From Dehalococcoidia bacterium (GTDB lineage Bacteria; Chloroflexota; Dehalococcoidia; Dehalococcoidales; W498): a stretch of 64,000 bases of DNA. Numbering within the stretch: position 1 is the first letter of the stretch; each line of letters starts with the position of its first letter. Location of the stretch: assembly GCA_011170285.1 (NCBI GenBank), contig DUEE01000002.1, positions 64,253-128,252 on the forward strand, read 5' to 3'. Shown piece after piece: positions 1 through 64,000 of the stretch. The translations under genes were made by a program, and so were the position numbers. The notes beneath the pieces were generated by a model. That model saw only the letters and a program-made list of their open reading frames with translations, was not told where the DNA came from and ran no database searches.

Positions 1-110
1 TGAGGTAAGATTCCCAGTTGACCTTCAATACCTGGGGCAACGACTACATCTACCTCATCAGAGTAAACCACTCCCTCAGCAGTAACAATATCAAGCCTTA
101 TACTAGACAC
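1..110 (-). CDS. atpC: ATP synthase F1 epsilon subunit, N-terminal part (runs off window)
   Basis: Minus-strand frame from GTG at 110 reads [36 protein letters not shown], a typical epsilon N-terminus. Lies directly downstream of atpD. Not in the ORF track because it is truncated. Confidence 0.75.
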
Positions 111-121
111 TTACTCGTCAC

Positions 122-1528
<1,407 letters not shown>

Positions 1529-2386
1529 CTACTCCAGAGCCGCAGCGCCGCCAGTAATGTCAAGAAGTTCTTTAGTAATTGCCTCCTGTCTGGCTTTATT
1601 ATACATCAGGGTTAAATCTTGAATTATTTCATTAGCATTGTCAGTGGCATTTCTCATCGCCACCATTCTAGCTGACTGCTCACTGGCAATGGACTCTAAT
1701 ATGGCATGATAAACCTGTATCTCCACAAATCGTGGCAAAAGCTCACCTAACACCACATTAGGGCTTGGTTCATATATATAGTCCACATTTTGCGCTGCGG
1801 GTATTACTGCCGGCTCCACAGGAAGTATCTGCCGCAAAATTGGTCTCTGGAGCATTGTGGAAATAAATTGAGCATAGACTAAATAGACCAAATCTATAAC
1901 ACCATTAGTGTAATCATCAGTAATAATACGGGATATGGGTAAGGTATCAAGTAAGCTTGGTTGGTCACCAAGCCGGGTAAACTCAGCCCGAATATCCCGA
2001 GCATGCCGTCTCATAAAATCAATCCCCTTGCGACCAACCATAATCAGGGTAACCGGCACACTTTGCCCCAATATGAAGCTTGCTGCCTTCCGATTAATAC
2101 TAGAATGAAGCCCGCCACACAAACCGCGGTCAGGGGTGATATGCAATAAAGCGATTTTAGTCAGCGGTCGGTGCTGGAGCAAGGGATGTGACAGCCTACC
2201 TTCCTGAGGTAGAGCAGCTAGGTTGGCTATTACCTGATATATCTTCTCTGAATAAGGTCGCCCCGCCAAGCCTCGCTCCTGCGCCCGCCTCATCTTTGAG
2301 GTGGCAATCATCTCCATAGCCCTGGTAATCTTGGCTGTGCTCTGTATACTACGTATTCGGCGGCGAATTAAGCGAATATTAGCCAT
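1529..2386 (-). CDS. atpG: ATP synthase F1 gamma subunit
   Basis: 285 aa with N-terminal IRRRIRSIQSTAKITRAMEMIA and C-terminal ITKELLDI..GA, both gamma hallmarks. Lies between atpA and atpD. Confidence 0.95.
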   Translation of the reverse strand: MANIRLIRRRIRSIQSTAKITRAMEMIATSKMRRAQERGLAGRPYSEKIYQVIANLAALPQEGRLSHPLLQHRPLTKIALLHITPDRGLCGGLHSSINRKAASFILGQSVPVTLIMVGRKGIDFMRRHARDIRAEFTRLGDQPSLLDTLPISRIITDDYTNGVIDLVYLVYAQFISTMLQRPILRQILPVEPAVIPAAQNVDYIYEPSPNVVLGELLPRFVEIQVYHAILESIASEQSARMVAMRNATDNANEIIQDLTLMYNKARQEAITKELLDITGGAAALE

Positions 2387-2395
2387 TTATTAAGC

Positions 2396-3907
2396 CTAAG
2401 ATGTCATACCTTGTTTAAACTCCGTAATAGCCGTCTTTAAAGACTCGTCAATCTCAGCCGTAATCTCTTTTTCCCTAGCAATAGCCCCGCCTATCTCAGG
2501 GTGATTTGCCTCCATAAACCTATGGAAATCAGTTTCAAAGGCAGTAACTTTATCTACAGCTACATCATCAAGATAACCGTTAATAGCCGCATACAGAATC
2601 ATAACCTGTTTTTCCAATGTCACAGGGACATACTGAGGTTGCTTTAAGATTTCAGTAAGTCGCTGACCACGCTCCAACTGAGCCCTAGTTGCTTTATCCA
2701 GTTCAGTAGTGCCAAATTGAGCAAAGGCAGCTAGCTCCCGATACTGAGCCAACTCCAACCTAAGTCTACCCGCTACTTTCTTCATTGCCTTAGTTTGGGC
2801 GGCACTTCCTACCCGAGATACTGATAAACCAACATTCAATGCTGGTCTGATGCCGGTATTAAACAGGTCTGTTTCCACATAAATCTGACCATCAGTAATA
2901 GAGATAACATTAGTTGGGATATAGGCAGCTAAATCGCCAGCCTGAGTTTCAATAATAGGTAGAGCAGTGAGAGAACCACCGCCATGTTCAGGGTCATACT
3001 TAGCTGCCCTCTCAAGTAAGCGACTATGTAAATAAAAAACATCACCTGGGTAAGCTTCTCGCCCTGGCGGACGACGCAGTAATAACGAAAGTTGCCGGTA
3101 AGCCCAGGCATGCTTGGAAAGGTCATCGTAGACAATTAAAACATCCCTTCCCTCCTCCATAAACTCCTCGCCCATAGCACAACCAGCATAAGGTGCAAGA
3201 TATTGTAACGCAACCGAATCAGAAGCATCAGCAGTAACGACAATAGTATGCTCCATAGCTCCATAGGTTTCTAAACCAGCTACCACTCGTGCTACCTTGG
3301 ATGTTTTCTGCCCAATGGCAACATAGATGCAGATTAAATCACCACCCTTCTGATTGATAATAGTATCAAGAGCAATAGCTGTCTTTCCTGTTGAGCGGTC
3401 ACCAATAATAAGTTCCCTCTGTCCCCGACCTAAAGGAATCATACTATCTATAGCCTTAATCCCCGTTTGCACCGGGGTATCTACCGACTTACGCATCGTA
3501 ACATTGGGGGCAACACGTTCCATAGGTCGAGTCTTATCAGTCTTAATCGTGCCTTTACCATCTAGAGGTCTTCCCTGGGGATTAACTACCCGCCCAATAA
3601 GGGCGTCACCTACAGGCACCTCAGCAATCCGACCTGTGCTCTGCACCTCATCCCCCTCCTTAATCCCACTATAATCACCAAGGATAACGGCAGCCACTGT
3701 ATCTTCCTCCAGGTTCATGGCAATCCCCATAACCTCATTAGGAAACTGAAGTAGCTCATTATACTTAGCCCCAGCCAGTCCATGAATCCGGGCAATACCA
3801 TCACCAACCTCAATCACCGTGCCCACATCCACCATTGTTACTGCCCTACCAAACTGCTCAATCTGTTGCTTCAAGACAGAAACAATATCTTGCCCTCTTA
3901 TTGTCAT
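2396..3907 (-). CDS. atpA: ATP synthase F1 alpha subunit
   Basis: 503 aa with Walker A GDRSTGKT and alpha signature regions. Confidence 0.97.
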
Positions 3908-3929
3908 CTAAGTTACCTCCCTCCAGCTT

Positions 3930-4472
3930 CTATCTCTTACTTACCCCAGCCAACTCCTCCTTTAAAGCTGTTAATTTACTGAGAGTACTGCCGTCTAGTA
4001 GCTTGCCACCAACCCTGGCTACAATCCCGCCGATTAAGCTGGAATCTACTTTGAGCTTAAGCACTACCTTCTTACCGACTACAGCACTAAGACGCTCTGC
4101 CAATCTAATCTTATCTTCATCATCAAGGGGAATGGCAGTAGCAACCACAACCCGCTCTATACCACGGTAGCTATCCAAAAGACACTGATATTCGTCAGCA
4201 ATATCACTTACCATAGCTAGTCTACCCCTACTTACTAGCAAATAAACCAGGTTTAGCGCTAGAGGCTTTATGTCACTTAATCGTTCAGATAGCAGCCTGG
4301 TTTTAGTATCAAAATGAAACTTGGGACTCTCAAGGACAGCAATAAATACGGTATCATCAGCCAGGCTGGCAATCTTTCTCAGGTCAGACTGCCATCTATC
4401 TAATTCATTTGTCTCTAGGGCAATATTAAACACTGCCTGTGAATAACGCCTAGCATAAACTCCTCTGGTCAC
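3930..4472 (-). CDS. atpH: ATP synthase F1 delta (OSCP) subunit
   Basis: 180 aa in the position between atpF and atpA, with an OSCP-like C-terminus (GGIVARVGGKLLDGS). Confidence 0.85.
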   Translation of the reverse strand: MTRGVYARRYSQAVFNIALETNELDRWQSDLRKIASLADDTVFIAVLESPKFHFDTKTRLLSERLSDIKPLALNLVYLLVSRGRLAMVSDIADEYQCLLDSYRGIERVVVATAIPLDDEDKIRLAERLSAVVGKKVVLKLKVDSSLIGGIVARVGGKLLDGSTLSKLTALKEELAGVSKR

Positions 4473-4495
4473 GCTAACTCCCTTAATTAAGTAGG

Positions 4496-5005
4496 CTAGC
4501 CCTTCTTCGGAGGTGTGCTCTCCTCCAACACCTTGTCAATAATCTCACGGTGGGCTTCCTTATCTAAAGACCGGTCAATCACCTTCCCTGCCGCCAGTAT
4601 GGTTAGGTCAGCAAACTCCTTACGCAACTCATCAATCGCCTCATCCCGCTCTCGCTGAATTTCCATACGCGCTCTAGTGATAAGGGATTCGGTATCCTGT
4701 CTAGCTTCTTGCTCTGCCTTTTGTCTAACTTCTCCCCCTGTCCTTACTGCTCGGTCTATTACTTCTTGCCCTTCTTTACTAGCTGTCTCCAGCCGCTTTT
4801 TAACCTCCTCCTCAGCCCGGGCTGCCTGCTCCTTAATATATTCAGTCTGCTCCATACTATCCTTAACCTTCTTGGAGCGCTCATCAAGCATTCTCATCAG
4901 GGGCTTATAAGCCACCAGATACAGAAGCCCAAACAGCACAGCAAAATTTATAACCTGAGCCAGCAGTGTCGGCAGATTTATACCAAGACTAGCCAGACCT
5001 CCCAT
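4496..5005 (-). CDS. atpF: ATP synthase Fo subunit b
   Basis: 169 aa with one N-terminal TM helix followed by a long charged helix, at the expected operon position. Confidence 0.85.
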   Translation of the reverse strand: MGGLASLGINLPTLLAQVINFAVLFGLLYLVAYKPLMRMLDERSKKVKDSMEQTEYIKEQAARAEEEVKKRLETASKEGQEVIDRAVRTGGEVRQKAEQEARQDTESLITRARMEIQRERDEAIDELRKEFADLTILAAGKVIDRSLDKEAHREIIDKVLEESTPPKKG

Positions 5006-5152
5006 TATGCACCCCCTTCACTGCATTATGATGCGAAAAACATCGCCGCAATTATGATTCCAACAAAAAACATTGTGCCCACAATTGCTGCTGAAAAAAT
5101 GACGGCTATAGACATAGGTATTCCATTCTGTCCCATGATAACCCCCTTTTTG

Positions 5153-5383
5153 CTATACAATCATAGCCAAGATAATAGCTATAATCAAGACATAAATCCC
5201 GATAGCCTCGGCGAAAGCGGTAACTAATATCATATTGGTCATTATTGGACCACTCGCCTCAGGGTTACGCCCTATTGACTGCAATGCTGAGTAGCCAATA
5301 AGTCCAATAGCCATCGCTGGCCCTAACATTCCCAGACCAGCCGCTATCCCCACTGCCAACATCTTCATTACTTCTGGTGTCAT
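5153..5383 (-). CDS. atpE: ATP synthase Fo subunit c
   Basis: 76 aa two-helix hairpin with a GxGxGxG-rich helix 1 and the carboxylate in FAEAIGIY. Confidence 0.9.
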   Translation of the reverse strand: MTPEVMKMLAVGIAAGLGMLGPAMAIGLIGYSALQSIGRNPEASGPIMTNMILVTAFAEAIGIYVLIIAIILAMIV

Positions 5384-5415
5384 TTCTACCTCCCTTTTAT
5401 AAATTTTACCCTATC

Positions 5416-6375
5416 TTAAGTCGCCTCTGCGCTATGAGAAGCCACTGCAAGTGTAAGAAACACTAGTGTTAACCCACCAAAGATAAGAGCCTGGACGAAG
5501 CCGACAAGCAACTCCAGCCCATAAAACGGTAACGCAAATACCCACGGGATGAGAAAAGCGGCTATTAATATCAGTATTTCACCAGCCGTCATATTGCCAA
5601 AGAGACGGAAGGTGAAGCTAACGATACGCACCAGTTCACTTAATCCTTCCAGAAGACCAACAAAAATATGAATAAACCCAGTCATTAATCCGCCTAACCC
5701 AGCACGAACCTTTCCCTTAAATATCTTACCAACACTGTTAATAAACTGCCCTACATTGAAAAATTTTCCAAGGTAGCGAATCCCGAGTGACTTGAAACCA
5801 AAGTATTCAACAAAGACAAAGGACATCAGCGCTATAGCCAAGGGCATATTAATATCAGTATTGGCTGCCCGAATCAGATGCGCCTCGCCTTCGGCTGTAG
5901 TAACAGTTATTGAGCCAAAACCAGGCAACAAACCAAACCAAGCATTAAAGGCAACAAAGAGAAAGATAGTTGCCACTACCGGAAAGAACCGACGCCCATT
6001 TTTCTCACCGGCAACATTCTGACAAAATCTAAGCAGCGCTCCGAGAGCAAATTCCAATACACTTTGTAACTTCCCTGGGATAAGCTTCAACCTCCGAGTA
6101 ACGGCATAGGAAAATCCCACTAACAAAATAATAGTAATCCAAGCACCAATAATGCTGTTAGTTATGGGAAAACCAAATAAGTGAAAAACCACCTCAGGGG
6201 GAAGTTGGGGATCCGGTTGAGGAATACTAAGCCAGCTAGGTAATCCCAAATCACCAATCATGCTCTTGCCCAATGGACCGCTAACAAAGGCAACTACAAA
6301 GAGAGTAAGGAAGACAACTAAAATCCCAATTATAAGAGGGAATGAACAACCTAGACAACCCCGCCGTTTAGGCAC
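5416..6375 (-). CDS. atpB: ATP synthase Fo subunit a
   Basis: 319 aa polytopic membrane protein carrying the conserved Arg region (FTFRLFGNMTAGE). Confidence 0.9.
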   Translation of the reverse strand: MPKRRGCLGCSFPLIIGILVVFLTLFVVAFVSGPLGKSMIGDLGLPSWLSIPQPDPQLPPEVVFHLFGFPITNSIIGAWITIILLVGFSYAVTRRLKLIPGKLQSVLEFALGALLRFCQNVAGEKNGRRFFPVVATIFLFVAFNAWFGLLPGFGSITVTTAEGEAHLIRAANTDINMPLAIALMSFVFVEYFGFKSLGIRYLGKFFNVGQFINSVGKIFKGKVRAGLGGLMTGFIHIFVGLLEGLSELVRIVSFTFRLFGNMTAGEILILIAAFLIPWVFALPFYGLELLVGFVQALIFGGLTLVFLTLAVASHSAEAT

Positions 6376-6632
6376 TAGCTATTCTCCTTATCTCCCTTAT
6401 TTCTCAGGATGGGCAGAAGCATTTGATAGACGCCATAAAAAGCAACAGCAATTCCGATAAACAGCCCTACTATTACCCAAATAGGCTCAGTATGGAATCT
6501 TCTATCCAACCACAAGCCAGCAAAAACACCACCGAGAATTGAACCGCCAATAAAAAACCCCACCCCTACCAGCCTCATTGCCGCTACCCACCTACTCATA
6601 CCAGCCTCAATATTCCTAACCGCAGGTAGCAT
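6375..6632 (-). CDS. AtpZ/AtpI-like small membrane protein at the head of the atp operon
   Basis: 85 aa with two TM helices and a GLWLDRRF motif. Its end overlaps the atpB start by 1 nt. Confidence 0.65.
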   Translation of the reverse strand: MLPAVRNIEAGMSRWVAAMRLVGVGFFIGGSILGGVFAGLWLDRRFHTEPIWVIVGLFIGIAVAFYGVYQMLLPILRNKGDKENS

Positions 6633-6698
6633 ATCAAATCTGTCCGTCCTGGGTCAAGGTCATCTTGCGAGGCTATTTATTAACCCTTTTTGGTCATT

Positions 6699-6729
6699 AA
6701 AAAGCCCAGACCTTTTTCAATCTAGGGCT
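6699..6729 (-). terminator. Candidate rho-independent terminator after the 6774-7109 gene
   Basis: Minus-strand stem GCCCTAGA/TCTGGGC (imperfect) followed by a U5 run (A-run 6699-6703 on the plus strand). Confidence 0.45.
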
Positions 6730-6773
6730 CTTTACTATCTTAAGAAGAATAATCGCGTCCAATTCTCATTCCG

Positions 6774-7109
6774 TCAAGCCTGCTTCTGGTTAAAAATCCG
6801 AGTAAAGTTTCCATCAAAGCCTTTCAAGAAGTTGTGCATATCCAGCACCTCATCAGCGGTTAGTCCCTCTATTTTCCTAAATTTATCCAGTTCTGCCTCA
6901 GTAAGATCAGTAATAATCTCAGGCATCTTGCCATCCTTAATTACTGCCGCCGCTAAATACTGAGTCTGACAAGCTACACACACCACCCTTAAGAACCACA
7001 AGTTTTCCTCATGCCCAAGGATTTCAATATTATCTATCTCATATTGCTGTCCACAAACACCACACTTAATTGAAGCCATCAGCTTTTTAATGAGTTTCTC
7101 TTCCACCAA
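6774..7109 (-). CDS. Hypothetical zinc-ribbon protein
   Basis: 111 aa with CGVCG...CVAC (two CxxC pairs). No recognisable enzymatic motif. Confidence 0.6.
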   Translation of the reverse strand: MVEEKLIKKLMASIKCGVCGQQYEIDNIEILGHEENLWFLRVVCVACQTQYLAAAVIKDGKMPEIITDLTEAELDKFRKIEGLTADEVLDMHNFLKGFDGNFTRIFNQKQA

Positions 7110-7120
7110 TTCAGCCTCTA

Positions 7121-7663
7121 TTATGATTTATGCTTATCAAAGTCCTCCAAATCAAGGGTGTTAATGAAATCATAGAAAGCCGACATCTTCTTCAAATCTT
7201 CCTCACTAACGTCCTTTCCCTCAGACCCTTCACTTTCTTGAGCAACAGGTTTACCTGTCTCCTTATCTAGCAGGATACCTGCCTTGTCTAAAACAATCTC
7301 TTCAGCATAAATAGGTGTCTCAACCCTTACCGCAAGGGCAAGAGCATCACTAGGACGAGAATCAACCTCCATTTGCTCACCGCCTACATTAAGAATAATC
7401 TTGGCATAAAATGTATCACTTTTAAGGTCGCTGACGATTATAGAGTTGACCGTAGCTCCTAAAGCATCGATCATTATGCGCAACAAATCATGAGTTAATG
7501 GTCTGGGCACAGCAACACCCTGGAGCTTTACAGCTATGGCATCTGCCTCAGCCGGACCAATCCAAATAGGCAGATAGCGCTCTGACAGCTTCTCTTTCAA
7601 AATCACCACCCGCTGATAATTCATCAGACTAACTCGGATGCTGTCAATAGTCATCTCAATCAT
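7121..7663 (-). CDS. Bifunctional nuclease family (DUF151-like) protein
   Basis: 180 aa. The motifs RVVILKEK..LPIWIGPAEADAIA...RPLTHDL..DSRPSDALALAVR match the BFN/DUF151 pattern. Confidence 0.8.
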   Translation of the reverse strand: MIEMTIDSIRVSLMNYQRVVILKEKLSERYLPIWIGPAEADAIAVKLQGVAVPRPLTHDLLRIMIDALGATVNSIIVSDLKSDTFYAKIILNVGGEQMEVDSRPSDALALAVRVETPIYAEEIVLDKAGILLDKETGKPVAQESEGSEGKDVSEEDLKKMSAFYDFINTLDLEDFDKHKS

Positions 7664-7796
7664 AATTAAACCTCCTCTATTTCGTCGGCAACATATTCAG
7701 ATTTTACCCCACATCACCCCCACTGTCAACTAGAAATAATGGGAGAACTAGTCATCCAACCTACTCTTCTCAGCATTTAGCTAAATTGCCTCATTA

Positions 7797-7805
7797 TGGT
7801 ATAAT
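7797..7805 (+). promoter_or_regulatory. Candidate extended -10 element (TGgTATAAT) upstream of ppsA
   Basis: TGGTATAAT lies about 50 nt upstream of the ppsA ATG. The -35 element is weak (TTAGCT at 17-nt spacing). Confidence 0.35.
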
Positions 7806-7853
7806 ATTAACAAGTGATACCTTACAAATTTCCAATTAAGAGGAGAGTTAACT

Positions 7854-10118
7854 ATGGCTGAAGGCAAGGCTATTGTCTGGTTTAATGAGGTCACCAAAAA
7901 AGACATACCCCTGGTTGGTGGTAAAGGAGCAAATCTAGGTGAAATGACCAACACCCAAATACCCGTTCCCCCAGGCTTCATAATAACCGCTAATGCCTAC
8001 TATGACTTTCTACAAAAGTCCAAGGTTACCAATAAAATTCGTAATCTACTAAAACCACTGGACTACAACAATAGTAAACAATTGCAACGGGTGGCTGAGG
8101 AAATCAATCAATTAATTCTAATCGCCCAAATACCGCCAGTATTATCTGAAGAGATTAAGCAAGCTTATATAAAAATGGGTGGAGGCTTGGTTGCGGTTCG
8201 CTCCTCATCTACTGCTGAGGACCTGCCTGAAGCTTCCTTTGCGGGGCAGCAAAGCACATTCCTTAATGTCCAGGGTGAGAAAGAGGTGATAACTGCTGTT
8301 CAGAAGTGCTGGGCATCCCTATTTAAACCGCGGGCTATCTTCTACAGGCATCAACAGGGTTTTGACCACCTCAAAGTTGGTATTGCTGTCCCAATTCAGA
8401 AAATGGTACAGTCTCAGGCTTCTGGAGTCATGTTTACTATAGAACCGATGACTAGCGACAAAAGTAAGATTATTATTGAGGCTATCTATGGGCTTGGTGA
8501 AGCCATGGTCTCAGGAGAAGTAATCCCTGACCTCTATACTATAGATAAGGAAGTATTAAAAATTAGCGATAAGATGATTGGCAGACAGGAGTGGCAACTG
8601 ATTAGGAATCTAGCCGACGGTGACGGCGACACCAATATTAAAGTTCCGCTCCAACCTTCAAGGCAAACTCATCAAAAGTTGGCTGATGAAGACATAATTA
8701 GCCTGGCTAATCTGGGAAAATACATTGAGTATTTATACCAATTCCCCCAAGATATTGAATGGGCGCAAGAAGATAAGAAAATATTTATCGTCCAAACTCG
8801 CCCGGTAACTACTATTAAGGCAGAGGCTATGGCTGAGGTCATCCCTGAAATCAATGCCACTGTGCTTCTATCTGGGGTGCCGGCCAGCCCGGGTATGGCA
8901 TCAGGTCCAGTCAGGATAGTATACGATGCCTCTGAAATAGATAAGGTGGAAAGCGGTGACATTCTGGTTTCTGAAATGACTACCCCTGACTTTGTGCCAG
9001 CTATGAAGCGGGCAGTGGCTATTGTGACTGAGCGTGGGGGAAGAACCTCGCATGCCGCTATTGTGAGCCGAGAGCTAGGTGTCCCCTGTATTGTCGGCGC
9101 AGAGCGAGCGTTAGCTATCCTGACCAATAGGCAGGTAATCACCGTAGACGGCTCACAGGGCAAGATATATGATGATAGAGTGGCTGAGAAAATATCTACT
9201 ACCTCTACTCCTAGAAAGAAAATTAAGACCAGGACTAAGCTTTATGTAAATCTGGCTCAGCCTGAGCTGGCTAGCAGGGTGGCGGCTTATGATGTAGATG
9301 GTGTGGGCTTACTCCGAGCCGAGTTCATGATTTCTCAGATTGGTGAGCACCCCCGCTATATGATTAGCCATAATAGAGGCAATGATTTTGTAAACAAGCT
9401 CGCCGATGGTATAAATACCTTTGCCAAATCCTTCAACCCACGCCCGGTAGTTTACCGAACCACTGACTTTAAGACCAATGAGTATCGGGAACTCACTGGC
9501 GGTCAGGAGTATGAAGACATTGAGGAAAATCCTATGCTTGGTTATAGAGGGTGTTCTCGTTACATCAGAGACCTTGATGTGTTTAAGTTGGAGATAGAAG
9601 CCATAAAGAGAGTGAGGCAGGATTACAAGAATCTGTGGGTTATGATTCCCTTTGTCCGCACTATTGAAGAAATGGCTAAAACAAAGGACTTCTTGGAGTC
9701 TCAAGGGCTAAAGCGTTCCGCTGACTTCAAACTGTGGATGATGGTTGAGGTCCCGTCTAACATCTTTCTTATGGAGAAATTCCTTGAGATTGGCATTGAT
9801 GGCATATCTATCGGCTCAAACGACCTAACACAGCTTATCCTGGGCATTGATAGGGATAGCGAAAAGCTAGCCGAGACATTTGACGAACGAAACGAAGCTG
9901 TACTTATAGCTCTGGAAAGGGCTATCAAAGTAGCTAAAAGTATGGGTGTTACCTGCTCTATCTGTGGGCAGGCACCATCGGTATACCCCGAGCTTACTGT
10001 AAAACTGGTGGACTGGGGTATTACTTCAGTTTCAGTAAGCCCTGATATGATTGACAAAACCAGGGATATAATTGCCGAGGCAGAAGAGAGATTGAAGCCT
10101 AGTGATCAGTCAGCTTAA
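7854..10118 (+). CDS. ppsA: Phosphoenolpyruvate synthase (pyruvate, water dikinase)
   Basis: 754 aa with an N-terminal PPDK_N ATP-grasp, the phospho-His swivel GGRTSHAAIVSRELGVPCIVG and a C-terminal PEP-utilising TIM domain (ISIGSNDLTQL). Confidence 0.9.
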   Translation: MAEGKAIVWFNEVTKKDIPLVGGKGANLGEMTNTQIPVPPGFIITANAYYDFLQKSKVTNKIRNLLKPLDYNNSKQLQRVAEEINQLILIAQIPPVLSEEIKQAYIKMGGGLVAVRSSSTAEDLPEASFAGQQSTFLNVQGEKEVITAVQKCWASLFKPRAIFYRHQQGFDHLKVGIAVPIQKMVQSQASGVMFTIEPMTSDKSKIIIEAIYGLGEAMVSGEVIPDLYTIDKEVLKISDKMIGRQEWQLIRNLADGDGDTNIKVPLQPSRQTHQKLADEDIISLANLGKYIEYLYQFPQDIEWAQEDKKIFIVQTRPVTTIKAEAMAEVIPEINATVLLSGVPASPGMASGPVRIVYDASEIDKVESGDILVSEMTTPDFVPAMKRAVAIVTERGGRTSHAAIVSRELGVPCIVGAERALAILTNRQVITVDGSQGKIYDDRVAEKISTTSTPRKKIKTRTKLYVNLAQPELASRVAAYDVDGVGLLRAEFMISQIGEHPRYMISHNRGNDFVNKLADGINTFAKSFNPRPVVYRTTDFKTNEYRELTGGQEYEDIEENPMLGYRGCSRYIRDLDVFKLEIEAIKRVRQDYKNLWVMIPFVRTIEEMAKTKDFLESQGLKRSADFKLWMMVEVPSNIFLMEKFLEIGIDGISIGSNDLTQLILGIDRDSEKLAETFDERNEAVLIALERAIKVAKSMGVTCSICGQAPSVYPELTVKLVDWGITSVSVSPDMIDKTRDIIAEAEERLKPSDQSA

Positions 10119-11157
10119 CATTCGTCAAATAATTGAAAACAAGGAAGAAAGCCTTTCTCCTTACGCGGTTAGAAGTAAGCTGTCACAGGGTAGGCTCAAG
10201 TCAGAAGAGCCCTGCCTAGTACGTACTGCATTCCAGCGTGACCGAGACCGCATTATCCATTCCAAGTCTTTCCGCCGCCTTAAACATAAGACACAGGTTT
10301 TCATTGCTCCCTTAGGGGACCATTATGTTACCCGGCTCACTCATACCTTGGAGGTTTCTCAAATAGCTCGAACCATAAGCCGTGCCCTAAACCTTAATGA
10401 GGATTTGACTGAGGCAATTGCCCTGGGTCATGACTTAGGTCATACCCCTTTCGGTCATACCGGTGAGGATGTTCTAAATGAGCTCTGTCATCAGGGATTT
10501 AGGCATAATGAGCAAAGCCTGCGAGTCGTTGACCTTTTAGAAAATAATGGTCAGGGTCTCAATCTTAACTGGGAAGTGAGAGACGGAATTGTTAATCACT
10601 CCAAGACAAGGGCAGATGTATTGGGACAAGGCTGGGGAAAGGTAGGCACGCTTGAGGGTGAAGTATGTAAGATTGCCGATATTGTTGCTTATATCAACCA
10701 TGATATTGGGGATGCCATAAGAGCTGGTGTCATCACCGAGGATGCTCTACCTCATTCAACCATTATTGTGTTAGGTCATTGTCACCGAGAACGCGTCAAT
10801 AGTATGGTCTGCGATATTATCAACTACTCTTGGGCAGCAAGGGGTGATGATACTAAACACCGGCCCATCATAGGTATGACTTCCCGGATTTTAGAGGCAA
10901 CTAATACCTTGCGTGAATTTCTTTTTGACCAAGTATATAATGTGCGCGCTACCTTAGCTGAAACAGAAAAGGCGAGAGAGGTAATTCGCCTATTATATAA
11001 ATACTTCAATGAGCATGAAGACAGACTACCACCAGAGTATAGTTATTACAGTGATGACACGGAACGGAGAGTAGTGGATTACATAGCCGGTATGACTGAC
11101 CAATACGCCCTAAGGACTGCTGAAGAGCTGTCGCTAATCAAAGGCAGAGCTAAATAA
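10102..11157 (+). CDS. dgt: dGTP triphosphohydrolase-like HD-domain protein
   Basis: 351 aa with HD motifs THTLEVSQIAR and GHDLGHTPFGH and a C-terminal DYIAGMTD. GTG start overlaps the ppsA end by 17 nt. Confidence 0.85.
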   Translation: MISQLNIRQIIENKEESLSPYAVRSKLSQGRLKSEEPCLVRTAFQRDRDRIIHSKSFRRLKHKTQVFIAPLGDHYVTRLTHTLEVSQIARTISRALNLNEDLTEAIALGHDLGHTPFGHTGEDVLNELCHQGFRHNEQSLRVVDLLENNGQGLNLNWEVRDGIVNHSKTRADVLGQGWGKVGTLEGEVCKIADIVAYINHDIGDAIRAGVITEDALPHSTIIVLGHCHRERVNSMVCDIINYSWAARGDDTKHRPIIGMTSRILEATNTLREFLFDQVYNVRATLAETEKAREVIRLLYKYFNEHEDRLPPEYSYYSDDTERRVVDYIAGMTDQYALRTAEELSLIKGRAK

Positions 11158-11179
11158 GAAAGTTATTAAAGGGTAGATT

Positions 11180-11276
11180 GAAGGGGCTTCGCCCCTTCAT
11201 AACCAATCCTTTCCTCTCTCCTCTAAAGGAGAGGTCAGAGACTCGACTCGGAGAGGGGATAACGGGGAATAGGTAG
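11180..11276 (+). repeat. Composite intergenic repeat 'B' copy 1 (GC hairpin plus CCTCT..AAGGAGAGG palindrome plus GGGGAATAGGTAG tail)
   Basis: Contains the hairpin GAAGGGGCttcGCCCCTTC, then CCTCTCTCCTCTAAAGGAGAGG...GGAGAGGGGATAACGGGGAATAGGTAG. Related copies lie at 15521-15595 and, inverted, at 63696-63776. Confidence 0.7.
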
Positions 11277-11288
11277 CATAAAACTAAT

Positions 11289-13052
11289 ATGAGCGTTATA
11301 GACGAGGTAAAACAAAGAACAGATATTGTAGAGGTTGTTAGCCAGTACACCACTTTAACTAAAGCTGGACGCACCTTCAGGGCTCTATGCCCATTTCATA
11401 GTGAGAAACATCCTTCCTTCTTTGTCTATCCTGAGCAGCAGAGCTGGCATTGTTTTGGTGCCTGTAATACCGGCGGTGATATCTTTTCCTTTATTATGAA
11501 AAAAGAGAGCATTGACTTTGGGGATGCCCTGCGCCTTCTTGCCCAAAGGGCAGGGGTTAAAATACCGTCAAGGTTTGAGTCGGAAGCCGGTAAAGATGAG
11601 AAGGAAAGGCTATATCAGGTTAACCAAGCGGCAGCCCAATACTTCCAAAATTTACTCCTCAACTCTCCGTCTGGAGAAAAGGCAAGAGAATACTTAGCCA
11701 AGCGGGGTCTGTCACAAAAAACCATCATTGACTTTCAATTGGGCTTTAGCCCCAATAGCTGGAATAATCTAAAGCAGTATCTAATAGAGAGAGGCTATGT
11801 CCAGAGTGAACTGCTGACCGCTGGCTTAGTAATAGAGGCAAAGGGTGAAGAAACTCACGACCGTTTTCGGAATAAGTTGATGTTTCCCATATTTGATATA
11901 AGGGGACGGATTACCGGTTTTGGGGCAAGGGTTCTTGATGATTCCTTACCCAAATACCTCAACTCGCCACAGACGCTAATCTTCGATAAGAGTGGTAGCC
12001 TGTATGGCATAAACCTTGCCCAGGCGGCTATCAAGCAGCAAGACCTGGCAGTTATTGTTGAAGGCTATATGGATGTTATCACTGCTCACCAGAATGGTTT
12101 CAACAATGTAGTTGCCTCTATGGGAACCTCAGTTACCCCCAAGCAAGTCAGTGCTTTAAAGAAGCTAACCAAGAATATGGCTCTAGCCCTTGATGCCGAT
12201 GCTGCCGGAGAGGAAGCAATGCTACGGGGTGTTAGTTATGAAAATACCCTTGATGCTGAGGTAATGGTTATCATCCTGCCCAGAGGTAAAGACCCTGACG
12301 ATATTATTAAACAAGATGCAAAAATTTGGCGGCACTTATTAGAAGAATCTTTACCTGTAGTTGACTACACCTTCAATATGGTTATCTCTAATCTTGACCT
12401 GACTACAGCTAAGGATAAGGCTGTAGCCGCAGACAAGCTTCTGCCTATCATCGCTGAAATAAAAGAACCTGTGCGCCAAGCTCACTACCTGCAAAAACTC
12501 GCTCGTCTGGTCAAGGTTAGTGAGAGAAGTATTGAAGTTGCTCTAAGCAGAGTTAAACCCAGCCAAGGTAGACCCAAGACCAAAGAGTCTGCTACTCTGT
12601 ATCCACTTTTAACCAACCGCCTTGAGGAATATTGCCTTGCCCTGCTGTTACAGCATCCAGAGCTTAAACAAAGCTACCAGGGTCCTTCACCCGAATATTT
12701 CCAAAATACTGAAAACCGTGAAATCTTTATTACCTGGCAGCAAGTTAATGACCTACCATCCCTTATGGAGGAACTTGATCCTGCAATTCGGGAGAATCTT
12801 CATTCTCTAATAGCTAAGAACTTACCCTCTAATCAAATAGAGCAAAAATATGCTAATTGTGCCCTCCGTCTGCGAGAGGAATTCCTCAGAAGTTTGGAGA
12901 TAAAAAGAGGGGAGGTATTAGCTTTAGTCGCTGAGGCAGGTGGTATTGATGCCGAACTGGCTAAGCTTCAGGAGCAAGGGATAGAAGTCAGTATTCAACT
13001 GGGAGAAGTTTTTATTCAAAAAGCCAGAAGAGGTCAGCATCAAAGGAGGTAA
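11289..13052 (+). CDS. dnaG: DNA primase
   Basis: 587 aa with the zinc finger CPFHSEKHPSF..WHCFGC and a TOPRIM domain (EGYMDVI, DADAAG). Confidence 0.95.
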   Translation: MSVIDEVKQRTDIVEVVSQYTTLTKAGRTFRALCPFHSEKHPSFFVYPEQQSWHCFGACNTGGDIFSFIMKKESIDFGDALRLLAQRAGVKIPSRFESEAGKDEKERLYQVNQAAAQYFQNLLLNSPSGEKAREYLAKRGLSQKTIIDFQLGFSPNSWNNLKQYLIERGYVQSELLTAGLVIEAKGEETHDRFRNKLMFPIFDIRGRITGFGARVLDDSLPKYLNSPQTLIFDKSGSLYGINLAQAAIKQQDLAVIVEGYMDVITAHQNGFNNVVASMGTSVTPKQVSALKKLTKNMALALDADAAGEEAMLRGVSYENTLDAEVMVIILPRGKDPDDIIKQDAKIWRHLLEESLPVVDYTFNMVISNLDLTTAKDKAVAADKLLPIIAEIKEPVRQAHYLQKLARLVKVSERSIEVALSRVKPSQGRPKTKESATLYPLLTNRLEEYCLALLLQHPELKQSYQGPSPEYFQNTENREIFITWQQVNDLPSLMEELDPAIRENLHSLIAKNLPSNQIEQKYANCALRLREEFLRSLEIKRGEVLALVAEAGGIDAELAKLQEQGIEVSIQLGEVFIQKARRGQHQRR

Positions 13053-13061
13053 GATATAGAT

Positions 13062-14609
13062 TTGGAAAGCAATAGGAACCCGGCACAGTTCCCACCCCGA
13101 AATAGGGATGAGGAGCTGCCTCCAGATGAAACGCCGAATACCGAGTCTGAATCAGAAGGGCCAAATGCCTTACATGCCCCCTCTCCTGAACCTGAGGTGG
13201 AAATAGAGGCTGAAGACACAACTGAGCCAAAGGAACTATGGACTGAGGTTAGATATCTTGAGATTGAGAAACCTGAATCCCGAGCAGATTTGGGTATAGA
13301 AATGCCACTAGAACAACTGGAGGAGCAAGAAGTAGCCGATGACCCGGTTCGTGTTTATCTCCATGAAATTGGTAGAGTGCACCTTCTCACCGCTGAGGGT
13401 GAAAAGGCACTAGCCAAAAAGATGGAAGATGGCAAGCACATCAGTGACATAAAACAAGACTGGCGACAGAAATATGGAAGAAACCCTTCTGCTACCGAAA
13501 TAGTAATTATTATACTCCAAGAGTTAAGTCAGGCTTCTACCATTTTCCGTCTCCTTCAAGAACAGCTTAATTTAACACCCCCAGCTAGCTTTTTAGACAC
13601 CATCTCTGAGGCTAAATTGCGGGATAGCATTAATGGCGAGATAAATCAGCAACTAATCCAGGCTATTGCTAGCCATTTAGATAAGTCCATTCCCAAAACA
13701 GAACAGCTTATTATTAGTCTGTTACTAAATAGCAAATTGTTGCCACAGGAAGTCATTAATGTTATTGGAAATAGCTCTTCTCTAGCTGATATAGAGAGTC
13801 TGGTAACTAATACTGCTTTCATTAATTCCATCCAAGCTTATGAAAATCAACTTAAGATTTACCTAGACAATATTGAGAGTGATGCTGAAAAAGCAGAAGG
13901 ACGCCTCACTGAAGCTAACCTGCGCTTGGTAGTAAGTGTAGCCAAGAAACATATCGGACGAGGCATGTCACTCCTTGATCTCATTCAGGAGGGAAATATT
14001 GGACTCATCAGAGCCGTGGAGAAATTCGATTACCACAAAGGTTATAAATTCAGCACCTACGCTACTTGGTGGATTCGCCAGGCTATTACCCGAGCTATAG
14101 CCGACCAAGCTCGCACTATTCGTATTCCAGTTCATATGGTTGAGACCATTAATAAACTTCTACGAGTAAGTCGCCGTCTAGCCCAAGAATATGGGCGAGA
14201 ACCTACCGCCAAGGAAATCGGTACGGAAATGGATATGCCTCCAGAAAAGGTTAGGGAGATAGGCAAAATATCACAGTTGCCAATATCACTAGAGTCACCT
14301 ATTGGTGAAGATGAAAACAGTCACCTGGGTGACTTTATAGAAGACAATACTGCTTTACCACCAGTTGATGCTGCCTCAAGACAACTCTTGAAGGAGCAAA
14401 TTGATGATGTGCTATACAGCCTTACTCCTCGGGAGCAGCGGGTACTCCAACTTAGATTTGGTCTTGAGGATGGACGAAGCCGGACTCTAGAGGAAGTGGG
14501 GAAGGAATTCGGTGTAACCAGGGAGCGAATTCGCCAAATTGAAGCCAAGGCACTTCGCAAACTACGCCACCCCAGCCGCAGCCGCAAACTAAAGGACTAC
14601 CTAGAGTGA
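13062..14609 (+). CDS. rpoD: Primary RNA polymerase sigma factor
   Basis: 515 aa with region 2 ([19 protein letters not shown]) and region 4.2 ([30 protein letters not shown]). TTG start follows AAGGAGG. Confidence 0.95.
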
Positions 14610-14631
14610 GAACCCTACTCTGATTTCCATC

Positions 14632-15468
14632 ATGGATACATATACTCTTCAGTACAAAGCCAAGATATCCAAAAAACAGGCCATATCCAAGATCAGCGCC
14701 CACGCTATGTTCGGTAACCATGGCAATAGTTTCAGACCTAGTTCAATACAAGAGGTGCAAAAATACTTCCTGCAGAAAGGTGTTAATACTGATGAGCTTG
14801 CTGAGCGTTTTCGCAATCCTCATAATTTCGTTCCTGACTTTGAAAATCTTATAAGATCAACATGGCATACAAGCGGCGGTGTGGGTGTGAGCCTGGTTGA
14901 TAGTGACGGAGAAGTAATTCATGAGATGAAGGAACCTGGATTATTCATCTGGTCCAGCTACGAGGCACACTTTGAAGCAGCTTGTGCTGCAAGAGATAGA
15001 GCGGTAAGCGAAGATTCCTATCCTGCTTTCCAAGAGTGCTTGTCTCAAGGATTTGCAAGTATAGAGGCGTTTTTTAACACGCGAGCGAAATCTTGGAATA
15101 AGCAGAATCCTGAGTATAAACTCGTTGACTCAGGAACCCAGAAGGTGAGTCTTGAAGATAAGATAGACGAATGGGTGCCCAAAATATCTGGCGGTGGAAA
15201 GATAGACAAAACTGGTCAGGTTTGGAACGACTTTAAGACTCTTAAGAAAGTGAGGGACGATAATGCTATCCACCCCAAGTTGCCAGGACATGGCATCTCC
15301 TACAAGGATTTTGCGAACCAAATCAACGCTTTCAGACTTGGAATAGCGCAATTACTCGGCAATATTCATCGCCTGTTAGGCATAGCTGTTCCGGGCGTAA
15401 TAATAAATGTCATTTATATGCCAGATGTTGAAGTTATTAGATTGTCCGATAATGGACACTCTAAGTAG
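14632..15468 (+). CDS. Hypothetical protein with a possible HEPN-like R-x5-H motif
   Basis: 278-aa ORF with no recognised family. Contains LKKVRDDNAIHPK (aa 205-217). No clear SD precedes the ATG. Confidence 0.5.
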   Translation: MDTYTLQYKAKISKKQAISKISAHAMFGNHGNSFRPSSIQEVQKYFLQKGVNTDELAERFRNPHNFVPDFENLIRSTWHTSGGVGVSLVDSDGEVIHEMKEPGLFIWSSYEAHFEAACAARDRAVSEDSYPAFQECLSQGFASIEAFFNTRAKSWNKQNPEYKLVDSGTQKVSLEDKIDEWVPKISGGGKIDKTGQVWNDFKTLKKVRDDNAIHPKLPGHGISYKDFANQINAFRLGIAQLLGNIHRLLGIAVPGVIINVIYMPDVEVIRLSDNGHSK

Positions 15469-15520
15469 CTGAGTTGCCTTTGTCAAGAGCTTATTAGAAA
15501 AATGCCAGAAGCGGTGTCTA

Positions 15521-15543
15521 AGAGGGGCGTAGCCCCTCTTTTT
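15521..15543 (+). terminator. Candidate rho-independent terminator (also the hairpin part of repeat B copy 2)
   Basis: AGAGGGGCgtaGCCCCTCT followed by TTTTTAT, about 50 nt after the 14632-15468 stop. Confidence 0.55.
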
Positions 15544-15549
15544 ATTATT

Positions 15550-15595
15550 CTTCCCCCTCTACTTTGAAGGAGAGGGGATAAAGGGGGTTAGGTAG
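15550..15595 (+). repeat. Repeat 'B' copy 2 core
   Basis: CTTCCCCCTCTACTTTGAAGGAGAGGGGATAAAGGGGGTTAGGTAG, a palindromic CCCTCT/AGAGGG core plus the GGTTAGGTAG tail. Confidence 0.7.
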
Positions 15596-15655
15596 ACCCC
15601 GAAACAAGCCATTTCGGTGTAGATAAATAATCCCCTTATTATGCTAAAATAAGCT

Positions 15656-15777
15656 GTCATTCTGAATGTAACGAAGTGGAATGAAGAATCTGGATTCTTC
15701 GCGGAGTTTACCCTGAGCGAGATTCTTCGGTCGCTTTGCTCCCTCAGAATGACAAGAAGCGAAGGGCTCAGAATGAC
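15656..15777. repeat. MITE/REP-like nested palindrome (GTCATTCTGA...TCAGAATGAC variant of family 'A')
   Basis: GTCATTCTGAA...GAAGAATCTGGATTCTTC...GAGATTCTTCGG...CTCAGAATGAC...CTCAGAATGAC. The 77-aa ORF here (15559-15792) is only its translation. Confidence 0.7.
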
Positions 15778-15843
15778 ACAGGAGATAGACATTATTTCTA
15801 TTACTAAAAAGTGGGCAAGTATACTATCTGAGGAGATTTACCA

Positions 15844-18414
15844 ATGATTCCGGTCAAGTTAGCATTGCGCAATTTTATGTGCTACCGGGATAATGTGCCT
15901 CCACTCTCTTTTGAAGGTATCCACACCGCCTGCATCAGCGGCGATAATGGCAATGGTAAATCGGCTCTGATTGATGCCATAACCTGGGCACTATGGGGAC
16001 GAAGCAGAGCCAGGAGTGATGATGACCTCATGCACTCAAGTCAGAATGAAATGGAGGTAGAACTCGACTTTACCGTAAGTCAACAAACATATCGTGTCAT
16101 ACGTAAGCACTCTAAACTTAAACGGCGAGGGCGTTCAGGACAAACTATCCTAGAATTTCAGATAGCTATTGAAGATGGCTTTAAGTCAATCACAGGTAAT
16201 AGTATGACCCAGACACAGCATAAAATTATCAATGTTTTACATATGGACTACCATACTTTCATTAACAGTGCTTTCCTGCTACAGGGTCATGCTGATGAGT
16301 TCACTGTCAAGCGTCCAACCGAGCGCAAGCAAGTTCTAGCTGATATTCTCGGTCTTGACATCTATGACGAACTTGAGGGGCAGGCTAAGGAACTGGCTAA
16401 TCAGCACCAAACGCAAAAGGCACAACTTCAGAGTGCTCTCAAAGATATTAGTGATGAACTAGTCCAAAAGCCAGCCTATGAAGCTGAGTTTGAACAAGCA
16501 CAGAGTGAACTATCTCACATAGAGAAGGTAACAAAGGAGAAAGAAGCCAGACTTAATAACCTCCGTCAGGAAAAGGAATCCCTGGAAAATAAGAGGCGGC
16601 AATTAATTGAGCTAGAGGAGCGCTTAACAAAAATAGTGAGAGACCTGGAGCGCTGGGACGACCAACTTAAACAACATCATTCTAAGCTTAAAGAATATGA
16701 AGAGATAATAGCCCAGCGTTCCACTATAGACAAAGGCTATGCTCAGTTTATTGAAGCTAAAGAATCGTGTGATGAGCTTAACCAAAAATTAGGGATGCTG
16801 GTCAAACTAAATGAACGCAAAGGTCAACTAGAGAAGAGTATTGAACATGCAGGAGCAGCCCTACTCACTAACCATGCCGTAGCTCAAAGCAGAATCACAG
16901 AACTAGAAATCAAGTCACAAAAGCTACTCGAGCTTAAAAATGACTTACAGCAAATACAGATTCAACTAAACCGATTAGCTGAAGAAGATGAAATACTAAA
17001 CAGGAAAAGACAAAAAAACCAAGAACTCCGAATCCAAGTTCACTATCTGGAATCTACTCAAACTCAGATAGAACAGGAAATAGAGGCGATAGAAGACAAG
17101 CTCAACCTCCTGTTAATCCAGAGTGATGCTAAATGCCCATTATGCGAGACAGAGTTGGGCATAGAAGGACGACAGCAAATTGAAACAAAATATGCTACCG
17201 ATAAGCAGTGCAAATTTGACTCCCTAAAGTCAAATCAAGGCGAGCTATCTCACAACAAAGCGGAGCTTGGGGTAATGGAAAGTGAGGTATTCCAGCTAGA
17301 AGCAAGGCTTAATCTGGATAGAGCTTCAGCACAGAGCAAAGCCAGCGTCCTCAGCCAACAGATTGCCGAAGCCGAAGAGGCGGCTAACCATCTAAAAGAG
17401 GAAAGAAAAACATTGGCTGAGATTGAACAGTACCTGTCTAGGAAGGATTTTGCTATTGCCGAGCAAGAGGCACTAAGGGAGCTTGAAGGGGAGATGGCTA
17501 AACTTGACTATGATTCACAGCAGCACGAACATGCTCGACAGTGCCTGGTTGAGCTAGAACAGTATGAAGGTTCAAAGCGAAAGTTAGAAGAAGCCGACAG
17601 GCTCATTATTCAGGAAAAAGAGGCTACTTCTAGAGCTGAAGAAGCCATTCAAGAACTGCACTACAATCTGGAGACTGATAATCAAAAAAGTCAAGACCTG
17701 AACCGGAAACTCCATTTACTGCCCCAACTACTTAGTGTCTTAACTCAGGCTGAAACTGACCATGAGGCGTTATCGGCACAACAAAAGCAAGCCCAGCAGG
17801 TAAGTTGGAGTGCAAAGGAAAGACTACAGCACTGCTCTGAGCTGGAGATAAAAAAGAAGGAAAAGGAAAGGCTATTGGCTCAAGCATCAAAGCAGGAGAA
17901 AATCTATAGAGACCTAGCTCAAACCTTCGGCAAAAAGGGTATACAGGCTTGGCTTATTGAAATGGCACTCCCCGAGATTGAAGCTGAAGCCAATAGGCTG
18001 CTAAGCAGGATGACTGATAATAGAATGCATGTAAAAATTGAAACACAGCGGGAAACAAAGAAGGGAGATTTACTAGAAACCCTAGATATCAATATCTCTG
18101 ACGAGCTAGGAACGCGAAAATATGAAATGTTTAGTGGTGGTGAAGCCTTCCGCATTAACTTTGCCATCCGTATTTCCCTATCCAAGCTATTAGCTAGGCG
18201 CGCCGGGGCCCCACTACCAACTTTATTCATTGATGAGGGCTTTGGTACCCAAGATAGTTTCGGAATAGAGAAACTTAAAGAGGCGATAAACTCTATTCAA
18301 GATGACTTTGACAAGATACTGGTTATCACCCACATTGAGGAGTTTAGAGATGCTTTTCCCACTCGTATTGATGTTATCAAAACCGCCGAAGGCTCAACGG
18401 TTGAAGTTAGCTAA
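15844..18414 (+). CDS. sbcC: SbcC/Rad50-family SMC-like ATPase
   Basis: 856 aa with Walker A GDNGNGKS, a long coiled coil with a central CPLC zinc hook, the signature FSGGEAFRINFAIRISL and the D-loop LFIDEGFGTQD. Confidence 0.85.
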   Translation: MIPVKLALRNFMCYRDNVPPLSFEGIHTACISGDNGNGKSALIDAITWALWGRSRARSDDDLMHSSQNEMEVELDFTVSQQTYRVIRKHSKLKRRGRSGQTILEFQIAIEDGFKSITGNSMTQTQHKIINVLHMDYHTFINSAFLLQGHADEFTVKRPTERKQVLADILGLDIYDELEGQAKELANQHQTQKAQLQSALKDISDELVQKPAYEAEFEQAQSELSHIEKVTKEKEARLNNLRQEKESLENKRRQLIELEERLTKIVRDLERWDDQLKQHHSKLKEYEEIIAQRSTIDKGYAQFIEAKESCDELNQKLGMLVKLNERKGQLEKSIEHAGAALLTNHAVAQSRITELEIKSQKLLELKNDLQQIQIQLNRLAEEDEILNRKRQKNQELRIQVHYLESTQTQIEQEIEAIEDKLNLLLIQSDAKCPLCETELGIEGRQQIETKYATDKQCKFDSLKSNQGELSHNKAELGVMESEVFQLEARLNLDRASAQSKASVLSQQIAEAEEAANHLKEERKTLAEIEQYLSRKDFAIAEQEALRELEGEMAKLDYDSQQHEHARQCLVELEQYEGSKRKLEEADRLIIQEKEATSRAEEAIQELHYNLETDNQKSQDLNRKLHLLPQLLSVLTQAETDHEALSAQQKQAQQVSWSAKERLQHCSELEIKKKEKERLLAQASKQEKIYRDLAQTFGKKGIQAWLIEMALPEIEAEANRLLSRMTDNRMHVKIETQRETKKGDLLETLDINISDELGTRKYEMFSGGEAFRINFAIRISLSKLLARRAGAPLPTLFIDEGFGTQDSFGIEKLKEAINSIQDDFDKILVITHIEEFRDAFPTRIDVIKTAEGSTVEVS

Positions 18415-18415
18415 T

Positions 18416-18967
18416 TCATAGACCGAGAGCGGCGTCAATCTCTTGCATTGCCACTAATCCCAACTCGATAAACTCACCAACCTCAAGTCCAATTTCACTA
18501 CACAGGGAGATTTGCTCCCTACTGACCCCGGCGGCAAAGCTCTTTTGCTTGATTTTTTTGATTACTGAACTAGCCTCAAGACCTGCCAATTTCTTATCAG
18601 GGCGAACCAAGGCAGCAGCAGTAATTAAACCAGTTAGTGGATCAGCACAAAATAGAGCCTTGTCCAGCTTCGTCTCCCGGGAAATACCATGCCTGTCATT
18701 ATGGCATAAAATAGCATGAGCCATAGCTTCACTAGCTCCCAGATCCCTAGCCAAGTCCGCTCCCAGCTTACTATGTATGTTCATATCTCCCTCGGTAAGT
18801 TCCATATCGATATCATGCAATAGCCCGGTAAGCCCCCACTCCTCCTCATCCTCACCAAGGCGCCTGGCTAGAGCCCGCATAATGGCTTCAGTAGCTAGCA
18901 TGTGCTTTATCAGATTTTCATTCTCTATATTAGCTTTAATAGAGTCAAGCGCTTCTTTTCGGTTCAT
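18416..18967 (-). CDS. HD-domain metal-dependent phosphohydrolase
   Basis: 183 aa with H...LLHDID and later His residues. Confidence 0.8.
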   Translation of the reverse strand: MNRKEALDSIKANIENENLIKHMLATEAIMRALARRLGEDEEEWGLTGLLHDIDMELTEGDMNIHSKLGADLARDLGASEAMAHAILCHNDRHGISRETKLDKALFCADPLTGLITAAALVRPDKKLAGLEASSVIKKIKQKSFAAGVSREQISLCSEIGLEVGEFIELGLVAMQEIDAALGL

Positions 18968-18998
18968 TTTCTTCTCCTTTACGGATGAACACAGACGG

Positions 18999-21851
18999 TC
19001 AACCAGTCAAAGCATACTCCATATCTTTATCTTTTTGCAACACCCTGCCTAAATACTGACCAGTTGCTGAAGACCTCTTCCTAGCTACTTCCTCAGGTAT
19101 GCCTGTGGCTACAATATAGCCACCGTGTTCACCAGCTCCTGGTCCAAGGTCAATAATCCAGTCAGCATTCTTTATAACATCCAGGTGGTGCTCTATAACA
19201 ATCACCGTATTGCCAGCATCAACCAGACGCTGTAGCACCCGCAGTAGTGCCGCTACATCATCAAAGGAGAGACCGGTAGTCGGTTCATCAAGAATATATA
19301 ATGTCCTGCCTGTAGACCGCCGTGACAGCTCAGTAGCCAGCTTTACCCTCTGCGCTTCTCCCCCGGAAAGGGTAGGTGCCGGCTGACCTAAACGAATGTA
19401 GCCAAGCCCCACATCTCGCAATGTTTCCAGCCTACCTCTTACCCTGGGGAAATGCTCAAAGAAAACCAGAGCTTGCTCCACAGTCATATCTAATACCTCA
19501 GCTATATTCTTGCCCTTAAATCTAATCTCAAGTGCCTCACGATTATAGCGCTTCCCCTTGCACACCTCACAGGCAACGGTTACATCAGGCAAGAATTGCA
19601 TCTCAATCTGAATAAATCCCTCACCACGACAGGCTTCACAACGCCCTCCCTTAACATTAAACGAGAACCGACCTGGAGCGTAACCTCTCATTTTAGCTTC
19701 AGGAACAGTAGCTAAAAGCTCACGAATAGGGGTAAAGGTGCCAGTGTAGGTGGCTGGATTACTGCGAGGAGTGCGCCCAATGGGTGACTGGTCAATATTG
19801 ATTACCTTATCTATATACTCCACACCAATGATGCCATCACAGTCGCCAGGTCTCTCCCGTGACCGATTGAATATTTTTGCCAGTTTCTTATACATAATCT
19901 CATCGATAAGGGTGCTCTTACCACTACCGGAAACGCCGGTAATACAAACAAACTTACCCAGAGGAATATGTACATTTATGTCCTTCAGGTTGTTCTGTCT
20001 AGCCCCCTTTATTATTATCTCCTCGCCTGAGCCAGGGCGGCGCTTCTGTGGTAAAGGAATCTGCTTCACTCCACTAAGATACTGACCTGTTATCGACTCC
20101 TGGCAATTAACAATGTCAGTCAGAGCCCCAGTGGTGACAATCCAGCCGCCATGCTCCCCAGCTCCGGGACCCATATCAATAATGTGGTCAGCAGCCCGCA
20201 TCATGGCTTCATCATGCTCTACTACAAGTATGGTGTTCCCCAAATCCCTAAGCCTCTTCAGCGTCTCAATCAAACGAAAGTCATCGGCGGCGTGCAAACC
20301 CACTGTCGGCTCGTCACAAATATAAAGCACTCCCATAAGCCCACTGCCAATCTGGGTCGCCAGGCGAATTCGCTGTGCCTCGCCGCCAGAAAGAGTAGCT
20401 GATGGACGCTCAATGGTAATATAGTCTAGACCAACATCCTTTAGGAATCCTAATCGGGCTTGAATCTCCTTAAGGATTTCTCGGGCTATTACCTGCTCAC
20501 GCTCAGTAAGTATATTGTCACCAATGGTCGCTACCCAGTCCAGGGCTTGGGTTATTGACATTGAACTAATGTCAATAATACTTCTACCAGCAATGGTCAC
20601 CGATAACGACTCTGGTTTAAGCCGCTTGCCCTCACAAACGGGACAAGCTCTGGACATTATGTAGCGCTCAATCTCAGCCCGGGAGTGCTCAGACTCCGTA
20701 TCTCGGTACAGTCGCTCCATACGTGTAATCACTCCCTCAAAACCGTCATAGTATTCTCTAATCCGTCCGAAGCGGTTTCGGTATCTCAATGGCTCTCCTC
20801 CCTCCCCATAGAGTATCAGTTCAAGGTGGTCCTCGCTCAGTTCTTTTACTGGGGTATTCAGGGAAAAGCCATAACGGCGAGCTAAAGACTCCAACTGGTC
20901 GAAGTACCAAGCCGAATACCAACTAGGACGAATCGCTCCTTGAGCTATGGAGAGATCTTTATTGGGAATAACCAACTCAGGGTCTATCTCCAACTTAACC
21001 CCTAATCCCGTGCAGGCAGGGCAGGCACCGTGGGGGCTATTAAAGCTAAATGTTCTCGGCGCAATCTCACCCAGACTAATCCCACAATGGACACAAGCAA
21101 AATGCTCCGAGAACAGTAATTCCTCATCATCAACAATAGACACCAGAACCACTCCCGCTCCAAGTTTAAGGGCAGTTTCTACTGAATCGGCGATGCGGCT
21201 TGAGCTACCGCCTTGCCCAACTAATAATCTATCCACTACCACCTCAATATAGTGCTTCTTGTACTTATCCAGTTGAAACTCCTCGGACAGGTCATAAATT
21301 CGCCCATCAACCCGAACCCTGACATATCCTGCCTTACGCAAATCATCAAACACCGCCTGATACTCACCCTTGCGGTCTCTAATCAACGGTGCCAGAATCA
21401 TGATACGACTACCACTGGGTATATTATGAATAGCATCCACAATCTGCTGCACCGTCTGCATAGAAATCTCTCGTCCACATTTGGGGCAATGAGGGTGACC
21501 ACACCGGGCAAAAAACAGCCTAAGGTAATCATAGACCTCGGTTACAGTACCCACTGTAGACCGCGGGTTCTTACTCGAACCCTTCTGGTCAATTGAGATG
21601 GCTGGGCTCAACCCTTCTATATAATCAACATCTGGCTTTTCCATCCTAGCCAGAAACTGGCGAGCATAAGCCGACAGAGATACCATATAGCGGCGCTGTC
21701 CCTCAGCATAGATGGTATCAAATGCCAGGGAACTCTTGCCTGAGCCAGAGACACCAGTAATAACCACCAGTTTATCACGAGGGATAGTTACATCTATATT
21801 TTTGAGGTTATGCTCCCTAGCCCCTTTAACAAATATGCTATCTAATGGCAT
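18999..21851 (-). CDS. uvrA: Excinuclease ABC subunit A
   Basis: 950 aa with two ABC ATPase halves ([18 protein letters not shown]), zinc modules and LSGGEAQR twice. Confidence 0.97.
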
Positions 21852-22209
21852 GCCTTCCTCCTACTGAATTTAATTGTAGCACTAGACTTAAATGACAACA
21901 AGAGCGCACTTCGTTAATGGTCTGAATCCGCAAATACATCCGGTACGTACAGTAGAACATCTCTATTTTTGGTGTATTGACAGATTATAGAAAAAGGACT
22001 ACATTAAAGACCAAACATATGAACTAACATAAAAAATAGTAAAAATTGGGTGCCTTGGAGAATATGAAGGGATTGAAATAAGGGCACTGGAATCGCCAGG
22101 TAATATGGCGGTGGCCGATGCTCTTTTTATGTTTAAGCAGATTGAAAGATAACCTATATCATATGTGGCATTTATCTGCCTATTCGTAGTTAGGGAAGGA
22201 GTAATAAAA

Positions 22210-22668
22210 ATGAGCAAATTCACCGACATACTGGAAGTATCCCCTCTCGCCGATGGTAAAACATGGGTTCTTCGAAAAGGGTTTGGATATGATATTGGTA
22301 AAGAAGGCAGTGGCGATTCAGTTGATGTGCCTCCGAAATTCATGACTGATTTTGCCAGTGTACCCAGGCTCTTTCGAATACTTGTTTCAAAATGGGGAAA
22401 ACATGGAAACGCTACGGTAATTCACGACTATTGCTATTGGACACAGGAGCGTTGCCGAAAGGAGTCAGACGAGATATTCCGAGAAGCTATGGAAGTTTTT
22501 GGTGTACCGGCTTGGAAAGTCTTTCTTATTTACTGGGCTGTCAGACTGTGTGGCTGGGGTGCCTGGCGGGGAAATATAAGAAAAAAGCAGGCAGGCTGGA
22601 ATAGGGTGGCGGCTAGATTTCCGACGAAAGCTACTGATACGCCCGATTCACTTCAGAGCGAACAGTAA
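22210..22668 (+). CDS. DUF1353-like protein
   Basis: The motifs VPPKFMTDFASVPR...HDYCYW are characteristic. ATG at 22210 is preferred because it follows GGAAGGAG; the track ORF starts at 22165. Confidence 0.7.
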   Translation: MSKFTDILEVSPLADGKTWVLRKGFGYDIGKEGSGDSVDVPPKFMTDFASVPRLFRILVSKWGKHGNATVIHDYCYWTQERCRKESDEIFREAMEVFGVPAWKVFLIYWAVRLCGWGAWRGNIRKKQAGWNRVAARFPTKATDTPDSLQSEQ

Positions 22669-22853
22669 CACACGCTCAGTTCTAATTTTATAGTTGCATT
22701 CCGTACGACAGGGGTTCATTGCCTATTCTACAACATTGACAACCACACTATTGGGGCTTAGCATAAAACCACACTAGCCAATATCAGGAATTTTAGCTCA
22801 TTGTAAGAAGGCAGCCAATATCAGCCAGTAACCGATATTATCTAGCGAAACGA

Positions 22854-23192
22854 ATGCGATGGACAGCACGAGTAATCGAGTCAATTGCCGCCGTATTCTT
22901 TGTAGGCATGTTGATTGCTTCAGCTGTGTCTGAAGGTATCGAACCAATAACTACAGAAAGCAGCACACTGGTCTTACTTAGAGCACTTGCGGCAGCCAGT
23001 TGTATTGCATCCTGGTGGCGAGATATAACTGCTGGTACACTTCTGGTTTTAACCTCTATCGGATTGGGTATACATATAGGGTATTTCGCTGGGTACAATC
23101 ATGTCGTGGCTTGGTCAATAATCGGTTTGCCTTATCTGGTTGCTGGTATAATAATCCTCAGCTCTTGGCGGCTTTCAAGGAGGGCTCTCTAA
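22854..23192 (+). CDS. Hypothetical 4-TM membrane protein
   Basis: 112 aa and strongly hydrophobic. The antisense ORF 22838-23098 is judged spurious. Confidence 0.5.
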   Translation: MRWTARVIESIAAVFFVGMLIASAVSEGIEPITTESSTLVLLRALAAASCIASWWRDITAGTLLVLTSIGLGIHIGYFAGYNHVVAWSIIGLPYLVAGIIILSSWRLSRRAL

Positions 23193-23410
23193 TACACCTA
23201 TCTAGTAATTCCTCCAGATGATTTATTCTTTACACCTCGTGCTGTTTGGGATTATTGTAACTTTTCGTACTTCCTCTATTTGGCAGTGCTCTACAACCTT
23301 ATGTGAATGATAAAGAAATGATTTATATCCACTTAGTTGACAGCCAATAAACAGAGTAATAAACTATTTAAAGTAGCTGGCTTGGGAATATTTTACCATT
23401 AAGAGAAATA

Positions 23411-23593
23411 GTGGCTGACGAAAAACACAAATCCGATAAAGCTGGCTTAGGTAGTTTTATATTTGTTGGGTGTCTTATCATTGGCTTAGGCGTTGGTATA
23501 GGTTTTAATCTTACGCCAGCAGCACTTTTCATTGGCTTCGGTGTAGGTTTTATCGCTATGGGAATATGCCGTTATAAGACTGGCAAATGGTAA
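23411..23593 (+). CDS. Hypothetical small 2-TM membrane protein
   Basis: 60 aa with a GTG start and Gly-rich TM helices. Confidence 0.45.
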   Translation: MADEKHKSDKAGLGSFIFVGCLIIGLGVGIGFNLTPAALFIGFGVGFIAMGICRYKTGKW

Positions 23594-23895
23594 GTGATCC
23601 TCTATATAATTTACTCCTTATCCAGCAATCTATTCTTCACGCCTCGTGCTGTTTAGTATTTTTTAGGTTTTCCGTTCCTTCTGGTTGAGAGTGTTGTATA
23701 ATAACCAAGGCAATAAGTTTCTAGGAGACACTAACACAGAGTTTTACAGTATACTAGTAGAGAACATTACTCCAGACGAAATCAAATTGCGAGTATGATA
23801 AGAATTAGTTAACACCTAAGTTATCAAATAGATTAAATTTTACCACTGCTTTGACACCTGGCGAGTGGGGTATTAGTATAGCCATAGTAGTTGAT

Positions 23896-24123
23896 ATGGG
23901 AATTTCGAATTCAGACTTCGTGGTAATTGATAAAGTGCAGGGTGAATTAACTGCTAATATTATTAAGTCTCATTTGGAAAGTGAAGGAATCCCTGTTCTA
24001 TTGCAGTACGAAAGTGCCGGTGCAATATTTGGACTGACTCTGGATGGTCTAGGAGAAGTGAGAGTATTGGTACCACAGGACCTTGTTGAAGAAGCAAAGC
24101 ACATAATTAAGCTAAGCGAGTAA
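23896..24123 (+). CDS. DUF2007-like small protein
   Basis: Contains ...VIDKVQGELTANIIKSHLESEGIPV...VLVPQDLVEEAKHII. ATG 23896 is preferred; the track starts at 23851 (TTG). Confidence 0.55.
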   Translation: MGISNSDFVVIDKVQGELTANIIKSHLESEGIPVLLQYESAGAIFGLTLDGLGEVRVLVPQDLVEEAKHIIKLSE

Positions 24124-24316
24124 TCTTTACCTTCACTACCCAACTAACTATAATTTTGTGTCTAATGTGTACATATTATGAACAGAACACATTTCCTCTG
24201 ACTTGAAAGCAAAAACACCGAAGACATTTCTAACCTTCAGCAGTTTTACCATCAACTCTAATTTTATAATATCATTCCGCAGGCACACTTGTTTATGATA
24301 TAGTATAAAATTAATT

Positions 24317-25837
24317 ATGCTAGCTAAGGTAATAAGCTGCGCCATCGTAGGCTTAGACGGGGCTATCGTTGAAGTTGAGGTAGATATATCGCCTGGTCTA
24401 CCCTCTTTTACTATCGTTGGCTTACCTGACACCGCCGTCCAGGAGGCAAGAGAGCGAGTTCGAGCCGCTATCAGAAACTCCGCTTGCTCTTTCCCAATGA
24501 GGCGTATTGTTGTTAATCTTGCCCCGGCTAATCTAAAGAAAGCCGGTCCAGCTTATGATTTACCTATCGCCGTTGGTATCCTTCTCAGCTCAGAGCAAGT
24601 ATATGCTGATGTTTCTCAAACCGTCCTCCTCGGTGAGCTGTCCCTGGATGGCAGTTTACGCCACACCAATGGTATCCTGCCTATGATTGCTTTGGCTCAT
24701 GAGGAAGGGTTATCCACCACTATTGTGCCTGATACCGATGCTAAAGAGGCATCTTTAATAGAAGGTGCTAAAATCATTCCCATCACTTCATTATCCCAGT
24801 TAGTTAGCTATTTTCGGGGAGAAATACCAGCCCCAGAATACAAACCCGAAGAGGTTGAGGAATACATCCCTCCTACCACCTCAACCACTGACCTCGCCTA
24901 TGTTAAAGGGCAAGAGCATGTCAAGCGAGCCTTAGAGGTAGCTGCCGCTGGAGGGCATAATGTAATAATGATGGGACCCCCCGGAAGTGGTAAAACACTA
25001 TTGGCACGCTCATTACCGTCAATACTACCGCCAATGACCACTGAGGAAGCCCTGGAGGTTACCAAGATTTATAGTGTGAGCGGTCTATTACCATCGGATA
25101 CCCCTCTGATTAAACGAAGACCCTTCCGCTCCCCCCACTACTCTATTTCAAATGCGGGGCTGGTAGGTGGCGGTCATTGGCCAAGACCTGGTGAAATAAG
25201 CCTTAGCCATCGGGGGGTTCTCTTCCTTGATGAACTCCCCGAATTTGGACATGCCGTGCTTGAGCTACTGCGCCAGCCCCTGGAAGATAAAGTAATCACT
25301 ATTAGTCGGGCTCAAGGTAGTGTAACCTTCCCTGCAAACTTTATGCTGGTCGGGGCAATGAACCCCTGCCCCTGCGGTTACTATGGTGACCCTTTCCGAC
25401 AATGCACCTGCCCTCCCAGTCTGGTTTCCCGATACCAAAAACGTATCAGCGGACCATTTCTTGACCGGGTTGATATATTCACTGAAGTGCCCCATATTGA
25501 CTACGAGAAGTTGGCTGATAACAGGCTAGGCGAACTTTCAGAAAGAGTTCAAACCCGGGTTGAAGCTGCCCGCACCACACAACGTCAACGCTTCCAAGGA
25601 ACAAATCTAGCCTGTAATGCTGAAATGACGCCAACGGAAGTAAGAGAGTTTTGTCAAGTTGAAGAATCAGCCCAAAGCCTGCTCAAGGCAGCAATGAAGC
25701 AACTCTACCTTTCCGCCCGCGCCTTCCACCGCATACTCAAAATAGCTCGCACTATCGCCGACCTGGAAAATACCGATATAATCAAAGCCCATCACCTGGC
25801 TGAAGCCATCCAGTACAGACCCAGAAGCCTGGTGTAA
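24317..25837 (+). CDS. comM: YifB/ComM family Mg-chelatase-like ATPase
   Basis: 506 aa with an N-terminal Lon-like domain, Walker A GPPGSGKT, a Cys cluster NPCPCGY and a C-terminal ChlI-like helix. Confidence 0.93.
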   Translation: MLAKVISCAIVGLDGAIVEVEVDISPGLPSFTIVGLPDTAVQEARERVRAAIRNSACSFPMRRIVVNLAPANLKKAGPAYDLPIAVGILLSSEQVYADVSQTVLLGELSLDGSLRHTNGILPMIALAHEEGLSTTIVPDTDAKEASLIEGAKIIPITSLSQLVSYFRGEIPAPEYKPEEVEEYIPPTTSTTDLAYVKGQEHVKRALEVAAAGGHNVIMMGPPGSGKTLLARSLPSILPPMTTEEALEVTKIYSVSGLLPSDTPLIKRRPFRSPHYSISNAGLVGGGHWPRPGEISLSHRGVLFLDELPEFGHAVLELLRQPLEDKVITISRAQGSVTFPANFMLVGAMNPCPCGYYGDPFRQCTCPPSLVSRYQKRISGPFLDRVDIFTEVPHIDYEKLADNRLGELSERVQTRVEAARTTQRQRFQGTNLACNAEMTPTEVREFCQVEESAQSLLKAAMKQLYLSARAFHRILKIARTIADLENTDIIKAHHLAEAIQYRPRSLV

Positions 25838-25878
25838 TTCAGACAAATAATATCGATAGATAATAAAATAAGCTCAAA

Positions 25879-26151
25879 ATGGAGGTATCAACCTTGCTTT
25901 TAGGAGAATGGCTTGGCTTTGTAGGTGGAGCACTTGTCACCTGTAGTCTTATTCCGCAGCTCATTCGTATTTTTAAACTTAAAAGCGCCCACGAAATAAG
26001 CCTGCTCTTTAACACCTTACTTTTGCTAGGTATTATCAGTTGGTTAGCTTACGGTATTTCTTTTGGGCTTCCCCCGGTCATCATCTGGAACGCAATTGGC
26101 ACAGCTCTTGTCTCTGTGCTTCTCTATGCCAAATTAAAGTATGGAAGATAG
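25879..26151 (+). CDS. SemiSWEET / PQ-loop family transporter
   Basis: 90 aa with 3 TM helices and the PQ motif SLIPQLIRIFK. An alternative TTG start at 25894 lies behind GGAGGT. Confidence 0.8.
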   Translation: MEVSTLLLGEWLGFVGGALVTCSLIPQLIRIFKLKSAHEISLLFNTLLLLGIISWLAYGISFGLPPVIIWNAIGTALVSVLLYAKLKYGR

Positions 26152-26204
26152 GGAGAGAAGCTTCACCACATCTGCCAGTCTCCGCCTAGTATGGATAAAC
26201 AATC

Positions 26205-26462
26205 TTAGCCCCAAAGCCAGAAGGCGCCACCCATAACCGCCATAAGCAAGCCGATAATAATTGCAATCCGACCGCCTATTTTTAATGCCCCAGGTTCAGG
26301 ACGTTCTGGCAAATGCTCTAAGAACTCTCTCGCATCATGATGAGTTGAAATCGAGTTATAATAGCCCTTCTCCTCTCTTTTACCCCAGAAGATTGTGGCT
26401 AGACCAAGAATGACAAACAAGCCACCCATGCCCATCAATATATAGCAATCTCTTTGAGGCAC
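26205..26462 (-). CDS. Hypothetical 2-TM membrane protein
   Basis: 85 aa with two hydrophobic helices flanking a charged loop. Confidence 0.5.
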   Translation of the reverse strand: MPQRDCYILMGMGGLFVILGLATIFWGKREEKGYYNSISTHHDAREFLEHLPERPEPGALKIGGRIAIIIGLLMAVMGGAFWLWG

Positions 26463-26554
26463 TTTCTACCTTCTCTGTAGGAGTGCTATCCGTGATAACT
26501 ATATGGTTTTTTGGCGCCGTTTTCAACCTGCCAATTAAATCGCCCATACAGGTA

Positions 26555-27070
26555 TCATTTAACTTCAACAGTAGCCCCAGCCGCTTCCATTTTCTGTTTC
26601 ATGGTAGCTGCCTCGTCCTTATTAACCCCTTCCTTCACTGGTGTCGGAGCACTCTCCACCAAATCCTTAGATTCCTTCAGCCCCAGTGTAGTTACCTCGC
26701 GTACCGCCTTAATCACACTAATCTTATTAGGCCCTATATCCTTAAGAATCACGGTGAATTCTGTTTGCTCTTCGGCTTCAGGAGCTGCGGCTTCGGTCGG
26801 CGCCGCCGTAGTTGCTGTCACTGCCGCCTGAGCCACGGCACTAACCCCAAATTCAGCCTGTAAAGCTTTTACCAGCTCTGACAGTTCAAGCACCGTCATA
26901 TTTTTTATACTAGCCATTATCTCATCAATGGCTGTTGCCTTTTTCCCTTTCTCTGCTGTGGCTTTTACTTTCTTTGGCTTTTTCACTTCTTCTGGCGCTG
27001 GTGTTTGCTGTTCGTCATTAGCTACTTCTTCACCAGTCTCTTGTACGATTTCTACTTCATTTTCTGGCAT
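26555..27070 (-). CDS. rplL: 50S ribosomal protein L7/L12 with an N-terminal charged extension
   Basis: The core [29 protein letters not shown]...C-terminal domain is canonical. The ORF is 171 aa, compared with about 125 aa as I recall for canonical L7/L12. ATG lies 1 nt after the rplJ stop, behind GGAGGGAG. Confidence 0.9.
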
Positions 27071-27071
27071 C

Positions 27072-27596
27072 TTATTCTCCCTCCAAATGTTGAATCCTAG
27101 CTTGTAGCGCTCCTATAACGCCCTTTATAGGGATAGTGAGATAGTTAACTAACATAACGATAGGGCTTTGCATCTCACCCAGAACCCTAGCTAGCAATAT
27201 CTCTCTTGACGGCAATAACGACAGAGTTTCCACCTCTGCTAAAGTGAGTAGTCTATCACCCAAAAAGCCTCCCTTAATACTTAAGCCGGCTTTGGAGTTG
27301 CGAATATAGTCAGTCAATACTCTAGCTGGCTCAGTAATATCACCATAACCAAAGGCAATAGCTACTGGACCTTCAAGGAGGCTAACCAATTCATCCTTGC
27401 CGACTCTTTCCGCAGCAAATCGAGCCAGGGTATTCTTCACCACTTTATAACCAATACCTGACTCCCTCAGTCTACGGCGTAAAACATTCATTTCTGAAGC
27501 TGACAATCCACGATAGTCGGTTAAAATACCGATGTTACATTTGGAAAGATCCCCCTGTAAACTATCAATAATCTGTGCTTTATTATCTCTAGACAT
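27072..27596 (-). CDS. rplJ: 50S ribosomal protein L10
   Basis: 174 aa with a conserved L10 fold pattern, directly upstream of rplL. Confidence 0.93.
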
Positions 27597-27775
27597 CTTC
27601 CTTGGCTCCTAACCAGCACTGATAAGTATCTATTTAAAAACAAGCCCTTATGCCTACCGCACAAGGACTTATCAAAATCTCATTAGTCCAAGATTTTGTC
27701 GACCTCGGCAGGCACACTATTTTAAGCCTAAATCGGCACCCGCTATCTTAGGACGATTACTAAATTACCATACAA
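27597..27775 (-). promoter_or_regulatory. Possible L10 (rplJ) autoregulatory leader
   Basis: A 179-nt untranslated gap separates rplA and rplJ, the position of L10 leaders in many bacteria. The structure was not verified. Confidence 0.3.
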
Positions 27776-28489
27776 TTAACTGGAAGTCAAAGACAGGGTT
27801 GGTATAAGGTCAAGCTTGATACTGGGTCCCATAGTAGTAGCTATAAAGGCAGTTCTCACATACTGTCCCTTGGCACCACTAGGTTTAGCCTTCACCACTG
27901 CCTCGACTACTGCTGTCAGGTTATCCATCAACTTATCAACTTCAAAACTAATCTTTCCCAAAGGTACATGAATGATAGCTGTCCTATCAAGCTTAAATTC
28001 TACTCGCCCTTTACTGGCATCACCTATTACTCTAGGCAACTCAGTAGCAGCCACCACAGTTCCTGATTTAGGGTTAGGCATCAATCCCCGCCTCCCCAAA
28101 ATTTTCCCTAGTTTACCTACCTTACCCATCATTTCAGGAGTAGCAATAGCCATATCGAAGTCCAACCAACCATCCCCAATCTTCTTAATCAACTCATCCC
28201 CACCAACAACATCTGCTCCGGCTGTTTTAGCAATCCTCTCATCTTCACCCTGAGCAAAAACCAGAACACGCACCTTCCTCCCCAACCCATGAGGCAAAAG
28301 AGCAACACCACGCACTTGCTGACTAGCATTTCTAGGGTCAACGCCCATCCGAAGGTGGAGCTCAACCGTCTCATCAAACCGGGCACGAGTCATCTTCTTA
28401 GCTAGCTCAATAGCCTCCCGAGGCTGATAATCCTCGGTCTTGTCCACCAGTTTAACTGCTTCTTGGTAGTTTTTTCCGTTTTTTACCAT
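27776..28489 (-). CDS. rplA: 50S ribosomal protein L1
   Basis: 237 aa with a typical L1 sequence (GLMPNPKSGTV). Confidence 0.95.
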   Translation of the reverse strand: MVKNGKNYQEAVKLVDKTEDYQPREAIELAKKMTRARFDETVELHLRMGVDPRNASQQVRGVALLPHGLGRKVRVLVFAQGEDERIAKTAGADVVGGDELIKKIGDGWLDFDMAIATPEMMGKVGKLGKILGRRGLMPNPKSGTVVAATELPRVIGDASKGRVEFKLDRTAIIHVPLGKISFEVDKLMDNLTAVVEAVVKAKPSGAKGQYVRTAFIATTMGPSIKLDLIPTLSLTSS

Positions 28490-28494
28490 TGTTC

Positions 28495-28917
28495 CTATCC
28501 TACTTCAATTCCCATACTTCGAGCTGTACCCTCAATAATTCGCTCTGCTCCCTCAATACTAGTAGCATTTAAGTCTTTAGCCTTCAACTCAGCTATCTCA
28601 CGAATTTTATTTCGGGATAAGTTCCCTACCTTTTCATGGCCGGAAGTGCTAGCCCCCTTTTCCACACCTACCGCCTTCTTCAGCAAATCAGTAGCTGGTG
28701 GCGTTTTAGTAATAAAATTAAATGACCTATCCTCATAGACAGTTATTTCCACTGGAATAATAGACCCAGCCTGAGCAGAAGTGCGCTCATTATACTCCTT
28801 ACAAAAGGACATAATGTTAATCCCGTGTTGTCCTAAAGCCGGACCTACTGGAGGCGCTGGATTTGCCTTTCCCGCTTCAATCTGTAGTTTAATCACTGTT
28901 CTAATCTTTTTCGCCAC
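28495..28917 (-). CDS. rplK: 50S ribosomal protein L11
   Basis: 140 aa with [24 protein letters not shown]. Confidence 0.95.
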
Positions 28918-28947
28918 TCCTGCCTCCTAACCGAAAATTAAAAGTAT

Positions 28948-29493
28948 TCAGAGTTTTTCCACCTGCAAAAAGTCAAGTTCAACCGGTGTTTCACGCCCAA
29001 AAAGGAAGAGAAGCACCTTGACTTTGCCCTTTGCTTCATTTATATCATCCACAACTCCTACAAAATCGATAAACGGACCATCAGTCACTCGTATACTCTG
29101 TCCCTTACGAAAGCCAACTTTGACCTTTGGGGCCTCATCCGACATCTGCTTCAAAATCTGATTAACCTCTTCCTCTGGCAGCGGACAAGGCTTATTCTCA
29201 CTGCCAACAAAACCAGTAACACCAGGAGTATTGCGCACTACAATCCAGCTTTGGTCACTCATCTTCATTTGAACCAGGACATAACCAGGTAATATCTTCC
29301 TGGTCACGCTGTACCTCTGCCCATTTTTAACCTGAACTTCCTCCTCAGTAGGTATAACTATCTGAGAAATCTCACCTTCCGTATCCATAAACTTAATACG
29401 CTGCTCCAGATTTTTCTTAACTCGCTGTTCATATCCTGAGTAGGTATGAACTACAAACCAATGTTGCTGATTCTCCTCCACAGCTAACCTCAC
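28948..29493 (-). CDS. nusG: Transcription termination/antitermination factor NusG
   Basis: 181 aa with WFVVHTYSGYE (NGN) and a C-terminal KOW domain. Confidence 0.93.
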   Translation of the reverse strand: MRLAVEENQQHWFVVHTYSGYEQRVKKNLEQRIKFMDTEGEISQIVIPTEEEVQVKNGQRYSVTRKILPGYVLVQMKMSDQSWIVVRNTPGVTGFVGSENKPCPLPEEEVNQILKQMSDEAPKVKVGFRKGQSIRVTDGPFIDFVGVVDDINEAKGKVKVLLFLFGRETPVELDFLQVEKL

Positions 29494-29550
29494 TCAGCTA
29501 AAGCCTATTTAAAGCTATCTCTCCCGTCAGTGTAAAAGTCACCCGGGCTT

Positions 29551-29763
29551 TTATCTACCCAGTAAAAGCTTATCAATGAGGCGACTAAAGCCATAATCCG
29601 TTGCTCCCAGAATTACGCTCGCAGTAATGGTAATAACCAGTACTAGAAATGTTAAATAAATAGCTTCTCTTCGGGTAAGCCAAACTACCTTCCTCAACTC
29701 ACCTATAGTTTCGCCAATAAATCTAAATCTTGAACGCTTTGGATTAGCAACACGATGTGGCAT
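29551..29763 (-). CDS. secE: Preprotein translocase subunit SecE
   Basis: 70 aa with ELRKVVW followed by a single TM helix. Lies between rpmG and nusG. Confidence 0.8.
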   Translation of the reverse strand: MPHRVANPKRSRFRFIGETIGELRKVVWLTRREAIYLTFLVLVITITASVILGATDYGFSRLIDKLLLGR

Positions 29764-29793
29764 AGAAGAAACCCCACCTACCCCCTGATAGCA

Positions 29794-29961
29794 CTACTTG
29801 ACCTCCTTATGGAGTCTGTGAGTGCGACAACGGGGACAATATTTTCTAACTTCTAATCGCTGGGGGTCATTTTTCCTATTCTTGGTAGTAGTATATGTCC
29901 TCTCCTTACACTCAGTGCAGGCAAGATGTATAATAACCCTGGCTTCAGCTTTCTTAGCCAT
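29794..29961 (-). CDS. rpmG: 50S ribosomal protein L33
   Basis: Hand translation gives [55 protein letters not shown] (55 aa, two CxxC pairs). It is below the ORF-track size cutoff and ends with TAG. Confidence 0.9.
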
Positions 29962-29963
29962 AT

Positions 29964-31166
29964 CTACTCTATGATGCCGGTAATGGTACCAGCACCTACT
30001 GTTTTACCCCCCTCCCGAATAGCAAATCGTAGACCTTTCTCTAAAGCTACTGGATAGATAAGTTTTATTTTCATCTTTATATTATCACCGGGCATAACCA
30101 TCTCCACCCCTTCTGGAAGCTCAATGCTTCCAGTAACATCTGTGGTCCTAATATAAAATTGAGGCTTATACCCGTTAAAGAAAGGAGTATGCCTGCCTCC
30201 CTCCTCTTTGCTCAAAACATACACCTGACCTTCAGCATAGGTATGCGGTTTAATTGAACCCGGGGCAGCCAGTACCTGCCCCCGCTCCACCTCTTCTCGG
30301 TCTATACCCCTAAGCAATATACCAACGGCATCTCCCGGCTCAGCCTCATCTAGGATCTTATGAAACATTTCCAGACTGGTAGCTACCGTCCTGTGGGGCT
30401 CATGATGTAAGCCAACAATCTCAATTTCCTCCCCAGGCTTAATTACTCCCCTCTCTACCCTTCCTGTGGGCACGGTACCCCGCCCCTTGATGCTAAACAC
30501 ATCTTCCACTGACATCAAGAAGGGCTGGTCTTTAGGTCGGACCGGAATGGGAATATAGCTATCTATTGCATCCATTAGATTCCAGATAGCACCACACCAC
30601 TGGCATTCCCGTTTACCACAACCACACTCGCCAGCTTTGAGACTACTCGCCCTTACTATTGGTACCTCATCACCAGGGAAACCATACTTACTAAGCAGTT
30701 CCCTCATCTCCATCTCCACTAGTTCTAGAAGCTCTTCATCTTCCATCAGATCTACCTTATTCAGGCAAACGACAATGGCTGGAACCTCTACCTGGCGGGC
30801 TAACAGAAGATGTTCTCTGGTCTGGGGCATAGGACCATCCGGAGCACTAACCACCAATATAGCCCCATCCATTTGAGCCGCCCCAGTTATCATATTCTTA
30901 ATATAGTCAGCGTGCCCCGGGCAATCAATATGAGCATAGTGCCGTTTTTCGGTTTCATACTCAATATGGGCAATAGCGATGGTTAATCCTCGTGATTTCT
31001 CTTCTGGTGCATTATCAATACTATCAAATGAGCGATACCCTGTGGAACCTACTGTTGCTAACACCTTGGTTATCGCTGAGGTTAATGTTGTTTTCCCGTG
31101 GTCAACATGACCGACAGTACCTACATTGCAATGTGGTTTAGTTCTCTCAAATTTCTTTTTAGCCAT
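29964..31166 (-). CDS. tuf: Elongation factor Tu
   Basis: 400 aa with [14 protein letters not shown] and NKVD. Carries an unusual [11 protein letters not shown] loop (see findings). Confidence 0.98.
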
Positions 31167-31185
31167 TCTTAACCCCCTTTATTTA

Positions 31186-31258
31186 AGCCCACAACCAGAC
31201 TCGAACTGGTGACCCCGTTCTTACCAAGAACGTGCTCTACCTGCTGAGCTATGTGGGC
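31186..31258 (-). tRNA. tRNA-Thr (anticodon GGT)
   Basis: Reverse complement GCCCACATAGCTCAGCAGGTAGAGCACGTTCTTGGTAAGAACGGGGTCACCAGTTCGAGTCTGGTTGTGGGCT folds as a cloverleaf with anticodon loop TTGGTAA. Confidence 0.85.
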
Positions 31259-31319
31259 ACTAATCCCATTATATAAGTTATTAGACTATGCTGTCTAGTC
31301 CAACCATATACTTGAACTA

Positions 31320-31407
31320 TGGTGGAGGGGGTAGGATTCGAACCTACGTAGCCATTTCAGGCGGCAGATTTACAGTCTGCTCCGATTAACCACTCCGGCA
31401 CCCCTCC
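31320..31407 (-). tRNA. tRNA-Tyr (anticodon GTA), CCA encoded
   Basis: GGAGGGGTGCCGGAGTGG...GCAGACTGTAAATCTGC...long variable arm...GTAGGTTCGAATCCTACCCCCTCCACCA. Confidence 0.85.
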
Positions 31408-31428
31408 CGGTATCACCACTAAATACCC

Positions 31429-31501
31429 AGCCCGAGAGGGGATTCGAACCCACTAACCTACCGATTACAAGTCGGTTGCGCTACCATTGCGCTACTCGGG
31501 C
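31429..31501 (-). tRNA. tRNA-Thr (anticodon TGT)
   Basis: GCCCGAGTAGCGCAATGGTAGCGCAACCGACTTGTAATCGGTAGGTTAGTGGGTTCGAATCCCCTCTCGGGCT. My hand fold leaves one T-stem mismatch. Confidence 0.75.
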
Positions 31502-31577
31502 ATTAGCCTGCAAGATTTAATAGCCAGTACTTATTAGCGTGAACATTATAAAAATGAATGACATTAAAAGTCAAGAT

Positions 31578-31654
31578 TGGTAGCGCATACCGGATTCGAA
31601 CCGGTGATCTCCTCCTTGAGAGGGAGGTGTCCTCAACCCCTAGACGAATGCGCC
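31578..31654 (-). tRNA. tRNA-Glu (anticodon CTC), CCA encoded
   Basis: GGCGCATTCGTCTAGGGGTTGAGGACACCTCCCTCTCAAGGAGGAGATCACCGGTTCGAATCCGGTATGCGCTACCA, with a Glu-type D-arm (TTCGTCTAG..AGGACA). Confidence 0.8.
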
Positions 31655-31753
31655 ATTTAAAAAGCTTCAGTGATTACTTACTAAATGAGCTTAATAAAAT
31701 CGCCAACTATAATACCCTTACCACCTCTTCAAGTCAGGCTAAACTAGGCTAAT

Positions 31754-31975
31754 TCAGGGCAACTGTCTGCCCCTCACTAAAGTAATTCCTGTAGGAACAG
31801 GCACCCCTAATGACTGACGAGCTTCTACATGTGACTTGTTAGCATCTTTGACATTCTCCAAAACTTCCTCATAGGTTTCACCCTGCGTATAGCAACCTTG
31901 AAAAAGTGGAATAGATGCTATATTAAGCCCATCTTCATACTATCCCACTATCACCGTAAACCGATAATCGGGTAT
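31754..31975 (-). pseudogene. Decayed hicB-family antitoxin gene (no ATG/GTG/TTG start, in-frame TAG)
   Basis: Minus-strand frame reads IPDYRFTVIVG*YEDGLNIASIPLFQGCYTQGETYEEVLENVKDANKSHVEA..., a HicB/UPF0150 pattern. Confidence 0.55.
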
Positions 31976-32005
31976 GCTTAATTTAACCTCTCTTAGTAAT
32001 ATAAC

Positions 32006-32185
32006 TTATATCGAGGCAGGAAATCCATCTGCAAGAAGTATTTTAATGTAAGCTTCCGTTGCCTTCGTTATACTCTTTAAAGCTTCTTCACTGGTCTCAC
32101 TCTATGAGACACACCCCTTTAACGCAGGGACATAAGCAACATAGTCCGATTCACTATCCTACTCAGTTATCACCGTGTATGTCAC
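32006..32185 (-). pseudogene. Decayed hicB-family antitoxin gene (two in-frame TAG codons)
   Basis: A GTG start behind AGAGG gives VTYTVITE*DSESDYVAYVPALKGCVS*SETSEEALKSITKATEAYIKILLADGFPASI*. The second TAG sits where intact copies have Q (PGCVSQG). Confidence 0.6.
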
Positions 32186-32208
32186 TTATACCTCTTGCTT
32201 TATATATC

Positions 32209-32282
32209 TGGCTGGGGAAGTAGGATTCGAACCTACCCTGACGGATCCAGAATCCGCTGTCCTACCACTAGACTATTCCCCA
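32209..32282 (-). tRNA. tRNA-Gln (anticodon CTG), CCA encoded
   Basis: TGGGGAATAGTCTAGTGGTAGGACAGCGGATTCTGGATCCGTCAGGGTAGGTTCGAATCCTACTTCCCCAGCCA. It has the U1-A72 pair and G73 discriminator typical of tRNA-Gln. Confidence 0.85.
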
Positions 32283-32412
32283 GCACCCCAAAATTATAGC
32301 ACGGAGCTATACCAATGGCAACAAGAGGGTAATTTAAAACCCCCTACATGGTTTGACATGCTTAGCTTAGATGTTTATGTTAGAATTATGTTGAGAAAGT
32401 GGGGATTACATT

Positions 32413-33111
32413 TTGGCTGATTTAGCTGCTCTACAACAAATTATGGGACTCTCCTTTAATAACACATCCCTGCTGGAGCAATCTCTAGTTCACAGCTCTT
32501 ATATTAACGAGAATCCTGGCTTTGCTCCATTTTCCAATGAAAGGCTAGAATTTTTAGGCGATGCTGTTTTGGGCTTTGTCATTACTGAAAAGTTATACCA
32601 GGACTTCCCTCACTTCACTGAGGGAGAAATGACAAGAGTACGCGCAACTCTAGTGCGTGGCGATACTCTAGCTGGTATAGCAACAACCTTTGGACTCGGT
32701 GATTATCTCTATCTGGGAAAGGGGGAGGAGGCAAGTGGTGGACGGCAGAAACCGACTAACCTTGCAGGAACCTTAGAAGCATTGATAGCTGTCATCTTCC
32801 TTGACCAGGGATTGGTTGCTGCCGGGGATTTCATCCTGAGTTTACTCGATAAAGAGCTACGGAAGATTGTAAGCCAAGGTGTAGAGGTTGATTATAAAAC
32901 ACAACTTCAGGAGCTCATCCAGTCAAGGCAGCAACCGACGCCTTTCTACTATGTAGTAGAAGCAACCGGACCAGACCACGACAGAAGGTTTACTGTTGAG
33001 GTAAGAGTGGGTGATGCTGTATTAAGCAAGGGGACAGGCAAGAGTAAAAGGCTGGCAGAAACTGAAGCTGCCCGCTTAGCATTAGAGCAACTTTCAACTT
33101 ACTTTACATAG
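32413..33111 (+). CDS. rnc: Ribonuclease III
   Basis: 232 aa with the signature ERLEFLGDAVL and a C-terminal dsRBD (GKSKRLAETEAAR). Confidence 0.93.
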   Translation: MADLAALQQIMGLSFNNTSLLEQSLVHSSYINENPGFAPFSNERLEFLGDAVLGFVITEKLYQDFPHFTEGEMTRVRATLVRGDTLAGIATTFGLGDYLYLGKGEEASGGRQKPTNLAGTLEALIAVIFLDQGLVAAGDFILSLLDKELRKIVSQGVEVDYKTQLQELIQSRQQPTPFYYVVEATGPDHDRRFTVEVRVGDAVLSKGTGKSKRLAETEAARLALEQLSTYFT

Positions 33112-33177
33112 TGGCATTTCTTTGCTAAACTTAAATTTATAGTCCTTATCGTCTATTACCCAAATAGAGGTGTCGTT

Positions 33178-33324
33178 ATGGGAAGGCGAGATTTCAGACA
33201 TAGAGAACCAAAGAAACCCAAAAAGAGCACCAAGAAGGTAACGGTGACTAGCATCCTGCCATCTCCAACCACTGTAGAAGTAGTTAAGAAGGGAAAGAAG
33301 GAAAGAAAAGTAGAGGAGGAATAA
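33178..33324 (+). CDS. Candidate 48-aa Lys-rich small protein
   Basis: ATG 33178 behind AGAGGTG gives MGRRDFRHREPKKPKKSTKKVTVTSILPSPTTVEVVKKGKKERKVEEE*. Below the ORF-track cutoff. Confidence 0.4.
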   Translation: MGRRDFRHREPKKPKKSTKKVTVTSILPSPTTVEVVKKGKKERKVEEE

Positions 33325-33329
33325 GACAG

Positions 33330-34265
33330 ATAGCAGCTTATCAGCAGCTTTATGGCACTGGGGAGTTAAAGGCTCGCCTTGAGAAAGCCAAATCAATACT
33401 TGAAGAATGCTGCTTATGCCCTCGCCACTGCGGTGTTAATCGCCTAGCTGGTGAAAGCGGAAAGTGCCAGGTTACTGACCAAGTGGTAGTTTCCAGCTAT
33501 GGTCCTCACTTCGGGGAAGAGGCGCCTTTAGTCGGTAGGCATGGCTCTGGAACCATCTTTTTCACCTATTGTAATCTACGCTGTGTCTTCTGCCAGAATT
33601 ACACTATAAGCCAGTTAGGTGAAGGGTGTGTTATTGACAAGGAAGAACTGGCAAGAATGATGCTCTCCCTTCAGGCTAGTGGCTGCCACAACATAAATCT
33701 AGTGAGTCCAACCCATATAGTGCCTCACATCCTGGAGGCTTTATATCTGGCAGTGAGCATGGGTCTCCATTTACCCTTGGTCTATAACTCTGGTGGCTAT
33801 GATTCTGTAGACACCCTGGAGCTATTGGACGGGATTGTTGACATCTATATGCCTGATATGAAGTATTCTGATGCTAAAATTGCTGAGCAGCTATCCGGGA
33901 TAGAAGACTACCCCAAGATAAATAAAGCAGCCATTAAGGAAATGTACCGCCAGGTGGGTGACCTCCAGATAGATGAACAGGGGATAGCTCAGCGCGGTCT
34001 TCTGGTACGCCATCTGGTGCTGCCTCACCATTTGGCTGGAACTCAGGAGATAGTGCGTTTCCTTGCCAGAGAGGTCTCCACCAATACCTACCTGAACATT
34101 ATGGCTCAGTATCATCCCTGCTATAAAGCCTTTGATATACCATTACTGTCCCGTCCGGTGAATAAACAGGAATTCTATGAAGCCATAGACCTGGCTCATC
34201 AGCAGGGTTTATACCGCCTAGATAAATATCACTTTCCGCTACCATTAAGGTTTATTGTAGGATAA
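33330..34265 (+). CDS. PflX-like (COG1313-type) radical SAM protein; start codon unresolved
   Basis: Contains CNLRCVFCQN (CxxxCxxC). The reading frame and family-typical N-terminal segment (YQQLYGTGELKARLEKAKSILEECCLCPRHCGVNRLAGESGKCQV) extend upstream of the track's GTG 33483. The only candidate start is ATA 33330, 9 nt after AGGAGGA. Confidence 0.8.
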   Translation: MAAYQQLYGTGELKARLEKAKSILEECCLCPRHCGVNRLAGESGKCQVTDQVVVSSYGPHFGEEAPLVGRHGSGTIFFTYCNLRCVFCQNYTISQLGEGCVIDKEELARMMLSLQASGCHNINLVSPTHIVPHILEALYLAVSMGLHLPLVYNSGGYDSVDTLELLDGIVDIYMPDMKYSDAKIAEQLSGIEDYPKINKAAIKEMYRQVGDLQIDEQGIAQRGLLVRHLVLPHHLAGTQEIVRFLAREVSTNTYLNIMAQYHPCYKAFDIPLLSRPVNKQEFYEAIDLAHQQGLYRLDKYHFPLPLRFIVG

Positions 34266-34276
34266 AGTGATTCGTA

Positions 34277-34558
34277 ATGACTGACTTAGTCTCAGTGCAG
34301 GCAATAGTATATGGTTATGTTCAGGGTGTTCTCTTCCGCGACTTTATATCCAAGCGAGCCAAAGAGTTGGGTCTGGTTGGCTATGTACGCAACCTACCTG
34401 AGGGAAATGTAGAAGTAAACGCTGAAGGGAGAAGAAAGCAGTTAGTAAAGCTAATTGGCTACTGTAAAGTAGGACCGCCTATGGCTGAAGTAGACAAAGT
34501 AGTAGTAAACTGGTCAGAATATAGCGGAAAGTTCTCCCATTTTTCTATAAGTTATTAG
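34277..34558 (+). CDS. acyP: Acylphosphatase
   Basis: 93 aa with VYGYVQGVLFRDF...GYVRNLPEGNVEV. Confidence 0.9.
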   Translation: MTDLVSVQAIVYGYVQGVLFRDFISKRAKELGLVGYVRNLPEGNVEVNAEGRRKQLVKLIGYCKVGPPMAEVDKVVVNWSEYSGKFSHFSISY

Positions 34559-34565
34559 CTAGGAT

Positions 34566-34979
34566 TTAGGTTTGCACCTGTCTCAAGCCATAATATTGGT
34601 CACTATTAAGTAGATGCGGTAGAATCTCATCCGAGGTACGGTAGGTATCTCTACCACGCCACTCACTTAGTCGCTTGCCTAGTTCCTCCACATCAACGGG
34701 CTCATTGCCATTCCCTAAGAAAAAGCGAAATACACTCTCTAATATGGGTAATTCACCGCTAATAAAATTTGTTGCTTGAGAACAGCAGTTTTTAATATTA
34801 GCTAAAATGTCAGACGGCGAAACCTCTCCTTCTCCTACCATCAACCGCTCCTGGCACTTGGGACACATACGGCTCCGCGCCAAGATAATAAATGAGCGAT
34901 TATTCTTCTGATACCAATCTAAATCAATAAACCAGCGCTGTCGATGTTGGTCAAAACTCATGTTTTCTTTATTCACCAA
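34566..34979 (-). CDS. Hypothetical protein
   Basis: 137-aa ORF with a single CPKC pair and no recognised family. Confidence 0.5.
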   Translation of the reverse strand: MVNKENMSFDQHRQRWFIDLDWYQKNNRSFIILARSRMCPKCQERLMVGEGEVSPSDILANIKNCCSQATNFISGELPILESVFRFFLGNGNEPVDVEELGKRLSEWRGRDTYRTSDEILPHLLNSDQYYGLRQVQT

Positions 34980-34999
34980 ACTATTTACAATAGAGACCT

Positions 35000-35731
35000 T
35001 TAAGCCTCAAATTCTGCTTTGGCTATCTTAATCAAGTCAAGATACTCTGTCTCAAGCCCTAGTAATTCCGAGACTTCACAATCTACCTCATAAGGCTCAC
35101 CGATAAACACCTTGCCATACTCCTCAATCTCACCCTGAGTAGGGTCATCGTGGTAAATAAACTTCTGGCGAGCCTCTATAATCCCCAGGTCAAAGGGTAA
35201 AGTAAAATAGAGGTCAGCTATCACCCTATCTATCCCCAGACTATATAAGGCTTCCCATCCATTTAACTGTTCACTACTATACTTGCTGCCTGGGAGCAGG
35301 GTAAGCAGGTTCATTATGCTAAGTCTACCTCTACCATCAGAAATCCTTAATGGAGCTACATTTATTAAGTAGTCGCTAGACAAGATAACATTAGGCACCC
35401 AGAAGGTCGGTATAGCCAAAGGCTTAGATAGAGGATTATCTACCTCTACCCAGATACAACCCTTTACATCCAGAGTTAATACCCGCGGGAAATCATAACC
35501 TAATGCCTGGTAGATGGGGCGGATTGGTTCCCCTCCGGGAGTGCCCTCAAGTAAAAGAATATCGGCATCACTGACTTGTCTGATACCCTCTATTATTGCC
35601 GATAACATATCCGGGCTAGTGGTTACCGGATATGGTACCGGACAAGAGGCACTGGGTTTAATCAAAACACGTCGTGCTCTGGATATTACTGGTGGCGGTT
35701 CAAAAACAAAATCTGAAGCCTCAAATATCAA
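35000..35731 (-). CDS. DUF362-like protein
   Basis: 243 aa. RVLIKPSAS...VTTSPDMLSAIIEGI...ILLLEG resembles the DUF362 N-terminal pattern. Confidence 0.6.
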   Translation of the reverse strand: MIFEASDFVFEPPPVISRARRVLIKPSASCPVPYPVTTSPDMLSAIIEGIRQVSDADILLLEGTPGGEPIRPIYQALGYDFPRVLTLDVKGCIWVEVDNPLSKPLAIPTFWVPNVILSSDYLINVAPLRISDGRGRLSIMNLLTLLPGSKYSSEQLNGWEALYSLGIDRVIADLYFTLPFDLGIIEARQKFIYHDDPTQGEIEEYGKVFIGEPYEVDCEVSELLGLETEYLDLIKIAKAEFEA

Positions 35732-36072
35732 GACTTCCTCCTGAAGTTTATCCTACCAACTTTTACTTTTTCTATAATACTCCAATCTATCCTTATCACT
35801 AGCCCTGTCTCCCTTTGCCACCCCAATCTTATCCTCGGGAATAAGCATCCGCCTATTAATTCAGGTCATAGAGAAGGAGGCTAATAAGCAATTCCATCCT
35901 TGTCCTTATAGTGCTGTGTACGGGACTATGGTTAAAGTTGTGGCTGGGAGCTCTCCCTGCCTGAATTTCACCTGGCTAGTATCCAACTTGCTTATACCTT
36001 TTTCCCGGAAGAAATTCATCTACACCATTATTAGGTATTAAATCCTTATAATTTAAAGCCTCCCTGTCTCGT

Positions 36073-37575
36073 CTAGGATTTGGCAAGAGAAAGGACGAGA
36101 TTTACCAATGTCCTTACTGGCACCCCGGTAGCCCCTTTTACTAGATAGGCTCGCTCTTTTTCACTTTCACTGGTACCGGCAATATCCAAATGAACCCACG
36201 GGGTATCGCCAACAAATTCAGCTAGAAACTGAGCCGCGGTGATAGCACCCGCGGATCTACCACCAACATTTTTAATATCAGCAACATCACTCTTATTCTG
36301 CTCTTTATATTCCTCATACATCGGCATCTGCCAGATAGGTTCGCCAGCTTCATTACCAGCCGCAATTACCTTATTTATCAGCTCCTGATTATTACCAAAA
36401 GCACCAGTACATAAAGTACCCAGAGCTATCTGGCAGGCTCCAGTTAAAGTAGCTACATCAATTATATGCTTGGCATCAAGCTTATTGGTATAGCTCAAAG
36501 CATCAGCTAAAATAAGCCTCCCTTCGGCATCTGTGGAGATAATCTCAATCGTCTTACCATTCATTGCGGTCAGGACATCACCCGGCTTCAGAGCGTTACC
36601 ATCAGGCAGGTTCTCTGTAGCCGGGATAATAGCGGCAACATTAATCTTGGGCTTAAGCCGAGCAATAGCACTTATCGCTGCCATGACAGCAGCACCTCCA
36701 GCCATGTCTCCTTTCATCTCTCCCATCCTCTCCGATGGTTTTATAGAGATACCCCCGGAATCAAAGGTTACCCCTTTGCCGACTAACGCCACATTAAGCT
36801 GTGTAGAGTCATCCCCTTTATAGTGGAGGATAATGAGTTTCGGTAATTGCCGACTTCCCTGGCTTACGCCAAGCAGTCCTCCCATGCCTAATTCCTGCAT
36901 TTTCTCTTGCTCAAAGATGCTAAGCTCAAGCCTGTAACTCTCAGCCAGATTAGCTGCTATCTCAGCCATATTACTGGGGGTCATATGGTTAGCTGGCTCA
37001 TTGACCATATCACGAGCCAGGTTAGTTGCCTCGGCTAGAACTTTGCCCTCATAACAAGCCTGCTCCAAACGAGGAAGTTTAGTTCCGTCAGTCCCCACTA
37101 TAGCAAGCTCCTTAATCTCACCATATTCAGCCTCTTTGGTTATATGTCTGCGAAACGAATAGACACCAAGCAGAGCACCCTCGGTTACTGCTCGAACAGC
37201 ACTCTCCAGGTTTATTCCGGATATTCCTGCTCCTTGGGCAACAGTAGCGATGCTATTGACACCCTTCTGCCGTAGAAACCGACAAGCCTCAGCCACTACC
37301 CCACTAACCTTATCCTGAGATAGCGACTGCTGCTTACCCAGTCCAACAACTACTACCCGAGCTGCTGGAAGCTTACCCAGGCTATGGATAATAGTAATCT
37401 CATTGAGTTTACCCTTAATCTCGTCCTGGCTAATAAGCTGAGAGATGGCGCCATCTAAAGCCTTATCTATAGCAGCCGTATCACCTTCTGGGTGTTCCAT
37501 CCCTTCAAAAAAGGGCACAATAATTGCGTCAGCTTTGGTCTTAATAATATCACCAACTATAACCTTAATCTCCAT
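36073..37575 (-). CDS. pepA: Leucyl aminopeptidase (M17)
   Basis: Contains VGKGVTFDSGGISIKP and STDAEGRLILAD. ATG 37575 is preferred because it follows AAGGGAG; the track start 37611 would overlap the upstream gene. Confidence 0.93.
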   Translation of the reverse strand: MEIKVIVGDIIKTKADAIIVPFFEGMEHPEGDTAAIDKALDGAISQLISQDEIKGKLNEITIIHSLGKLPAARVVVVGLGKQQSLSQDKVSGVVAEACRFLRQKGVNSIATVAQGAGISGINLESAVRAVTEGALLGVYSFRRHITKEAEYGEIKELAIVGTDGTKLPRLEQACYEGKVLAEATNLARDMVNEPANHMTPSNMAEIAANLAESYRLELSIFEQEKMQELGMGGLLGVSQGSRQLPKLIILHYKGDDSTQLNVALVGKGVTFDSGGISIKPSERMGEMKGDMAGGAAVMAAISAIARLKPKINVAAIIPATENLPDGNALKPGDVLTAMNGKTIEIISTDAEGRLILADALSYTNKLDAKHIIDVATLTGACQIALGTLCTGAFGNNQELINKVIAAGNEAGEPIWQMPMYEEYKEQNKSDVADIKNVGGRSAGAITAAQFLAEFVGDTPWVHLDIAGTSESEKERAYLVKGATGVPVRTLVNLVLSLAKS

Positions 37576-37588
37576 CACAAATCTCCCT

Positions 37589-38170
37589 TTACTTATTAAT
37601 TTCTCTAACAATCTTATTGAGGACGAGAGTAATATCTCTGGATGTATCTACGGCATAGTAGTTACGACCAATTTCCTCAACTGTAGACCTCATCCTCTTA
37701 TATACCGTCCAGTCGGCATCTGATTTACCCTCCGAATTTTCCAGCCTAGCCTTAAGCCGTTCATGCACTACCTGGAGCGGGGCTCCAACACGGACCAATA
37801 TTAGCTTAACATTCAAACGATCAGCAATATTATATAGACGCTCACGGTGTCGCTCCGACAGATTTGTAGCATCCAGAATAAGTGGTATTCCTCCCTTCAG
37901 TAGCCTCTCAATGAGAAGATTACAGGCGCGAAAAAGGCGATAGCTCTCCTGTAAACCATAATTTGGGGATGAGAAGAGAACCTTACGCAAGGCATCACTT
38001 TCCAGAATAACAAACGGTAACCTCTCAACTAACTTACTACAGAAGTAAGATTTCCCTACCCCGGGCAAGCCGCTCACTGCAATAAAAGCAGGCTCTATCA
38101 TCGGTTCAGGAAGCTCCCCTAAAGTCTCACTCAATCGTTCAACATCCGAAACAAGCTCAGTATATTCCAT
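37589..38170 (-). CDS. P-loop kinase-like ATP-binding protein (AAA_33/zeta-like)
   Basis: 193 aa with Walker A GLPGVGKS and a small-kinase layout. Confidence 0.65.
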   Translation of the reverse strand: MEYTELVSDVERLSETLGELPEPMIEPAFIAVSGLPGVGKSYFCSKLVERLPFVILESDALRKVLFSSPNYGLQESYRLFRACNLLIERLLKGGIPLILDATNLSERHRERLYNIADRLNVKLILVRVGAPLQVVHERLKARLENSEGKSDADWTVYKRMRSTVEEIGRNYYAVDTSRDITLVLNKIVREINK

Positions 38171-38492
38171 TCTATTGATTATAGAATATTTTTACCTTTT
38201 TGGCTAGGTAGTTTGGTAAAAATCTGGTTAATTAATTAAAGTAGCGGGAGGCTTCTTTGCCGGCCTAAGAGGGGCATAAAACTGGGCGGGATTTATGCCT
38301 ATCACATCCTGATAGACCTTATCGTTAAAATGATGTGCAATCGCACCAAGGCAATGCTATAATTCGCCACCTGCTCTTAAGGGATATGGGCTGTAGTATC
38401 AGTTGCAATAGCCATCTTATTAACTCTAAAAATCCAATTTCTCCTTATAGTTGCCAAATAAAGTAAGGATTATAAGAGCCAAAGCGGTGGCG

Positions 38493-39146
38493 CTATTTTG
38501 TCTCTTCTCTTTTATCTTCAGGCCGTTGCCTGTCACCAAAGATAAACTCCTTTTTAGTCTCGCTCTTAGTCCAAACTGCCCTAGCTGTTGGTAAAAATTT
38601 TACGCCGATTAATACCCCTAGGATAATGACCAGGGTAACAGCCAATTTTGATTGCGTTAGTAACCAGATAATAAGAGGTAGAAACAGGATACCAATGGCC
38701 ATAGACAAGGCTACATTACGGGTAATTACGAAGGGGATAATGATTACAGCCAGGAAGATTAGAAATCCATACCAATATCCATAGATAGGCATCAGGACAG
38801 CTAGAGCACCAAAGGTAGTCCCCATGCCTTTGCCCCCGCTGAATTTCAGAAAGACCATCCACATATGTCCAATCACGGCAGCTAATCCGGCGAGCATAAC
38901 AAATAGCTGGGGCACATCCAATAGCCAGTAGGCTATGGCTACTGCTGCCGCCCCCTTACTCAGGTCAACTATACCCACGGCTAGGGCAGGTTTAGCCCCT
39001 ACTTCTAGGTAGGTATTTAAGCCACCTACATTGCCACCGCCCATCTGGCGTATATCCTTACTGGCGGCTATCCGGGTGGCAATATAGGCTGAAGGAATAG
39101 AGCCTAATAAATAGCCAAGTATCACGGCTACAATCTCATTGACCAC
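38493..39146 (-). CDS. plsY: Glycerol-3-phosphate acyltransferase PlsY
   Basis: 217 aa polytopic protein with GYLLGSIPSAYI, GGNVGGLN and SGGKGM motifs. Confidence 0.85.
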   Translation of the reverse strand: MVNEIVAVILGYLLGSIPSAYIATRIAASKDIRQMGGGNVGGLNTYLEVGAKPALAVGIVDLSKGAAAVAIAYWLLDVPQLFVMLAGLAAVIGHMWMVFLKFSGGKGMGTTFGALAVLMPIYGYWYGFLIFLAVIIIPFVITRNVALSMAIGILFLPLIIWLLTQSKLAVTLVIILGVLIGVKFLPTARAVWTKSETKKEFIFGDRQRPEDKREETK

Positions 39147-39187
39147 CTTTAACCCTCATGAGAGAATACTTGTAACCCGACAACAAC

Positions 39188-40042
39188 TTATTCCTTGTAA
39201 TAAGCAAAACCCAAGGTTCCAGTGCCAGTGGCATAGCCCATTACCGGGCTAAACTCGGTAAGCCAGAGCTCGGCACAATTAAATTCAGATGATATCCGCG
39301 CCGTCAGCCTCTCGGCTTCTTCCTGGGCATAGGCATGCATCACGGCAACATGCACTGGGTTTTGTCCTACTTTGTCTCCCATCATTTTAAGGACACGATT
39401 TATGCCACGCTCTTTGCTTCTCACCGCCCCAGCAAAACGCACCAGCCCCGAGGAACTGGTAAGTATTGGTTTGATTTTAAGCACTGAACCTACCTGGGCA
39501 GCCACTTTAGGTACGCGCCCTGTTCGGTAAACATGACGGATTGTATCCACAAAGAGAAGAAAAGTCACCCTGTCTCTCACTTCCTCAGCGGCTTGGACCA
39601 CCTCAGCCAAGTTCTCCCCCTCGGCGGCTGCTCTAGCCCCAGCCAGGGCAACAAAGCCCTGGGCGGCGGTAACAGTCTGGGAATCCAATACCTCAATGGA
39701 TGTCTGGGGAAGTTCAGACTTGGCTTGTTCCCTGGCAACACAAGCCATTTCATACCCGGTACTTAGCTTAGATGAAAGAGTAACACAAAGAATGTGCTTG
39801 GTTTGCTCGCTTGCCTTATGGTAGGCTTCGAGATAGTGCCCGGGTGATGCTGGCGATGTAGTAAACCTTTCGGGATCCTGTAAAAATAACTCATAAGCCT
39901 CAGTGGGAGTTATATCCACCCAATCCCGATAGACCTCGTTGCGAAAGCAAATGCTAATGGGCACAATCTCAATCCCATATTGCTCCACCAACCCCCTGGG
40001 GAGGCAAGCTATGCTATCAGTTACGATGATTACCCCTGGCAT
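39188..40042 (-). CDS. DegV family fatty-acid-binding protein
   Basis: DegV pattern (IIVTDSIACLP...). ATG 40042 behind GAGG is preferred over the track's GTG 40054. Confidence 0.85.
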   Translation of the reverse strand: MPGVIIVTDSIACLPRGLVEQYGIEIVPISICFRNEVYRDWVDITPTEAYELFLQDPERFTTSPASPGHYLEAYHKASEQTKHILCVTLSSKLSTGYEMACVAREQAKSELPQTSIEVLDSQTVTAAQGFVALAGARAAAEGENLAEVVQAAEEVRDRVTFLLFVDTIRHVYRTGRVPKVAAQVGSVLKIKPILTSSSGLVRFAGAVRSKERGINRVLKMMGDKVGQNPVHVAVMHAYAQEEAERLTARISSEFNCAELWLTEFSPVMGYATGTGTLGFAYYKE

Positions 40043-40068
40043 AATAAACCTCACAATGAGACAACCGC

Positions 40069-41001
40069 CTAAACTATCGGCTGTTGCCTACCATGCTTTA
40101 GCCAATGTTCCAGCAATGCTGGGATCAAGACAAGTCCCAACATAACCACAATTAGAACTAGAAGAGCAAATAGCCCAAGCTTTCCCTCAGCATAACAGGC
40201 GACCATAATTAAAGTTAGAAGTCCCGATATAACTAGTACCGATACCTTTAGCCACCGTTGTCTCAGCCGGATGAATAAGGCTACAGCTACCGCTAAAGCT
40301 AAAAAGCTCAGTCCAATCCAAGTAGCAAAATTTTGGATTCGCTCAAGCCAATACTCAGGGTATCTACCCATTGGCTCCACAACTAAAAACCACGCAATAA
40401 TAGTTGGCACCGGAAGCAGCATTAGGGAGCAATACAGCCAATCTCTTTTTATGGTCTGAAGTGTAATAGAGTAAAGTAACCATAAAGCCAGTGGGATATA
40501 AAGGAGTATAGCTAACCACGACCATCCTTTAGGTAAATAAAGTAAGGAGAGACCAGCCGCTACTACCGGCAGTAAGGAATAACCCAGCCAAGAGAAAAGC
40601 CATGTTGGTTTACCATGCCACCAACCATATACAGCCATAGTCAGGACGGAGACAAGCATAATTAATAGCCAACCACTACCTCGCCACCAATTGAGGACAA
40701 AAAGTGAGGCAAAAAGAAAGTGTGGCATTGAAGCTAATAGTGTTTGCCTCCAGGTACCCTGGCTATGAGCCTCATATAACTGACAAGCTACTAACTTAGC
40801 CGAGCCCAAGAGACTGACACAAGTGTTAGCTGCTTCCTCTTCAGATAATCCGGACTCCTTCAGTTCTCTGAGTTTATCATCAATATGCGTTTGTAACTCA
40901 TCGATAACTTCCTCCTCAGACGAAGGCTCAAGTCTCAGATTATCTCGAATACAGTTGAGATAAGAACTCAGTGAAGTTGTCATTTCTCTACTCCACATCA
41001 A
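40069..41001 (-). CDS. PadR-associated polytopic membrane protein (permease-prefix / HAAS-like N-terminal helices)
   Basis: 310 aa. An N-terminal soluble helix bundle (IDELQTHIDDKLRELKESGLSEEEA) is followed by about 6 TM helices. Overlaps the padR stop by 4 nt. Confidence 0.6.
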   Translation of the reverse strand: MMWSREMTTSLSSYLNCIRDNLRLEPSSEEEVIDELQTHIDDKLRELKESGLSEEEAANTCVSLLGSAKLVACQLYEAHSQGTWRQTLLASMPHFLFASLFVLNWWRGSGWLLIMLVSVLTMAVYGWWHGKPTWLFSWLGYSLLPVVAAGLSLLYLPKGWSWLAILLYIPLALWLLYSITLQTIKRDWLYCSLMLLPVPTIIAWFLVVEPMGRYPEYWLERIQNFATWIGLSFLALAVAVALFIRLRQRWLKVSVLVISGLLTLIMVACYAEGKLGLFALLVLIVVMLGLVLIPALLEHWLKHGRQQPIV

Positions 41002-41333
41002 GTACTTAGTGGCTCAATAATCAGGTTCATGGCAGCTAAAAAATCCCGCCACTGATCCATTTTAGCTACCAATATTTGGTTGCCTTTATTGGTAATGTAA
41101 TAGTATCTCCTCTGCCGTCCACCGGCTAAAGTCTGCCACTTGCCCAAGATTAAGCCCGCCCTTTCCAAACGGTGAAGAGCTGGATAAAGAGTCCCCTCCT
41201 TAAATTTGAAGTAGCCCCGACTTTTTCTCTCAAGCTCTTTAATTATCTGGTAACCATACATTGGTTGCCGACTTATTAGGTGCAGAAGTAAAGAATCGGT
41301 GCTACCTTTCATTAATTTACGCCTTGGCACCAT
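40998..41333 (-). CDS. PadR family transcriptional regulator
   Basis: 111 aa winged helix with MYGYQIIKELE...GTLYPALHRLERAGLI. Confidence 0.88.
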   Translation of the reverse strand: MVPRRKLMKGSTDSLLLHLISRQPMYGYQIIKELERKSRGYFKFKEGTLYPALHRLERAGLILGKWQTLAGGRQRRYYYITNKGNQILVAKMDQWRDFLAAMNLIIEPLST

Positions 41334-41354
41334 TCACATTACCTCCTTAATTTA

Positions 41355-41375
41355 ATACCTAGCATTACTAGGTAT
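41355..41375. promoter_or_regulatory. Candidate PadR operator palindrome
   Basis: ATACCTAGcattaCTAGGTAT (8-bp perfect arms) lies 22 nt upstream of the padR ATG, between a TATATT/TATTAT -10-like box and the AAGGAGG SD on the minus strand. Confidence 0.4.
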
Positions 41376-41442
41376 AATATAACATATATTACTAACCTTT
41401 TGCAACTAGGCTGAATTCAGATGTCAGATTAAATAAATGCTT

Positions 41443-42687
41443 TTACTGTGGGGGGAACTGGCTAAAAACTAAGACAGCGTTAATACCGCCAAAAGCAAAG
41501 GAGTTGGAAAGGACTACCCTTACCTTGGCCTTTTTAGCTACATTAGGCACATAACCAAGGTCACACTCCGGGTCCGGAGTCTCGTAATTGATGGTTGGTG
41601 GGATAATACCCTGGGTAATAGTCAAGATGCCAAATACTGCCTCCACTGCCCCAGCCGCACCCCACAGGTGACCTATCATTGATTTATTAGCACTTATAGG
41701 TATGTTACTGGCACGCTCTCGAAAAACCCTCTTTATAGCTCGGGTTTCAGATAAGTCGCCTAGATATGTTGATGTGCCATGGGCATTAATATAATCAATA
41801 TTATCGGCAGAAATGTTAGCATCATTGAGCGCCATTCTGATGCAACCAGACACACCTTTTCCTTCAAGGTCTGGAGAAGTTATGTGGTAGGCATCACTGT
41901 TCAAGCCATAGCCCAATACCTCAGCAAATATTTTAGCTCCCCTACTTAATGCGAATTCTAACTCTTCCAAAATGATAACTCCGCTGCCCTCACTAATAAC
42001 AAAGCCATCACGGTCTTTATCAAAGGGGCGGCTCGCCTTCTCCGGCTTCTCATTCCTAGTTGACATCACCCTCAATGCATCCAATCCAGCCAAGATAATA
42101 GGGGTAATGTCTGCCTCTGTCCCGCCAGTAATCATAGCCTCAGCCTCGCCCCTCTGGATAATCCTAAAGGCATCACCAATAGCCTGCGTTCCAGCCGCGC
42201 AGGCAGTCACCGGGCAGATATTCGGTCCCTTGGCGCCAAACTGCATGGCAACCTGGCATGACGCCATATTAGCCAAAAAACAAGGTATAAAAAACGGGGA
42301 AATTTGATGGCGAGCGCCCTCCAACAGCAACCGATGATTCTTTCCCAAACTTTCTATCCCGCCCAAGGCTGTTCCTATGGCTACGCCAACCCTGTCAGTA
42401 TTGCTTGGATTGGTGGTTAACCCAGAATCATCCAGTGCTATCTGAGTTGCAGCTAGAGCAAACTGGATGAAACGATCTGTCCTCTGCACCAACTTCCTGC
42501 CCATAAAATCCTGCGGATTAAAGTCCTTCACTTCACCAGCAATCCGGGTCCCAAAATCAGTAGCATCAAACCTGGTAATCATACTAATACCCGATTTCCC
42601 CTGACACAAAGATTGCCAGTTTTTCTCCACGCCTATGCCTAGGGGAGTTATTGCCCCTAAGCCGGTTACTACTACCCTTCTTTTCAT
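41443..42687 (-). CDS. fabF: 3-oxoacyl-ACP synthase II
   Basis: 414 aa with the active-site Cys in TACAAG plus HGTST and GHLWGAAG motifs. Confidence 0.95.
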   Translation of the reverse strand: MKRRVVVTGLGAITPLGIGVEKNWQSLCQGKSGISMITRFDATDFGTRIAGEVKDFNPQDFMGRKLVQRTDRFIQFALAATQIALDDSGLTTNPSNTDRVGVAIGTALGGIESLGKNHRLLLEGARHQISPFFIPCFLANMASCQVAMQFGAKGPNICPVTACAAGTQAIGDAFRIIQRGEAEAMITGGTEADITPIILAGLDALRVMSTRNEKPEKASRPFDKDRDGFVISEGSGVIILEELEFALSRGAKIFAEVLGYGLNSDAYHITSPDLEGKGVSGCIRMALNDANISADNIDYINAHGTSTYLGDLSETRAIKRVFRERASNIPISANKSMIGHLWGAAGAVEAVFGILTITQGIIPPTINYETPDPECDLGYVPNVAKKAKVRVVLSNSFAFGGINAVLVFSQFPPQ

Positions 42688-42829
42688 ATCTAAATTCTCA
42701 GATTAGAAACTGAACTTAGTGTAACAGATTTCACTATCCTTGCAAACAGATCGTACCCATCCGGTAATCTGGTAAGACACTTCTCTTCTTTTATGTTTCT
42801 AGAAGGTAGTGAATGTTTCTCACTATTTC

Positions 42830-43017
42830 GTCATTGCGATGCACTTACCCCCTCGTCATTGCGATGAGTCCTTCCCAGAAGGACGACGAAGCAATCTCAA
42901 GCAAACGATATAATCTTTTAGATTGTTTCGCTTCGCTCACAATGACATACTGAGAGATTGCTTCGCCCTTTATCCTTCAGCAAAGGGTGAAGGATGAACC
43001 GAAGGACTCACAATGAC
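42830..43017. repeat. MITE/REP-like nested palindrome, family 'A' subfamily 1
   Basis: GTCATTGCGATG...CTCGTCATTGCGATGAGTCCTTCCCAGAAGGACGACGAAGCAATCTC...GAGATTGCTTCG...GAAGGACTCACAATGAC. Nearly the same as 55779-55941. Confidence 0.75.
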
Positions 43018-43157
43018 CGAAAATAGCCTGACATTGATAAAAAAAGAGAGTAATAACATTGGGGTGAGCATAAGGTTGGGTTGCCCGCATTCTGGAGAAC
43101 ATAGTCTCCCCCAGTATATCTGAACTAAATCACAGAAAAACCTAAACGGCATAACCA

Positions 43158-43181
43158 ATACATTTGACGAGTCAAATGTAT
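43158..43181. repeat. Perfect 24-bp palindrome
   Basis: ATACATTTGACGAGTCAAATGTAT has 11-bp arms and a 2-nt centre. It is intergenic. Confidence 0.8.
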
Positions 43182-43347
43182 GTTAAATATTCCAATTCAG
43201 TGCTAGAATAGATAAAGGATGGCAACATTTTCTCATCCTACAGAAAGGCTGACGGCCACCACCTTTACCGGTATTTTTACAGCGGAGTCTTACTAGTGCT
43301 CCTAATACCTCATAGCGATTATACTATTTGATGAGTTGTTAGTTCAG

Positions 43348-44265
43348 TTAAATTTTTGGCTTTAGCGTAACCTGAATTTCCTTATCAGTCTTAACTACCT
43401 GCTCTACAGATGGCATTTCTCTCAAGATGCTAATTAAAGGAATTGATTTGTCTGCGGATACAACAATCTTGGCACCTTCCTCAACTGAGCCTCCAACTAA
43501 TACCAGGTGTAGATTTTGAACCTGACGCAAATATTCCTCCAATCTCCCCATCTGCTCATAATCTACTGGTGATGCTATCGTCATTTTCACCAATCCCTCA
43601 TAAAGTTCAGCGCTTAACTTTTCTTCGTCTTCCCTTTTTGCCGTCTCCTCGGCTTTCCTAGCTTCCTCAGCTTCCCCCTTAGCTTTCTCCTTAGCTGCCT
43701 CTTCGGCTTCCCGCTTAGCTTTCTCCTTGGCCGCCTGCTCAGCCTCTATCTTGGCTTCCTTCTCGGCTTCCTCAGCTTTCCTGGCTTCCTCATCTTCCCG
43801 CTTAGCTCTCTCCTTAGCCTCTTCGGCTTCCCGCTCAGCTCTCTCCTTGGCTGCCTGCTCAGCCTCTATCTTGGCTTCCTTCTCGGCTTCCGCAGCTTTC
43901 CTGGCTTCCTCATCTTGCCGCTTGGCTCTCTCCTTAGCCTCTTCGGCTTCCCGCTTAGCTTTCTCTCTGGCTGCTTGCTCAGCTTCCTTCTTTGCCTTCC
44001 TCTCGACTTCCTCGGCTTTCCTAGCTTCCTCAGCTGCCCGCTTGGCTCTCTCCTTAGCCTCTTCGGCTTCCCTTTTTGCCGTCTCCTCAGCCTTCCTAGC
44101 TTCCTCAGCTTCCCTCTTGGCTTCCTTCTCGGCTTGTTTATCGTATTTCATTTCTTTTGCGTCCCCCCTTACTTGCCTGCTATAATTATTTTTAGTATAA
44201 GCACAGTTAACAGCACTGTCAATAATGGTCAAGACTCGTCCCCGCTTAATGTCAGAAATTGACAT
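43348..44265 (-). CDS. Glu/Lys/Ala-rich tandem-repeat coiled-coil protein with a small C-terminal globular domain
   Basis: 305 aa. Residues ~45-215 are EAEEAKERAKR-type repeats. Residues 220-305 (LYEGLVKMTIASPVDYEQMGRLEEYL...IQVTLKPKI) are non-repetitive. The start is uncertain; M39 at 44151 lies behind AAGGGGGG. Confidence 0.6.
   Translation of the reverse strand: MSISDIKRGRVLTIIDSAVNCAYTKNNYSRQVRGDAKEMKYDKQAEKEAKREAEEARKAEETAKREAEEAKERAKRAAEEARKAEEVERKAKKEAEQAAREKAKREAEEAKERAKRQDEEARKAAEAEKEAKIEAEQAAKERAEREAEEAKERAKREDEEARKAEEAEKEAKIEAEQAAKEKAKREAEEAAKEKAKGEAEEARKAEETAKREDEEKLSAELYEGLVKMTIASPVDYEQMGRLEEYLRQVQNLHLVLVGGSVEEGAKIVVSADKSIPLISILREMPSVEQVVKTDKEIQVTLKPKI
43711..44070 (-). repeat. 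Three tandem 120-bp (40-aa) coding repeats
   Basis: The unit REAEEAKERAKR..EEARKAEE.EKEAK.EAEQAAKEKAK occurs 3 times with partial units on both sides. The antisense ORFs 43727-44185 and 43915-44262 are artefacts of the repeat. Confidence 0.85.
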
Positions 44266-44339
44266 AATTCATATTGAAGCTTATTATTGTTTACAATAAA
44301 TAAAGTGTTTAATATAAGATATTAAGGGGAAACAGTAGA

Positions 44340-45986
44340 GTGAGAGGCAGTAAAATTTTCCGTATCCTGGTATCAGGCATTATCCTTGTCCTGCTGGTGG
44401 TAGCATTCCCTGCTATTCCTATCCACGCCACGGGTGAGAATATTACTATCGACCCCGATGAGGGTGAAATCGGTGACAATATTGAGATTCTTGGCTACGA
44501 TTTCGATGCTAATTACAGGGTATATATCTACTTTTCTAGTTATAAAGCCGATGTCGGTGACAACATTGATGGGCTTGATGCCTATGAGGAGGTGGAAAGA
44601 GCCTTCACCACAGTCGATGGTACTTTTAATACTAATTTTGTCGTACCTTATACACTTACCGATGGGTATCATACAGAAGATGTGCACGGCGGCTACTATT
44701 ATGTATATATCACCTATCGCAACAGCGTCCGCATAGAAGCCACTGCCAAGTTTAGTATAATCAAAGGTGAAATTGAGCTAGACCCTGAAAAGGGTCTAGT
44801 GGGTAGTGAGGTCACGATTAGCGGTGAGGAGCTCCGCCAGGGTCAAATAATTACCATTGAATATGATTATGATGTTGTTGATATAGTTAGTGGGGATAAG
44901 GCAACCGATAGCGAAGGCAAATTCAACTGCACCATTATCGTCCCTGAGAGCATTACTGGCAACCATACTATAACCGTTACCGATGAATCTGGTAATAAGC
45001 CTGAGGCTGAGTTCATCGTGAAACCTAAAATAACTGTATCCCCAACCTCATCGTCTGGAGGAAACACGGTAGAGGTTAGCGGCGCCGGTTTTGCAAAAAA
45101 GGAATACATAACCGTTACCTTTGATGGTAACAGGGTTTCCACTAATCCCATAGCAATAAAAACTAATCATAAGGGCAGCTTCACTGGCAGCTTCCTTGTG
45201 CCTTCCAACACCACCAGCGGCATCAGTGAGGTAAGAGCCAGAGACCGTAGCGCCAATAAGGCTAATGTAGATTTGACTATTTCGGCTGGCATCAGTCTCA
45301 GTCCAACGACAAGTCAGACATTGCCTGGTTATGTCGGCATAGAGCTTACCATTTACGGCAGCGGATTCATTAACAACACCCTGGTTACCATCACCTATAG
45401 TAACAGTGAGGTCATCACTGTAGCTAAAGCACCTACTGATGTTTACGGTAATTTCTTGGCGACCTTTACTGTCCCGCCCAGCGTGGCTGGCAACCATCTT
45501 GTAACTGCCACTGATGTTACCAACACGGTAATATCAATCTTTACTATGGAAGCACAAGCACCGCCAATACCAGTGCCACGGTTACCAAAAGTTGCCGGTA
45601 TGTCAAATGCAGAAGCATATTTTGACTGGGAGGATGTTGAGGATGCCAGCGGCGTAACTTATGCTCTCCAGGTTGCCACTGATGCTGATTTTGCAATCAT
45701 AGTGCTGGAAAAGAAGGGATTAACTCACTCGGAACACACTATCGCTAAAGAGGAGAGGCTAGAACCAACCAAGAAGAAAACCCCCTACTACTGGAGGGTG
45801 AAGGCAGTAGATAGTGCCTCCAACGAGAGTGATTGGACACACCCGGTGTTATTCTATGTTGGCTCTTCTTGGACTTCAGTCTCAAGCTGGCCCATCTATA
45901 TATGGATAGGTCTTGGTGTGGTGTTACTCACTATTCTTGGCTTCTGGTTGCGAAGAAGACTCACCCAGCATCGAGATATTGGGTAA
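44340..45986 (+). CDS. Membrane-anchored surface protein with four Ig-like (IPT/TIG-type) repeats and an FN3-like domain
   Basis: 548 aa with an N-terminal signal/TM. Repeats start ITIDPDEGEIGD.., IELDPEKGLVGS.., ITVSPTSSSGGN.. and ISLSPTTSQTLPG... They are followed by YYWRVKAVDSASNESDW and a C-terminal TM plus RRRL. Confidence 0.7.
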   Translation: MRGSKIFRILVSGIILVLLVVAFPAIPIHATGENITIDPDEGEIGDNIEILGYDFDANYRVYIYFSSYKADVGDNIDGLDAYEEVERAFTTVDGTFNTNFVVPYTLTDGYHTEDVHGGYYYVYITYRNSVRIEATAKFSIIKGEIELDPEKGLVGSEVTISGEELRQGQIITIEYDYDVVDIVSGDKATDSEGKFNCTIIVPESITGNHTITVTDESGNKPEAEFIVKPKITVSPTSSSGGNTVEVSGAGFAKKEYITVTFDGNRVSTNPIAIKTNHKGSFTGSFLVPSNTTSGISEVRARDRSANKANVDLTISAGISLSPTTSQTLPGYVGIELTIYGSGFINNTLVTITYSNSEVITVAKAPTDVYGNFLATFTVPPSVAGNHLVTATDVTNTVISIFTMEAQAPPIPVPRLPKVAGMSNAEAYFDWEDVEDASGVTYALQVATDADFAIIVLEKKGLTHSEHTIAKEERLEPTKKKTPYYWRVKAVDSASNESDWTHPVLFYVGSSWTSVSSWPIYIWIGLGVVLLTILGFWLRRRLTQHRDIG

Positions 45987-46179
45987 TCTCGCCTCTACAA
46001 TAGGAAACCGGGCGATAACCACTAACAAACCTGAACCCAAGACACCCTCTATATGACCCTATATTCCTATTACTATTTCCTATGGTCTATAGCCCATTTG
46101 GGTCATTGCATTTAGGAAGTAAGATAAACTATAGTAGTAATAGTTAAGTTTAAGTTATTTTTAGGGAGGAAAACGAAGC

Positions 46180-46383
46180 ATGGCAAGTCCTAATGAGACG
46201 AACATAATGCTGACAATAAGCGACGTAGCTCGCCTTCTCAATGTGCATATTAATACAGTAAGGCGGTGGAGTAATCAGGGAATACTAAAGGCATACCGAA
46301 TCGGCTCACGAGGTGATAGAAGATTTCACCAGGAGGATATCGACAGCTTCCTTTCCCAGCAGACCGAAAATAGCCAGCAGTGA
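46180..46383 (+). CDS. Excisionase/MerR-type helix-turn-helix DNA-binding protein
   Basis: 67 aa. LTISDVARLLNVHINTVRRWSNQGILKAYRIGSRGDRRFHQEDIDSFL matches the Xis-family HTH_17 pattern. Confidence 0.75.
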   Translation: MASPNETNIMLTISDVARLLNVHINTVRRWSNQGILKAYRIGSRGDRRFHQEDIDSFLSQQTENSQQ

Positions 46384-46473
46384 TAGGAAGTCACTAATTT
46401 AACAAATAGGCTCTAGGAGCAATAATAGGAAACCTAGTCAGAATAATAACAAAAATGTTCTAGTGAGGTAGCA

Positions 46474-47157
46474 GTGAACGGAATCACAGTAATGATAATT
46501 GATAAGCAAGCGTTTTTCCGGGCTGGTATGTGCCAGGCACTATCTCGGCAATCTGATTTCAAAATAGTAGACTGTGACCCATCTCAAGAGCCATTGGAGT
46601 TAATTGAAGCCAATTCTCCAGATGTTGTCCTGCTGGACATTGACTTTCCTGTTCTCAGCGGGCTTGAACTAGGTAGAAATATCGTACGACGCTACCCAAG
46701 TACTAAAGTGGTGCTACTAAGTTCCAACCATAATGATGACGAGCTTTTTGAAGTTATCAAAACTGGAGCAGTAGCTTACCTCAGAAAGAACACCACTGCT
46801 GAAGAGCTAGTTAGCATTATACACCGAGCTTGTAATGGTGAATACCCTATAAATAACAGCCTTATAGCTAGACCAAAGGTCGCTGAACATGTATTAAAGC
46901 AATTTCAAGAAACAGTATCAATGGGAAAAAAGATCGACAGTCTAATTGCCCACCTTACCCATAGGGAGTCGCAGATTCTAAACTACATTGCTAATGGCAA
47001 CTCAAATAAACAAATCGCCCGTATATTAGAAATCAGTGAGCAAACAATTAAGAATCATGTTAGCTCCATCCTTCGCAAGCTAAATGCTAATGATAGAGCC
47101 CATGCCGTTGCCTTAGCCATGCGCAACGGCTGGATTTCAGCGGAAGTAAAACCATAA
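46474..47157 (+). CDS. NarL/LuxR-family response regulator (REC plus HTH)
   Basis: 227 aa with receiver Asp in VVLLDIDFP, the S and K positions present, and a C-terminal LTHRESQIL..NKQIA..ISEQTIKNHVSSILRKL. No adjacent kinase. Confidence 0.88.
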   Translation: MNGITVMIIDKQAFFRAGMCQALSRQSDFKIVDCDPSQEPLELIEANSPDVVLLDIDFPVLSGLELGRNIVRRYPSTKVVLLSSNHNDDELFEVIKTGAVAYLRKNTTAEELVSIIHRACNGEYPINNSLIARPKVAEHVLKQFQETVSMGKKIDSLIAHLTHRESQILNYIANGNSNKQIARILEISEQTIKNHVSSILRKLNANDRAHAVALAMRNGWISAEVKP

Positions 47158-47279
47158 TAGGCATATAATAGGATTTTAATGAAATTTAAGAGTCAGTTTT
47201 ATGAGCAATTTACTCTAGTAGCCTAAAATGTGGGCAGACGACTTGCCTCAAGGAAATATTGGGAATAAGGGTGAAAGTA

Positions 47280-47308
47280 TTGACTTTTGGCAATTGGCAG
47301 ACTAGACT
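47280..47308 (+). promoter_or_regulatory. Candidate sigma-70 promoter for the pilB operon
   Basis: TTGACT-17 nt-TAGACT, about 40 nt upstream of the pilB start region. Confidence 0.4.
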
Positions 47309-47346
47309 TTGTCTTATTTGTTGATAGAGGAGGTTAGGCATATCAA

Positions 47347-49662
47347 TTGGAAACCGATATGGAGCTAAGAGCCCAGATTAGAGAGTATCTGCAAAATCAG
47401 GGCTATGAAATAACCGAGGGGGCTAAGCTCCCCGGGAAATCAGGTGTTGAGCATATGTTTGACATACTGGCTCAAAGAGACGATGGTTTTACCAACCACA
47501 CCGTTGCCGTCTATATTGCTGCCGGGGGTGATAGGGAAATGGAGGTAGACACTATTTTCAGCTTTGCCAACAAAGCCTATGATGCTGGCATTCATGACCG
47601 AATCCTTGTTGCCACCCCTGAACTTAGTCAGGAGGCGAAACAGTTGGCTCACAAGCAGCGGATAAAGATTATGGATGGAGAACGAATAAAGTCATTATTA
47701 GATTTAGAGCCTGCGCCACCGGTTAAACCAAAGGAGCCCCTTAAGTTTGAAACAAACGAGCAATTAGTGATATCTTTAGCCAATCTGGGCTATAGAGTTG
47801 AGGAGAAAGCCAGAGTTCGAGGCCGGTCAGGAGTTGAATATACCTTTGATATATTGGCTTATATTGACATTGACCAGGTTAGTCACGGGCTAGGTATAGA
47901 TTTCCTGAACGGGGAGAAGGAAGTGAGTCTGGAGCAGATATCATTATTTGATACTAAAGCCTACGATGCCGGCATTGATGATAAAATCATTGTGGTATCA
48001 GCAGGGCTTAGCCCTGAAGCGCGGCAATTTGCCCAGCTACAGCAGATAAAAGTCCTTGAGGCAAACAAAAAAAACCCTTCTCAACCCACGGTGACTGAAG
48101 AAAAACCTGCCCCACCCAAGGAGAACCCGGCTAAGTTAGACGAGTTAGTAGCCCCAGCGGCTAAGTCTATGGTCAAATCTTTGAGGCATGCACCTCAGAC
48201 TGAAACATTGCAATTGATTCCTGAAGTGATGGCGCGAAGATATAATGCCATACCCTTGACTATATCTGATAACACATTAGAGGTGGCTATGGCAGACCCA
48301 ACCGACATCTTTGCCCTGGAGGCTTTCTCTGCCCTGAGCCAGATGATGATTAAGCCTATAGCCGCCAGTGCCAAGGCAGTCAGGGAGGCTATTGACTTTA
48401 ATTATAAAGGCTATGGCGCAATTGAACAGCAGCTTTCTCGTATCTCTACCCCCAGTGACGCAGTTGAAGACAGATTTGACATCAGGGTTGATACTGATGC
48501 CCCTCTGGCTCAGGCTCTTACCCTTATTATTGAAGAGGCAATCAAAGCCCGCTCATCTGACATTCACATTGAGCCTGAAGAGGATAGGTTGAGGATACGC
48601 TATCGTATTGATGGCACTCTTCAGGATATGATGTCTCTGCCTATGACCATACATCCGGCTCTCATTTCTCGAATCAAAATCCTGTCCGATATGAATATTG
48701 CTGACCGTCATCGTCCACAAGATGGTCAGTTTTCTACCGAGGTAAAAGGGCGACAGATAGATGTGCGAGTAGCTACTGCTCCCATTGTTAATGGTGAGAT
48801 GGCCGATTTGCGACTTCTGGACAAGTCAATGGCTACTCTAGGATTATCCGAACTTGGTATGTTACCTTATAGCCTGGAAAAGTATGAGAATGTACTCAAG
48901 ATTCCCTATGGCATGATTCTGATTAGCGGTCCTACCGGAGCCGGTAAGACCACTACCCTATATGCTTCAATCAATTCCCTTGACTGCCTGGGGAGAAACA
49001 TAATTACCATTGAAGACCCGGCAGAGTATCGGTTTAAGGATATCAATCAGATTCAGGTCAATCCTCAAGCTGGCATTACCTTCGCTACTGGCTTGAGGTC
49101 TATACTTCGTCTTGACCCCGATGTAATAATGGTCGGTGAGATACGCGATACCGAAACAGCTAACATATCGGTTCAGGCAGCCTTAACCGGGCATCTGATG
49201 TTATCCTCGGTCCATGCCAACGATGCGGCTGGTGTGCTATCCCGTCTCCTTGACCTGGACATAGAGCCTTTTCTAGTCGCGTCAGCAGTTATTGGTGTTG
49301 TCGCTCAGCGGATGGTGCGCCGCATTTGCCCTGATTGCAGCCGTCCTATAGAAGCGCCGTCAATAGAGAGGATGGCTTATGAAAGAGAAATCGGGGAGAA
49401 ACGGACTGAATTCCTGTATGGCACCGGTTGTCAGTCATGTGCTTATACCGGTTATCTGGGTCGAACGGGAATCTTTGAAATTCTAACTATGAGTGATACT
49501 ATAAGAACAATGCTTCCCAGCCAACCCAGTAGTAGCCAGATTCGTACTCAGGCACTTAAAGAAGGGATGGTAACGATTATGAACGATGGTATGCGTAAGG
49601 TAAAGGCTGATATCACTACCCCGTCTGAAGTGCTGCGTAATGCCTACTCTGGTGACTACTAA
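47347..49662 (+). CDS. pilB: Type IV pilus assembly ATPase (GspE/PilB family) with a novel duplicated N-terminal module
   Basis: 771 aa with T2SSE_N (LQLIPEVMARRYNAIPL..), Walker A GPTGAGKT, DPDVIMVGEIRD, GHLMLSSVHAN and the tetracysteine CPDC..CQSC. Residues 7-240 are two copies of an unassigned module. Confidence 0.9.
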   Translation: METDMELRAQIREYLQNQGYEITEGAKLPGKSGVEHMFDILAQRDDGFTNHTVAVYIAAGGDREMEVDTIFSFANKAYDAGIHDRILVATPELSQEAKQLAHKQRIKIMDGERIKSLLDLEPAPPVKPKEPLKFETNEQLVISLANLGYRVEEKARVRGRSGVEYTFDILAYIDIDQVSHGLGIDFLNGEKEVSLEQISLFDTKAYDAGIDDKIIVVSAGLSPEARQFAQLQQIKVLEANKKNPSQPTVTEEKPAPPKENPAKLDELVAPAAKSMVKSLRHAPQTETLQLIPEVMARRYNAIPLTISDNTLEVAMADPTDIFALEAFSALSQMMIKPIAASAKAVREAIDFNYKGYGAIEQQLSRISTPSDAVEDRFDIRVDTDAPLAQALTLIIEEAIKARSSDIHIEPEEDRLRIRYRIDGTLQDMMSLPMTIHPALISRIKILSDMNIADRHRPQDGQFSTEVKGRQIDVRVATAPIVNGEMADLRLLDKSMATLGLSELGMLPYSLEKYENVLKIPYGMILISGPTGAGKTTTLYASINSLDCLGRNIITIEDPAEYRFKDINQIQVNPQAGITFATGLRSILRLDPDVIMVGEIRDTETANISVQAALTGHLMLSSVHANDAAGVLSRLLDLDIEPFLVASAVIGVVAQRMVRRICPDCSRPIEAPSIERMAYEREIGEKRTEFLYGTGCQSCAYTGYLGRTGIFEILTMSDTIRTMLPSQPSSSQIRTQALKEGMVTIMNDGMRKVKADITTPSEVLRNAYSGDY

Positions 49663-49674
49663 CTTGGAGGTTTA

Positions 49675-50886
49675 ATGGAATTCAATTATGTAGCTTATAC
49701 TGAAGACAAAAGATTGGTCAAAGGTAAACTTTCGGCTACCAGTGAGGAAGCGGCCATCAATCTACTCAGTTATGGTGGCTATCAGGTGGTTAACCTGAAA
49801 TCGTTCACTCCCTTTTTCAATACAGAAAAGCTGGCAGCCTACTTTTCCCGGATACAGCCAAGGGAAATTATAATGTTCTCCCGTCAGTTGGCGTTACTCC
49901 TTGAAACAGGTACTGATATTGTCGCCTCTTTAGAGCTATTACAAAGCCAGGTAACCAATCGCAGCCTAAAAAAGGTAATTGGCGAGGTTGCCTCTGACAT
50001 TCGCGGTGGCAGTTCGTTATCAGCCGCTCTAAGTAAACACCCTCGGGCTTTCCCTGAAATCTACCATCGGACAATAGCTGCTGGTGAGCAGGGCGGCAAT
50101 CTAGACATAGTGCTAAGACAAATGGCTGATCATTTTGAGAGGGGAGTTACCACGGAAAAGAAGATTAAGAATGCCCTGACCTATCCCTTTATTGTTGCCT
50201 TTGTAGCCGTTATAGTGATAGGTATATTGGTTACCTTTGTTTTGCCCACCTTTACTAGCTTATACACTGCATTTGGGTCTGACTTACCCCCGGCAACGCA
50301 GATACTTATTAGTGTGTCTGATTGGTTTAGCCATTACGGGCTTTATATGCTGCTAGCACTACTGGCGGTTGCTGTCTTAGGCTTTGCCTACATCAAAACC
50401 CCAGCCGGTAAATATCAGTGGGACAGTATAATGCTCAGACTACCCGTATTGGGGCGCATTAACCTCCTTGGCGAGCTTTCCCGCTGTTGCCGAATCATAT
50501 CTCTACTATTCAGGGTTGGCTTGCCCTTACCTGAAATCATGACTATGTCTATTCAAGGCAGCAATAATAAGGTTGTGGCTGAGGCTCTAACTGGAATTCA
50601 GCAGGAGTTAGTGAGGGGCGAAGGCTTATCCAAACCTATGGCAAGGAGTAAGCTCTTCCTCCCCTTAATGGTGCAGATGACTGGAGTCGGTGAGGAAACC
50701 GGTAACCTTGACAACACACTAGCCACTGTAGCTGATAGCTATGAGATGGAGGCTGATGATAGGACTAGCTCGGCGGTGGCACTTATTCAACCAGCTATGA
50801 TTTTAATTATCGCCTTGGTAGTTGGTTTTATTGCTGTGTCTATGGTTTCAGCTATGTATTCCATCTATGGGCAGATGGGTGTCTAG
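49675..50886 (+). CDS. pilC: Type IV pilus platform protein (GspF/PilC family)
   Basis: 403 aa with two T2SSF repeats and 3 TM segments. Confidence 0.9.
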   Translation: MEFNYVAYTEDKRLVKGKLSATSEEAAINLLSYGGYQVVNLKSFTPFFNTEKLAAYFSRIQPREIIMFSRQLALLLETGTDIVASLELLQSQVTNRSLKKVIGEVASDIRGGSSLSAALSKHPRAFPEIYHRTIAAGEQGGNLDIVLRQMADHFERGVTTEKKIKNALTYPFIVAFVAVIVIGILVTFVLPTFTSLYTAFGSDLPPATQILISVSDWFSHYGLYMLLALLAVAVLGFAYIKTPAGKYQWDSIMLRLPVLGRINLLGELSRCCRIISLLFRVGLPLPEIMTMSIQGSNNKVVAEALTGIQQELVRGEGLSKPMARSKLFLPLMVQMTGVGEETGNLDNTLATVADSYEMEADDRTSSAVALIQPAMILIIALVVGFIAVSMVSAMYSIYGQMGV

Positions 50887-50898
50887 GAGACGAGACTT

Positions 50899-51321
50899 AT
50901 GAAAAATGAAAAGGGATTCAGCCTGATAGAGGTGCTGGTAGCCCTGGCTTTGCTGGGCATAATTGCGGCTGCCTTTCTCGGTGGTATAGCTACTGCCTCT
51001 AAAGCTGCCCTTATTGCCGATAAGCGAACCAATGCTGAAAGCCTGGCCCGAACTCAGATGGAATATGTCAGGGAGCAGGCTTATAGTATTGCTCCTTGGG
51101 ATTACACGGTCACTTCTTCACAACGTAGTTCAACAGACCAACCATCTTGGTGGAATAATGATAACCCGCCATTGCTTTCTAATAATTATGATGGCTATAC
51201 CGCTAATGTCATCGCCGAGCTTTTACATGATACTGACGATGGCATCCAGCAAATAACTGTAACCGTTAGTCATGGTGGGGAAGCGGTAATTACATTAAAG
51301 AGTTATAGATCAGTGCGATGA
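50899..51321 (+). CDS. Prepilin-type N-terminal cleavage/methylation domain protein (minor pilin)
   Basis: Class III signal MKNEKG/FSLIEVLVALALLGI. Confidence 0.8.
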   Translation: MKNEKGFSLIEVLVALALLGIIAAAFLGGIATASKAALIADKRTNAESLARTQMEYVREQAYSIAPWDYTVTSSQRSSTDQPSWWNNDNPPLLSNNYDGYTANVIAELLHDTDDGIQQITVTVSHGGEAVITLKSYRSVR

Positions 51322-51881
51322 TATTTCACAGGCTAAGGTTGATAAACAAAAACCAGAGGGGCTTTACCTTAATAGAGATATTAGTAGCCCTGGCTATTAC
51401 CGGTCTCATTACCGGGGGTATTACTGGGACTATTTTCCAGGTGATTACCATAGAGGCCCGCACCTCCAATCATATGACCGCAGTCAGACAGGTGCAGAAT
51501 GCTGGCTTCTGGGTCAGTCGCGACGCTACTATGGCTCAGACTGTGGATCTTGAGTGGCAAGGAGAAACCCCGTCAGGTTCAAAGTTTCCTCTTAAATTAA
51601 CCTGGACCGAATGGGATAATAATGAGAAGTATGAGGTTATTTATACCCTGCAAAATATGATTGGCGGACCCAAGCAGCTCCAGAGACAGCATTTGACTTA
51701 CGATGCTGACGGCTATGAAATAGGGAATGAGACGACCATTTTGGCCCAATATATTATCCCTGGCGTAGGCCAGACTCGTCTTGATTTTACCGATGGCAAG
51801 CTTACTCTAACGGTAACTGCCACCGTGGAGAGACAAAGTGAGACCAGAACATATGAGGTTATCCCCAGACCCGGCATGTAA
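51318..51881 (+). CDS. Prepilin-type N-terminal cleavage/methylation domain protein (minor pilin)
   Basis: NQRG/FTLIEILVALAITGL. ATGA overlap with the upstream gene. Confidence 0.75.
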   Translation: MIFHRLRLINKNQRGFTLIEILVALAITGLITGGITGTIFQVITIEARTSNHMTAVRQVQNAGFWVSRDATMAQTVDLEWQGETPSGSKFPLKLTWTEWDNNEKYEVIYTLQNMIGGPKQLQRQHLTYDADGYEIGNETTILAQYIIPGVGQTRLDFTDGKLTLTVTATVERQSETRTYEVIPRPGM

Positions 51882-51906
51882 GGTACAAAGGGAGTATGGT
51901 AGTAAG

Positions 51907-54312
51907 ATGAAAAAAATGTCATTGGAAAAAATAATCAAAAACGAGACGGGACAGGTGATGATTATGGTCCTGATTCTGCTGGTGGTAGGCAGTCTTATCA
52001 TTACCCCGCTCCTGGCTTATGTGAGCACCGGGCTTAATGTTGGACGAGAAGTCTATGAAGAAAAGATGGATAGTTTTTATGCCGCTGACTCTGGGGTTGA
52101 GGACGCCTTATGGCAAATAAAGTATGACAAGCTAACCGAGTTATTCGAATATGATACTCCCGCGTATGACCCGTATGCCTATTATGAATACAGCTCTTCA
52201 AACCAATGGGATTATTACCTATCCGAGCCGATAAATGGCGATAGCGTAAATGTTACCATAGGAAATAGCTGGATTCCTCAGATAACACCAATCCCAGATG
52301 AGGACGAGGCGAGGCTAATTATTGAGGGTATCGACAACGAGCCTCCCAAGCTGATAATAGTTGGTAGTGTCTCAGGGACTTCAGAATATCAAATCAAGAT
52401 ATACTATTACAAAGAGGATACAGATGACCCTTTGGAAGTAGAATCGCTAGGCATATGGCTACCACCCGGCTTCAACTATGATGTAGATGGACAGGAAGAG
52501 GATGACTTTGAGGCTTACCTAGAGGCCAATTTCCCAGGGGATTATTCTAGGAAAATCACCACTCACAATGGTGGTGAAGCTGTAGTCTGGACTTTCAGTC
52601 CCGCTGTTCTCTTTACTGACTTACCAGAGGTTAACCCACAGGACCAGCCAATGGAGAGCATTATCACCTTCCAATTTACTGGTCCATTGGGGCAGAGTCC
52701 CGGAGCCGTTTCCTGGATAGATACCAACTTGGACTTAAGTGGCGGTGCCGATATTACCTATACCTGGGATGCCGATATTAAAGTCTATAAGATTACCTCC
52801 ACGGCTACTGATACTACTACCGATAAGCAAACTATTGTTGAAGCTTATACTGCCAAATGTGAGCTGCGGAAACTGGGCTCAGCCATAGGCGGAGAATACC
52901 GGGCTGCAGGCGCTACCTTAATGATAGACGAGAATCCTTGGCATAAGCCGCCGATAAGAGATACCTTGCTTGGTGCGAGCAGTGTCGAGGTTGACGATAT
53001 CCCGGTTGATGCCGAAGTGGAAAAAGCTTATCTTTACTGGTCAGCCTGGCTAGCGGATACTGGCGAGGAAATACTATTCTGGGACTATTGTACAGACCTT
53101 GATAACGGGAATTGGGATTACGGTAGTGATTGGCACGAATCTGGGTCTTCTACTGCGTTTTACGCGCATCATGATGGTGGTGGCAGAGAACTTAAAATGG
53201 AAAATACGCTGGATTTACACGCTTACGAACCTGAAACGGTTACCGCTTCCTGGCGAAATTGGACATACCGTAGCTGGCCGCAAGGAAGTGATGATTGTCT
53301 TCAATATGGCTTCTATGATAACGGTAGCAGCAGTTGGGACTGGTATAGTGACCTTGGGATCTGCGGAAACATTGGTACGTCTCCAGTAAATTACACTGTT
53401 ACTGTTCCTGATACGTATTTGACCAGTACCTTTAAGATAGGGTTTAGGATACAAAGCTACAGTGATGATAACGAGTATATCTACATAGATAATGTCAAAA
53501 TCTCTGTGCAGACAGGGACGATAGCCGATACCTCAGCTATTTTTAAGATAGATGGTGACCAGGTTTACTTTGATGAAGGTGGTGTTCCCACTAAAGGTGC
53601 TGAGGAGATAACCGCTTCTGAATGGTCACTCCTGGAGAATGAACCTGGTGAGTATTCCTATTCTTGCTATCTGGATGTAACCCAATTGGTCAGGACATTT
53701 TCTGACGAGGGCGATAACGGTAATTACCCCGGTAATGCTACCTACATCGTTGGTGGCGTAGATGGGGACACGGGTAACGAATGGTCCTACGCTGCTTGGT
53801 CGCTGATAATCATCTACTCCAGCCCTGAGACGCACGGGCACCAGCTCTATCTGTATGATGACTTTATCTACTCTGGTATGAACTGCAATGTTGATTTTGA
53901 TGGCGATGGCGAAGAAGGGGGCACGATTAGTGGCTTCTTGGTTCCAGAGCCTATTAGGGACCCTGATACCGGTGAAATCATCGAAGAGAACGCGGCTAAA
54001 CTGACCTGCTTTGTCGGCGAGGGGGATGATTACTATAACGATGATTATCTCAAATTTAATGGGACTCGTCTCTCTGATGGTAAAACCAAATGGGATGTGT
54101 GGAACTCGTGGTCTCTGGGGATGAGCGAGGATGGCATAGATATTGATACCTTTTATGTTACCTGGGCGAGTGACCTATTGAAGCCAGAGGATACATCAGC
54201 TCAGGTGGACTTACCTACGGAGACTGACTCCTGGAACTTAGTCTATATCATCCTCTCCTTCCGCAGTGCGACCACCACCGGTGGCACTATGACCTACCTG
54301 GTGAGGGGATAA
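51907..54312 (+). CDS. Large PilX/TadG-like pilus-associated protein (putative tip or adhesin)
   Basis: ATG 51907 (behind AGGGAG) gives about 801 aa. The N-terminus ETGQVMIMVLILLVVGSLIITPLLAY is a PilX_N-like hydrophobic helix without the GFTLxE signal. The remainder is acidic and Trp/Tyr/Asp-rich. Confidence 0.6.
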   Translation: MKKMSLEKIIKNETGQVMIMVLILLVVGSLIITPLLAYVSTGLNVGREVYEEKMDSFYAADSGVEDALWQIKYDKLTELFEYDTPAYDPYAYYEYSSSNQWDYYLSEPINGDSVNVTIGNSWIPQITPIPDEDEARLIIEGIDNEPPKLIIVGSVSGTSEYQIKIYYYKEDTDDPLEVESLGIWLPPGFNYDVDGQEEDDFEAYLEANFPGDYSRKITTHNGGEAVVWTFSPAVLFTDLPEVNPQDQPMESIITFQFTGPLGQSPGAVSWIDTNLDLSGGADITYTWDADIKVYKITSTATDTTTDKQTIVEAYTAKCELRKLGSAIGGEYRAAGATLMIDENPWHKPPIRDTLLGASSVEVDDIPVDAEVEKAYLYWSAWLADTGEEILFWDYCTDLDNGNWDYGSDWHESGSSTAFYAHHDGGGRELKMENTLDLHAYEPETVTASWRNWTYRSWPQGSDDCLQYGFYDNGSSSWDWYSDLGICGNIGTSPVNYTVTVPDTYLTSTFKIGFRIQSYSDDNEYIYIDNVKISVQTGTIADTSAIFKIDGDQVYFDEGGVPTKGAEEITASEWSLLENEPGEYSYSCYLDVTQLVRTFSDEGDNGNYPGNATYIVGGVDGDTGNEWSYAAWSLIIIYSSPETHGHQLYLYDDFIYSGMNCNVDFDGDGEEGGTISGFLVPEPIRDPDTGEIIEENAAKLTCFVGEGDDYYNDDYLKFNGTRLSDGKTKWDVWNSWSLGMSEDGIDIDTFYVTWASDLLKPEDTSAQVDLPTETDSWNLVYIILSFRSATTTGGTMTYLVRG

Positions 54313-54340
54313 AGGCTTTGTTTATCAATTTAATGTAGCA

Positions 54341-54520
54341 AGGAAAATTTAAAAGTTAAAAGATTAAAAGTTAAAAATAAAAATGAATAAATTTAAAGAC
54401 TTGACCGTTGATGAATTGGAGTATTTAATAGGTAGAAAATGTAAAAGTTGAAAATAAAAATGGGGGAAGATAAAAGATTAAGGGTTAAAATGTAAAAATG
54501 GATAAAAGGGAAAGTAGGAA
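54341..54520 (+). repeat. AT-rich repeat leader copy 1 (TTAAAAG-type short tandem units plus GGAAATGTAAAAGTTAAAAATAAAAATG plus AAAGACTTGACCGTTGATGAATTGGAGTATTTAATAG)
   Basis: Shares blocks with 55031-55163, 55674-55736 and 61543-61612. Ends in TAGGAAATG, whose ATG is the hicB start. Confidence 0.75.
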
Positions 54521-54736
54521 ATGAAGCATATTACCATTACTGCTGAATTGATAAAAGAGGAAGAAGGAGGCTATACCGTTTACTGCCCGGAACTGGATGT
54601 TTATACTCAGGGAGATGACATAGAAGACGCTATCAAAAACCTTAAAGAGGCTGCCGAACTCCACATAGAGGAGTTAGGAATAGAGAACATCAAGCTGAAA
54701 GAAATACAGCGGAGACAGATAGAAATGGTAGTTTAA
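54521..54736 (+). CDS. hicB: HicB-family antitoxin (pair 1)
   Basis: 71 aa with EEEGGYTVYCPELDVYTQGDDIEDAIKNLKEAAELHIE (UPF0150 pattern). Confidence 0.85.
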   Translation: MKHITITAELIKEEEGGYTVYCPELDVYTQGDDIEDAIKNLKEAAELHIEELGIENIKLKEIQRRQIEMVV

Positions 54737-54737
54737 C

Positions 54738-54974
54738 ATGCCTAGACTGCCGAGGATAACAGGAAAGGAATTAGTGAAGGCATTGCAAAAGGAAGGTTTT
54801 GAAATTACACGGCAAAAGGGAAGCCATGTGCAGATGACAAAGTATATTGTTGGTGATAAATTAACCTTTCCTGTTCCCGTTCATGCTGGCAAAATCGTTA
54901 AACAAGGGACTTTAAAGGGGATACTGAGAAAGGCAAACATTCCTGTGGAGCGACTGGATAGACTCCTTAAATGA
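54738..54974 (+). CDS. hicA: HicA-family mRNA interferase toxin (pair 1)
   Basis: 78 aa with ITGKELVKALQKEGFEITRQKGSHVQM. Confidence 0.88.
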   Translation: MPRLPRITGKELVKALQKEGFEITRQKGSHVQMTKYIVGDKLTFPVPVHAGKIVKQGTLKGILRKANIPVERLDRLLK

Positions 54975-55030
54975 TGGGAGATTAACTAGCAATAGGAATA
55001 GTAGATTAGGTTAAGTAAAATAGCCAGGCT

Positions 55031-55163
55031 AGGAAATGTAAAAGCTAAAAATAAAAATGAAAAAATTAGAGTGTTTAATAGAGTAGGAAATGTATAGGAA
55101 ATGTAAAAGTTAAAAATTTATAGACTTAACCATTGATGAATTGGAGTATTTAATAGATAGGAA
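55031..55163 (+). repeat. AT-rich repeat leader copy 2
   Basis: AGGAAATGTAAAAGCTAAAAATAAAAATG...AGGAAATGTAAAAGTTAAAAAT..TAGACTTAACCATTGATGAATTGGAGTATTTAATAGATAGGAAATG (hicB start). Confidence 0.75.
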
Positions 55164-55409
55164 ATGAAGACTTATGTTTTTAGAGTAGTGCTTGAACCTG
55201 ATGAAGGTCGCTGGTTTGCTTATTGCCCAGTCCTTGAAGAAAAGGGTGGAGCTACCTGGGGATATACCAGAGAAGAGGCCTTAAGGAATATAAGGGAGGT
55301 GATTGAAATGACAATCGAAGGCCTCATCGAGCGCGGGGAACCAATCCCTGAGCAACCAGAAATGGAAGTAAGGATTTCCCCTGAGCCCCTGGTGGTTGTT
55401 AATGTATGA
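55164..55409 (+). CDS. hicB: HicB-family antitoxin (pair 2)
   Basis: 81 aa with FRVVLEPDEGRWFAYCPVL...YTREEALRNIREVIEMTIEGL. Confidence 0.85.
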   Translation: MKTYVFRVVLEPDEGRWFAYCPVLEEKGGATWGYTREEALRNIREVIEMTIEGLIERGEPIPEQPEMEVRISPEPLVVVNV

Positions 55410-55663
55410 ATGGACTCGATTACTCCAGGCTCCGTTCTATAACTGCCAGGGAGATAATATCAGCTTTAATTAAAGATGGCTTTTACTTCGAACGACAGTC
55501 AGGTAGTCATCAACAATACTATCACCAGGATGGTAGGAGGGTGACGGTTTCTTTTCACCATCCAGGTGACACCTTCACTCCAAAGATTTTGAAGAGCATG
55601 ATTGAAAAGCAGTCCAAGTGGACATACGAAGACCTTAAGAGGTTGAAACTAATAGAACTTTAA
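55406..55663 (+). CDS. hicA: HicA-family toxin (pair 2)
   Basis: 85 aa with ITAREIISALIKDGFYFERQSGSHQQYYH. ATGA overlap with hicB. Confidence 0.85.
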   Translation: MNGLDYSRLRSITAREIISALIKDGFYFERQSGSHQQYYHQDGRRVTVSFHHPGDTFTPKILKSMIEKQSKWTYEDLKRLKLIEL

Positions 55664-55673
55664 GATGAAATGC

Positions 55674-55736
55674 GGGAAATGTAAAGGTTAAAAATAAAAA
55701 TGACAAAAGTTAAAGACTTAACCATTGATGAGTTGG
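55674..55736 (+). repeat. AT-rich repeat copy 3 (no gene attached)
   Basis: GGGAAATGTAAAGGTTAAAAATAAAAATGACAAAAGTTAAAGACTTAACCATTGATGAGTTGG. Confidence 0.7.
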
Positions 55737-55778
55737 GAATAAAGTTTAAGTTGGGAGCAAGCCCGATTAGTTCTTTGT

Positions 55779-55941
55779 GTAATTGCGAAGCACTAACCCT
55801 CTCGTCATTGCGAGGAGTTCTTCCCAGAAGGACGACGAGGCAATCTCGGAGGGGAGGAAACGGAGTGAGATTACAATGAGATTGCTTCGTCCTTTATCCT
55901 TCACCAAAGGGTGAAGGATGAACCGAAGGACTTGCAATGAC
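55779..55941. repeat. MITE/REP-like nested palindrome, family 'A' subfamily 1 (second copy)
   Basis: Near-identical blocks to 42830-43017 (CTCGTCATTGCGAGGAGTTCTTCCCAGAAGGACGACGAGGCAATCTC ... GAGATTGCTTCGTCCTTTATCCTTCACCAAAGGGTGAAGGATGAACCGAAGGACTTGCAATGAC). Confidence 0.75.
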
Positions 55942-55994
55942 ATTCCTTCTATTGAGAAGGAGCTTTGGAAAACCTTTATGGATGGAGTTAAATA

Positions 55995-56582
55995 ATGAGG
56001 ATAAGTAAAACAGCTAAATTAATTCTGGGTATTGGCGTTTTTATCATCGCCGTGGGCGTGCTGGGTTGGGTCTATCTTGAACAGAGGGGTGAGCAGCAGC
56101 GGCTAGATAATAGCCTATCGTTGGCTCAATCTACCCTGCCTACCGTTACTTCACAAAGGGAGGGTCTGGAAAGCCGACTGACCGAAGTGGATACCAAACT
56201 AGCTGAAGCTGAATTATTGCTTGATGGGACAAAGGCAAGTTTCCCTGAATCGGTGGAGAGCATTGAATACGATGAGACAATATTTGACATTGCTGATGAT
56301 TGTAACCTAAAGATAATCAATCTCACTGCGTCAGAGCCACGCGACAAAGAGGATGAGGATATTACCTACTACATTACCTCGTTTGAAGTAGAAGTGGAGG
56401 GCACGGTGGCTCATATCCTTAATTTCATAGAAACCATAGCTACCAGCGACTTCTCACCCGGTGAAACTAGCTTCGTCAACGCCTATATTGAGGCAGTGAG
56501 TATGTCAATTCCTGAACCTGGAGAAGACGAGCAACCGTCAGCTAATATCAGTCTGGCTATATATGGCTATCGAGGTGAATAA
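55995..56582 (+). CDS. pilO: PilO-like pilus assembly protein
   Basis: 195 aa with an N-terminal TM, a coiled coil and a C-terminal alpha/beta domain, adjacent to pilMN. Assigned from architecture only. Confidence 0.6.
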   Translation: MRISKTAKLILGIGVFIIAVGVLGWVYLEQRGEQQRLDNSLSLAQSTLPTVTSQREGLESRLTEVDTKLAEAELLLDGTKASFPESVESIEYDETIFDIADDCNLKIINLTASEPRDKEDEDITYYITSFEVEVEGTVAHILNFIETIATSDFSPGETSFVNAYIEAVSMSIPEPGEDEQPSANISLAIYGYRGE

Positions 56583-56584
56583 CT

Positions 56585-58045
56585 ATGGCAAAGACAGTTA
56601 CTACACTATTTATTAGAGATGATATCATTAACCTGCTGGTAGTTGAGGGCAAGCAGATAAAGCAGTGGGCTAGACTACCACTGGAGCCGGGTCTGGTTAG
56701 GCAAGGGCTTGTTCTTGATGAAGAACAGGTAGCAGATAAGCTCAAAGAGCTATTCAAGCTGGAGAAGGTAAGCACTGATAAGGTCATCGTTGGTTTGAGC
56801 GGGCACAATTCCCTGTATCGCTTGCTAACTCTGCCTGACTTGCCTGAGGCAGTAGTCGCCGAGGCAGTAAGGCATGAAGCCAGAAGAGTGATTCCAGTGC
56901 CTATGGACGAGGTTTACCTTTCATACCAGCTTGTTCCTGCCCCCGAGAAGGAAAGACATGTTTTCCTGGCTGCTTTCCCCCGCAATTTGGTTGATGCCTT
57001 AATCAGGACGCTAAAGCAGGCAGGCATTGAGCCCTATATTATGGACTTGTCCCCGCTAGCCCTGTGCCGAACCCTGTTTGAGCCCAGAGGTATCATTGTC
57101 AATGCCAAGTTAGACCATCTTAACATTATGGTTATGGAAGATAGGCTGCCCGAAGTAATCCGCAGGCTCACCCTACCCGGCGAGGCTAAATCCTTATCGG
57201 AAAAACTGCCCACTATTATTGAAGAGCTTAATAGAACTGTTGCCTTCTATAATTCTAGCCATCAGGATAAGCCTATAGATTCAACCATGCCTGTATTTGT
57301 CTGCGGTGACTTAGCCGAGACACCGGAGAGCTGGCAACCACTGGTTAGTCAGTTGAGCTATTCATTCTCAGCATTACCATCGCCTCTGGAATCCCCTGAA
57401 GGCTTCAATGCCAACGAGTTTATGGTCAATATCGGACTGGCTCTGAAGGAGCTATCACCTGAGAAGTGGGGGATAAACCTCTCATTGGTCAATTTTAATA
57501 CCTTACCTGATGTTTACCTGTCCAAGCCCCTGCGTGTGTCACAAATCCTTATCCCGGCTGGTATCACCGTCGGCATAGGCTTAGTTATCTTTTTGGCATT
57601 TTTTACTTGGAACGGTATGGCTCATAATAAGGTATTGCGCTCCCAACTGGCACCTATTGAGAGCCAAATTAGCCTTGAGCGCGCAGAAATAGCGACCTTG
57701 CAGGAGCAGATAGGACTGATACAAGCCCAGATTGAGCCAGTAGAAACCACCTACAGTATTCTTAATACTACACTTACCTATCTGGGAGAAAGTCGTGAAG
57801 TTGTTGATGGAGATTTAAGTGAGATTGACCGCTTAAAGCCAACCACAGTAGACTTTACTGAGGTTAATCATACCGGTGATACGGTAACTGTCAGTGGCGT
57901 AGCGCCCGATGAGAAAAAGATTTTTAAATATGCTGCGGATTTAAGAAGCTGTGATAGAAACTTTACAGTTATTATATCATCTATTACTGCGATGAGTGAC
58001 GATGAAGGGTTTTATTTCGATTTTCTCCTGAAACACGACGGGTAG
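56585..58045 (+). CDS. pilM: PilM-PilN fusion protein
   Basis: 486 aa. Residues 1-~300 are an actin-like PilM. A TM helix follows (ILIPAGITVGIGLVIFLAFFTW), then a coiled coil and a PilN-like C-terminal domain. Confidence 0.78.
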   Translation: MAKTVTTLFIRDDIINLLVVEGKQIKQWARLPLEPGLVRQGLVLDEEQVADKLKELFKLEKVSTDKVIVGLSGHNSLYRLLTLPDLPEAVVAEAVRHEARRVIPVPMDEVYLSYQLVPAPEKERHVFLAAFPRNLVDALIRTLKQAGIEPYIMDLSPLALCRTLFEPRGIIVNAKLDHLNIMVMEDRLPEVIRRLTLPGEAKSLSEKLPTIIEELNRTVAFYNSSHQDKPIDSTMPVFVCGDLAETPESWQPLVSQLSYSFSALPSPLESPEGFNANEFMVNIGLALKELSPEKWGINLSLVNFNTLPDVYLSKPLRVSQILIPAGITVGIGLVIFLAFFTWNGMAHNKVLRSQLAPIESQISLERAEIATLQEQIGLIQAQIEPVETTYSILNTTLTYLGESREVVDGDLSEIDRLKPTTVDFTEVNHTGDTVTVSGVAPDEKKIFKYAADLRSCDRNFTVIISSITAMSDDEGFYFDFLLKHDG

Positions 58046-58056
58046 GAGGTTAAGAT

Positions 58057-59127
58057 ATGGATATTTTTTCATTGTTTAATTTAGCCAAATCCCAGGGCGC
58101 TTCTGATTTGCATATGGTTGTCTCCAGTCCGCCGCTACTGCGTATTAATGGCTTTCTACGGGTAGTGGATGGTGTGATGCCGCTAACCGCTGATGACATA
58201 AACCAGGCTTTTCTCCAGATAACCACCCCCGAGGAAAGGGAGGAATTCCAGCAGCATCTGGAGCTTGATTTCGGCTATAGCCTGCCTGAAGTTGGTCACC
58301 TCCGCTGTAACGCTGCCCAACAGCGTGGAGCTATCAGCCTGGCGGTGCGTCTGTTGCCGGCCAAAATACCCACCATAGATGAGCTGGAGTTACCCCAGTT
58401 ATGTAAGGAGTTTGCCTTAAAGCAGCGAGGACTGGCAATAGTTACCGGACCTACTGGCAGTGGTAAAAGCACTACCCTGGCAGCTATGGTAAACCACTTA
58501 AATATGAATGAGAGCCGCCATATAGTTACTATTGAGGATCCTATTGAATATGTCCACCCCACTATTAAATGTGCTGTAACCCAGCGCCAGTTAGGCTCTG
58601 ATACTCTATCTTTTGCCACCGCCCTGAGACATGTCTTAAGGCAGGACCCTGATGTCATTCTGGTGGGTGAGATGAGGGATTTAGATACTGCGGCGGCGGT
58701 GCTTACCATAGCTGAGACCGGGCACTTGATACTATCCACTGGTCATGCCCCCAGCGCGGCTCAATCAATGGAGAGAATAATAGATTTATTTCCACCCCAT
58801 GAGCGCCATCTAGCCCAGACACGGCTAGCTTCTTTACTTATTGGTGTGCTATGTCAGACGCTTGTTCCCCGAGTTGACGGCTCGGGGAGGATAGCTGCCG
58901 TTGAGGTTATGATAGCTAATCCAGCGGTGAAGAACCTCATCCGTGAGGGTAAAATCTACCAGTTACCTAATGTAATTCGCACTCATCGGGATATAGGCAT
59001 GATTTCACTAGACGAAGCCCTGGTTGACCTCTATCTTAAGCGGATAATCAATGGCGAAATCCTGCTTGCCTTCTGCAATGACCGCCAAGAGGTAGAAAAG
59101 CTTATCGGCAAGGTAGTGGTGGTGTAA
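58057..59127 (+). CDS. pilT: Type IV pilus retraction ATPase PilT
   Basis: 356 aa with GASDLHM, Walker A GPTGSGKST, DPDVILVGEMRD and GHLILSTGHA. Confidence 0.92.
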   Translation: MDIFSLFNLAKSQGASDLHMVVSSPPLLRINGFLRVVDGVMPLTADDINQAFLQITTPEEREEFQQHLELDFGYSLPEVGHLRCNAAQQRGAISLAVRLLPAKIPTIDELELPQLCKEFALKQRGLAIVTGPTGSGKSTTLAAMVNHLNMNESRHIVTIEDPIEYVHPTIKCAVTQRQLGSDTLSFATALRHVLRQDPDVILVGEMRDLDTAAAVLTIAETGHLILSTGHAPSAAQSMERIIDLFPPHERHLAQTRLASLLIGVLCQTLVPRVDGSGRIAAVEVMIANPAVKNLIREGKIYQLPNVIRTHRDIGMISLDEALVDLYLKRIINGEILLAFCNDRQEVEKLIGKVVVV

Positions 59128-59190
59128 GCTATCAGCTAATGGCTATTAGCTATCTGCTGACTGATGACTGCCGACTGCTAAAAGCTAATA
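59128..59190 (+). repeat. Heptanucleotide tract T1 (9 x GCTNNNN/GNNGACT)
   Basis: gctatca gctaatg gctatta gctatct gctgact gatgact gccgact gctaaaa gctaata. Begins at the nucleotide after the pilT stop. Confidence 0.85.
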
Positions 59191-59365
59191 TTCAGCGAAG
59201 GGGAAGGGTCTCTGAGATTCTTCGTCCTTCTACCGAAGGACTCAGAATGACAAAAACGGGCGGCACCCACCCTCTCGTCATTGCGAGCGAAGCGAAGCAA
59301 TCTCAATTAAAAAGGAAACCCTGAGATTGCCACGTCCTTCTAACGAAGGACTCGCAATGACATTC
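59166..59365 (+). repeat. Direct repeat, left copy (200 bp; contains a family 'A' subfamily 2 nested palindrome)
   Basis: About 95% identical to 60494-720 apart from a ~27-nt indel. Includes GTCATTGCGAG...GCAATCTC-N18-GAGATTGC...CTCGCAATGAC. ORF 59139-59324 is only its translation. Confidence 0.85.
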
Positions 59366-59374
59366 CGGTGAACG

Positions 59375-59486
59375 CTGACTGTTGATAGCTGACCGCTGAC
59401 TATTGACTAATGACTAATCACTATTGACTAATGACTATTGATTGCTGAAAGCTATTAGCTATAAGCTATTTGCTGGCTGCTTAGAT
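59375..59486 (+). repeat. Heptanucleotide tract T2 (16 degenerate units, consensus NTGACTA)
   Basis: ctgactg ttgatag ctgaccg ctgacta ttgacta atgacta atcacta ttgacta atgacta ttgattg ctgaaag ctattag ctataag ctatttg ctggctg cttagat. Confidence 0.85.
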
Positions 59487-59579
59487 ATAGCAAAGCCCAG
59501 TGGCGAGGTAGAAGTAAAACCAACTCCCTTATACTCTCCTTTACAATTTAATCACTCCCAGATATACTACCAGTGGAAA

Positions 59580-59807
59580 ATGGGAAGGAAACTTAGAGGC
59601 ATAAGTGGGCAAGAAGCTATCGAAGCTTTTAAGAAATTTGGCTATAGCCAGAGGAAGGGTAAAGGAAGCCATGTAAATCTGGTTAAGCCTGGAAGCAATA
59701 GGCTGACTATACCGCTCCATACTGAATTAAGCGTGGGGTTATTAGCCAATGAAATAAAAAAGGCTGGTTTAACCGTGGAAGAATTTCAAGAGCTTCTAGG
59801 GAGGTGA
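59580..59807 (+). CDS. hicA: HicA-family toxin (pair 3)
   Basis: From M47 of the track ORF: MGRKLRGISGQEAIEAFKKFGYSQRKGKGSHVNLVKPG... The upstream part of the track ORF is a translated heptamer tract. Confidence 0.85.
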   Translation: MGRKLRGISGQEAIEAFKKFGYSQRKGKGSHVNLVKPGSNRLTIPLHTELSVGLLANEIKKAGLTVEEFQELLGR

Positions 59808-59810
59808 CAA

Positions 59811-60035
59811 ATGGAGGCTATGGAATATACAGTGATTTTGCACTGGGATGAAGAATATAACGGTTACTGGATAGAAGTACCGGCATTACCTGGCTGTGTC
59901 TCCCAGGGTAAAAGCAAAGAGGAGGCGTTAGCTAATATCAAAGAAGCTATTGAACTACACCTTGAGTGTTTGGAAGAAGACGGCGAGGTCATACCCAAGG
60001 AAGAATCTTACCGAATAGCTGTAGCTGCCAAATAA
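59811..60035 (+). CDS. hicB: HicB-family antitoxin (pair 3)
   Basis: 74 aa with YTVILHWDEEYNGYWIEVPALPGCVSQGKSKEEALANIKEAIELHLE. Confidence 0.88.
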   Translation: MEAMEYTVILHWDEEYNGYWIEVPALPGCVSQGKSKEEALANIKEAIELHLECLEEDGEVIPKEESYRIAVAAK

Positions 60036-60049
60036 GCTCTCGGCAATTG

Positions 60050-60120
60050 GCTATCAGCTTTAAGCTTTAATGCTTTCAGCATTTAGCAGTCGGCAGTCAG
60101 CAGTCGGCAGTTAGCTCCAA
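60050..60120 (+). repeat. Heptanucleotide tract T3 (10 units; its GCAGTCG part is the reverse complement of the T4/T5 units)
   Basis: gctatca gctttaa gctttaa (t) gctttca gcattta gcagtcg gcagtca gcagtcg gcagtta gctccaa. Ends 1 nt before the four-helix-bundle GTG start. Confidence 0.85.
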
Positions 60121-60121
60121 A

Positions 60122-60481
60122 GTGAAAGATTTCAAAGAACTGGAAGTATGGGTTAAGGCTCATCAGTTGACTCTGGCGGTCTATGAGGCTACCCAGACGT
60201 TCCCCCGTTATGAATTTTATGGACTGACAAGTCAAATCAGGCGTTCATGTGCTTCCATACCAGCCAATATTGCGGAAGGTTGCGGCCGAAGTGGAGATGC
60301 CGAGCTGGCTCGCTTCCTCCAGATTGCGATGGGTTCGGCAAGCGAGCTTGAATATCACATTCTGCTGGCTCGTGACCTCAGCTTACTCAACAGCCTAGCC
60401 TATGACCACCTGGCTAGTGATGTGACCGTGGTAAAACGCATGCTGGCGTCATTTATCAAGAAGCTGAAAGCTGACTACTGA
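60122..60481 (+). CDS. Four-helix-bundle protein (23S rRNA IVS protein / Avd-like family)
   Basis: 119 aa. FKELEVWVKAHQLTLAVYEATQTFPRYEFYGLTSQIRRSCASIPANIAEGCGR matches the family pattern (TIGR02436-like). GTG start. Confidence 0.85.
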   Translation: MKDFKELEVWVKAHQLTLAVYEATQTFPRYEFYGLTSQIRRSCASIPANIAEGCGRSGDAELARFLQIAMGSASELEYHILLARDLSLLNSLAYDHLASDVTVVKRMLASFIKKLKADY

Positions 60482-60518
60482 CTGCCGACTGCCGACTGCC
60501 GACTGCTAAAAGCTATTA
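60463..60518 (+). repeat. Heptanucleotide tract T4 (8 units), overlapping the last codons of the four-helix-bundle ORF
   Basis: gctgaaa gctgact actgact gccgact gccgact gccgact gctaaaa gctatta. The stop TGA (60479-81) lies inside the tract. Confidence 0.85.
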
Positions 60519-60720
60519 TTCAGCGAAGGGGAAGCGTCTCTGAGATTCTTCGTCCTTCTACCGAAGGACTCAGAATGACAAAAATGGGCGGCACTCACCC
60601 TCTCGTCATTGCGATGAGCCGAAGCCCTGAGCGTAGCGAAGGGAAAGCGAAGCAATCTCAATTAAAAAGGAAACCATGAGATTGCCACGTCCTTCTAACG
60701 AAGGACTCGCAATGACATTC
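60494..60720 (+). repeat. Direct repeat, right copy (227 bp)
   Basis: Collinear with 59166-59365 and carries an extra GAGCCGAAGCCCTGAGCGTAGCGAAGGGAA-like insert. Confidence 0.85.
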
Positions 60721-60721
60721 G

Positions 60722-60819
60722 GCTGACTACTGACTCCCGACTGTTGACTGTTTACCGCTGACTGCCGACTGCCGACTGCTGACTGCCGACTGCCGACTGC
60801 CGACTGCTAAAAGCTAATA
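60722..60819 (+). repeat. Heptanucleotide tract T5 (14 units, mostly GCCGACT/GCTGACT)
   Basis: gctgact actgact cccgact gttgact gtttacc gctgact gccgact gccgact gctgact gccgact gccgact gccgact gctaaaa gctaata. Confidence 0.88.
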
Positions 60820-60823
60820 CATA

Positions 60824-60866
60824 GAAAAGCTCATCGGTAAATCGCTGCTAAACATTACCGATGAGC
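60824..60866 (-). terminator. Rho-independent terminator of pilA
   Basis: A 12-bp perfect stem GCTCATCGGTAA/TTACCGATGAGC with a 14-nt loop, followed on the minus strand by UUUUC. Lies 85 nt past the pilA stop. Confidence 0.6.
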
Positions 60867-60951
60867 CTTATCTAACCGATTCTTACTCCTGGCTACGCCT
60901 GCTTATTCCGGCACAACTCACTATAGCTGTAATCCAACTATTTTAAAGCTA

Positions 60952-61332
60952 TTAGGCTTTGGCGCCTTGAGTTGTCACGCCATCAATCAAAATAGTATAT
61001 GTGTATTCAGTCGGGTTTAGTAGGTACTTTTGCGGGTCATTAACAGCAGTAACACCAGTAGGGTCTAGCTGCGCGGCGGTATAAGTCACTATAACCGGAC
61101 TCATACCGGCAGCTGTCCCCTCAACCATTGCCGCCGTTACTGCTACCAGCACATTAGCCAGTTCCGTCTCAGCCGCCTCTGATTCACCACTGCCAATAAA
61201 CCGGGCGACGGCAGGGATGGCTACTGCTGCCAGGACACCCAGAATAGCTACTACCACCAGCAGCTCAATCAGTGTGAAACCCTTCTCACCATAACGAAAC
61301 GATTTCTTGAACTTACTTATAAACCTCCTCAT
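60952..61332 (-). CDS. pilA: Major type IV pilin candidate (prepilin-type N-terminal domain)
   Basis: 126 aa with leader ...RYGEKG/FTLIELLVVVAILGVLAAVAIP. Strong SD (AAGGAAGGAGG). Small size and a dedicated terminator suggest the major subunit. Confidence 0.82.
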   Translation of the reverse strand: MRRFISKFKKSFRYGEKGFTLIELLVVVAILGVLAAVAIPAVARFIGSGESEAAETELANVLVAVTAAMVEGTAAGMSPVIVTYTAAQLDPTGVTAVNDPQKYLLNPTEYTYTILIDGVTTQGAKA

Positions 61333-61542
61333 TTTTTTCGCCTCCTTCCTTCGTTATTTAAAAGTATTTCCAGTAACTTATTGTATTGTATAGCTCACTT
61401 TCTCTATATTATATTTCCCCCTTTCCTTGTTATTTTAATTTACTTTAGGCAAAGTATAGTTAGTTAAGTTTATGATATAACCTATACCTATTCTAAGTCA
61501 ATAGTCCATTAGTAATAGGTATATTGGTGCCAAACGTCCACA

Positions 61543-61612
61543 GGAAAGATTAAAAGTTAAAGACCAAGAACAAAAATAAAGGATTAAAAACTAAAAATAA
61601 AAATGTAAAATC
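61543..61612 (+). repeat. AT-rich repeat copy 4
   Basis: GGAAAGATTAAAAGTTAAAGACC...CTAAAAATAAAAATGTAAAATC. It has the same (+) polarity as copies 1-3, although the adjacent hicAB pair is on the minus strand. Confidence 0.6.
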
Positions 61613-61684
61613 TGAAGTAAATTTTAACATTTAGCTTTTGATATTTAATTTACCAAGCGGTTGGCTCCAGCATAATAAACCATC

Positions 61685-61909
61685 TTACCCTTTCACCAAC
61701 TGAATAAATTCATCAATACTTATATCAGCGGTGCGAAGTATGGCTCGCATAGTGCCCCTATCTAGCTTATTATGTTTGGGAACGGTGACTGGCCTCCTCC
61801 CGGGACATCTCATCCTGACATGACTTCCCCTGGTTCGAGCTACCCTGTAGCCAATTCGCTCAAGGGCTGAGATGCATTGGTCGCCCGAAACAATCGGTAG
61901 CTCTGGCAT
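61685..61909 (-). CDS. hicA: HicA-family toxin (pair 4)
   Basis: 74 aa with VSGDQCISALERIGYRVARTRGSHVRM. TGATG overlap with hicB. Confidence 0.85.
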   Translation of the reverse strand: MPELPIVSGDQCISALERIGYRVARTRGSHVRMRCPGRRPVTVPKHNKLDRGTMRAILRTADISIDEFIQLVKG

Positions 61910-62139
61910 CAGGTGCCAATCTCAACCTGATCAAGAACATATTCCATGGGTAGAGTCCAGCCTTCCTCTTCCATACTTTCCAGGCAGAGCTCAGCAGCTT
62001 CTTTAATGTTGACTAGAGCCTCCTCTTTAGTCCTCCCCTGTGAAATGCAGCCGGGGACTACTGGTATCTCGGCTACAAAATAACCATCTTCCCCCACTGT
62101 GATAACAACAGGCAGCTTCATTTCTCTTACCTCCCCCAT
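61909..62139 (-). CDS. hicB: HicB-family antitoxin (pair 4)
   Basis: 76 aa with VVITVGEDGYFVAEIPVVPGCISQGRTKEEALVNIKEAAELCLE. Confidence 0.85.
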   Translation of the reverse strand: MGEVREMKLPVVITVGEDGYFVAEIPVVPGCISQGRTKEEALVNIKEAAELCLESMEEEGWTLPMEYVLDQVEIGT

Positions 62140-62245
62140 ATAAATATTAATAATTAAAGACTAAAAACCAGAAACTTAAATTGTTTTAAACATTTGAGTT
62201 TTGAATTTGTTTAGAGTTTAGAAATTAGGATCTAGAATTTATGTC

Positions 62246-63613
62246 TTAGCTAGATGGCTCCAGATCGTTAACCTCAAAGACCTTGATTTTCTGCCTCTGG
62301 GCAAACTGGCGGGCTTCCTGGGTAAGCCCGGGAACGGCAATAAAGACCTTAGCTAGAATACCTATATCATAAGCCTTATCATCAAAATCAAATACCTTCT
62401 CTAATCCCACCGCCTCCTCAGCTAGCTCAATGCCGACAACAACACGATGAGTAATGATGGCGTCATCCCTGGTAGCCAGTATGTCTATACTGTGTTCTGC
62501 CCCTGACCTGCCTGTAACCTCAGTATTTTCCTCTATTTCGTAGTCTTGCTGCTTTAAGTATTCTATAAACTGTGACTTGGAGTTAAATTCAAAGGGCTCT
62601 CTTTTTACCCCCTCGCTGGGCTTGGGGACACCGCCAGCCAGCACCGTCTCCAAATCCTTAACTCCAAGTACATTTATTCTCTGCAGACTGGCATATTTCT
62701 CCGCCTCTTTGCCTAAAGCGGGGGCAACAACCAGAATTTTATCGTGAATACCTATATCATAGGCTATATCATCAAAGTTAAATATCTCTCCCAGCCCTAT
62801 CTCATCTCCAGCCACCTTAATCCCAATAGCGATATTACAAGTAATAACACCATCATCCCTGGTAGCCAGTATATCTATACTGTGTTTTGCCCCTGACCTG
62901 CCTTTAACCTCTGCATTTTCCTTTACTTCATAGCCGCGCTTTTTCAAAAATTCTATGAGTTGTGATTTGGGCTTAAGTTCAAATTCCAGCCAGCCTCTCT
63001 TTGCCTCATTGAAACGATAAGAATAGACATTTACCTCACTAACACCATCCTCAGCGGTAAGCGACGAGCATTTCAGGCAGCGCCATTTTATTATGGGTAT
63101 GTTGAATACCTCATCGCAATCGCGGCACTTGCGCAGCATCCCCAGGCTACGGTAGTCACTGCCAATAGTCCGTAGCTCCTGCCCACACTTGGGGCATATA
63201 TACCTACCTTTGTGGATAAACTCGGCTTCAAGCCCAACATATTTACAGACAAAGTGCTCAAATACCCTGCCCCGGGGAATATTCCCTGAGCCACACTTAG
63301 GACAACGGGTAGAGGGTCTCAAAACTACCGACAGACACTGGGGACAGTGAATGAACTTATCAAAGAACTCCCTTTTCACTATACCCTTATCAGCCAGTAA
63401 TTCTAAAGTTGATACCACTTCCCCTCCCTTAACGGCTAATACTTGCTCAACTGCTGGATAGATGAAGCCCAGTTCACTGGTGAAATCAAGCTCCGGTCTA
63501 ATATCAACAATCCTCCCCGCTAGCATTTCTGCCCCCAGTCTCATTGCCTTTTCATTCTGCTCAATTTGTGTGGCTGGGGTAGTATTATTTACAGGCTCAT
63601 TTACTTCAGCCAA
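62246..63613 (-). CDS. Multi-zinc-ribbon protein with two C-terminal copies of the PilB N-terminal module
   Basis: 455 aa. Residues ~30-85 are a possible winged-helix region. Residues 90-182 carry five CxxC pairs (C90/93, C104/107, C140/143, C163/166, C179/182). Residues 216-322 and 346-452 are the module GY/DYE[VI].EN.EV.GRSGA.HSIDILATRDD...AYDIGI..K[IV]...P.L..EA..[YF]A..Q.I.V. Confidence 0.7.
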   Translation of the reverse strand: MAEVNEPVNNTTPATQIEQNEKAMRLGAEMLAGRIVDIRPELDFTSELGFIYPAVEQVLAVKGGEVVSTLELLADKGIVKREFFDKFIHCPQCLSVVLRPSTRCPKCGSGNIPRGRVFEHFVCKYVGLEAEFIHKGRYICPKCGQELRTIGSDYRSLGMLRKCRDCDEVFNIPIIKWRCLKCSSLTAEDGVSEVNVYSYRFNEAKRGWLEFELKPKSQLIEFLKKRGYEVKENAEVKGRSGAKHSIDILATRDDGVITCNIAIGIKVAGDEIGLGEIFNFDDIAYDIGIHDKILVVAPALGKEAEKYASLQRINVLGVKDLETVLAGGVPKPSEGVKREPFEFNSKSQFIEYLKQQDYEIEENTEVTGRSGAEHSIDILATRDDAIITHRVVVGIELAEEAVGLEKVFDFDDKAYDIGILAKVFIAVPGLTQEARQFAQRQKIKVFEVNDLEPSS

Positions 63614-63695
63614 GCTCTTCCTCCATACAATTTATTACATAACTCATTAAAAGAAGTATAATTAGCCAAATAGTAAAAGTCAATAGGGTATTAGT

Positions 63696-63776
63696 CTACC
63701 TCTCACCCCCTAACCCCCTCTCTCCTTCAAAGGAAAGAGGGGGTATATTTTACAAAGAGGGGCTTACGCCCCTCTT
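63696..63776 (-). repeat. Composite repeat 'B' copy 3 (inverted orientation)
   Basis: CTACCTCTCACCCCCTAACCCCCTCTCTCCTTCAAAGGAAAGAGGGGG ... AAGAGGGGCttaCGCCCCTCTT is the reverse-oriented counterpart of 15521-15595. Confidence 0.7.
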
Positions 63777-63813
63777 GAACACCTCGTCAGTAAATAGCCT
63801 CTTATTGGCTGGA

Positions 63814-63842
63814 TTGACAAAAAGAGCCCAGCTATCTAAAAT
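63814..63842 (+). promoter_or_regulatory. Candidate sigma-70 promoter
   Basis: TTGACA-17 nt-TAAAAT, about 110 nt upstream of the ATG at 63955. Confidence 0.45.
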
Positions 63843-63954
63843 GCCCATCACTAACTTGTATGAACTAAGGGCTGAAGTGCTAGATATACGAGAACCGGAT
63901 GAATCAGTGTTGGTCAGAACTTAGTCAGCAAAACGATAAAGGAGAGTATTAAAA

Positions 63955-64000
63955 ATGTTAGAGTCATTAATGACGACAAATGTACTACTCGCTCTCATAG
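63955..64000 (+). CDS. Start of an unidentified gene (hydrophobic N-terminus), runs off the window
   Basis: AAAGGAGAG followed 8 nt later by ATG, giving MLESLMTTNVLLALI... Confidence 0.35.
   Translation, partial: MLESLMTTNVLLALI

Follow-up and report, generated by a model that had tools for sequence, protein, structure and literature searches.

The hallmarks of type IVa pili (T4aP) in monoderm bacteria have been reviewed for Firmicutes, as in the pil locus of Streptococcus sanguinis and those of Clostridium difficile and Clostridium perfringens (PMC6916266). In these systems, one clustered locus encodes pilins with class III signal peptides, including a major pilin with a long leader, together with PilB, PilC, PilM, PilN, PilO, PilT and PilD, and neither a secretin nor PilP. 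C. difficile has a fusion of PilM with PilN, while the S. sanguinis proteins named PilB and PilC are large modular pilins and candidate adhesins. PilT, PilM, PilN and PilO define T4aP and are not found in Com operons (PMC6916266). In Thermus thermophilus PilF and Vibrio MshE, the extension ATPase receives regulatory input through added N-terminal MshEN/GSPII domains. The TackOD1 domain (arCOG06883) is known from type IV pilus loci of Thaumarchaea (PMC5847659, PMC4858521) and also occurs in REC-TackOD1 response-regulator forms.

Here, we analyzed a 64,000-nucleotide DNA stretch (the window) from a Dehalococcoidia bacterium and found a pilus locus that shares all of the Firmicutes features listed above. 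The locus differs in its host, a member of the Chloroflexota, in a PilB with two N-terminal nuclease-fold domains that appear to replace the c-di-GMP-binding MshEN helices, in a large pseudopilin that has reelin/CBM-like jelly rolls and lacks Glu5, in its interruption by four HicAB cassettes, and in the placement of pilA and pilD on a separate convergent/divergent arm. Very probably, it is the complete chromosomal T4aP cluster of an uncultured, single-membrane Dehalococcoidia bacterium with a metagenome-assembled genome; it was later interrupted, and we propose TackOD1-PilB regulation for it. Outside the pil region, the window holds housekeeping genes.

Gene content of the pilus cluster

The genes from pilB to pilT are all on the + strand and pilA is on the − strand, and ORF and domain matches place the named pil genes where the earlier note on this DNA had put them. 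The machinery genes, including those just past the window edge (window-equivalent positions), are as follows:

47347-49662, +, PilB extension ATPase, 771 aa (Pfam T2SSE 413 bits, MshEN 54 bits)
49675-50886, +, PilC platform protein (Pfam T2SSF 195 bits, two stretches)
50899-51321, +, minor pilin 1, MKNEKG↓FSLIE (N_methyl 39 bits and motif)
51318-51881, +, minor pilin 2, NQRG↓FTLIE (N_methyl 38.5 bits and motif)
51838-54312, +, large modular pseudopilin, 824 aa (AF2 model, homologues)
55995-56582, +, PilO-like assembly protein (position and size)
56585-58045, +, PilM-PilN fusion (PilM_2 60.8 bits, cut-off 27)
58057-59127, +, PilT retraction ATPase (TIGR01420 409 bits, cut-off 319)
60826-60870 (about), −, pilA intrinsic terminator (12-bp GC-containing stem and UUUUC in fold)
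60952-61332, −, major pilin PilA, 126 aa, 18-residue leader then G↓FTLIE (N_methyl 36.9 bits)
63955-64000, +, start of a 33-codon hydrophobic ORF (translation from contig L001)
64574-64945 (window-equivalent), −, pilA2, second pilin (extension contig)
65184-66032 (window-equivalent), +, pilD (A24_N_bact and Peptidase_A24, extension contig)

PilC is matched over its full length by the GspF/PilC NCBIfam models, and PilA passes TIGR02532 (35 bits, cut-off 16.3). The terminator that had been ascribed to pilA is present 3' of the gene as a hairpin, GCTCATCGGTAA...TTACCGATGAGC, followed by TTTTC. The large pseudopilin, which probably starts at 51907 (801 aa), matched neither Pfam nor NCBIfam. It has 261 homologues, the few with a source name being from Chloroflexota and one being named 'PilX N-terminal domain-containing'. 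Its AF2 model (pLDDT 84) consists of a 72-residue hydrophobic N-terminal helix followed by beta-sandwich/jelly-roll domains, for which Foldseek returned reelin repeats, CBM4 and SGBP-B; the protein is probably a tip adhesin. The PilO-like protein has an N-terminal TM segment, a coiled coil and an alpha/beta C-terminus and no Pfam match; its only direct match, to Myxococcus xanthus PilO (3jc8_O), is collinear and non-significant (E 0.58). In the PilM-PilN fusion, PilM_2 is followed by the hydrophobic segment ILIPAGITVGIGLVIFLAFFTW and then by a weak PilN match (E 0.0078). We tentatively assign PilO and PilN from these weak matches and gene position.

A six-frame search of the window revealed no A24 peptidase motif, in agreement with the earlier note, which had listed the lack of a prepilin peptidase in view among the traits of the locus and had suggested extending the sequence past 64 kb and searching for an A24 peptidase. 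That search found PilD. A metagenome contig that matches the window at 100% identity over 11,755 bp carries pilA2 and pilD 0.6-2.0 kb beyond position 64000, with PilD beginning 1.2 kb past the edge; its seeming absence arises because the window ends before pilD. The gene starting at 63955 was considered as PilD and rejected, as its translation is the 33-codon hydrophobic ORF. In 11 related loci, pilA and pilD are separated by a divergent gap of 177-215 nt. The monoderm-style reading was likewise upheld, with no secretin domain among the scanned window ORFs; as this is a metagenome assembly, a secretin or further pil loci may lie elsewhere in the genome.

A PilT above its curated cut-off, the presence of a PilM, and ComGA and ComGB scores short of theirs lead us to classify the system as a monoderm T4aP. 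The earlier note had raised a Com-type competence pseudopilus, serving DNA uptake and not retractile, as the reading that would overturn its own; we rejected it as highly improbable. The pilins are short, the organism is monoderm, DNA can also be imported by T4aP, as in Thermus (PMC6325625), and the ComGA and ComGB models do match in part, but their scores (255 and 140 bits) fall under the cut-offs (300 and 240 bits), PilN/PilO-like genes accompany PilM, and no ComEA or ComEC gene occurs within the 73.6 kb examined.

For this T4aP, we propose that PilA, PilA2 and both minor pilins would be cut by PilD at their G↓F(T/S)LIE leaders. PilA would be polymerized by PilB and PilC, themselves kept in place by PilM-N and the PilO-like protein. 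The fiber would be primed and capped by both minor pilins together with the 800-aa helix-plus-jelly-roll pseudopilin, probably a glycan-binding adhesin, and would be retracted by PilT; no secretin would be needed.

Interruption of the cluster by inserted cassettes

ORF, domain and repeat analyses confirmed the three breaks with toxin-antitoxin modules and repeat DNA that had been described before:

54313-55994, break 1: HicB1/A1, HicB2/A2, A-rich 22-mers and REP-like hairpins
54521-54974, +, inserted HicB1-HicA1 cassette (HicA_toxin 68.8 bits, HicB_lk_antitox 26.9 bits)
55164-55663, +, inserted HicB2-HicA2 cassette (HicA_toxin 59.8 bits, HicB_lk 26.3 bits)
55664-55994, +, decayed cassette remnant and REP-like palindromic elements immediately 5' of pilO (fold, repeats)
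59128-60951, break 2: HicA3/B3 and a 23S_rRNA_IVP gene between two ~250-280 bp direct repeats
59154-59401, +, composite repeat R1, CTGACTG/CCGACTG heptamers and REP-like hairpins (fold z = -4.8)
59442-60035, +, inserted HicA3-HicB3 cassette (HicA_toxin 42.6 bits, HicB_lk 51.7 bits)
60122-60481, +, 23S rRNA-intervening-sequence (four-helix-bundle) protein gene (23S_rRNA_IVP 123.8 bits)
60482-60763, +, composite repeat R2, direct copy of R1
61333-62245, break 3: HicA4/B4
61685-62139, −, HicB4-HicA4 cassette between the TackOD1 gene and pilA (HicA 58.3 bits, HicB_lk 38.5 bits)

As is typical of HicAB type II modules, all four HicA exceed the Pfam cut-off, each is paired with a HicB-like antitoxin, and the two genes lie next to each other or share a 4-nt overlap (HicA3 probably starts at an internal Met near 59577). 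In contrast to typical HicAB, four mutually dissimilar pairs crowd one pilus locus, three of them in the order B-A and one in the order A-B. The pairs share 29-54% identity with one another, and pairs 1 and 2 only 38%; they are therefore independent acquisitions. The 23S-IVP gene lies between inverted heptamer arrays (inverted repeats I1-I10), and two more R1/R2 copies flank pilA2-pilD beyond the window. Repeat counts far exceed chance (14 versus 0.2 expected, 17 versus 0.2, and 5 versus 0). The segment at 55664-55994, which folds at -70 kcal/mol (z = -5.05), is homologous to the corresponding junction in the related locus L012.

Here, 1682 nt separate the large pseudopilin gene from pilO. Of the 27 related loci in which this gap could be measured, 25 have no more than 72 nt there, and none of these 25 compact relatives has a Hic match. 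About a dozen long relatives keep the compact gene order, and HicB4-HicA4 is missing from the equivalent interval of L052. The locus is thus more fragmented than its relatives, and insertions differ between lineages. Conservation of the interruptions among relatives, which the earlier note had said would count against its reading, was found at one site, the large pseudopilin-pilO insertion site shared with L012 (76% PilMN identity), and is contradicted by the compact, Hic-free majority. Of that earlier reading, the monoderm, fragmented locus with lineage-variable inserts stands and the missing PilD does not stand as a biological feature.

From these comparisons, we infer that the fragmentation is real and secondary, caused by later insertions. 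The ancestral layout would have been compact, running HTH_17 gene, LuxR-type response regulator, pilB, pilC, minor pilins 1 and 2, large pseudopilin, pilO, pilMN and pilT, followed by pilA on the opposite strand and then pilD; its intergenic junctions would later have been invaded by four unrelated HicAB cassettes, the 23S-IVP gene and REP-like/heptamer repeats.

Could pilO-pilMN-pilT and pilD have been cut off from pilBC by the insertions, so that the pilus is no longer produced? Such decay seems unlikely. It would fit the 1.7 kb of foreign DNA with strong hairpins that parts pilO from the large pseudopilin gene, the presence of a decayed hicB remnant, and a short related contig (L041) whose PilMN stops at residue 292, with Hic genes coming next. 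However, all pil ORFs are full-length and align end to end with those of relatives, and the Hic cassettes inside the + strand block share the orientation of the pil genes. Moreover, in the relative at 76% PilMN identity the pilO-upstream junction, including the ribosome-binding region, is kept, the pilO and pilMN ORFs are complete and the pilT frame stays open up to the end of the contig, which argues for long-term retention under selection. With cassettes co-oriented and pil genes full-length, the pilus machine is most likely still functional, and its expression would probably rely on read-through or else on two or three sub-operons. REP-like hairpins of very high stability (z about -5) lie between hicA2 and pilO and 3' of pilT, where they could terminate or process transcripts.

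A nuclease-fold module common to PilB and a TackOD1 protein

Four further genes flank the machinery:

44340-45986, +, Ig-repeat surface protein, 548 aa, C-terminal membrane anchor (weak Ig-domain Pfam matches)
46180-46383, +, HTH_17/MerR-like (excisionase/BldC-type) DNA-binding protein, 67 aa (HTH_17 55 bits)
46474-47157, +, LuxR/GerE-type response regulator, REC and HTH (Response_reg 75 bits, GerE 77 bits)
62246-63613, −, TackOD1 (Cys-rich multi-zinc-ribbon) protein with two inactive restriction-endonuclease-fold domains, 455 aa (TackOD1 136 bits)

The HTH_17 protein (TIGR01764 41.7 bits, cut-off 28.8), a candidate conserved upstream regulator, precedes the response regulator and PilB in at least 10 loci. 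The response regulator is syntenic in compact loci at 74-76% identity, and the Ig-repeat protein keeps its place upstream of HTH_17-LuxR-PilB in seven relatives (L004, L024, L026, L027, L029, L042 and L046). The earlier note had overlooked both conserved regulators, as well as the TackOD1 gene and the tandem nuclease-fold module that its product has in common with PilB.

From its N-terminus on, PilB consists of a pair of inactive restriction-endonuclease-fold domains (aa 1-240), a linker, an MshEN/GSPII domain that is truncated (282-353) and the T2SSE ATPase (383-764). Its closest solved structure is Geobacter PilB (5tsg, E 1e-117), and it scores 488 bits against the NCBIfam PilB equivalog model, under the cut-off of 676 bits. 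Its ATPase core is homologous to those of PilF and MshE (6f8l, 5oiu; E 1e-96 to 1e-106), but unlike these proteins it retains just the C-terminal half of a single MshEN domain, has neither 24-residue c-di-GMP motif, and carries the tandem PD-(D/E)xK-fold module instead. Both motifs are also absent in L007 and are present in the distant related locus L045. The AF2 model of the PilB N-terminus (pLDDT 83.4) was matched by Foldseek to AF1548, Can2, NucS and MspJI, indicating a predicted nuclease fold of the PD-(D/E)xK type. The alignment of the nuclease-fold domains contains no conserved ExK catalytic motif, and both PilB domains are accordingly predicted to be catalytically inactive through its loss.

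The same module recurs on the TackOD1 protein, whose C-terminus shares 41% identity with PilB aa 1-243 (E 7e-58) and matches Mrr_cat in two stretches (54 bits). The protein carries the same Pfam domain as its thaumarchaeal counterparts, with five CXXC motifs and one HXXC, and, like them, has a genomic link to a type IV filament locus. It differs in being bacterial, beside a bacterial T4aP and not an archaeal one, and in its fusion to the two domains that recur on PilB; the available portions of PMC5847659 and PMC4858521 mention neither a C-terminal nuclease-fold module nor a link to PilB.

The module is fused to PilB clade-wide, and the stand-alone TackOD1 version adjoins pilA or pilB in 8 of the 9 contexts examined, which span lineages down to 34% PilMN identity. 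Its neighbor is pilA in L003, L033, L052, L057 and L058, whereas in L007/L008 the gene lies directly upstream of pilB, L007 having a split arrangement with the TackOD1-nuclease-fold gene immediately 5' of a short PilB. We found no published description of such a PilB/TackOD1 regulatory module. Fusion, fission and neighborhood lead us to infer a regulatory role for TackOD1, and the common module is probably a pilus-regulatory one. Possibly, though with less probability, the module has nothing to do with pilus control, being a DNA-binding or defense-type domain fused to PilB by chance, with the TackOD1 gene a mobile passenger like the Hic cassettes. The PD-(D/E)xK fold itself would suit such an origin, the TackOD1 gene is missing from about a dozen compact loci, its interval being variable, and two REC-TackOD1-nuclease-fold relatives adjoin a glycosyltransferase operon and not pili. 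Against this stand the unconserved ExK motif, the clade-wide PilB fusion, the recurrent position beside pilA or pilB across distant lineages, and the independent tie of TackOD1 to thaumarchaeal pilus loci (PMC5847659).

Under the favored regulatory reading, PilB of this lineage would have swapped its MshEN c-di-GMP-binding helices for two catalytically dead nuclease-fold domains, and the stand-alone TackOD1 protein, encoded upstream of pilA, may act on PilB via the common two-domain module. The locus itself is ordinary, and this nuclease-like module, which PilB has in common with its zinc-finger neighbor, is its sole unusual feature.

A monoderm type IVa pilus locus

The gene layout was derived from the ORF listing combined with profile searches. 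Between 46.2 and 59.1 kb, all genes from the one encoding an HTH_17/MerR-like protein through pilT are co-directional on the + strand, and pilA converges on this block from the opposite strand, its 3′ end marked by a clean hairpin and U-tract at ~60826–60870.

Genes of the pil block and its continuation on L001, a contig identical to the window end (numbering continued past 64000)
46180–46383, +, HTH_17/MerR-like protein (ORF and profile)
46474–47157, +, LuxR-type response regulator (ORF and profile)
47347–49662, +, PilB (ORF and profile)
49675–50886, +, PilC (ORF and profile)
50899–51321, +, minor pilin 1, G↓FSLIE leader
51318–51881, +, minor pilin 2, G↓FTLIE leader
51838–54312, +, large pseudopilin of 824/801 aa, without a Pfam match
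55995–56582, +, PilO-sized protein
56585–58045, +, PilM-N fusion
58057–59127, +, PilT
60952–61332, −, PilA, converging on the + strand pil block
64574–64945, −, PilA2 on L001, a second pilin 59% identical to PilA
65184–66032, +, PilD on L001 (A24_N_bact 103 bits, Peptidase_A24 43.8 bits, GWGDVK motif)

Housekeeping functions make up the remainder of the window (ATP synthase, PPDK, DnaG, RpoD, UvrA, tRNAs, and an L10 leader), and among genome records, Dehalococcoidia MAGs come nearest. The left end of the interval drawn in the earlier note is a gene at 43348–44265 (−) for a 305-aa protein, which is not kept beside the pil genes in relatives. Its middle 200 residues form a KEAEEA-rich coiled coil encoded by 120-nt tandem repeats (families D1/D2), followed by a ~90-aa C-terminal globular domain; a Pfam search gave no match, and the sole match found was a weak homologue elsewhere in the related contig L009.

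Compared with the monoderm type IVa pilus (T4aP) gene set described by Pelicic (PMC6916266), the locus encodes four pilins that carry a class III signal peptide (G↓FSLIE once and G↓FTLIE three times) and a hydrophobic alpha1N helix, three of them within the window and the fourth past its edge; their N_methyl scores are 34–39 bits against a cut-off of 21.2. PilB matched T2SSE (413 bits) and its core has the Geobacter and Myxococcus PilB proteins as closest solved relatives (E 1e-114 to 1e-117), while its score lies under the NCBIfam PilB equivalog cut-off (488 vs 676 bits). PilC carries two T2SSF domains (195 bits), PilM_2 scored 60.8 bits against the Pfam cut-off of 27, and PilT exceeded the cut-off of TIGR01420, the curated PilT/PilU family (409 vs 319 bits). 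A PilM-PilN fusion, as seen here, is also reported in C. difficile (PMC6916266). The PilN match is weak (E 0.0078, below cut-off), though position and size fit; the PilO-like protein likewise fits in position and size, with nothing in Pfam at E up to 10 and a collinear match at only E 0.58 between a 19-sequence profile and M. xanthus PilO. On these scores, PilN and PilO are the weak points of the gene set. The dedicated A24 prepilin peptidase of a T4aP system is supplied by PilD, encoded beyond the window. Neither a secretin nor PilP was detected among the scanned window ORFs, the genes called on the L001 extension, or the syntenic relatives. The reading that the earlier note had set against its own, a competence (Com) pseudopilus, was rejected, as ComGA (255 vs 300 bits) and ComGB (140 vs 240 bits) fell under their cut-offs and both PilT and PilM are present. 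Its assignment to a monoderm-style pilus is thus upheld, and the locus is probably a complete and functional monoderm T4aP cluster.

The prepilin peptidase lies beyond the window edge

No A24 peptidase motif occurs in any frame of the window, including with a relaxed motif version that admits GWGDVK, confirming the earlier observation of no prepilin peptidase in view. A look-up of the window's last complete gene, which is carried by two metagenome contigs, led to L001, which is 100% identical to window positions 52246–64000 over 11,755 bp and runs 9.6 kb further. This continuation carries pilA2 and pilD together with a composite-repeat copy, an inverted repeat copy, and HTH_45, GH3, and GGDEF-HD genes. 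PilD was matched by Pfam and had no match in an NCBIfam search. The apparent absence of PilD is an artefact of the window boundary; it holds for the window, is uninformative about the organism, and is not supported as a biological feature. The gene starting at 63955, which that note left unidentified, amounts to an ORF of 33 codons ending at window-equivalent 64056, with a good Shine-Dalgarno sequence and one hydrophobic helix (MLESLMTTNVLLALIAAINIAMWLTFWRLLSKR); it may encode a small membrane protein or have arisen by chance.

Toxin–antitoxin cassettes and repeat DNA interrupt the locus

All three proposed breaks in the pil locus are present, and HicAB pairs (numbered left to right), a gene for a 23S rRNA intervening-sequence protein (IVP), and repeats were mapped within them.

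Breaks in the pil locus
54313–55994, break 1: two HicB-HicA pairs, A-rich 22-mers, and REP-like hairpins
59128–60951, break 2: HicA3-HicB3 and the 23S rRNA IVP gene, between two direct composite-repeat copies (~250–280 bp)
61333–62245, break 3: HicB4-HicA4

HicA scored 42.6–68.8 bits in all four pairs against a cut-off of 27, each with an adjacent HicB-like gene; HicB3 and HicB4 lie over the cut-off, and HicB1 and HicB2 slightly under it (26.9 and 26.3 vs 27). The pairs are mutually only 29–54% identical, on which ground local duplication was rejected as their origin and separate acquisitions are concluded. Within the + strand block, the cassettes run in the same direction as the pil genes. 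In addition, tblastn with HicB3 and HicB4 queries matched a HicB-like sequence at ~31793–32100, near a tRNA cluster, so TA modules are not restricted to the pil locus in this genome.

The repeat families exceed their shuffled expectation by 1–2 orders of magnitude.

Positions of the repeat families
REP-like units, window: 15656–15777, 42830–43017, 55779–55941, 59215–59361, 60545–60716
REP-like units, L001: 7250–7513, 9117–9377
Heptamer arrays: 59135–59180, 59374–59480, 60072–60116, 60456–60514, 60730–60816
A-rich 22-mer regions: 54344–54504, 55026–55144, 55669–55740, 61538–61610

The REP-like palindromic units (GTCATTGCGA...GCAATCTC / GAGATT...AATGAC) gave 14 core matches, with 0.2 expected, in intergenic positions across the window; the family is genome-wide rather than pil-specific, and one copy also lies 3′ of pilT in the related locus L052. 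Very stable folds were obtained for the REP regions (z −5.05 and −4.8), which contain no canonical U-tracts. Arrays of the heptamers CTGACTG/CCGACTG, in both orientations, bracket the IVP gene and form the ends of the ~250-bp composite repeat, of which four copies occur in 59–66.4 kb, the last two inverted around pilA2-pilD; these elements may point to a small unit that is mobile or recombinogenic. The A-rich 22-mer (GTAAAAGTTAAAAATAAAAATG) occurs five times around the Hic cassettes, with 0 expected. Downstream of it in three places lies a related stretch that would encode M-x-K-x-KDLT(V/I)DEL, with an ATG and open frame in only two copies (54383 and 55700); the element may represent a cassette leader or remnant. 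At gathering thresholds, Rfam reported only the tRNAs and the L10 leader, and nothing in the repeats. A consensus scan for promoters and terminators was uninformative (54 promoter-like sites vs 32 expected; 13 terminator-like vs 15) and missed the pilA terminator because its loop is long.

With PilMN as query, genome and metagenome collections yielded 49 related loci, onto which all window genes were mapped. About a dozen long loci, at 55–58% PilMN identity, share a compact order: Ig-protein, HTH_17, LuxR response regulator, PilB, PilC, both minor pilins, large pseudopilin, PilO, PilMN, PilT, one to three pilA (−), PilD (+), HTH_45, GH3, and GGDEF, and none of them contains Hic, IVP, or TackOD1 genes. 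The divergent pilA-pilD gap is 177–215 nt in 11 loci. From the stop of the large pseudopilin to the start of pilO, 25 of the 27 measurable loci have ≤72 nt (usually 1–15 nt), compared with gaps of 252, 583, and 1682 nt in L038, L012, and the window, respectively, which bears out the description of this locus as unusually fragmented. One related locus, L004 (JAUVYB010000006.1), is labelled ‘Deltaproteobacteria bacterium’; over 21 kb it lacks a secretin and matches the synteny of the Dehalococcoidia-type loci gene for gene, and the taxonomic label of the bin is probably wrong.

Closer relatives are interrupted too, but in different ways. In L012 (76% PilMN identity), pilO is preceded by REP-like DNA and what remains of a truncated hicB, and a retropepsin-like gene with a HicBA pair lies between pilC and minor pilin 1 (986–1969). 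L052 carries a HicB-like gene 3′ of pilT and a TackOD1 gene alone between pilA and pilD, and in L031 pilT is separated from pilA by an insert of 8.3 kb (about 10991–19398). On the short contig L041 (6–1347), PilMN is broken at residue 292 and followed by Hic genes. In its 3′ part, the first insert of the window can be aligned to the L012 junction, and the aligned stretch takes in the decayed end of hicB as well as the ribosome-binding region of pilO; that interruption is therefore older than the split of the two lineages. Thus, the possibility that relatives carry the same interruptions as a conserved arrangement held for the junction 5′ of pilO in L012 but not for the loci with the short gap. 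The pil genes all align end to end with relatives, and the cassettes in the + strand block share their orientation. Our conclusion is that the fragmentation is a real and secondary feature that has long been tolerated; it stems from TA cassettes and repeat DNA, varies between lineages, and is in part ancient.

A large pseudopilin with putative lectin-like modules

Of the 261 homologues of the large pseudopilin, none has a Pfam domain over the body of the protein; the few with a source name are from Chloroflexota, one being named a PilX-N-terminal-domain protein. Pfam returned PilX_N only at E 0.99 (searched to E 10), and the N-terminus (ETGQVMIMVL) has the Gly and lacks Glu5. An AF2 model built with 45 homologues (mean pLDDT 84) places beta-sandwich domains after an N-terminal helix of 72 residues, with Foldseek matches to reelin repeats, CBM4 modules, and a Bacteroides surface glycan-binding protein. 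The C-terminal part differs among relatives, and the L012 version has 403 aa. From these features we infer a GspK/PilX-type tip pseudopilin whose lectin-like modules would make it a modular pilin adhesin.

A nuclease-fold module shared by PilB and a TackOD1 protein

PilB is 771 aa long because two Mrr_cat-like domains stand before the ATPase (Mrr_cat 41.5 bits, NA-iREase1 27.3 bits). An AF2 model of this N-terminus (pLDDT 83.4) shows two alpha/beta domains, with AF1548 (5.6e-6), the Can2 nuclease domain, NucS/EndoMS, and MspJI as the best Foldseek matches. The catalytic D...(D/E)xK signature is not conserved in a 24-sequence alignment, in which only Asp39, Asp46, Asp79, and Asp168 are invariant, and the strand expected to hold (D/E)xK reads VAVYIAAG / GIDFLNG; judging from this loss, the domains are probably catalytically dead. 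The Pfam MshEN match spans aa 282–353 only. A relaxed search for the c-di-GMP signature of MshEN, tandem 24-residue motifs of the form RLGxx(L/V)(L/V)xxG(L/I)(L/V)xxxxLxxxLxxQ, found none in the window PilB or in that of the related locus L007, whereas both motifs are present in PilB of L045, a distant relative without the nuclease-fold module. A literature search for a restriction-endonuclease-like N-terminal domain on PilB returned nothing relevant.

The same domain pair recurs at the C-terminus of a 455-aa protein encoded at 62246–63613, where it is 41% identical to PilB residues 1–243 (E 7e-58). This protein carries TackOD1 (PF18551; 136.4 bits vs a cut-off of 32) with five CXXC and one HXXC motifs (CPQC, CPKC, HFVC, CPKC, CRDC, and CLKC), a pattern that agrees with the description in PMC5847659. 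TackOD1, a domain of no known function, has been noted in thaumarchaeal type IV pilus loci (PMC5847659, PMC4858521).

Word-indexed searches, which reached close relatives only, gave 44 matches for the nuclease-fold module and 31 for TackOD1, while an exhaustive profile search with the module gave 982 representative proteins, 235 of them at E ≤1e-10; REC-TackOD1 forms were seen only in the latter. Nine long proteins that bear the module C-terminally were tested: eight proved to be REC-TackOD1-nuclease-fold response regulators, and in the ninth CARDB replaces REC. A tenth protein, a PilB-type ATPase, bears it N-terminally. One cluster of module-bearing proteins includes a member named Dehalococcoidia bacterium.

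Stand-alone TackOD1-nuclease-fold genes lie directly 5′ of pilA in the window and in the related loci L003, L033, L052, L057, and L058. In L007 and L008, such a gene lies directly 5′ of a gene for a 513-aa PilB without the module, which, set against the window PilB, is a fusion/fission (Rosetta-stone) pattern. A ninth TackOD1 context (L056) runs into the contig edge. Candidate direct TackOD1-PilB fusions (JGI ‘general secretion pathway protein E’) were rejected, as these sequences stop after the second nuclease-fold domain. The two REC-TackOD1 regulators with readable neighbourhoods, both with two nuclease-fold domains (L059 9001–11253 and L060 2299–4590), lie outside pilus loci, in a conserved operon in which a GAF histidine kinase, an OmpR-type regulator, the REC-TackOD1 protein, and a GT2 processive glycosyltransferase (synthase) are followed, in this order, by a UDP-glucose dehydrogenase and/or a sugar epimerase. 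This setting suggests that the module also serves exopolysaccharide control.

Discussion

As a pilus locus, this one is ordinary and adds a Dehalococcoidia case to the monoderm T4aP set; the module common to PilB and TackOD1 is the sole element that differs from described systems. It occurs in two arrangements, either on PilB with a TackOD1-nuclease-fold protein nearby, or in a TackOD1-nuclease-fold gene directly 5′ of a short PilB. Because the backing comes from architecture and neighbourhood, we offer as a tentative, on balance doubtful, proposal that the nuclease-fold pair is an undescribed docking or regulatory module for Chloroflexota envelope machines that replaces c-di-GMP sensing on PilB. 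In such a scheme, the pair would act as a protein–protein or ligand module linking TackOD1 signalling proteins to these machines, the TackOD1 carriers being either stand-alone proteins beside pilA/pilB or REC-TackOD1 regulators beside a GT2 polysaccharide synthase. Homotypic contacts via the module would then turn pilus extension on or off, and might do the same for exopolysaccharide synthesis.

The pilus operons of this lineage repeatedly take up small cassettes of the TA type and REP-like DNA at the same intergenic sites with no pil gene lost, and thus provide a natural test of interruption tolerance in the operons of multi-gene machines. The docking role, if true, would be the first mechanistic role for TackOD1, so far an orphan ‘output domain’ from thaumarchaeal pilus loci, and the fusion/fission pattern offers a testable hypothesis for TackOD1 and for the control of a pilus motor without c-di-GMP motifs.

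Follow-up and report, generated by a model that had tools for sequence, protein, structure and literature searches.

A PilB/GspE-type pilus-extension ATPase, encoded in the window analysed here (a 64,000-nucleotide stretch of DNA from a Dehalococcoidia bacterium), begins with two tandem modules that are homologous to the Mrr_cat family of the PD-(D/E)xK superfamily, adopt its fold and have lost its catalytic motif. These inactive restriction-endonuclease-fold modules (iRE) precede an intact ATPase core, and both the fusion and its gene neighbourhood are conserved. The Mrr_cat family and the presence of TackOD1 in archaeal pilus loci are already known. Switching of pilus-extension ATPases is understood mainly via c-di-GMP, through MshEN and PilZ-FimX, and to our knowledge next to nothing is known of it in Chloroflexota and in most archaea. 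The window locus presents a different N-terminal head of such an ATPase, a tandem of dead restriction-endonuclease folds tied to TackOD1, and so an orphan signalling domain leads to a testable hypothesis of surface-structure and biofilm control common to archaea and bacteria.

Genes of the pilus locus and the four module copies

The genes and domains concerned are the following.

46180..46383, + strand: small HTH_17/MerR-type regulator, 67 aa, opening the conserved operon (Pfam HTH_17, E 7e-15)
46474..47157, + strand: response regulator, REC + LuxR/GerE-HTH, directly upstream of the ATPase gene (Pfam Response_reg, GerE)
47347..49662, + strand: PilB/GspE-type pilus extension ATPase, 771 aa, with two N-terminal iRE modules
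47359..47691, + strand: iRE module 1, about aa 5-115 (family profile E 1.4e-46; Pfam Mrr_cat aa 8-118)
47743..48063, + strand: iRE module 2, about aa 133-239 (family profile E 7.8e-42; 39% identical to module 1)
48190..48405, + strand: T2SSE_N / MshEN-model segment, aa 282-353 (Pfam PF05157, E 1.2e-14)
48493..49638, + strand: T2SSE ATPase core, aa 383-764 (Pfam PF00437, E 1.3e-123)
49675..50886, + strand: PilC/GspF platform protein (Pfam T2SSF, E 4e-58)
50899..51881, + strand: two prepilin-type (N_methyl) minor pilin genes (Pfam N_methyl)
51838..54312, + strand: protein of 824 aa, hydrophobic segment at the N-terminus (synteny across related pilus clusters; no Pfam match)
55995..59127, + strand: 195-aa protein, then PilM(-N) and PilT-type ATPase genes (Pfam PilM_2, T2SSE; synteny)
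60952..61332, - strand: type IV pilin gene, downstream of the TackOD1 gene in the same orientation (Pfam N_methyl)
62246..63613, - strand: TackOD1 + two iRE modules, 455 aa (TackOD1 at 63014-63556; iRE at 62645-62977 and 62270-62587)

The 195-aa protein has a single hydrophobic segment, is syntenic and has no Pfam match, and 'PilO-like' serves as a working label only.

The paralogous modules at the N-terminus of PilB are each about 108 aa long and share 43 of 109 positions (E 3e-25, BLASTP). The original prediction had described such a pair ahead of the ATPase core at 47365-48066, which corresponds to aa 7-240 of the 771-aa protein, together with a standard T2SSE_N segment and a standard core; all of these were recovered. 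It had also counted four copies at the locus, and when the window was scanned in six frames with the family profile, exactly four appeared (E 1e-42 to 1e-46): the two in PilB and, on the reverse strand, the two in the TackOD1 protein. PilB aa 1-250 is collinear with aa 205-455 of the latter protein, linker included, with 41% identity (E 3e-61).

Family assignment, fold and loss of the catalytic motif

The modules had been described as unassigned, a view that did not hold, as the Mrr_cat model (PF04471) matches two stretches within aa 8-240 at 41.5 bits for the whole PilB and 47.2 bits for aa 1-250 (cut-off 21), and also matches the TackOD1 protein (E 1.6e-14). NA-iREase1 (PF22722), whose cut-off is 27, gives a borderline match of 27.3 bits with the whole PilB and 32.3 bits with aa 1-250, and is outscored by Mrr_cat. 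This NACHT-associated family likewise has a restriction-endonuclease fold, is described in Pfam as inactive and is N-terminal on an NTPase. The iRE modules, however, are joined to a PilB/GspE secretion ATPase or to TackOD1 instead of to a NACHT/STAND NTPase; PilB has no NACHT domain, and P-loop matches in its ATPase core are all sub-threshold.

An AlphaFold2 model of PilB aa 1-250 (pLDDT 84.6, pTM 0.71) consists of two alpha-beta-beta-beta-alpha-beta(-alpha-beta) units. In module 1 the elements are H2-17, E21-29, E35-45, E50-58, H63-80, E84-89, H95-103 and E106-110, and their order is the same in module 2. A pTM of 0.71 for a two-domain chain suggests that the units pack against each other. 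The top Foldseek match in the PDB is the Mrr-like AF1548 (1y88; E 6e-6, rmsd 2.2 over 105 columns), followed by the nuclease domains of Can2/Cdn1 and by MspJI, NucS/EndoMS and the R2 endonuclease, with a probability of 1.00 for 1y88, Can2, MspJI and NucS. The kinship with PD-(D/E)xK proteins that had been surmised from the strand pattern is thus borne out by the Mrr_cat match and the fold. Against the sequences of the PDB, a profile built from 4 sequences matched only 1y88, and marginally (E 0.35), and one built from 28 sequences matched nothing; a solved structure of a close relative therefore appears to be lacking. The full-length model of the TackOD1 protein (pLDDT 84.6) matched only restriction-endonuclease domains in Foldseek, with no match informative on TackOD1.

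iRE and Mrr_cat proteins such as AF1548 have in common, besides the sequence match and the alpha-beta-beta-beta-alpha-beta fold, the G-x-S-G loop and the Asp of beta2, which is retained in the PilB modules (D39, D168) and in 192 of 210 family modules. The (E/Q)xK of beta3, in contrast, gives way to small or hydrophobic residues in the iRE subfamily, and the face at the ExK site carries Ala, Gly, Ser or Thr. The subfamily also has a K-A-Y-D-x-G-I signature of its own closing helix 2, and is usually found as a tandem pair on signalling or pilus proteins instead of restriction-modification components. A (D/E)xK, also when Q is allowed, is absent from all four window modules; any [DEQ]xK between beta2 and alpha2 occurs in only 27 of the 210 modules, at scattered positions, and the family has no conserved (D/E)xK column. 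The iRE modules are therefore probably not nucleases, in agreement with the non-catalytic nature originally proposed for them. A polar set, G-[KR]-S-G, H33, D36, K73, Y75, D76 and Q101 (profile numbering), is kept at both repeat positions and in all contexts, including the single-copy archaeal forms.

It is scarcely credible that the modules still cut DNA, for example in pilus-mediated DNA uptake or in a defence process using the ATPase. Their membership of Mrr_cat in Pfam and the retained beta2 Asp would fit such an activity, and catalytic residues are relocated in some PD-(D/E)xK enzymes, so that a relocated residue is conceivable where inactivity is read from the sequence. However, besides the missing motif, the PADLOC defence models gave no match, the partners of iRE are signalling domains, with no methylase, helicase or other component of defence among them, and the borderline match to NA-iREase1 is one to a family of inactive enzymes.

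ATPase core and absence of the c-di-GMP motif

The core motifs of PilB are intact: Walker A GPTGAGKT at 528, the Asp box at 590, the His box at 615, and the zinc motifs CPDC and CQSC at 661 and 695. The motif check that covered GPTGAGKT, CPDC and CQSC also found DPDVIMVGEIRD and GHLMLSSVH. Judged from these motifs, the pilus-extension ATPase beneath the iRE head is predicted to be fully functional. The NCBIfam models for GspE and PilB both match with scores below their equivalog cut-offs, and the ATPase subtype is therefore left unassigned.

MshEN_N, a c-di-GMP receptor, is located at the N-terminus of MshE/PilB-type ATPases and binds its ligand through two tandem 24-residue motifs, RLGxx(L/V/I)(L/V/I)xxG(L/V/I)(L/V/I)xxxxLxxxLxxQ (Wang et al., 2016; PMC5013675). 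Like the iRE tandem, it is an N-terminal accessory domain that precedes T2SSE_N in a pilus ATPase, and it too is linked to glycosyltransferases (PMC5013675), but its fold is unrelated, a four-helix bundle that carries the two motifs. The motif was absent from the 771-aa PilB and from the PilB of locus L001 in both its strict and its published relaxed form, and the Pfam MshEN match is confined to aa 282-353, a segment that lacks the c-di-GMP-binding four-helix part. The N-terminus of this PilB is accordingly unlike the known PilB sensors, as had been supposed, and the module does not correspond to any characterised PilB accessory domain. A literature search found nothing relevant on a restriction-endonuclease-like domain on PilB or as an input domain of KaiC.

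Distribution, fusion and neighbourhood

A single-module profile searched against 1.84 billion representative proteins gave only 925 matches. Among the best 150 plus 45 of these, the partners are mainly TackOD1, often as REC-TackOD1 and with one to three modules, or a PilB core, and more rarely REC-LuxR, REC, KaiC, PadR, wHTH or a zinc ribbon, in architectures such as PadR-iRE, iRE-wHTH, REC-LuxR-iRE, iRE-KaiC and iRE-REC. Nearly all of the best matches in which another domain was recognised thus carry TackOD1 or a PilB core, so that the module is not a promiscuous domain indifferent to pilus genes; iRE modules are a dedicated, non-promiscuous subfamily. Mean identities across the module classes are 33-41%, with no clear positional orthology from which a succession of duplications and fusions could be read.

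The iRE-PilB fusion is in frame in 11 of 11 Dehalococcoidia MAG loci, as ORFs of 761-798 aa where complete (that of L006 ends at a contig edge). In L003-L005 the tandem is a separate ORF abutting PilB; the split may be genuine or may stem from frameshifts introduced in long-read assemblies, and these loci were counted neither for nor against the fusion. In all 14 loci from L003 to L016 the immediate upstream neighbour of the module-bearing PilB is a REC + LuxR/GerE-HTH regulator, and a small HTH_17/MerR gene is found at the equivalent position in L003, L004 and L005. In L001 and L002 a TackOD1 protein with two modules is encoded directly upstream of a PilB that has none. The occurrence of both the split and the fused arrangement therefore links the iRE tandem to PilB.

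The TackOD1 assignment of the 455-aa protein is unambiguous in Pfam (PF18551, 136.4 bits against a cut-off of 32, E 1e-39). Its cysteines, which form multiple CxxC motifs, are almost invariant in the family alignment. TackOD1 (arCOG06883) has been described as a response-regulator output domain of thaumarchaeal type IV pilus loci and, in the parts of these accounts available to us, as a cysteine-rich domain of about 200 aa with no mention of a C-terminal restriction-endonuclease-like module (Galperin et al., 2018, PMC5847659; Makarova et al., 2016, PMC4858521). The corresponding part of the 2018 description calls its function obscure and records archaeal REC-wHTH-TackOD1 architectures (PMC5847659). 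As in the thaumarchaeal loci, the TackOD1 protein of the window lies within a pilus cluster. Unlike in the available text of the published description, one to three iRE modules follow TackOD1 in every protein recovered here, all of which were found through the iRE module, so that a TackOD1 protein lacking it would escape the sampling. The combination also occurs in Nitrososphaerales (P0190, 324 aa), and a REC domain stands at the start of every long form tested; the forms of Dehalococcoidia are additionally tied to a bacterial-type PilB. TackOD1-iREx2 followed by a pilin gene recurs in L023, L025, L026, L027 and L031, and in all five metagenome loci with enough flanking sequence it closes the same pilus cluster beside the pilin gene; in L025 the PilB carries an iRE module as well.

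At loci elsewhere than the window, module-bearing regulators adjoin membrane GT2 synthases of the processive type, three of four of which contain the QxxRW motif; each of these loci (L017-L021, L046) has a single module-bearing protein. Among proteins found through iRE, TackOD1 thus has that module as its constant companion, and two targets recur, namely the PilB operon and the processive-type GT2 synthases. The presence of iRE on PilB, zinc-ribbon, response-regulator and KaiC-type proteins beside pilus and polysaccharide-synthase genes suggests a control module of cell-surface machines that has not been described before.

Possible roles of the modules

We tentatively favour, at a little less than an even chance, a non-catalytic regulatory head in which the dead Mrr-type tandem couples PilB to TackOD1 and two-component signalling. 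The tandem would fold as a compact pseudo-dimer at the N-terminal place taken by the c-di-GMP-binding MshEN_N bundle in MshE/PilB-type ATPases. Through association of module with module, or of module with PilB, it might then link the hexameric ATPase to a pathway of TackOD1 and two-component signalling, and pilus extension would be switched by this pathway and not by c-di-GMP. That the module regulates the ATPase through protein contacts is what we infer. A comparable arrangement is known from the effector-associated domains (EADs) of NTPase conflict systems, in which the presence of a non-enzymatic domain both on the core NTPase and on the product of a nearby gene is taken to indicate homotypic recruitment (Kaur et al., 2020, PMC7159879). 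The folds differ, and the biology there is that of conflict systems, here that of pilus assembly. Moreover, many iRE loci hold one module-bearing protein only: iRE is found on both the NTPase and a separate neighbour in the window and in L025, but not in L001/L002 or the GT2 loci. Because L001/L002, L017-L021 and L046 each have a single module-bearing protein, pairing of modules cannot be the general function of iRE. The polar residues conserved across contexts and the combinations with HTH, REC and KaiC fit a ligand-binding sensor equally well, and count against an adaptor.

Nearly as likely as a regulatory head, if by itself rather doubtful, is a receptor role, in which the module binds a small-molecule or nucleic-acid ligand, most plausibly a nucleotide-type second messenger or a sugar nucleotide, and serves as a signal-input domain like MshEN_N or PilZ that is reused on PilB, TackOD1 regulators, KaiC ATPases and transcription factors. 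PadR-iRE, iRE-wHTH and REC-LuxR-iRE resemble one-component regulators, and iRE-KaiC, iRE-REC and iREx2-PilB are also sensor-type architectures. The polar set is conserved in every context and at both repeat positions, and the Ala/Gly/Ser/Thr face of beta3 could leave a pocket beside the retained Asp and the G-[KR]-S-G loop. A receptor would account for the loci with a single module-bearing protein and for the recurrence of module-bearing regulators at the PilB operon and the GT2 synthases, and the partner range of MshEN_N, fused to ATPases and glycosyltransferases, is the same (PMC5013675). On the other hand, the sources searched gave no ligand for Mrr_cat-type domains, and topology suggests that the conserved residues specific to the subfamily, D42/D43, K73, Y75, D76 and Q101, lie opposite the classical active-site cleft. 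In alpha/beta folds, ligand binding is rare at that pole. A more specific version, that iRE is a new kind of receptor for a signal within the cell, such as a nucleotide second messenger, co-regulating type IV pili and exopolysaccharide synthases in Nitrososphaerales, Thermoplasmatales and Dehalococcoidia, seems improbable. As far as we know these groups are largely without c-di-GMP signalling, and iRE would then be the functional counterpart of PilZ and MshEN_N on a dead restriction-endonuclease fold.

It is highly improbable that the modules act, with the TackOD1 zinc ribbons, as non-catalytic DNA binders, the TackOD1-iRE proteins being transcription factors for adjacent pilin, pilus or synthase genes and the PilB-borne copies tethering or titrating the ATPase on DNA or serving DNA uptake. 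Restriction-endonuclease folds ancestrally bind DNA, iRE-HTH fusions exist, and the window has TackOD1-iREx2 directly upstream of the major pilin gene in the same orientation; REC-wHTH-TackOD1 architectures are on record in the available part of the archaeal description (PMC5847659). A DNA-binding role, however, gives no evident reason for the in-frame fusion of the modules with a membrane-associated pilus ATPase, seen in 11 of 11 loci; HTH-bearing proteins would need no second DNA binder, and the family has no conserved basic surface motif save K/R28 and K73.

Annotation and assembly artefacts

P0012, in which a module is joined to HTH_17, was considered as a new partner combination and rejected: its HTH closely resembles the operon-leading gene at 46180-46383, it stems from a 1.7-kb contig, and it is a probable assembly chimera or rearrangement. 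Fragments of module-bearing PilB ATPases have been deposited under the name 'restriction endonuclease', a label that is a trap for annotation.

Modules of the PilB and TackOD1 proteins

The 771-aa PilB/GspE pilus extension ATPase of the window begins with two consecutive copies (a tandem) of a probably inactive restriction-endonuclease-fold unit, the iRE module. Two further copies are found in a protein containing TackOD1, a zinc-ribbon response-regulator output domain.

Module-bearing genes of the window
47347..49662, + strand: PilB/GspE ORF, 771 aa; two modules, MshEN/T2SSE_N segment, T2SSE core
62246..63613, - strand: TackOD1 protein; PF18551 (136 bits), then two further modules

In Pfam, aa 383-764 of PilB match the T2SSE ATPase core (E 1e-123) and aa 282-353 the MshEN/T2SSE_N model, and the ATPase part is intact, with Walker A, Asp box, His box and two CxxC motifs. 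The modules account for two Mrr_cat stretches (PF04471, 'Restriction endonuclease') within aa 8-240, which score 41.5 bits where the cut-off is 21. They are 39% identical to each other over 109 residues (E 3e-25), and aa 205-455 of the TackOD1 protein are collinear with PilB aa 1-250, linker included (41% identity, E 3e-61). Scanning all six frames of the 64-kb window with a profile gives four copies and no more. Paired PilB modules and four copies in the locus, as originally noted, are thus confirmed by Pfam, alignment and scan; the sole error of that description was to call the module unassigned, since Mrr_cat matches it above the cut-off.

PilB also has a borderline match to NA-iREase1 (PF22722), in Pfam a NACHT-associated inactive restriction endonuclease, to which the module is only marginally alike and whose NACHT context is absent here. 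MshEN_N, a c-di-GMP receptor, is unrelated to the module, and its 24-residue c-di-GMP motif, as given in PMC5013675, is absent from PilB under both a strict and a relaxed pattern.

Fold and loss of the catalytic motif

An AlphaFold2 model of PilB aa 1-250 built on 26 homologues (pLDDT 84.6, pTM 0.71) has two alpha-beta-beta-beta-alpha-beta-alpha-beta units, with a linker of low confidence (~aa 120-136) between them. Its top PDB match in Foldseek is the Mrr-like AF1548 (1y88; E 6e-6, rmsd 2.2 Å), followed by the nuclease domains of Can2/Cdn1, MspJI, NucS/EndoMS and R2 endonuclease; Rpb5 (subunit E of eukaryotic RNA polymerases) is also among the matches. In an alignment of 210 modules to the family profile, drawn from 186 database proteins plus both proteins of the window, the beta2 Asp was retained in 192, and no column held a conserved (D/E/Q)xK. 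This motif is absent from all four window modules and occurs anywhere from beta2 to helix 2 in only 27 of the 210, at scattered positions. In beta3, hydrophobic residues alternate with small ones (T/S, A/G, G/D/C). In one register the ECK of AF1548 pairs with N50-H51-T52 of module 1, and in another it falls close to profile columns 49-51; neither register places a catalytic motif opposite it. By sequence and structure the modules belong to the Mrr_cat family, as homologues of Mrr-type nucleases with the same fold, but they have lost the catalytic motif.

Residues conserved in the subfamily (profile numbering) are G-[KR]-S-G (27-30), H/Y33, D36, D-D-G (42-44), K-A-Y-D-x-G-I (73-79) and Q101. 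Their conservation extends to PilB-borne, TackOD1-borne, tandem and single-copy modules, and topology suggests that they would cluster in space.

The pilus locus

Eleven loci from GTDB genomes encode an in-frame tandem-PilB fusion; ten carry the labels Dehalococcoidia, Dehalococcoidales or Chloroflexia and one comes from a Calditrichales bin. The ORFs measure 761-798 aa (that of locus L006 ends at a contig edge). The conserved operon starts with a REC-LuxR regulator, module-PilB, PilC, two minor pilins and a large protein, and continues with a syntenic 195-aa protein (one hydrophobic segment, no Pfam match), PilM(N) and PilT. A small HTH_17 gene stands ahead of it in the window and in three more distant loci, L003-L005. 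In these three the tandem is an ORF of its own abutting or overlapping PilB (L003 10001-12433; L004 10001-12295; L005 10001-12314), which may reflect a genuine gene split or a frameshift. PilB and PilC are broken into pieces in L003 and L004, suggesting frameshift errors there; the split in L005 may be real. In L001 and L002, a module-less 513-aa PilB has a TackOD1-tandem gene 64 bp upstream and the same cluster after it.

Relatives of the window's TackOD1 protein with at least 63% identity are encoded at the distal end of this pilus cluster, directly upstream of a pilin gene and co-oriented with it in all five metagenome contigs with enough flank. The window has this layout, lengthened by HicAB cassettes. 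The joint presence of PilB-borne and TackOD1-borne tandems was judged in two loci only, the window and L025, where a module is visible at the PilB N-terminus. For the more distant relatives at 53-57% identity (L034, L036, L038), a LuxR-type regulator is all that lies close by.

Other genes of the window in or near the cluster
44340-45986: 548-aa secreted or anchored protein, Ig-like repeats, C-terminal hydrophobic segment
54521-55663, 59442-60035, 61685-62139: four HicA/HicB toxin-antitoxin pairs, inside and beside the cluster
60122-60481: 23S_rRNA_IVP gene (four-helix-bundle 'intervening sequence' protein), Pfam E 4e-36

The HicA/HicB pairs widen the spacing of the PilT, pilin and TackOD1 genes relative to related loci, and the 23S_rRNA_IVP gene is located between PilT and the pilin gene. 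The 548-aa protein precedes the operon and is syntenic in L006, L010 and L012 (46-69% identity), and may therefore be part of the pilus locus.

Distribution and annotation

A word-indexed search with PilB aa 1-250 returned 45 proteins, whose named sources are Dehalococcoidia or Chloroflexi, as fusions to MshEN+T2SSE, fusions to TackOD1 and short ORFs. An exhaustive HMMER search of 1.84 billion representatives with a single-module profile gave 925 matches at E<=1e-3 (184 at E<=1e-10). The related sequences are all metagenome-assembled and many are fragmentary. Among the best 150 of the 925 together with the 45, annotated locally and with Pfam, TackOD1 lies directly N-terminal to one, two or three modules, and the long forms tested (7/7) begin with a receiver domain (REC-...-TackOD1-module). 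The PilB core is a further partner; REC-LuxR-module, module-REC, module-KaiC ATPase, PadR-module, module-wHTH and module-zinc ribbon are rare. TackOD1 with just one module was recovered from Nitrososphaerales/Thaumarchaeota (P0190, 324 aa), and a tandem-KaiC form from Thermoplasmatales (L048 3096-4550).

A longer PilB variant (P0085 and cluster members P0236-P0240, 1099-1114 aa) has ~370 extra residues without a Pfam match between the tandem (aa 10-242) and MshEN (aa 625-694). The 288-aa P0012, from a 1.7-kb Logan contig, joins module 1 and half of module 2 to an HTH_17 that closely resembles the window's small pre-operon regulator (46180-46383); this architecture is probably not genuine but the product of a chimera or rearrangement.

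Precomputed Pfam annotation records TackOD1 alone for many module-bearing proteins, so the C-terminal module has been largely overlooked. ATPase fragments have been deposited as 'restriction endonuclease'. P0003 and P0190 are among the proteins with such annotation gaps. In two papers (PMC5847659; PMC4858521), TackOD1 is described as a cysteine-rich domain of ~200 aa that occurs in thaumarchaeal pilus loci and whose function is obscure; the terms 'restriction endonuclease', 'Mrr' and 'nuclease' occur in neither. In the open-access literature searched, no paper describes a PilB/GspE ATPase bearing a domain of restriction-endonuclease fold, or such a domain as a companion of TackOD1. Accessory regulatory domains are known on secretion ATPases, as is the use of inactive nuclease folds in signalling, and the arrangement is not categorically new.

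Possible role of the module

The fusion and the operon are conserved and the partners of the module are signalling domains; we infer that the tandem serves PilB as a regulatory head. The module itself is very probably a non-catalytic regulatory domain, which would tie the PilB ATPase to TackOD1 and the two-component pathway. This coupling may proceed through protein contacts, module to module or module to PilB, the mechanism that we tentatively favour. It is supported by the split/fused relation between L001 and the window, by the fact that PilB and the TackOD1 protein of the window share the tandem, and by the dimerising habit of the restriction-endonuclease-like fold.

The main rival, a ligand receptor, accounts better than contact coupling for loci with one module-bearing protein, for architectures resembling one-component regulators and for the invariant polar residues, and is a possible, if rather unlikely, role. 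Non-catalytic DNA binding is less likely than this and seems improbable; an active nuclease is hardly to be expected, and no PADLOC defence-system model matched.

Neighbouring GT2 synthases

TackOD1-module genes of Nitrososphaerales (L017-L019; L017 10001-12452) and REC-TackOD1-module genes of Chloroflexota (L020 10001-13069, L021 10001-13786) adjoin genes for membrane GT2 enzymes. These enzymes are orthologous (478-495 aa, 39-48% identical to each other) and match the Chitin_synth and Glyco_trans_2_3 models, of the chitin/cellulose-synthase type; QRxRW is found in two of the three. No such gene is present in the window. The GT2 genes are a second recurrent partner alongside those of the pilus, and the module is thus the constant element of regulators beside two kinds of surface-polymer machines. 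MshEN_N offers a parallel, having been reported in fusions with both ATPases and glycosyltransferases (PMC5013675). There is also an overlap between a module-KaiC fusion gene (L046 8001-10654 / L047 2051-4704) and the beginning of the gene for a more distant membrane GT2, whose motif is QQSRW; V4R and REC-KaiC genes lie near this pair.

Follow-up and report, generated by a model that had tools for sequence, protein, structure and literature searches.

The window, as we call the whole 64-kb stretch of Dehalococcoidia DNA analysed here, contains what is clearly a type IV pilus operon, with genes for PilB, PilC, two N_methyl pseudopilins, PilM_2 and PilT. Within this operon lies a variable slot of 1.68 kb, which extends from the stop of the gene for a large 'tip' protein (54312) to the start of a pilO-like gene (55995). 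An earlier note on this DNA had ended the region of interest at 55760, short of the pilO start that the variable segment in fact reaches. The slot and its boundaries hold the following features, all on the + strand:

51907 to 54312, + strand: gene for the large 'tip' protein of the pilus operon, bounding the variable slot on the left
54313 to 54342, + strand: short spacer after the tip gene, common to occupied-site relatives
54343 to 54451, + strand: leader unit 1a, a decayed upstream block with an AAAAGTT mini-tandem, then a 5' remnant of the gene g62
54435 to 54520, + strand: leader unit 1b, a second upstream block (54435-54462), then a pre-hicB1 segment ending in TAGGAAATG
54521 to 54736, + strand: hicB1, HicB-like antitoxin of 71 aa, short, without DNA-binding domain
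54738 to 54974, + strand: hicA1, HicA toxin of 78 aa with KGSH motif
55005 to 55031, + strand: decayed pilO 5' remnant, inside leader 2
55032 to 55094, + strand: leader unit 2a, an upstream block and a g62 5' remnant lacking ~24 internal nt
55095 to 55163, + strand: leader unit 2b, an upstream block fused to g62 nt 6-50, start codon lost
55164 to 55409, + strand: hicB2, HicB-like antitoxin of 81 aa, short, without DNA-binding domain
55406 to 55663, + strand: hicA2, HicA toxin of 85 aa with SGSH motif
55675 to 55736, + strand: leader unit 3, an upstream block and g62 nt 1-37, truncated at GATGAGTTGG, with no gene attached
55739 to 55781, + strand: 'tailX', which follows a truncated hicB1 in relatives and is fused to a g62 remnant in the window
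55782 to 55946, + strand: dispersed palindromic repeat element, REP- or MITE-like (fold z = -5.2)
55942 to 55995, + strand: 3' remnant of 'hicB78', an orphan HicB-like gene (last 18 codons), the remnant ending at 55992
55995 to 56582, + strand: pilO-like gene (195 aa), right boundary of the variable slot

The names 'tip protein' and 'pilO' come from gene context, and neither the tip protein nor the 195-aa pilO-like protein had a Pfam match (0 each). The tip gene is placed after the two pseudopilin genes, encodes 801 aa from a start that gene callers set at the equivalent of 51907, and has orthologues in the relatives L019, L022, L026 and L034. Among 121 homologues of the pilO-like protein, one that is 44% identical carries PF04350, which we take to be the PilO family; the PilM_2 and PilT genes come after it. 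Neighbouring genes were limited to pilus, toxin-antitoxin (TA), 23S_rRNA_IVP and Mrr-domain genes, with no integrase or recombinase gene and no attI within ~10 kb on either side of the slot.

Two complete hicB-hicA pairs (54521-54974 and 55164-55663) occupy the slot between the tip gene and the pilO-like gene, and their reading frames lie where the earlier note had placed them. Both toxins matched the Pfam family HicA_toxin (PF07927) well above its cutoff of 27 (HicA1, 68.8 bits, 4.2e-19; HicA2, 59.8 bits, 2.8e-16), and their KGSH and SGSH motifs align with KGGH of PDB 1WHZ, the G-x-H motif with the conserved catalytic histidine. The antitoxins were less clear-cut: HicB_lk_antitox (PF15919) scored 26.9 bits for HicB1 and 26.3 bits for HicB2, both just below the cutoff of 27, and PDB matches were to 2yzt (TTHA1756; E 1.3e-4) and the HicB 6g1c (E 7e-3) for HicB1 and to 6g1c (E 8e-4) for HicB2. 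These matches span only the N-terminal domain, which in HicB is partial RNase-H-like and binds HicA, and neither protein (71 and 81 aa) shows the DNA-binding domain; the HicB assignment of both is nevertheless supported because their genes adjoin hicA. According to a review of HicAB systems, HicB proteins without a DNA-binding domain are common, so the missing domain does not exclude membership in the wider HicB family. The HicA proteins would act as mRNA-interferase-type toxins and the HicB proteins as their antitoxins. Each pair is predicted to be translationally coupled, the start of hicA2 overlapping the stop of hicB2 (ATGA), and both modules are probably co-transcribed with the pilus operon.

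The two pairs are strongly diverged from each other, with amino-acid identities of 36% for HicA1/HicA2 and 35% for HicB1/HicB2 and a nucleotide identity of ~52%, whereas the sequences in front of them share long identical blocks (24, 18 and 17 nt), a contrast already drawn in the earlier note. The context at the start of both hicB genes is also identical (TAGGAAATGAAG). Orthologues of the individual genes were found in relatives: hicB1 as fragments, 93-95% identical, in L019, L034 and L026, and hicB2 and hicA2 in L019 and L034, at 95% and 89-91%, respectively.

The sequence in front of each pair had been described as an AT-rich leader present in three copies, the last without a gene. The leader blocks quoted there each occur three times at <=3 mismatches, within this region alone of the 64-kb window (0.00 expected in shuffles); leaders 1 and 2 share a 62-nt stretch at 85% identity, and GC content is 0.24-0.33 in the leaders against 0.449 in the window. 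The three copies are real, including the geneless one at 55675-55736, but multiple alignment resolved five partial copies, leaders 1 and 2 containing two units each. Between unit starts, the distances are 77 and 51 nt, consistent with ~77-nt tandem units of which one is shortened by a 24-nt deletion. Tandem Repeats Finder reported only mini-repeats of 7 nt (at 54344-54376, in unit 1a) and 11 nt (TAGGAAATGTA twice at 55084-55105, near the end of unit 2a), the ~77-nt units escaping it because they are too diverged.

A metagenome scan with the leader block led to an intact gene, MTKVKDLTIDELEYLIEQKILEVLGDPDSGLEL..., in L017, L019 and L020; the other two of the five matches, L016 and L018, were rejected, having no leader similarity beyond the 22-nt pattern itself. 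This gene, g62, encodes a 62-aa antitoxin-like protein, and all five window copies align in register with its intact versions. On this alignment, the supposed leader of hicBA instead consists of the opening 37-50 nt of g62 preceded by ~28 nt from its upstream region. Unit 1a carries g62 nt 11-49 at 54393-54431 (92% identical), tblastn matched g62 residues 1-20 at 54383-54442, and the ATG at 54383 opens a residual reading frame of 22 codons (MNKFKDLTVDELEYLIGRKCKS, then a stop). The segment upstream of hicB1 in unit 1b is also present in L026. In unit 2b, g62 nt 6-50 lie at 55113-55157 (93% identical) and join directly to the TAGGAAATG start of hicB2, and in unit 3 g62 nt 1-37 match the intact L020 gene at 100% identity. 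Junction positions vary among the copies, from g62 nt 37 to nt ~49-51, with an internal deletion in one. Being AT-rich and low in complexity, the upstream block gives no strong score against the G-rich region before intact g62, and its putative homology to that region is suggested by its position and by the intermediate in L026.

In relatives (L020, L038-L043 and L047-L049), intact g62 overlaps by 8 nt a ParE_toxin/RelE gene, a toxin partner that also scored as RelE_StbE. The best HMM match of g62, to TIGR02574 (23.5 bits, E 4e-5), was under the family cutoff of 31.9, and there was no significant Pfam or PDB match. In the window, parE is gone and g62 persists only as 5' fragments of 37-50 nt. 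The repeated sequence is cassette-associated, as the earlier note had suggested, and occurs in other genomes and contexts (L017, L019, L020, L033 and L037-L049); in L017 the sequence upstream of g62 had no match among the other sequences compared. Homologues of g62 form ~300 clusters. All seven readable g62 contexts, four of which were chosen solely for how long the contig was, are type IV pilus operons, and g62 is conserved about as well as PilT. Neither g62 nor the leader matched any viral contig, phage record or plasmid record, and the leader block had 0 matches in the species-representative genomes scanned, a set that does not include the source genome. In the search beyond the locus that the earlier note had proposed, run on the 64-kb window and public collections, the leader was missing from the two other hic loci of the window and present in public metagenome contigs.

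Comparison of orthologous pilus loci, likewise proposed in that note, revealed empty sites in which the tip-gene stop lies 4 nt (L022), 15 nt (L031), 20 nt (L023) or 43 nt (L028) before the pilO start, identifying the hicBA pairs as insertions. Other relatives carry g62-parE alone or mixed arrays: L020 and L033 have, in order, a pilO 5' remnant, g62, parE, hicB78 and pilO, and further intermediate arrays occur in L034 and L019 and in L026 and L025. The spacer after the tip gene (54313-54342) recurs in L019, L034 and L036, where 21 nt match at 95%, and is missing from the empty-site relatives L022, L028 and L031. Downstream of hicA2, one leader precedes an intact g62 in L019 and L036, hicB78 in L034, and g62 nt 1-37 plus tailX in the window; unit 3 thus occupies the position of the intact second g62 copy of L019 and L036. 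The sequence in front of hicBA2 is different in L034. Nucleotide identity between the window and L034 was 91-94% for cassettes and 72-82% for flanks, a difference that speaks for the earlier note's reading, although it could arise partly from stronger constraint rather than exchange. Cassette content differs between nearly identical strains. Contigs with an identical PilO all share the window's arrangement and are uninformative on variation, and those with its exact arrangement form one population, among which no direct precursor was seen.

Further remnants fill the rest of the slot. Window positions 55005-55065 align to L026 1305-1365 (77%, E 9e-8), which comprises that relative's own pilO 5' remnant plus upstream block. 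TailX is 100% identical in L026 and L025 and 94% in L019 and L034, and in relatives it comes after hicB1 nt ~162-165. The palindromic element has other window copies at 42833-43017, 59269-59366 and 60591-60720 and was also found in L026 and L025. The hicB78 remnant (tblastn residues 61-78, 78% identical) ends at a stop that overlaps the pilO start (TAATG), and intact hicB78 lies directly upstream of pilO in L020 and L034. In L021, what may be a 3' remnant of hicA2 ahead of pilO comes down to an exact match of 15 nt and was not relied on.

The slot is most probably a lineage-specific insertion hotspot that holds scrambled, decaying type II TA cassettes, the 'leaders' being scars of g62. The first occupant would have been a cassette pairing g62 with a ParE/RelE toxin gene, and behind it the orphan HicB-like gene that overlaps the pilO start. 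In the lineage of the window this g62-parE cassette would then have been destroyed, with parE lost and g62 left as five fragments, which unequal and short-homology recombination may have amplified and placed beside new neighbours. Such joining would have used the homology of AGGAAATG with AGAAAATC at the hicB starts, that of GATGAGTTGG with GAGGAGTTRGG at the third copy, and similar regions of ribosome-binding site plus ATG at the other junctions. The two intact hicBA modules now fill the slot. This order of events is a likely one and not a unique reconstruction. Because the junctions lie at short homologies and near-identical strains differ in their cassettes, local duplication with short-homology recombination is the favored origin of the copies, with RecA or microhomology, and no dedicated recombinase, probably driving the recombination. 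The earlier note had suggested a recombined or mobilised element rather than a simple local duplication; the copies nonetheless look local in their ~77-nt spacing, their common truncation near nt 50 and the microhomology at their junctions, and neither an att site nor a promoter or RNA structure was evident in them.

A more active role for the repeat is conceivable, if rather unlikely: cassettes of the g62 type might be mobile and homology-targeted, using their copy of the pilO promoter-like region and of the first ~30-38 nt of pilO as homology for entry into pilus operons. Entry would be either through Campbell-type recombination of excised circles or, once DNA has been taken up, through homology-facilitated illegitimate recombination. 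The window leaders would then be the worn left ends of targeted insertions and not plain local duplications. In more distant lineages, the g62 leader is indeed a copy of the pilO promoter-like region and the first ~30 nt of pilO, and the cassette is bracketed by direct repeats of the 5' region of pilO in L020 (46/54 nt) and L047 (68/90 nt), the latter repeat including a TAGACA-N17-TATATT promoter-like motif. The pilO-like leader also precedes g62 in L038, where the cassette lies >4 kb from pilO, and both the restriction of the readable g62 contexts to pilus operons and the greater similarity of cassettes than of flanks between lineages would be consistent with targeting. However, the repeats have diverged (76-86%), as would fit one old insertion inherited vertically, and neither a circular form nor a population variant minus a single cassette was seen. 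The TAGACA-N17-TATATT motif, found before g62 and pilO in the distant relatives, is missing from the window, whose lineage lacks this promoter-like part, and with g62 conserved about like PilT, conservation alone is no proof of transfer.

Three other explanations fare worse. That selection has kept the leader as a cis-regulatory element of hicBA, acting as promoter, operator or 5'-UTR device (the AGGAAATGTAA start-stop mini-ORF being one example), is improbable. The identical hicB start contexts, the succession of ribosome-binding site, ATG and TAA in several upstream blocks, and HicB proteins that without a DNA-binding domain would need some other control all speak for it, but its conserved core belongs to the coding sequence of another gene (the 5' end), no gene is attached to the third copy, and the leader is missing at the two other hic loci of the window and before hicBA2 in L034. 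A promoter scan returned 7 sites against 4.4 expected, which is no enrichment, with no sigma-70-like site on the + strand inside any leader; terminators were not above chance, the sole terminator-like site (55749-55768) being weak; the predicted fold of leader 2 is no more stable than those of shuffled sequences (z = +1.1); and Rfam gave no match in the region at gathering or permissive thresholds. Still less probable, and largely refuted, is an attachment site at which a site-specific cassette system would act, be it integron-like or one whose integrase gene lies elsewhere. Integron gene-cassette arrays often carry toxin-antitoxin cassettes, and the slot resembles them in its small, co-oriented, seemingly promoterless cassettes within one transcription unit, with repeats between and flanking each cassette that number one more than the cassettes. 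Unlike such arrays, the window has no imperfect inverted repeat, hairpin or attC-like structure within the leaders, and no integrase or attI within the ~10 kb searched on each side; its repeat is a pseudogene fragment, and junctions that differ between copies do not describe one fixed crossover point. Least credible of all is a simple tandem duplication of an ancestral leader-plus-hicBA unit whose proteins diverged while its leaders stayed similar. Tandem gene order and identical hicB start contexts would agree with it, but proteins at 35-36% and coding DNA at ~52% contrast with leader blocks at 85-93%, the sequence upstream of hicBA2 differs in L034, and L034 and L019 both carry a separate 91-95% identical orthologue of each pair, which means that the two pairs had diverged before these lineages separated; the identities and the orthologues together refute this reading.

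The window modules are like HicAB systems in their HicA_toxin domain, G-x-H motif and adjacent, coupled genes, and their HicB proteins resemble the N-terminal HicA-neutralising domain at scores just under the family cutoff, but their order, hicB then hicA, is the reverse of that given as typical in the HicAB review. Their host is also a Chloroflexota type IV pilus operon, unrelated to the Haemophilus pilus gene cluster. The Haemophilus cluster is a chaperone-usher system. In relatives, g62 lies upstream of and overlaps a toxin gene, as in modules of ParE/RelE with a small 'addiction module component' antitoxin (TIGR02574-like), from which it differs in its sub-cutoff score and, in the window, in the survival of 5' fragments only, with no toxin gene. 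Dehalococcoides ssrA islands are tandem multi-kb genomic islands whose direct repeats are 20 bp of the ssrA 3' end (PMC3146451). As at those islands, the target gene and a direct repeat of its end flank the cassette in relatives, cassettes stand in tandem, and content varies between strains while the flanks remain syntenic. In contrast, the repeat at the pilO locus is the 5' end of a protein gene, with a promoter-like region included in some lineages, the units are TA cassettes of 0.5-0.8 kb, and no integrase or recombinase module was present in any cassette or neighbourhood read; in the window, the target-gene repeat survives only as the decayed remnant at 55005-55031.

The array in the window is an ordinary, though well documented, hotspot of decaying TA cassettes, and it is a clear case of such cassettes replacing each other inside an operon. 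Recognition of the 'leader' as a pseudogene scar, with no new regulatory or recombination element, also disposes of a false lead. A moderately novel side finding is the cassette family specific to pilus operons. Tentatively, g62-parE may be a conserved Dehalococcoidia ParE-type cassette specialised for type IV pilus operons, which would insert, excise and re-insert via its copy of the pilO region and thereby seed a TA slot. Under this speculative reading, the copied pilO segment (promoter-like region, ribosome-binding site and ~10 initial codons) would plug the cassette into pilus-operon expression and supply homology with no recombinase of its own, and the slot would let further TA cassettes such as hicBA gather and replace one another. 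If this held true in a systematic survey, g62-parE would represent a rare chromosomal TA family tied to one cellular machine, offering a handle on how cassettes without a recombinase move and on whether such modules stabilise or regulate their host operon or simply exploit it.

The stretch between the stop of the large pilus-operon gene ('tip', 54312) and the start of the pilO-like gene (55995), hereafter the slot, is a decaying toxin-antitoxin (TA) cassette array. Two hicB-hicA pairs had been proposed to lie here within a pilus operon, and this was confirmed by four open reading frames, HicA_toxin matches and the neighbouring pilus genes:

54521-54736, hicB1, antitoxin ORF, 1 nt from hicA1
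54738-54974, hicA1, toxin ORF (HicA_toxin, 4e-19)
55164-55409, hicB2, antitoxin ORF, overlapping hicA2 in ATGA
55406-55663, hicA2, toxin ORF (HicA_toxin, 3e-16)

Both toxins can be aligned with PDB 1WHZ across the G-x-H motif, and both antitoxins match solved HicB or TTHA1756 chains, with HicB_lk_antitox scores (26.9 bits for HicB1, 26.3 for HicB2) just below the Pfam cutoff of 27. The DNA-binding domain is absent from HicB1 and HicB2, as is common among HicB proteins according to a recent review (PMC11594946). Both pairs belong to the HicAB family and are unremarkable within it, representing the antitoxin-first variant that lacks this domain; because the domain is missing and no promoter is evident, their transcription most likely comes by read-through from the pilus operon.

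The surrounding type IV pilus operon, from a Dehalococcoidia MAG, runs PilB, PilC, two N_methyl pseudopilins, the large protein (no family match), the TA array, a PilO-like protein, PilM(N) and PilT. At the N terminus of the PilB-type ATPase (47347-49662, +), ahead of MshEN and T2SSE, lies an Mrr_cat / NA-iREase1 restriction-endonuclease-like domain, a fusion also present in relatives, and a TackOD1 + Mrr_cat protein gene (62246-63613, -) lies at the opposite end of the pilus region. Two further hic pairs flank the pilus genes, at 59442-60035 (+) and 61685-62139 (-), one in hicA-hicB order and the other hicB-hicA on the minus strand, giving four pairs within about 8 kb; neither flanking pair has the leader, and a 23S_rRNA_IVP family gene (60122-60481, +) lies between them. 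About 400 nt at 61300-61700 (GC 0.27-0.29), between a minus-strand prepilin gene (60952-61332) and hicA (61685-61909), equal the leaders in AT-richness yet do not match them. Within a tRNA cluster, two weak tblastn matches to HicB-like queries (31772-32155, -; 35-40% identity, E 3e-5 to 4e-4) may mark small unlisted HicB/UPF0150-like ORFs between tRNA genes.

As the earlier note observed, the two pairs are clearly diverged (35-36% protein and about 52% DNA identity) while the AT-rich spacers before hicB1, before hicB2 and after hicA2 (leaders 1, 2 and 3; GC 0.24-0.33 against 0.449 window-wide) share exact blocks of up to 24 nt, with 85% identity between leaders 1 and 2 over one 62-nt stretch. 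Such blocks are confined to this region of the 64 kb, where chance expectation is zero. The block GACTTRACCRTTGATGARTTGG was used to scan metagenome contigs; at three of the five loci that it hit (L017, L019 and L020) it forms the start of an intact 62-64-aa antitoxin-like gene, g62. The repeat is cassette-associated and present elsewhere, as had been predicted; its nature as a leader did not hold, since a module map and alignment A2 resolve each window leader into one or two units, in each of which about 28 nt from upstream of g62 lead into a fragment of the gene:

unit 1a, g62 nt 11-49, 92% identity, leaving a 22-codon ORF
unit 1b, upstream block, then the segment preceding hicB1
unit 2a, g62 fragment with a 24-nt internal deletion
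unit 2b, g62 nt 6-50, 93% identity, ATG lost
unit 3, g62 nt 1-37, 100% identity

Start-to-start spacings of 77 and 51 nt are consistent with tandem units of about 77 nt; in the window there is no parE remnant and no g62 fragment beyond these units. The upstream-block copies starting at 54435, 55032, 55097 and 55675 all contain AGGAAATGTAA or GAAAATGTAA, a ribosome-binding-like site, ATG and immediate TAA, and AATGTAAA is likewise kept in L026 and L025; this 'start-stop' mini-ORF could be fortuitous, a by-product of its homology with g62 nt 51-65.

The g62 protein (MTKVKDLTIDELEYLIEQKILEVLGDPDSGLELREEFKEELKxRLENPSRRISHQEVVNRVG) matches TIGR02574 ('putative addiction module component') only below threshold. 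Its gene overlaps a ParE_toxin/RelE_StbE gene by 8 nt in L020, and the same pairing recurs in L038-L043 and L047-L049. The family is large and well conserved (296 clusters), with sources, where named, in Dehalococcoidia or Chloroflexota; plasmid, phage and viral collections yielded no g62.

Orthologous operons were obtained through a PilMN search of species-representative genomes, and further ones through PilO and g62 homologues and their contigs. Empty sites, with only 4 (L022), 15 (L031), 20 (L023) or 43 nt (L028) from tip-gene stop to pilO start, bear out the proposal that the cassettes are insertions. Simple occupied slots read tip, g62, parE, pilO (L047-L049) or pilO-5' remnant, g62, parE, hicB78, pilO (L020, L033), where hicB78 denotes a 78-aa HicB/UPF0150-like orphan, unaccompanied by hicA, directly upstream of pilO (L020 1916-2152, L034 1788-2024). 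The complex slot of L034 reads tip, g62, truncated hicB1, repeat element, hicB78 remnant, pilO-5' remnant, hicBA2, intact hicB78, pilO; in L019 and L036, from the same species-level population, a second g62 copy follows hicA2 instead, and L026 and L025 have truncated g62, repeat-element pieces and truncated hicB1. Erosion has gone furthest in the window, with every g62 copy truncated, both hicBA1 and hicBA2 intact, and a repeat element (55782-55946) followed by the last 18 hicB78 codons (55942-55992) just before pilO. In relatives the hicB78 stop and the pilO start overlap (TAATG), and they still do so in the window (55942-55995), which suggests that pilO is translationally coupled to hicB78. 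The contig of L021 (60% PilMN identity) begins 259 nt upstream of pilO and contains, at 118-160, TTTAAGATGAAATGC, identical to the window sequence just after hicA2; this may be a hicA2-end remnant, a match too short to rely on.

The repeat element is palindromic, folds strongly (z = -5.2), has a core like CGTCATTGCGAGG...GCAATCTC...GAGATTGC and occurs in the window in copies of ~100-165 nt:

42833-43017, palindromic repeat
55782-55946, palindromic repeat
59269-59366, palindromic repeat
60591-60720, palindromic repeat

It also occurs in L019, L025, L026, L038, L041, L044 and L047, recurrently beside or inside the TA cassettes of pilus operons, truncates hicB1 and hicB78 in relatives, and yields spurious ORFs (e.g. 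59139-59324, +, and 59178-59306, -) reading '...LRFARNDE...'.

Short homologies mark the junctions. Ahead of hicB2, the g62 fragment ends ...TTTAATAGA, then TAGGAAATG, where intact g62 reads on ...TTTAATAGAGCAGAAAATC; the third leader copy ends GATGAGTTGG, then GAATAAAGTTTAAGTTGGGAGC, a tail that in L019 and L026 follows hicB1 at GAGGAGTT(A/G)GG. The leader after hicA2 precedes intact g62 in L019 and L036, hicB78 in L034 and a 37-nt stump in the window, with deletion end points within similar ribosome-binding-site-plus-ATG stretches. A functional leader was rejected, since the leaders fold no better than shuffled sequence (z = +1.1), match no Rfam family and are not enriched in promoter-like sites; an att site was rejected for want of inverted repeats in the leaders and of a recombinase gene near the array, and an integron because attC and integrase tests both fail. 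Given such junctions and no structure, promoter or recombinase, the copies are read as scars of duplication, deletion and replacement through general or microhomology-driven recombination, a reading that displaces the earlier note's argument against local duplication. DNA identity between the window and L034 is higher in the cassettes (hicBA2 93.9%, hicB1 91.2%) than in the flanks (tip-gene 3' end 71.6%, pilO-to-pilT stretch 82.1%), which fits recent cassette exchange between lineages, or alternatively stronger constraint on the cassettes than on the flanks.

In its workings the array resembles other TA hotspots. Formally it comes nearest to the tandem islands at Dehalococcoides ssrA, where a 20-bp repeat of the target gene borders each island (PMC3146451); the pilus array differs in its tiny units, in repeating the 5' end of a gene and in lacking an integrase. 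That hicAB first came to attention as an insertion in the Haemophilus pilus gene cluster (PMC11594946) is a curiosity, without evidential weight for a shared mechanism.

All readable g62 contexts were type IV pilus operons, including four contigs picked solely for length (P0232, P0183, P0210 and P0160), with g62 in the gap from tip to pilO, in that from the pseudopilin genes to a tip-like gene, or flanked by two tip-like genes. In L047, the 90 nt leading up to g62 agree at 68/90 positions with a 90-nt stretch that runs up to pilO and into it; the promoter-like motif TAGACA-N17-TATATT, the ribosome-binding site and pilO's first ~30 nt all fall within that stretch. The repeats flanking the L020 cassette are identical at 46/54 positions. 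The same pilO-like leader precedes g62 in L038, where pilO is >4 kb distant, so the g62 cassette carries a paralogue of pilO's 5' end and promoter-like region. The motif is absent from the window, where a decayed pilO-5' piece (55005-55031) is all that remains. In more distant Dehalococcoidia (L037-L040, ~900-4500; L047, ~480-2350), unrelated TA-pair arrays (a 67-aa gene with ParE, RHH with PemK, AF2212-like with PemK, plus UPF0150) lie between pseudopilin genes and the tip-like gene. Among the papers listed in full-text searches, no title or abstract linked type IV pilus operons with TA modules. Dehalococcoidia pilus operons may be general TA hotspots, and the part worth following up is the pilus-operon-resident g62-parE family with its pilO-derived leader.
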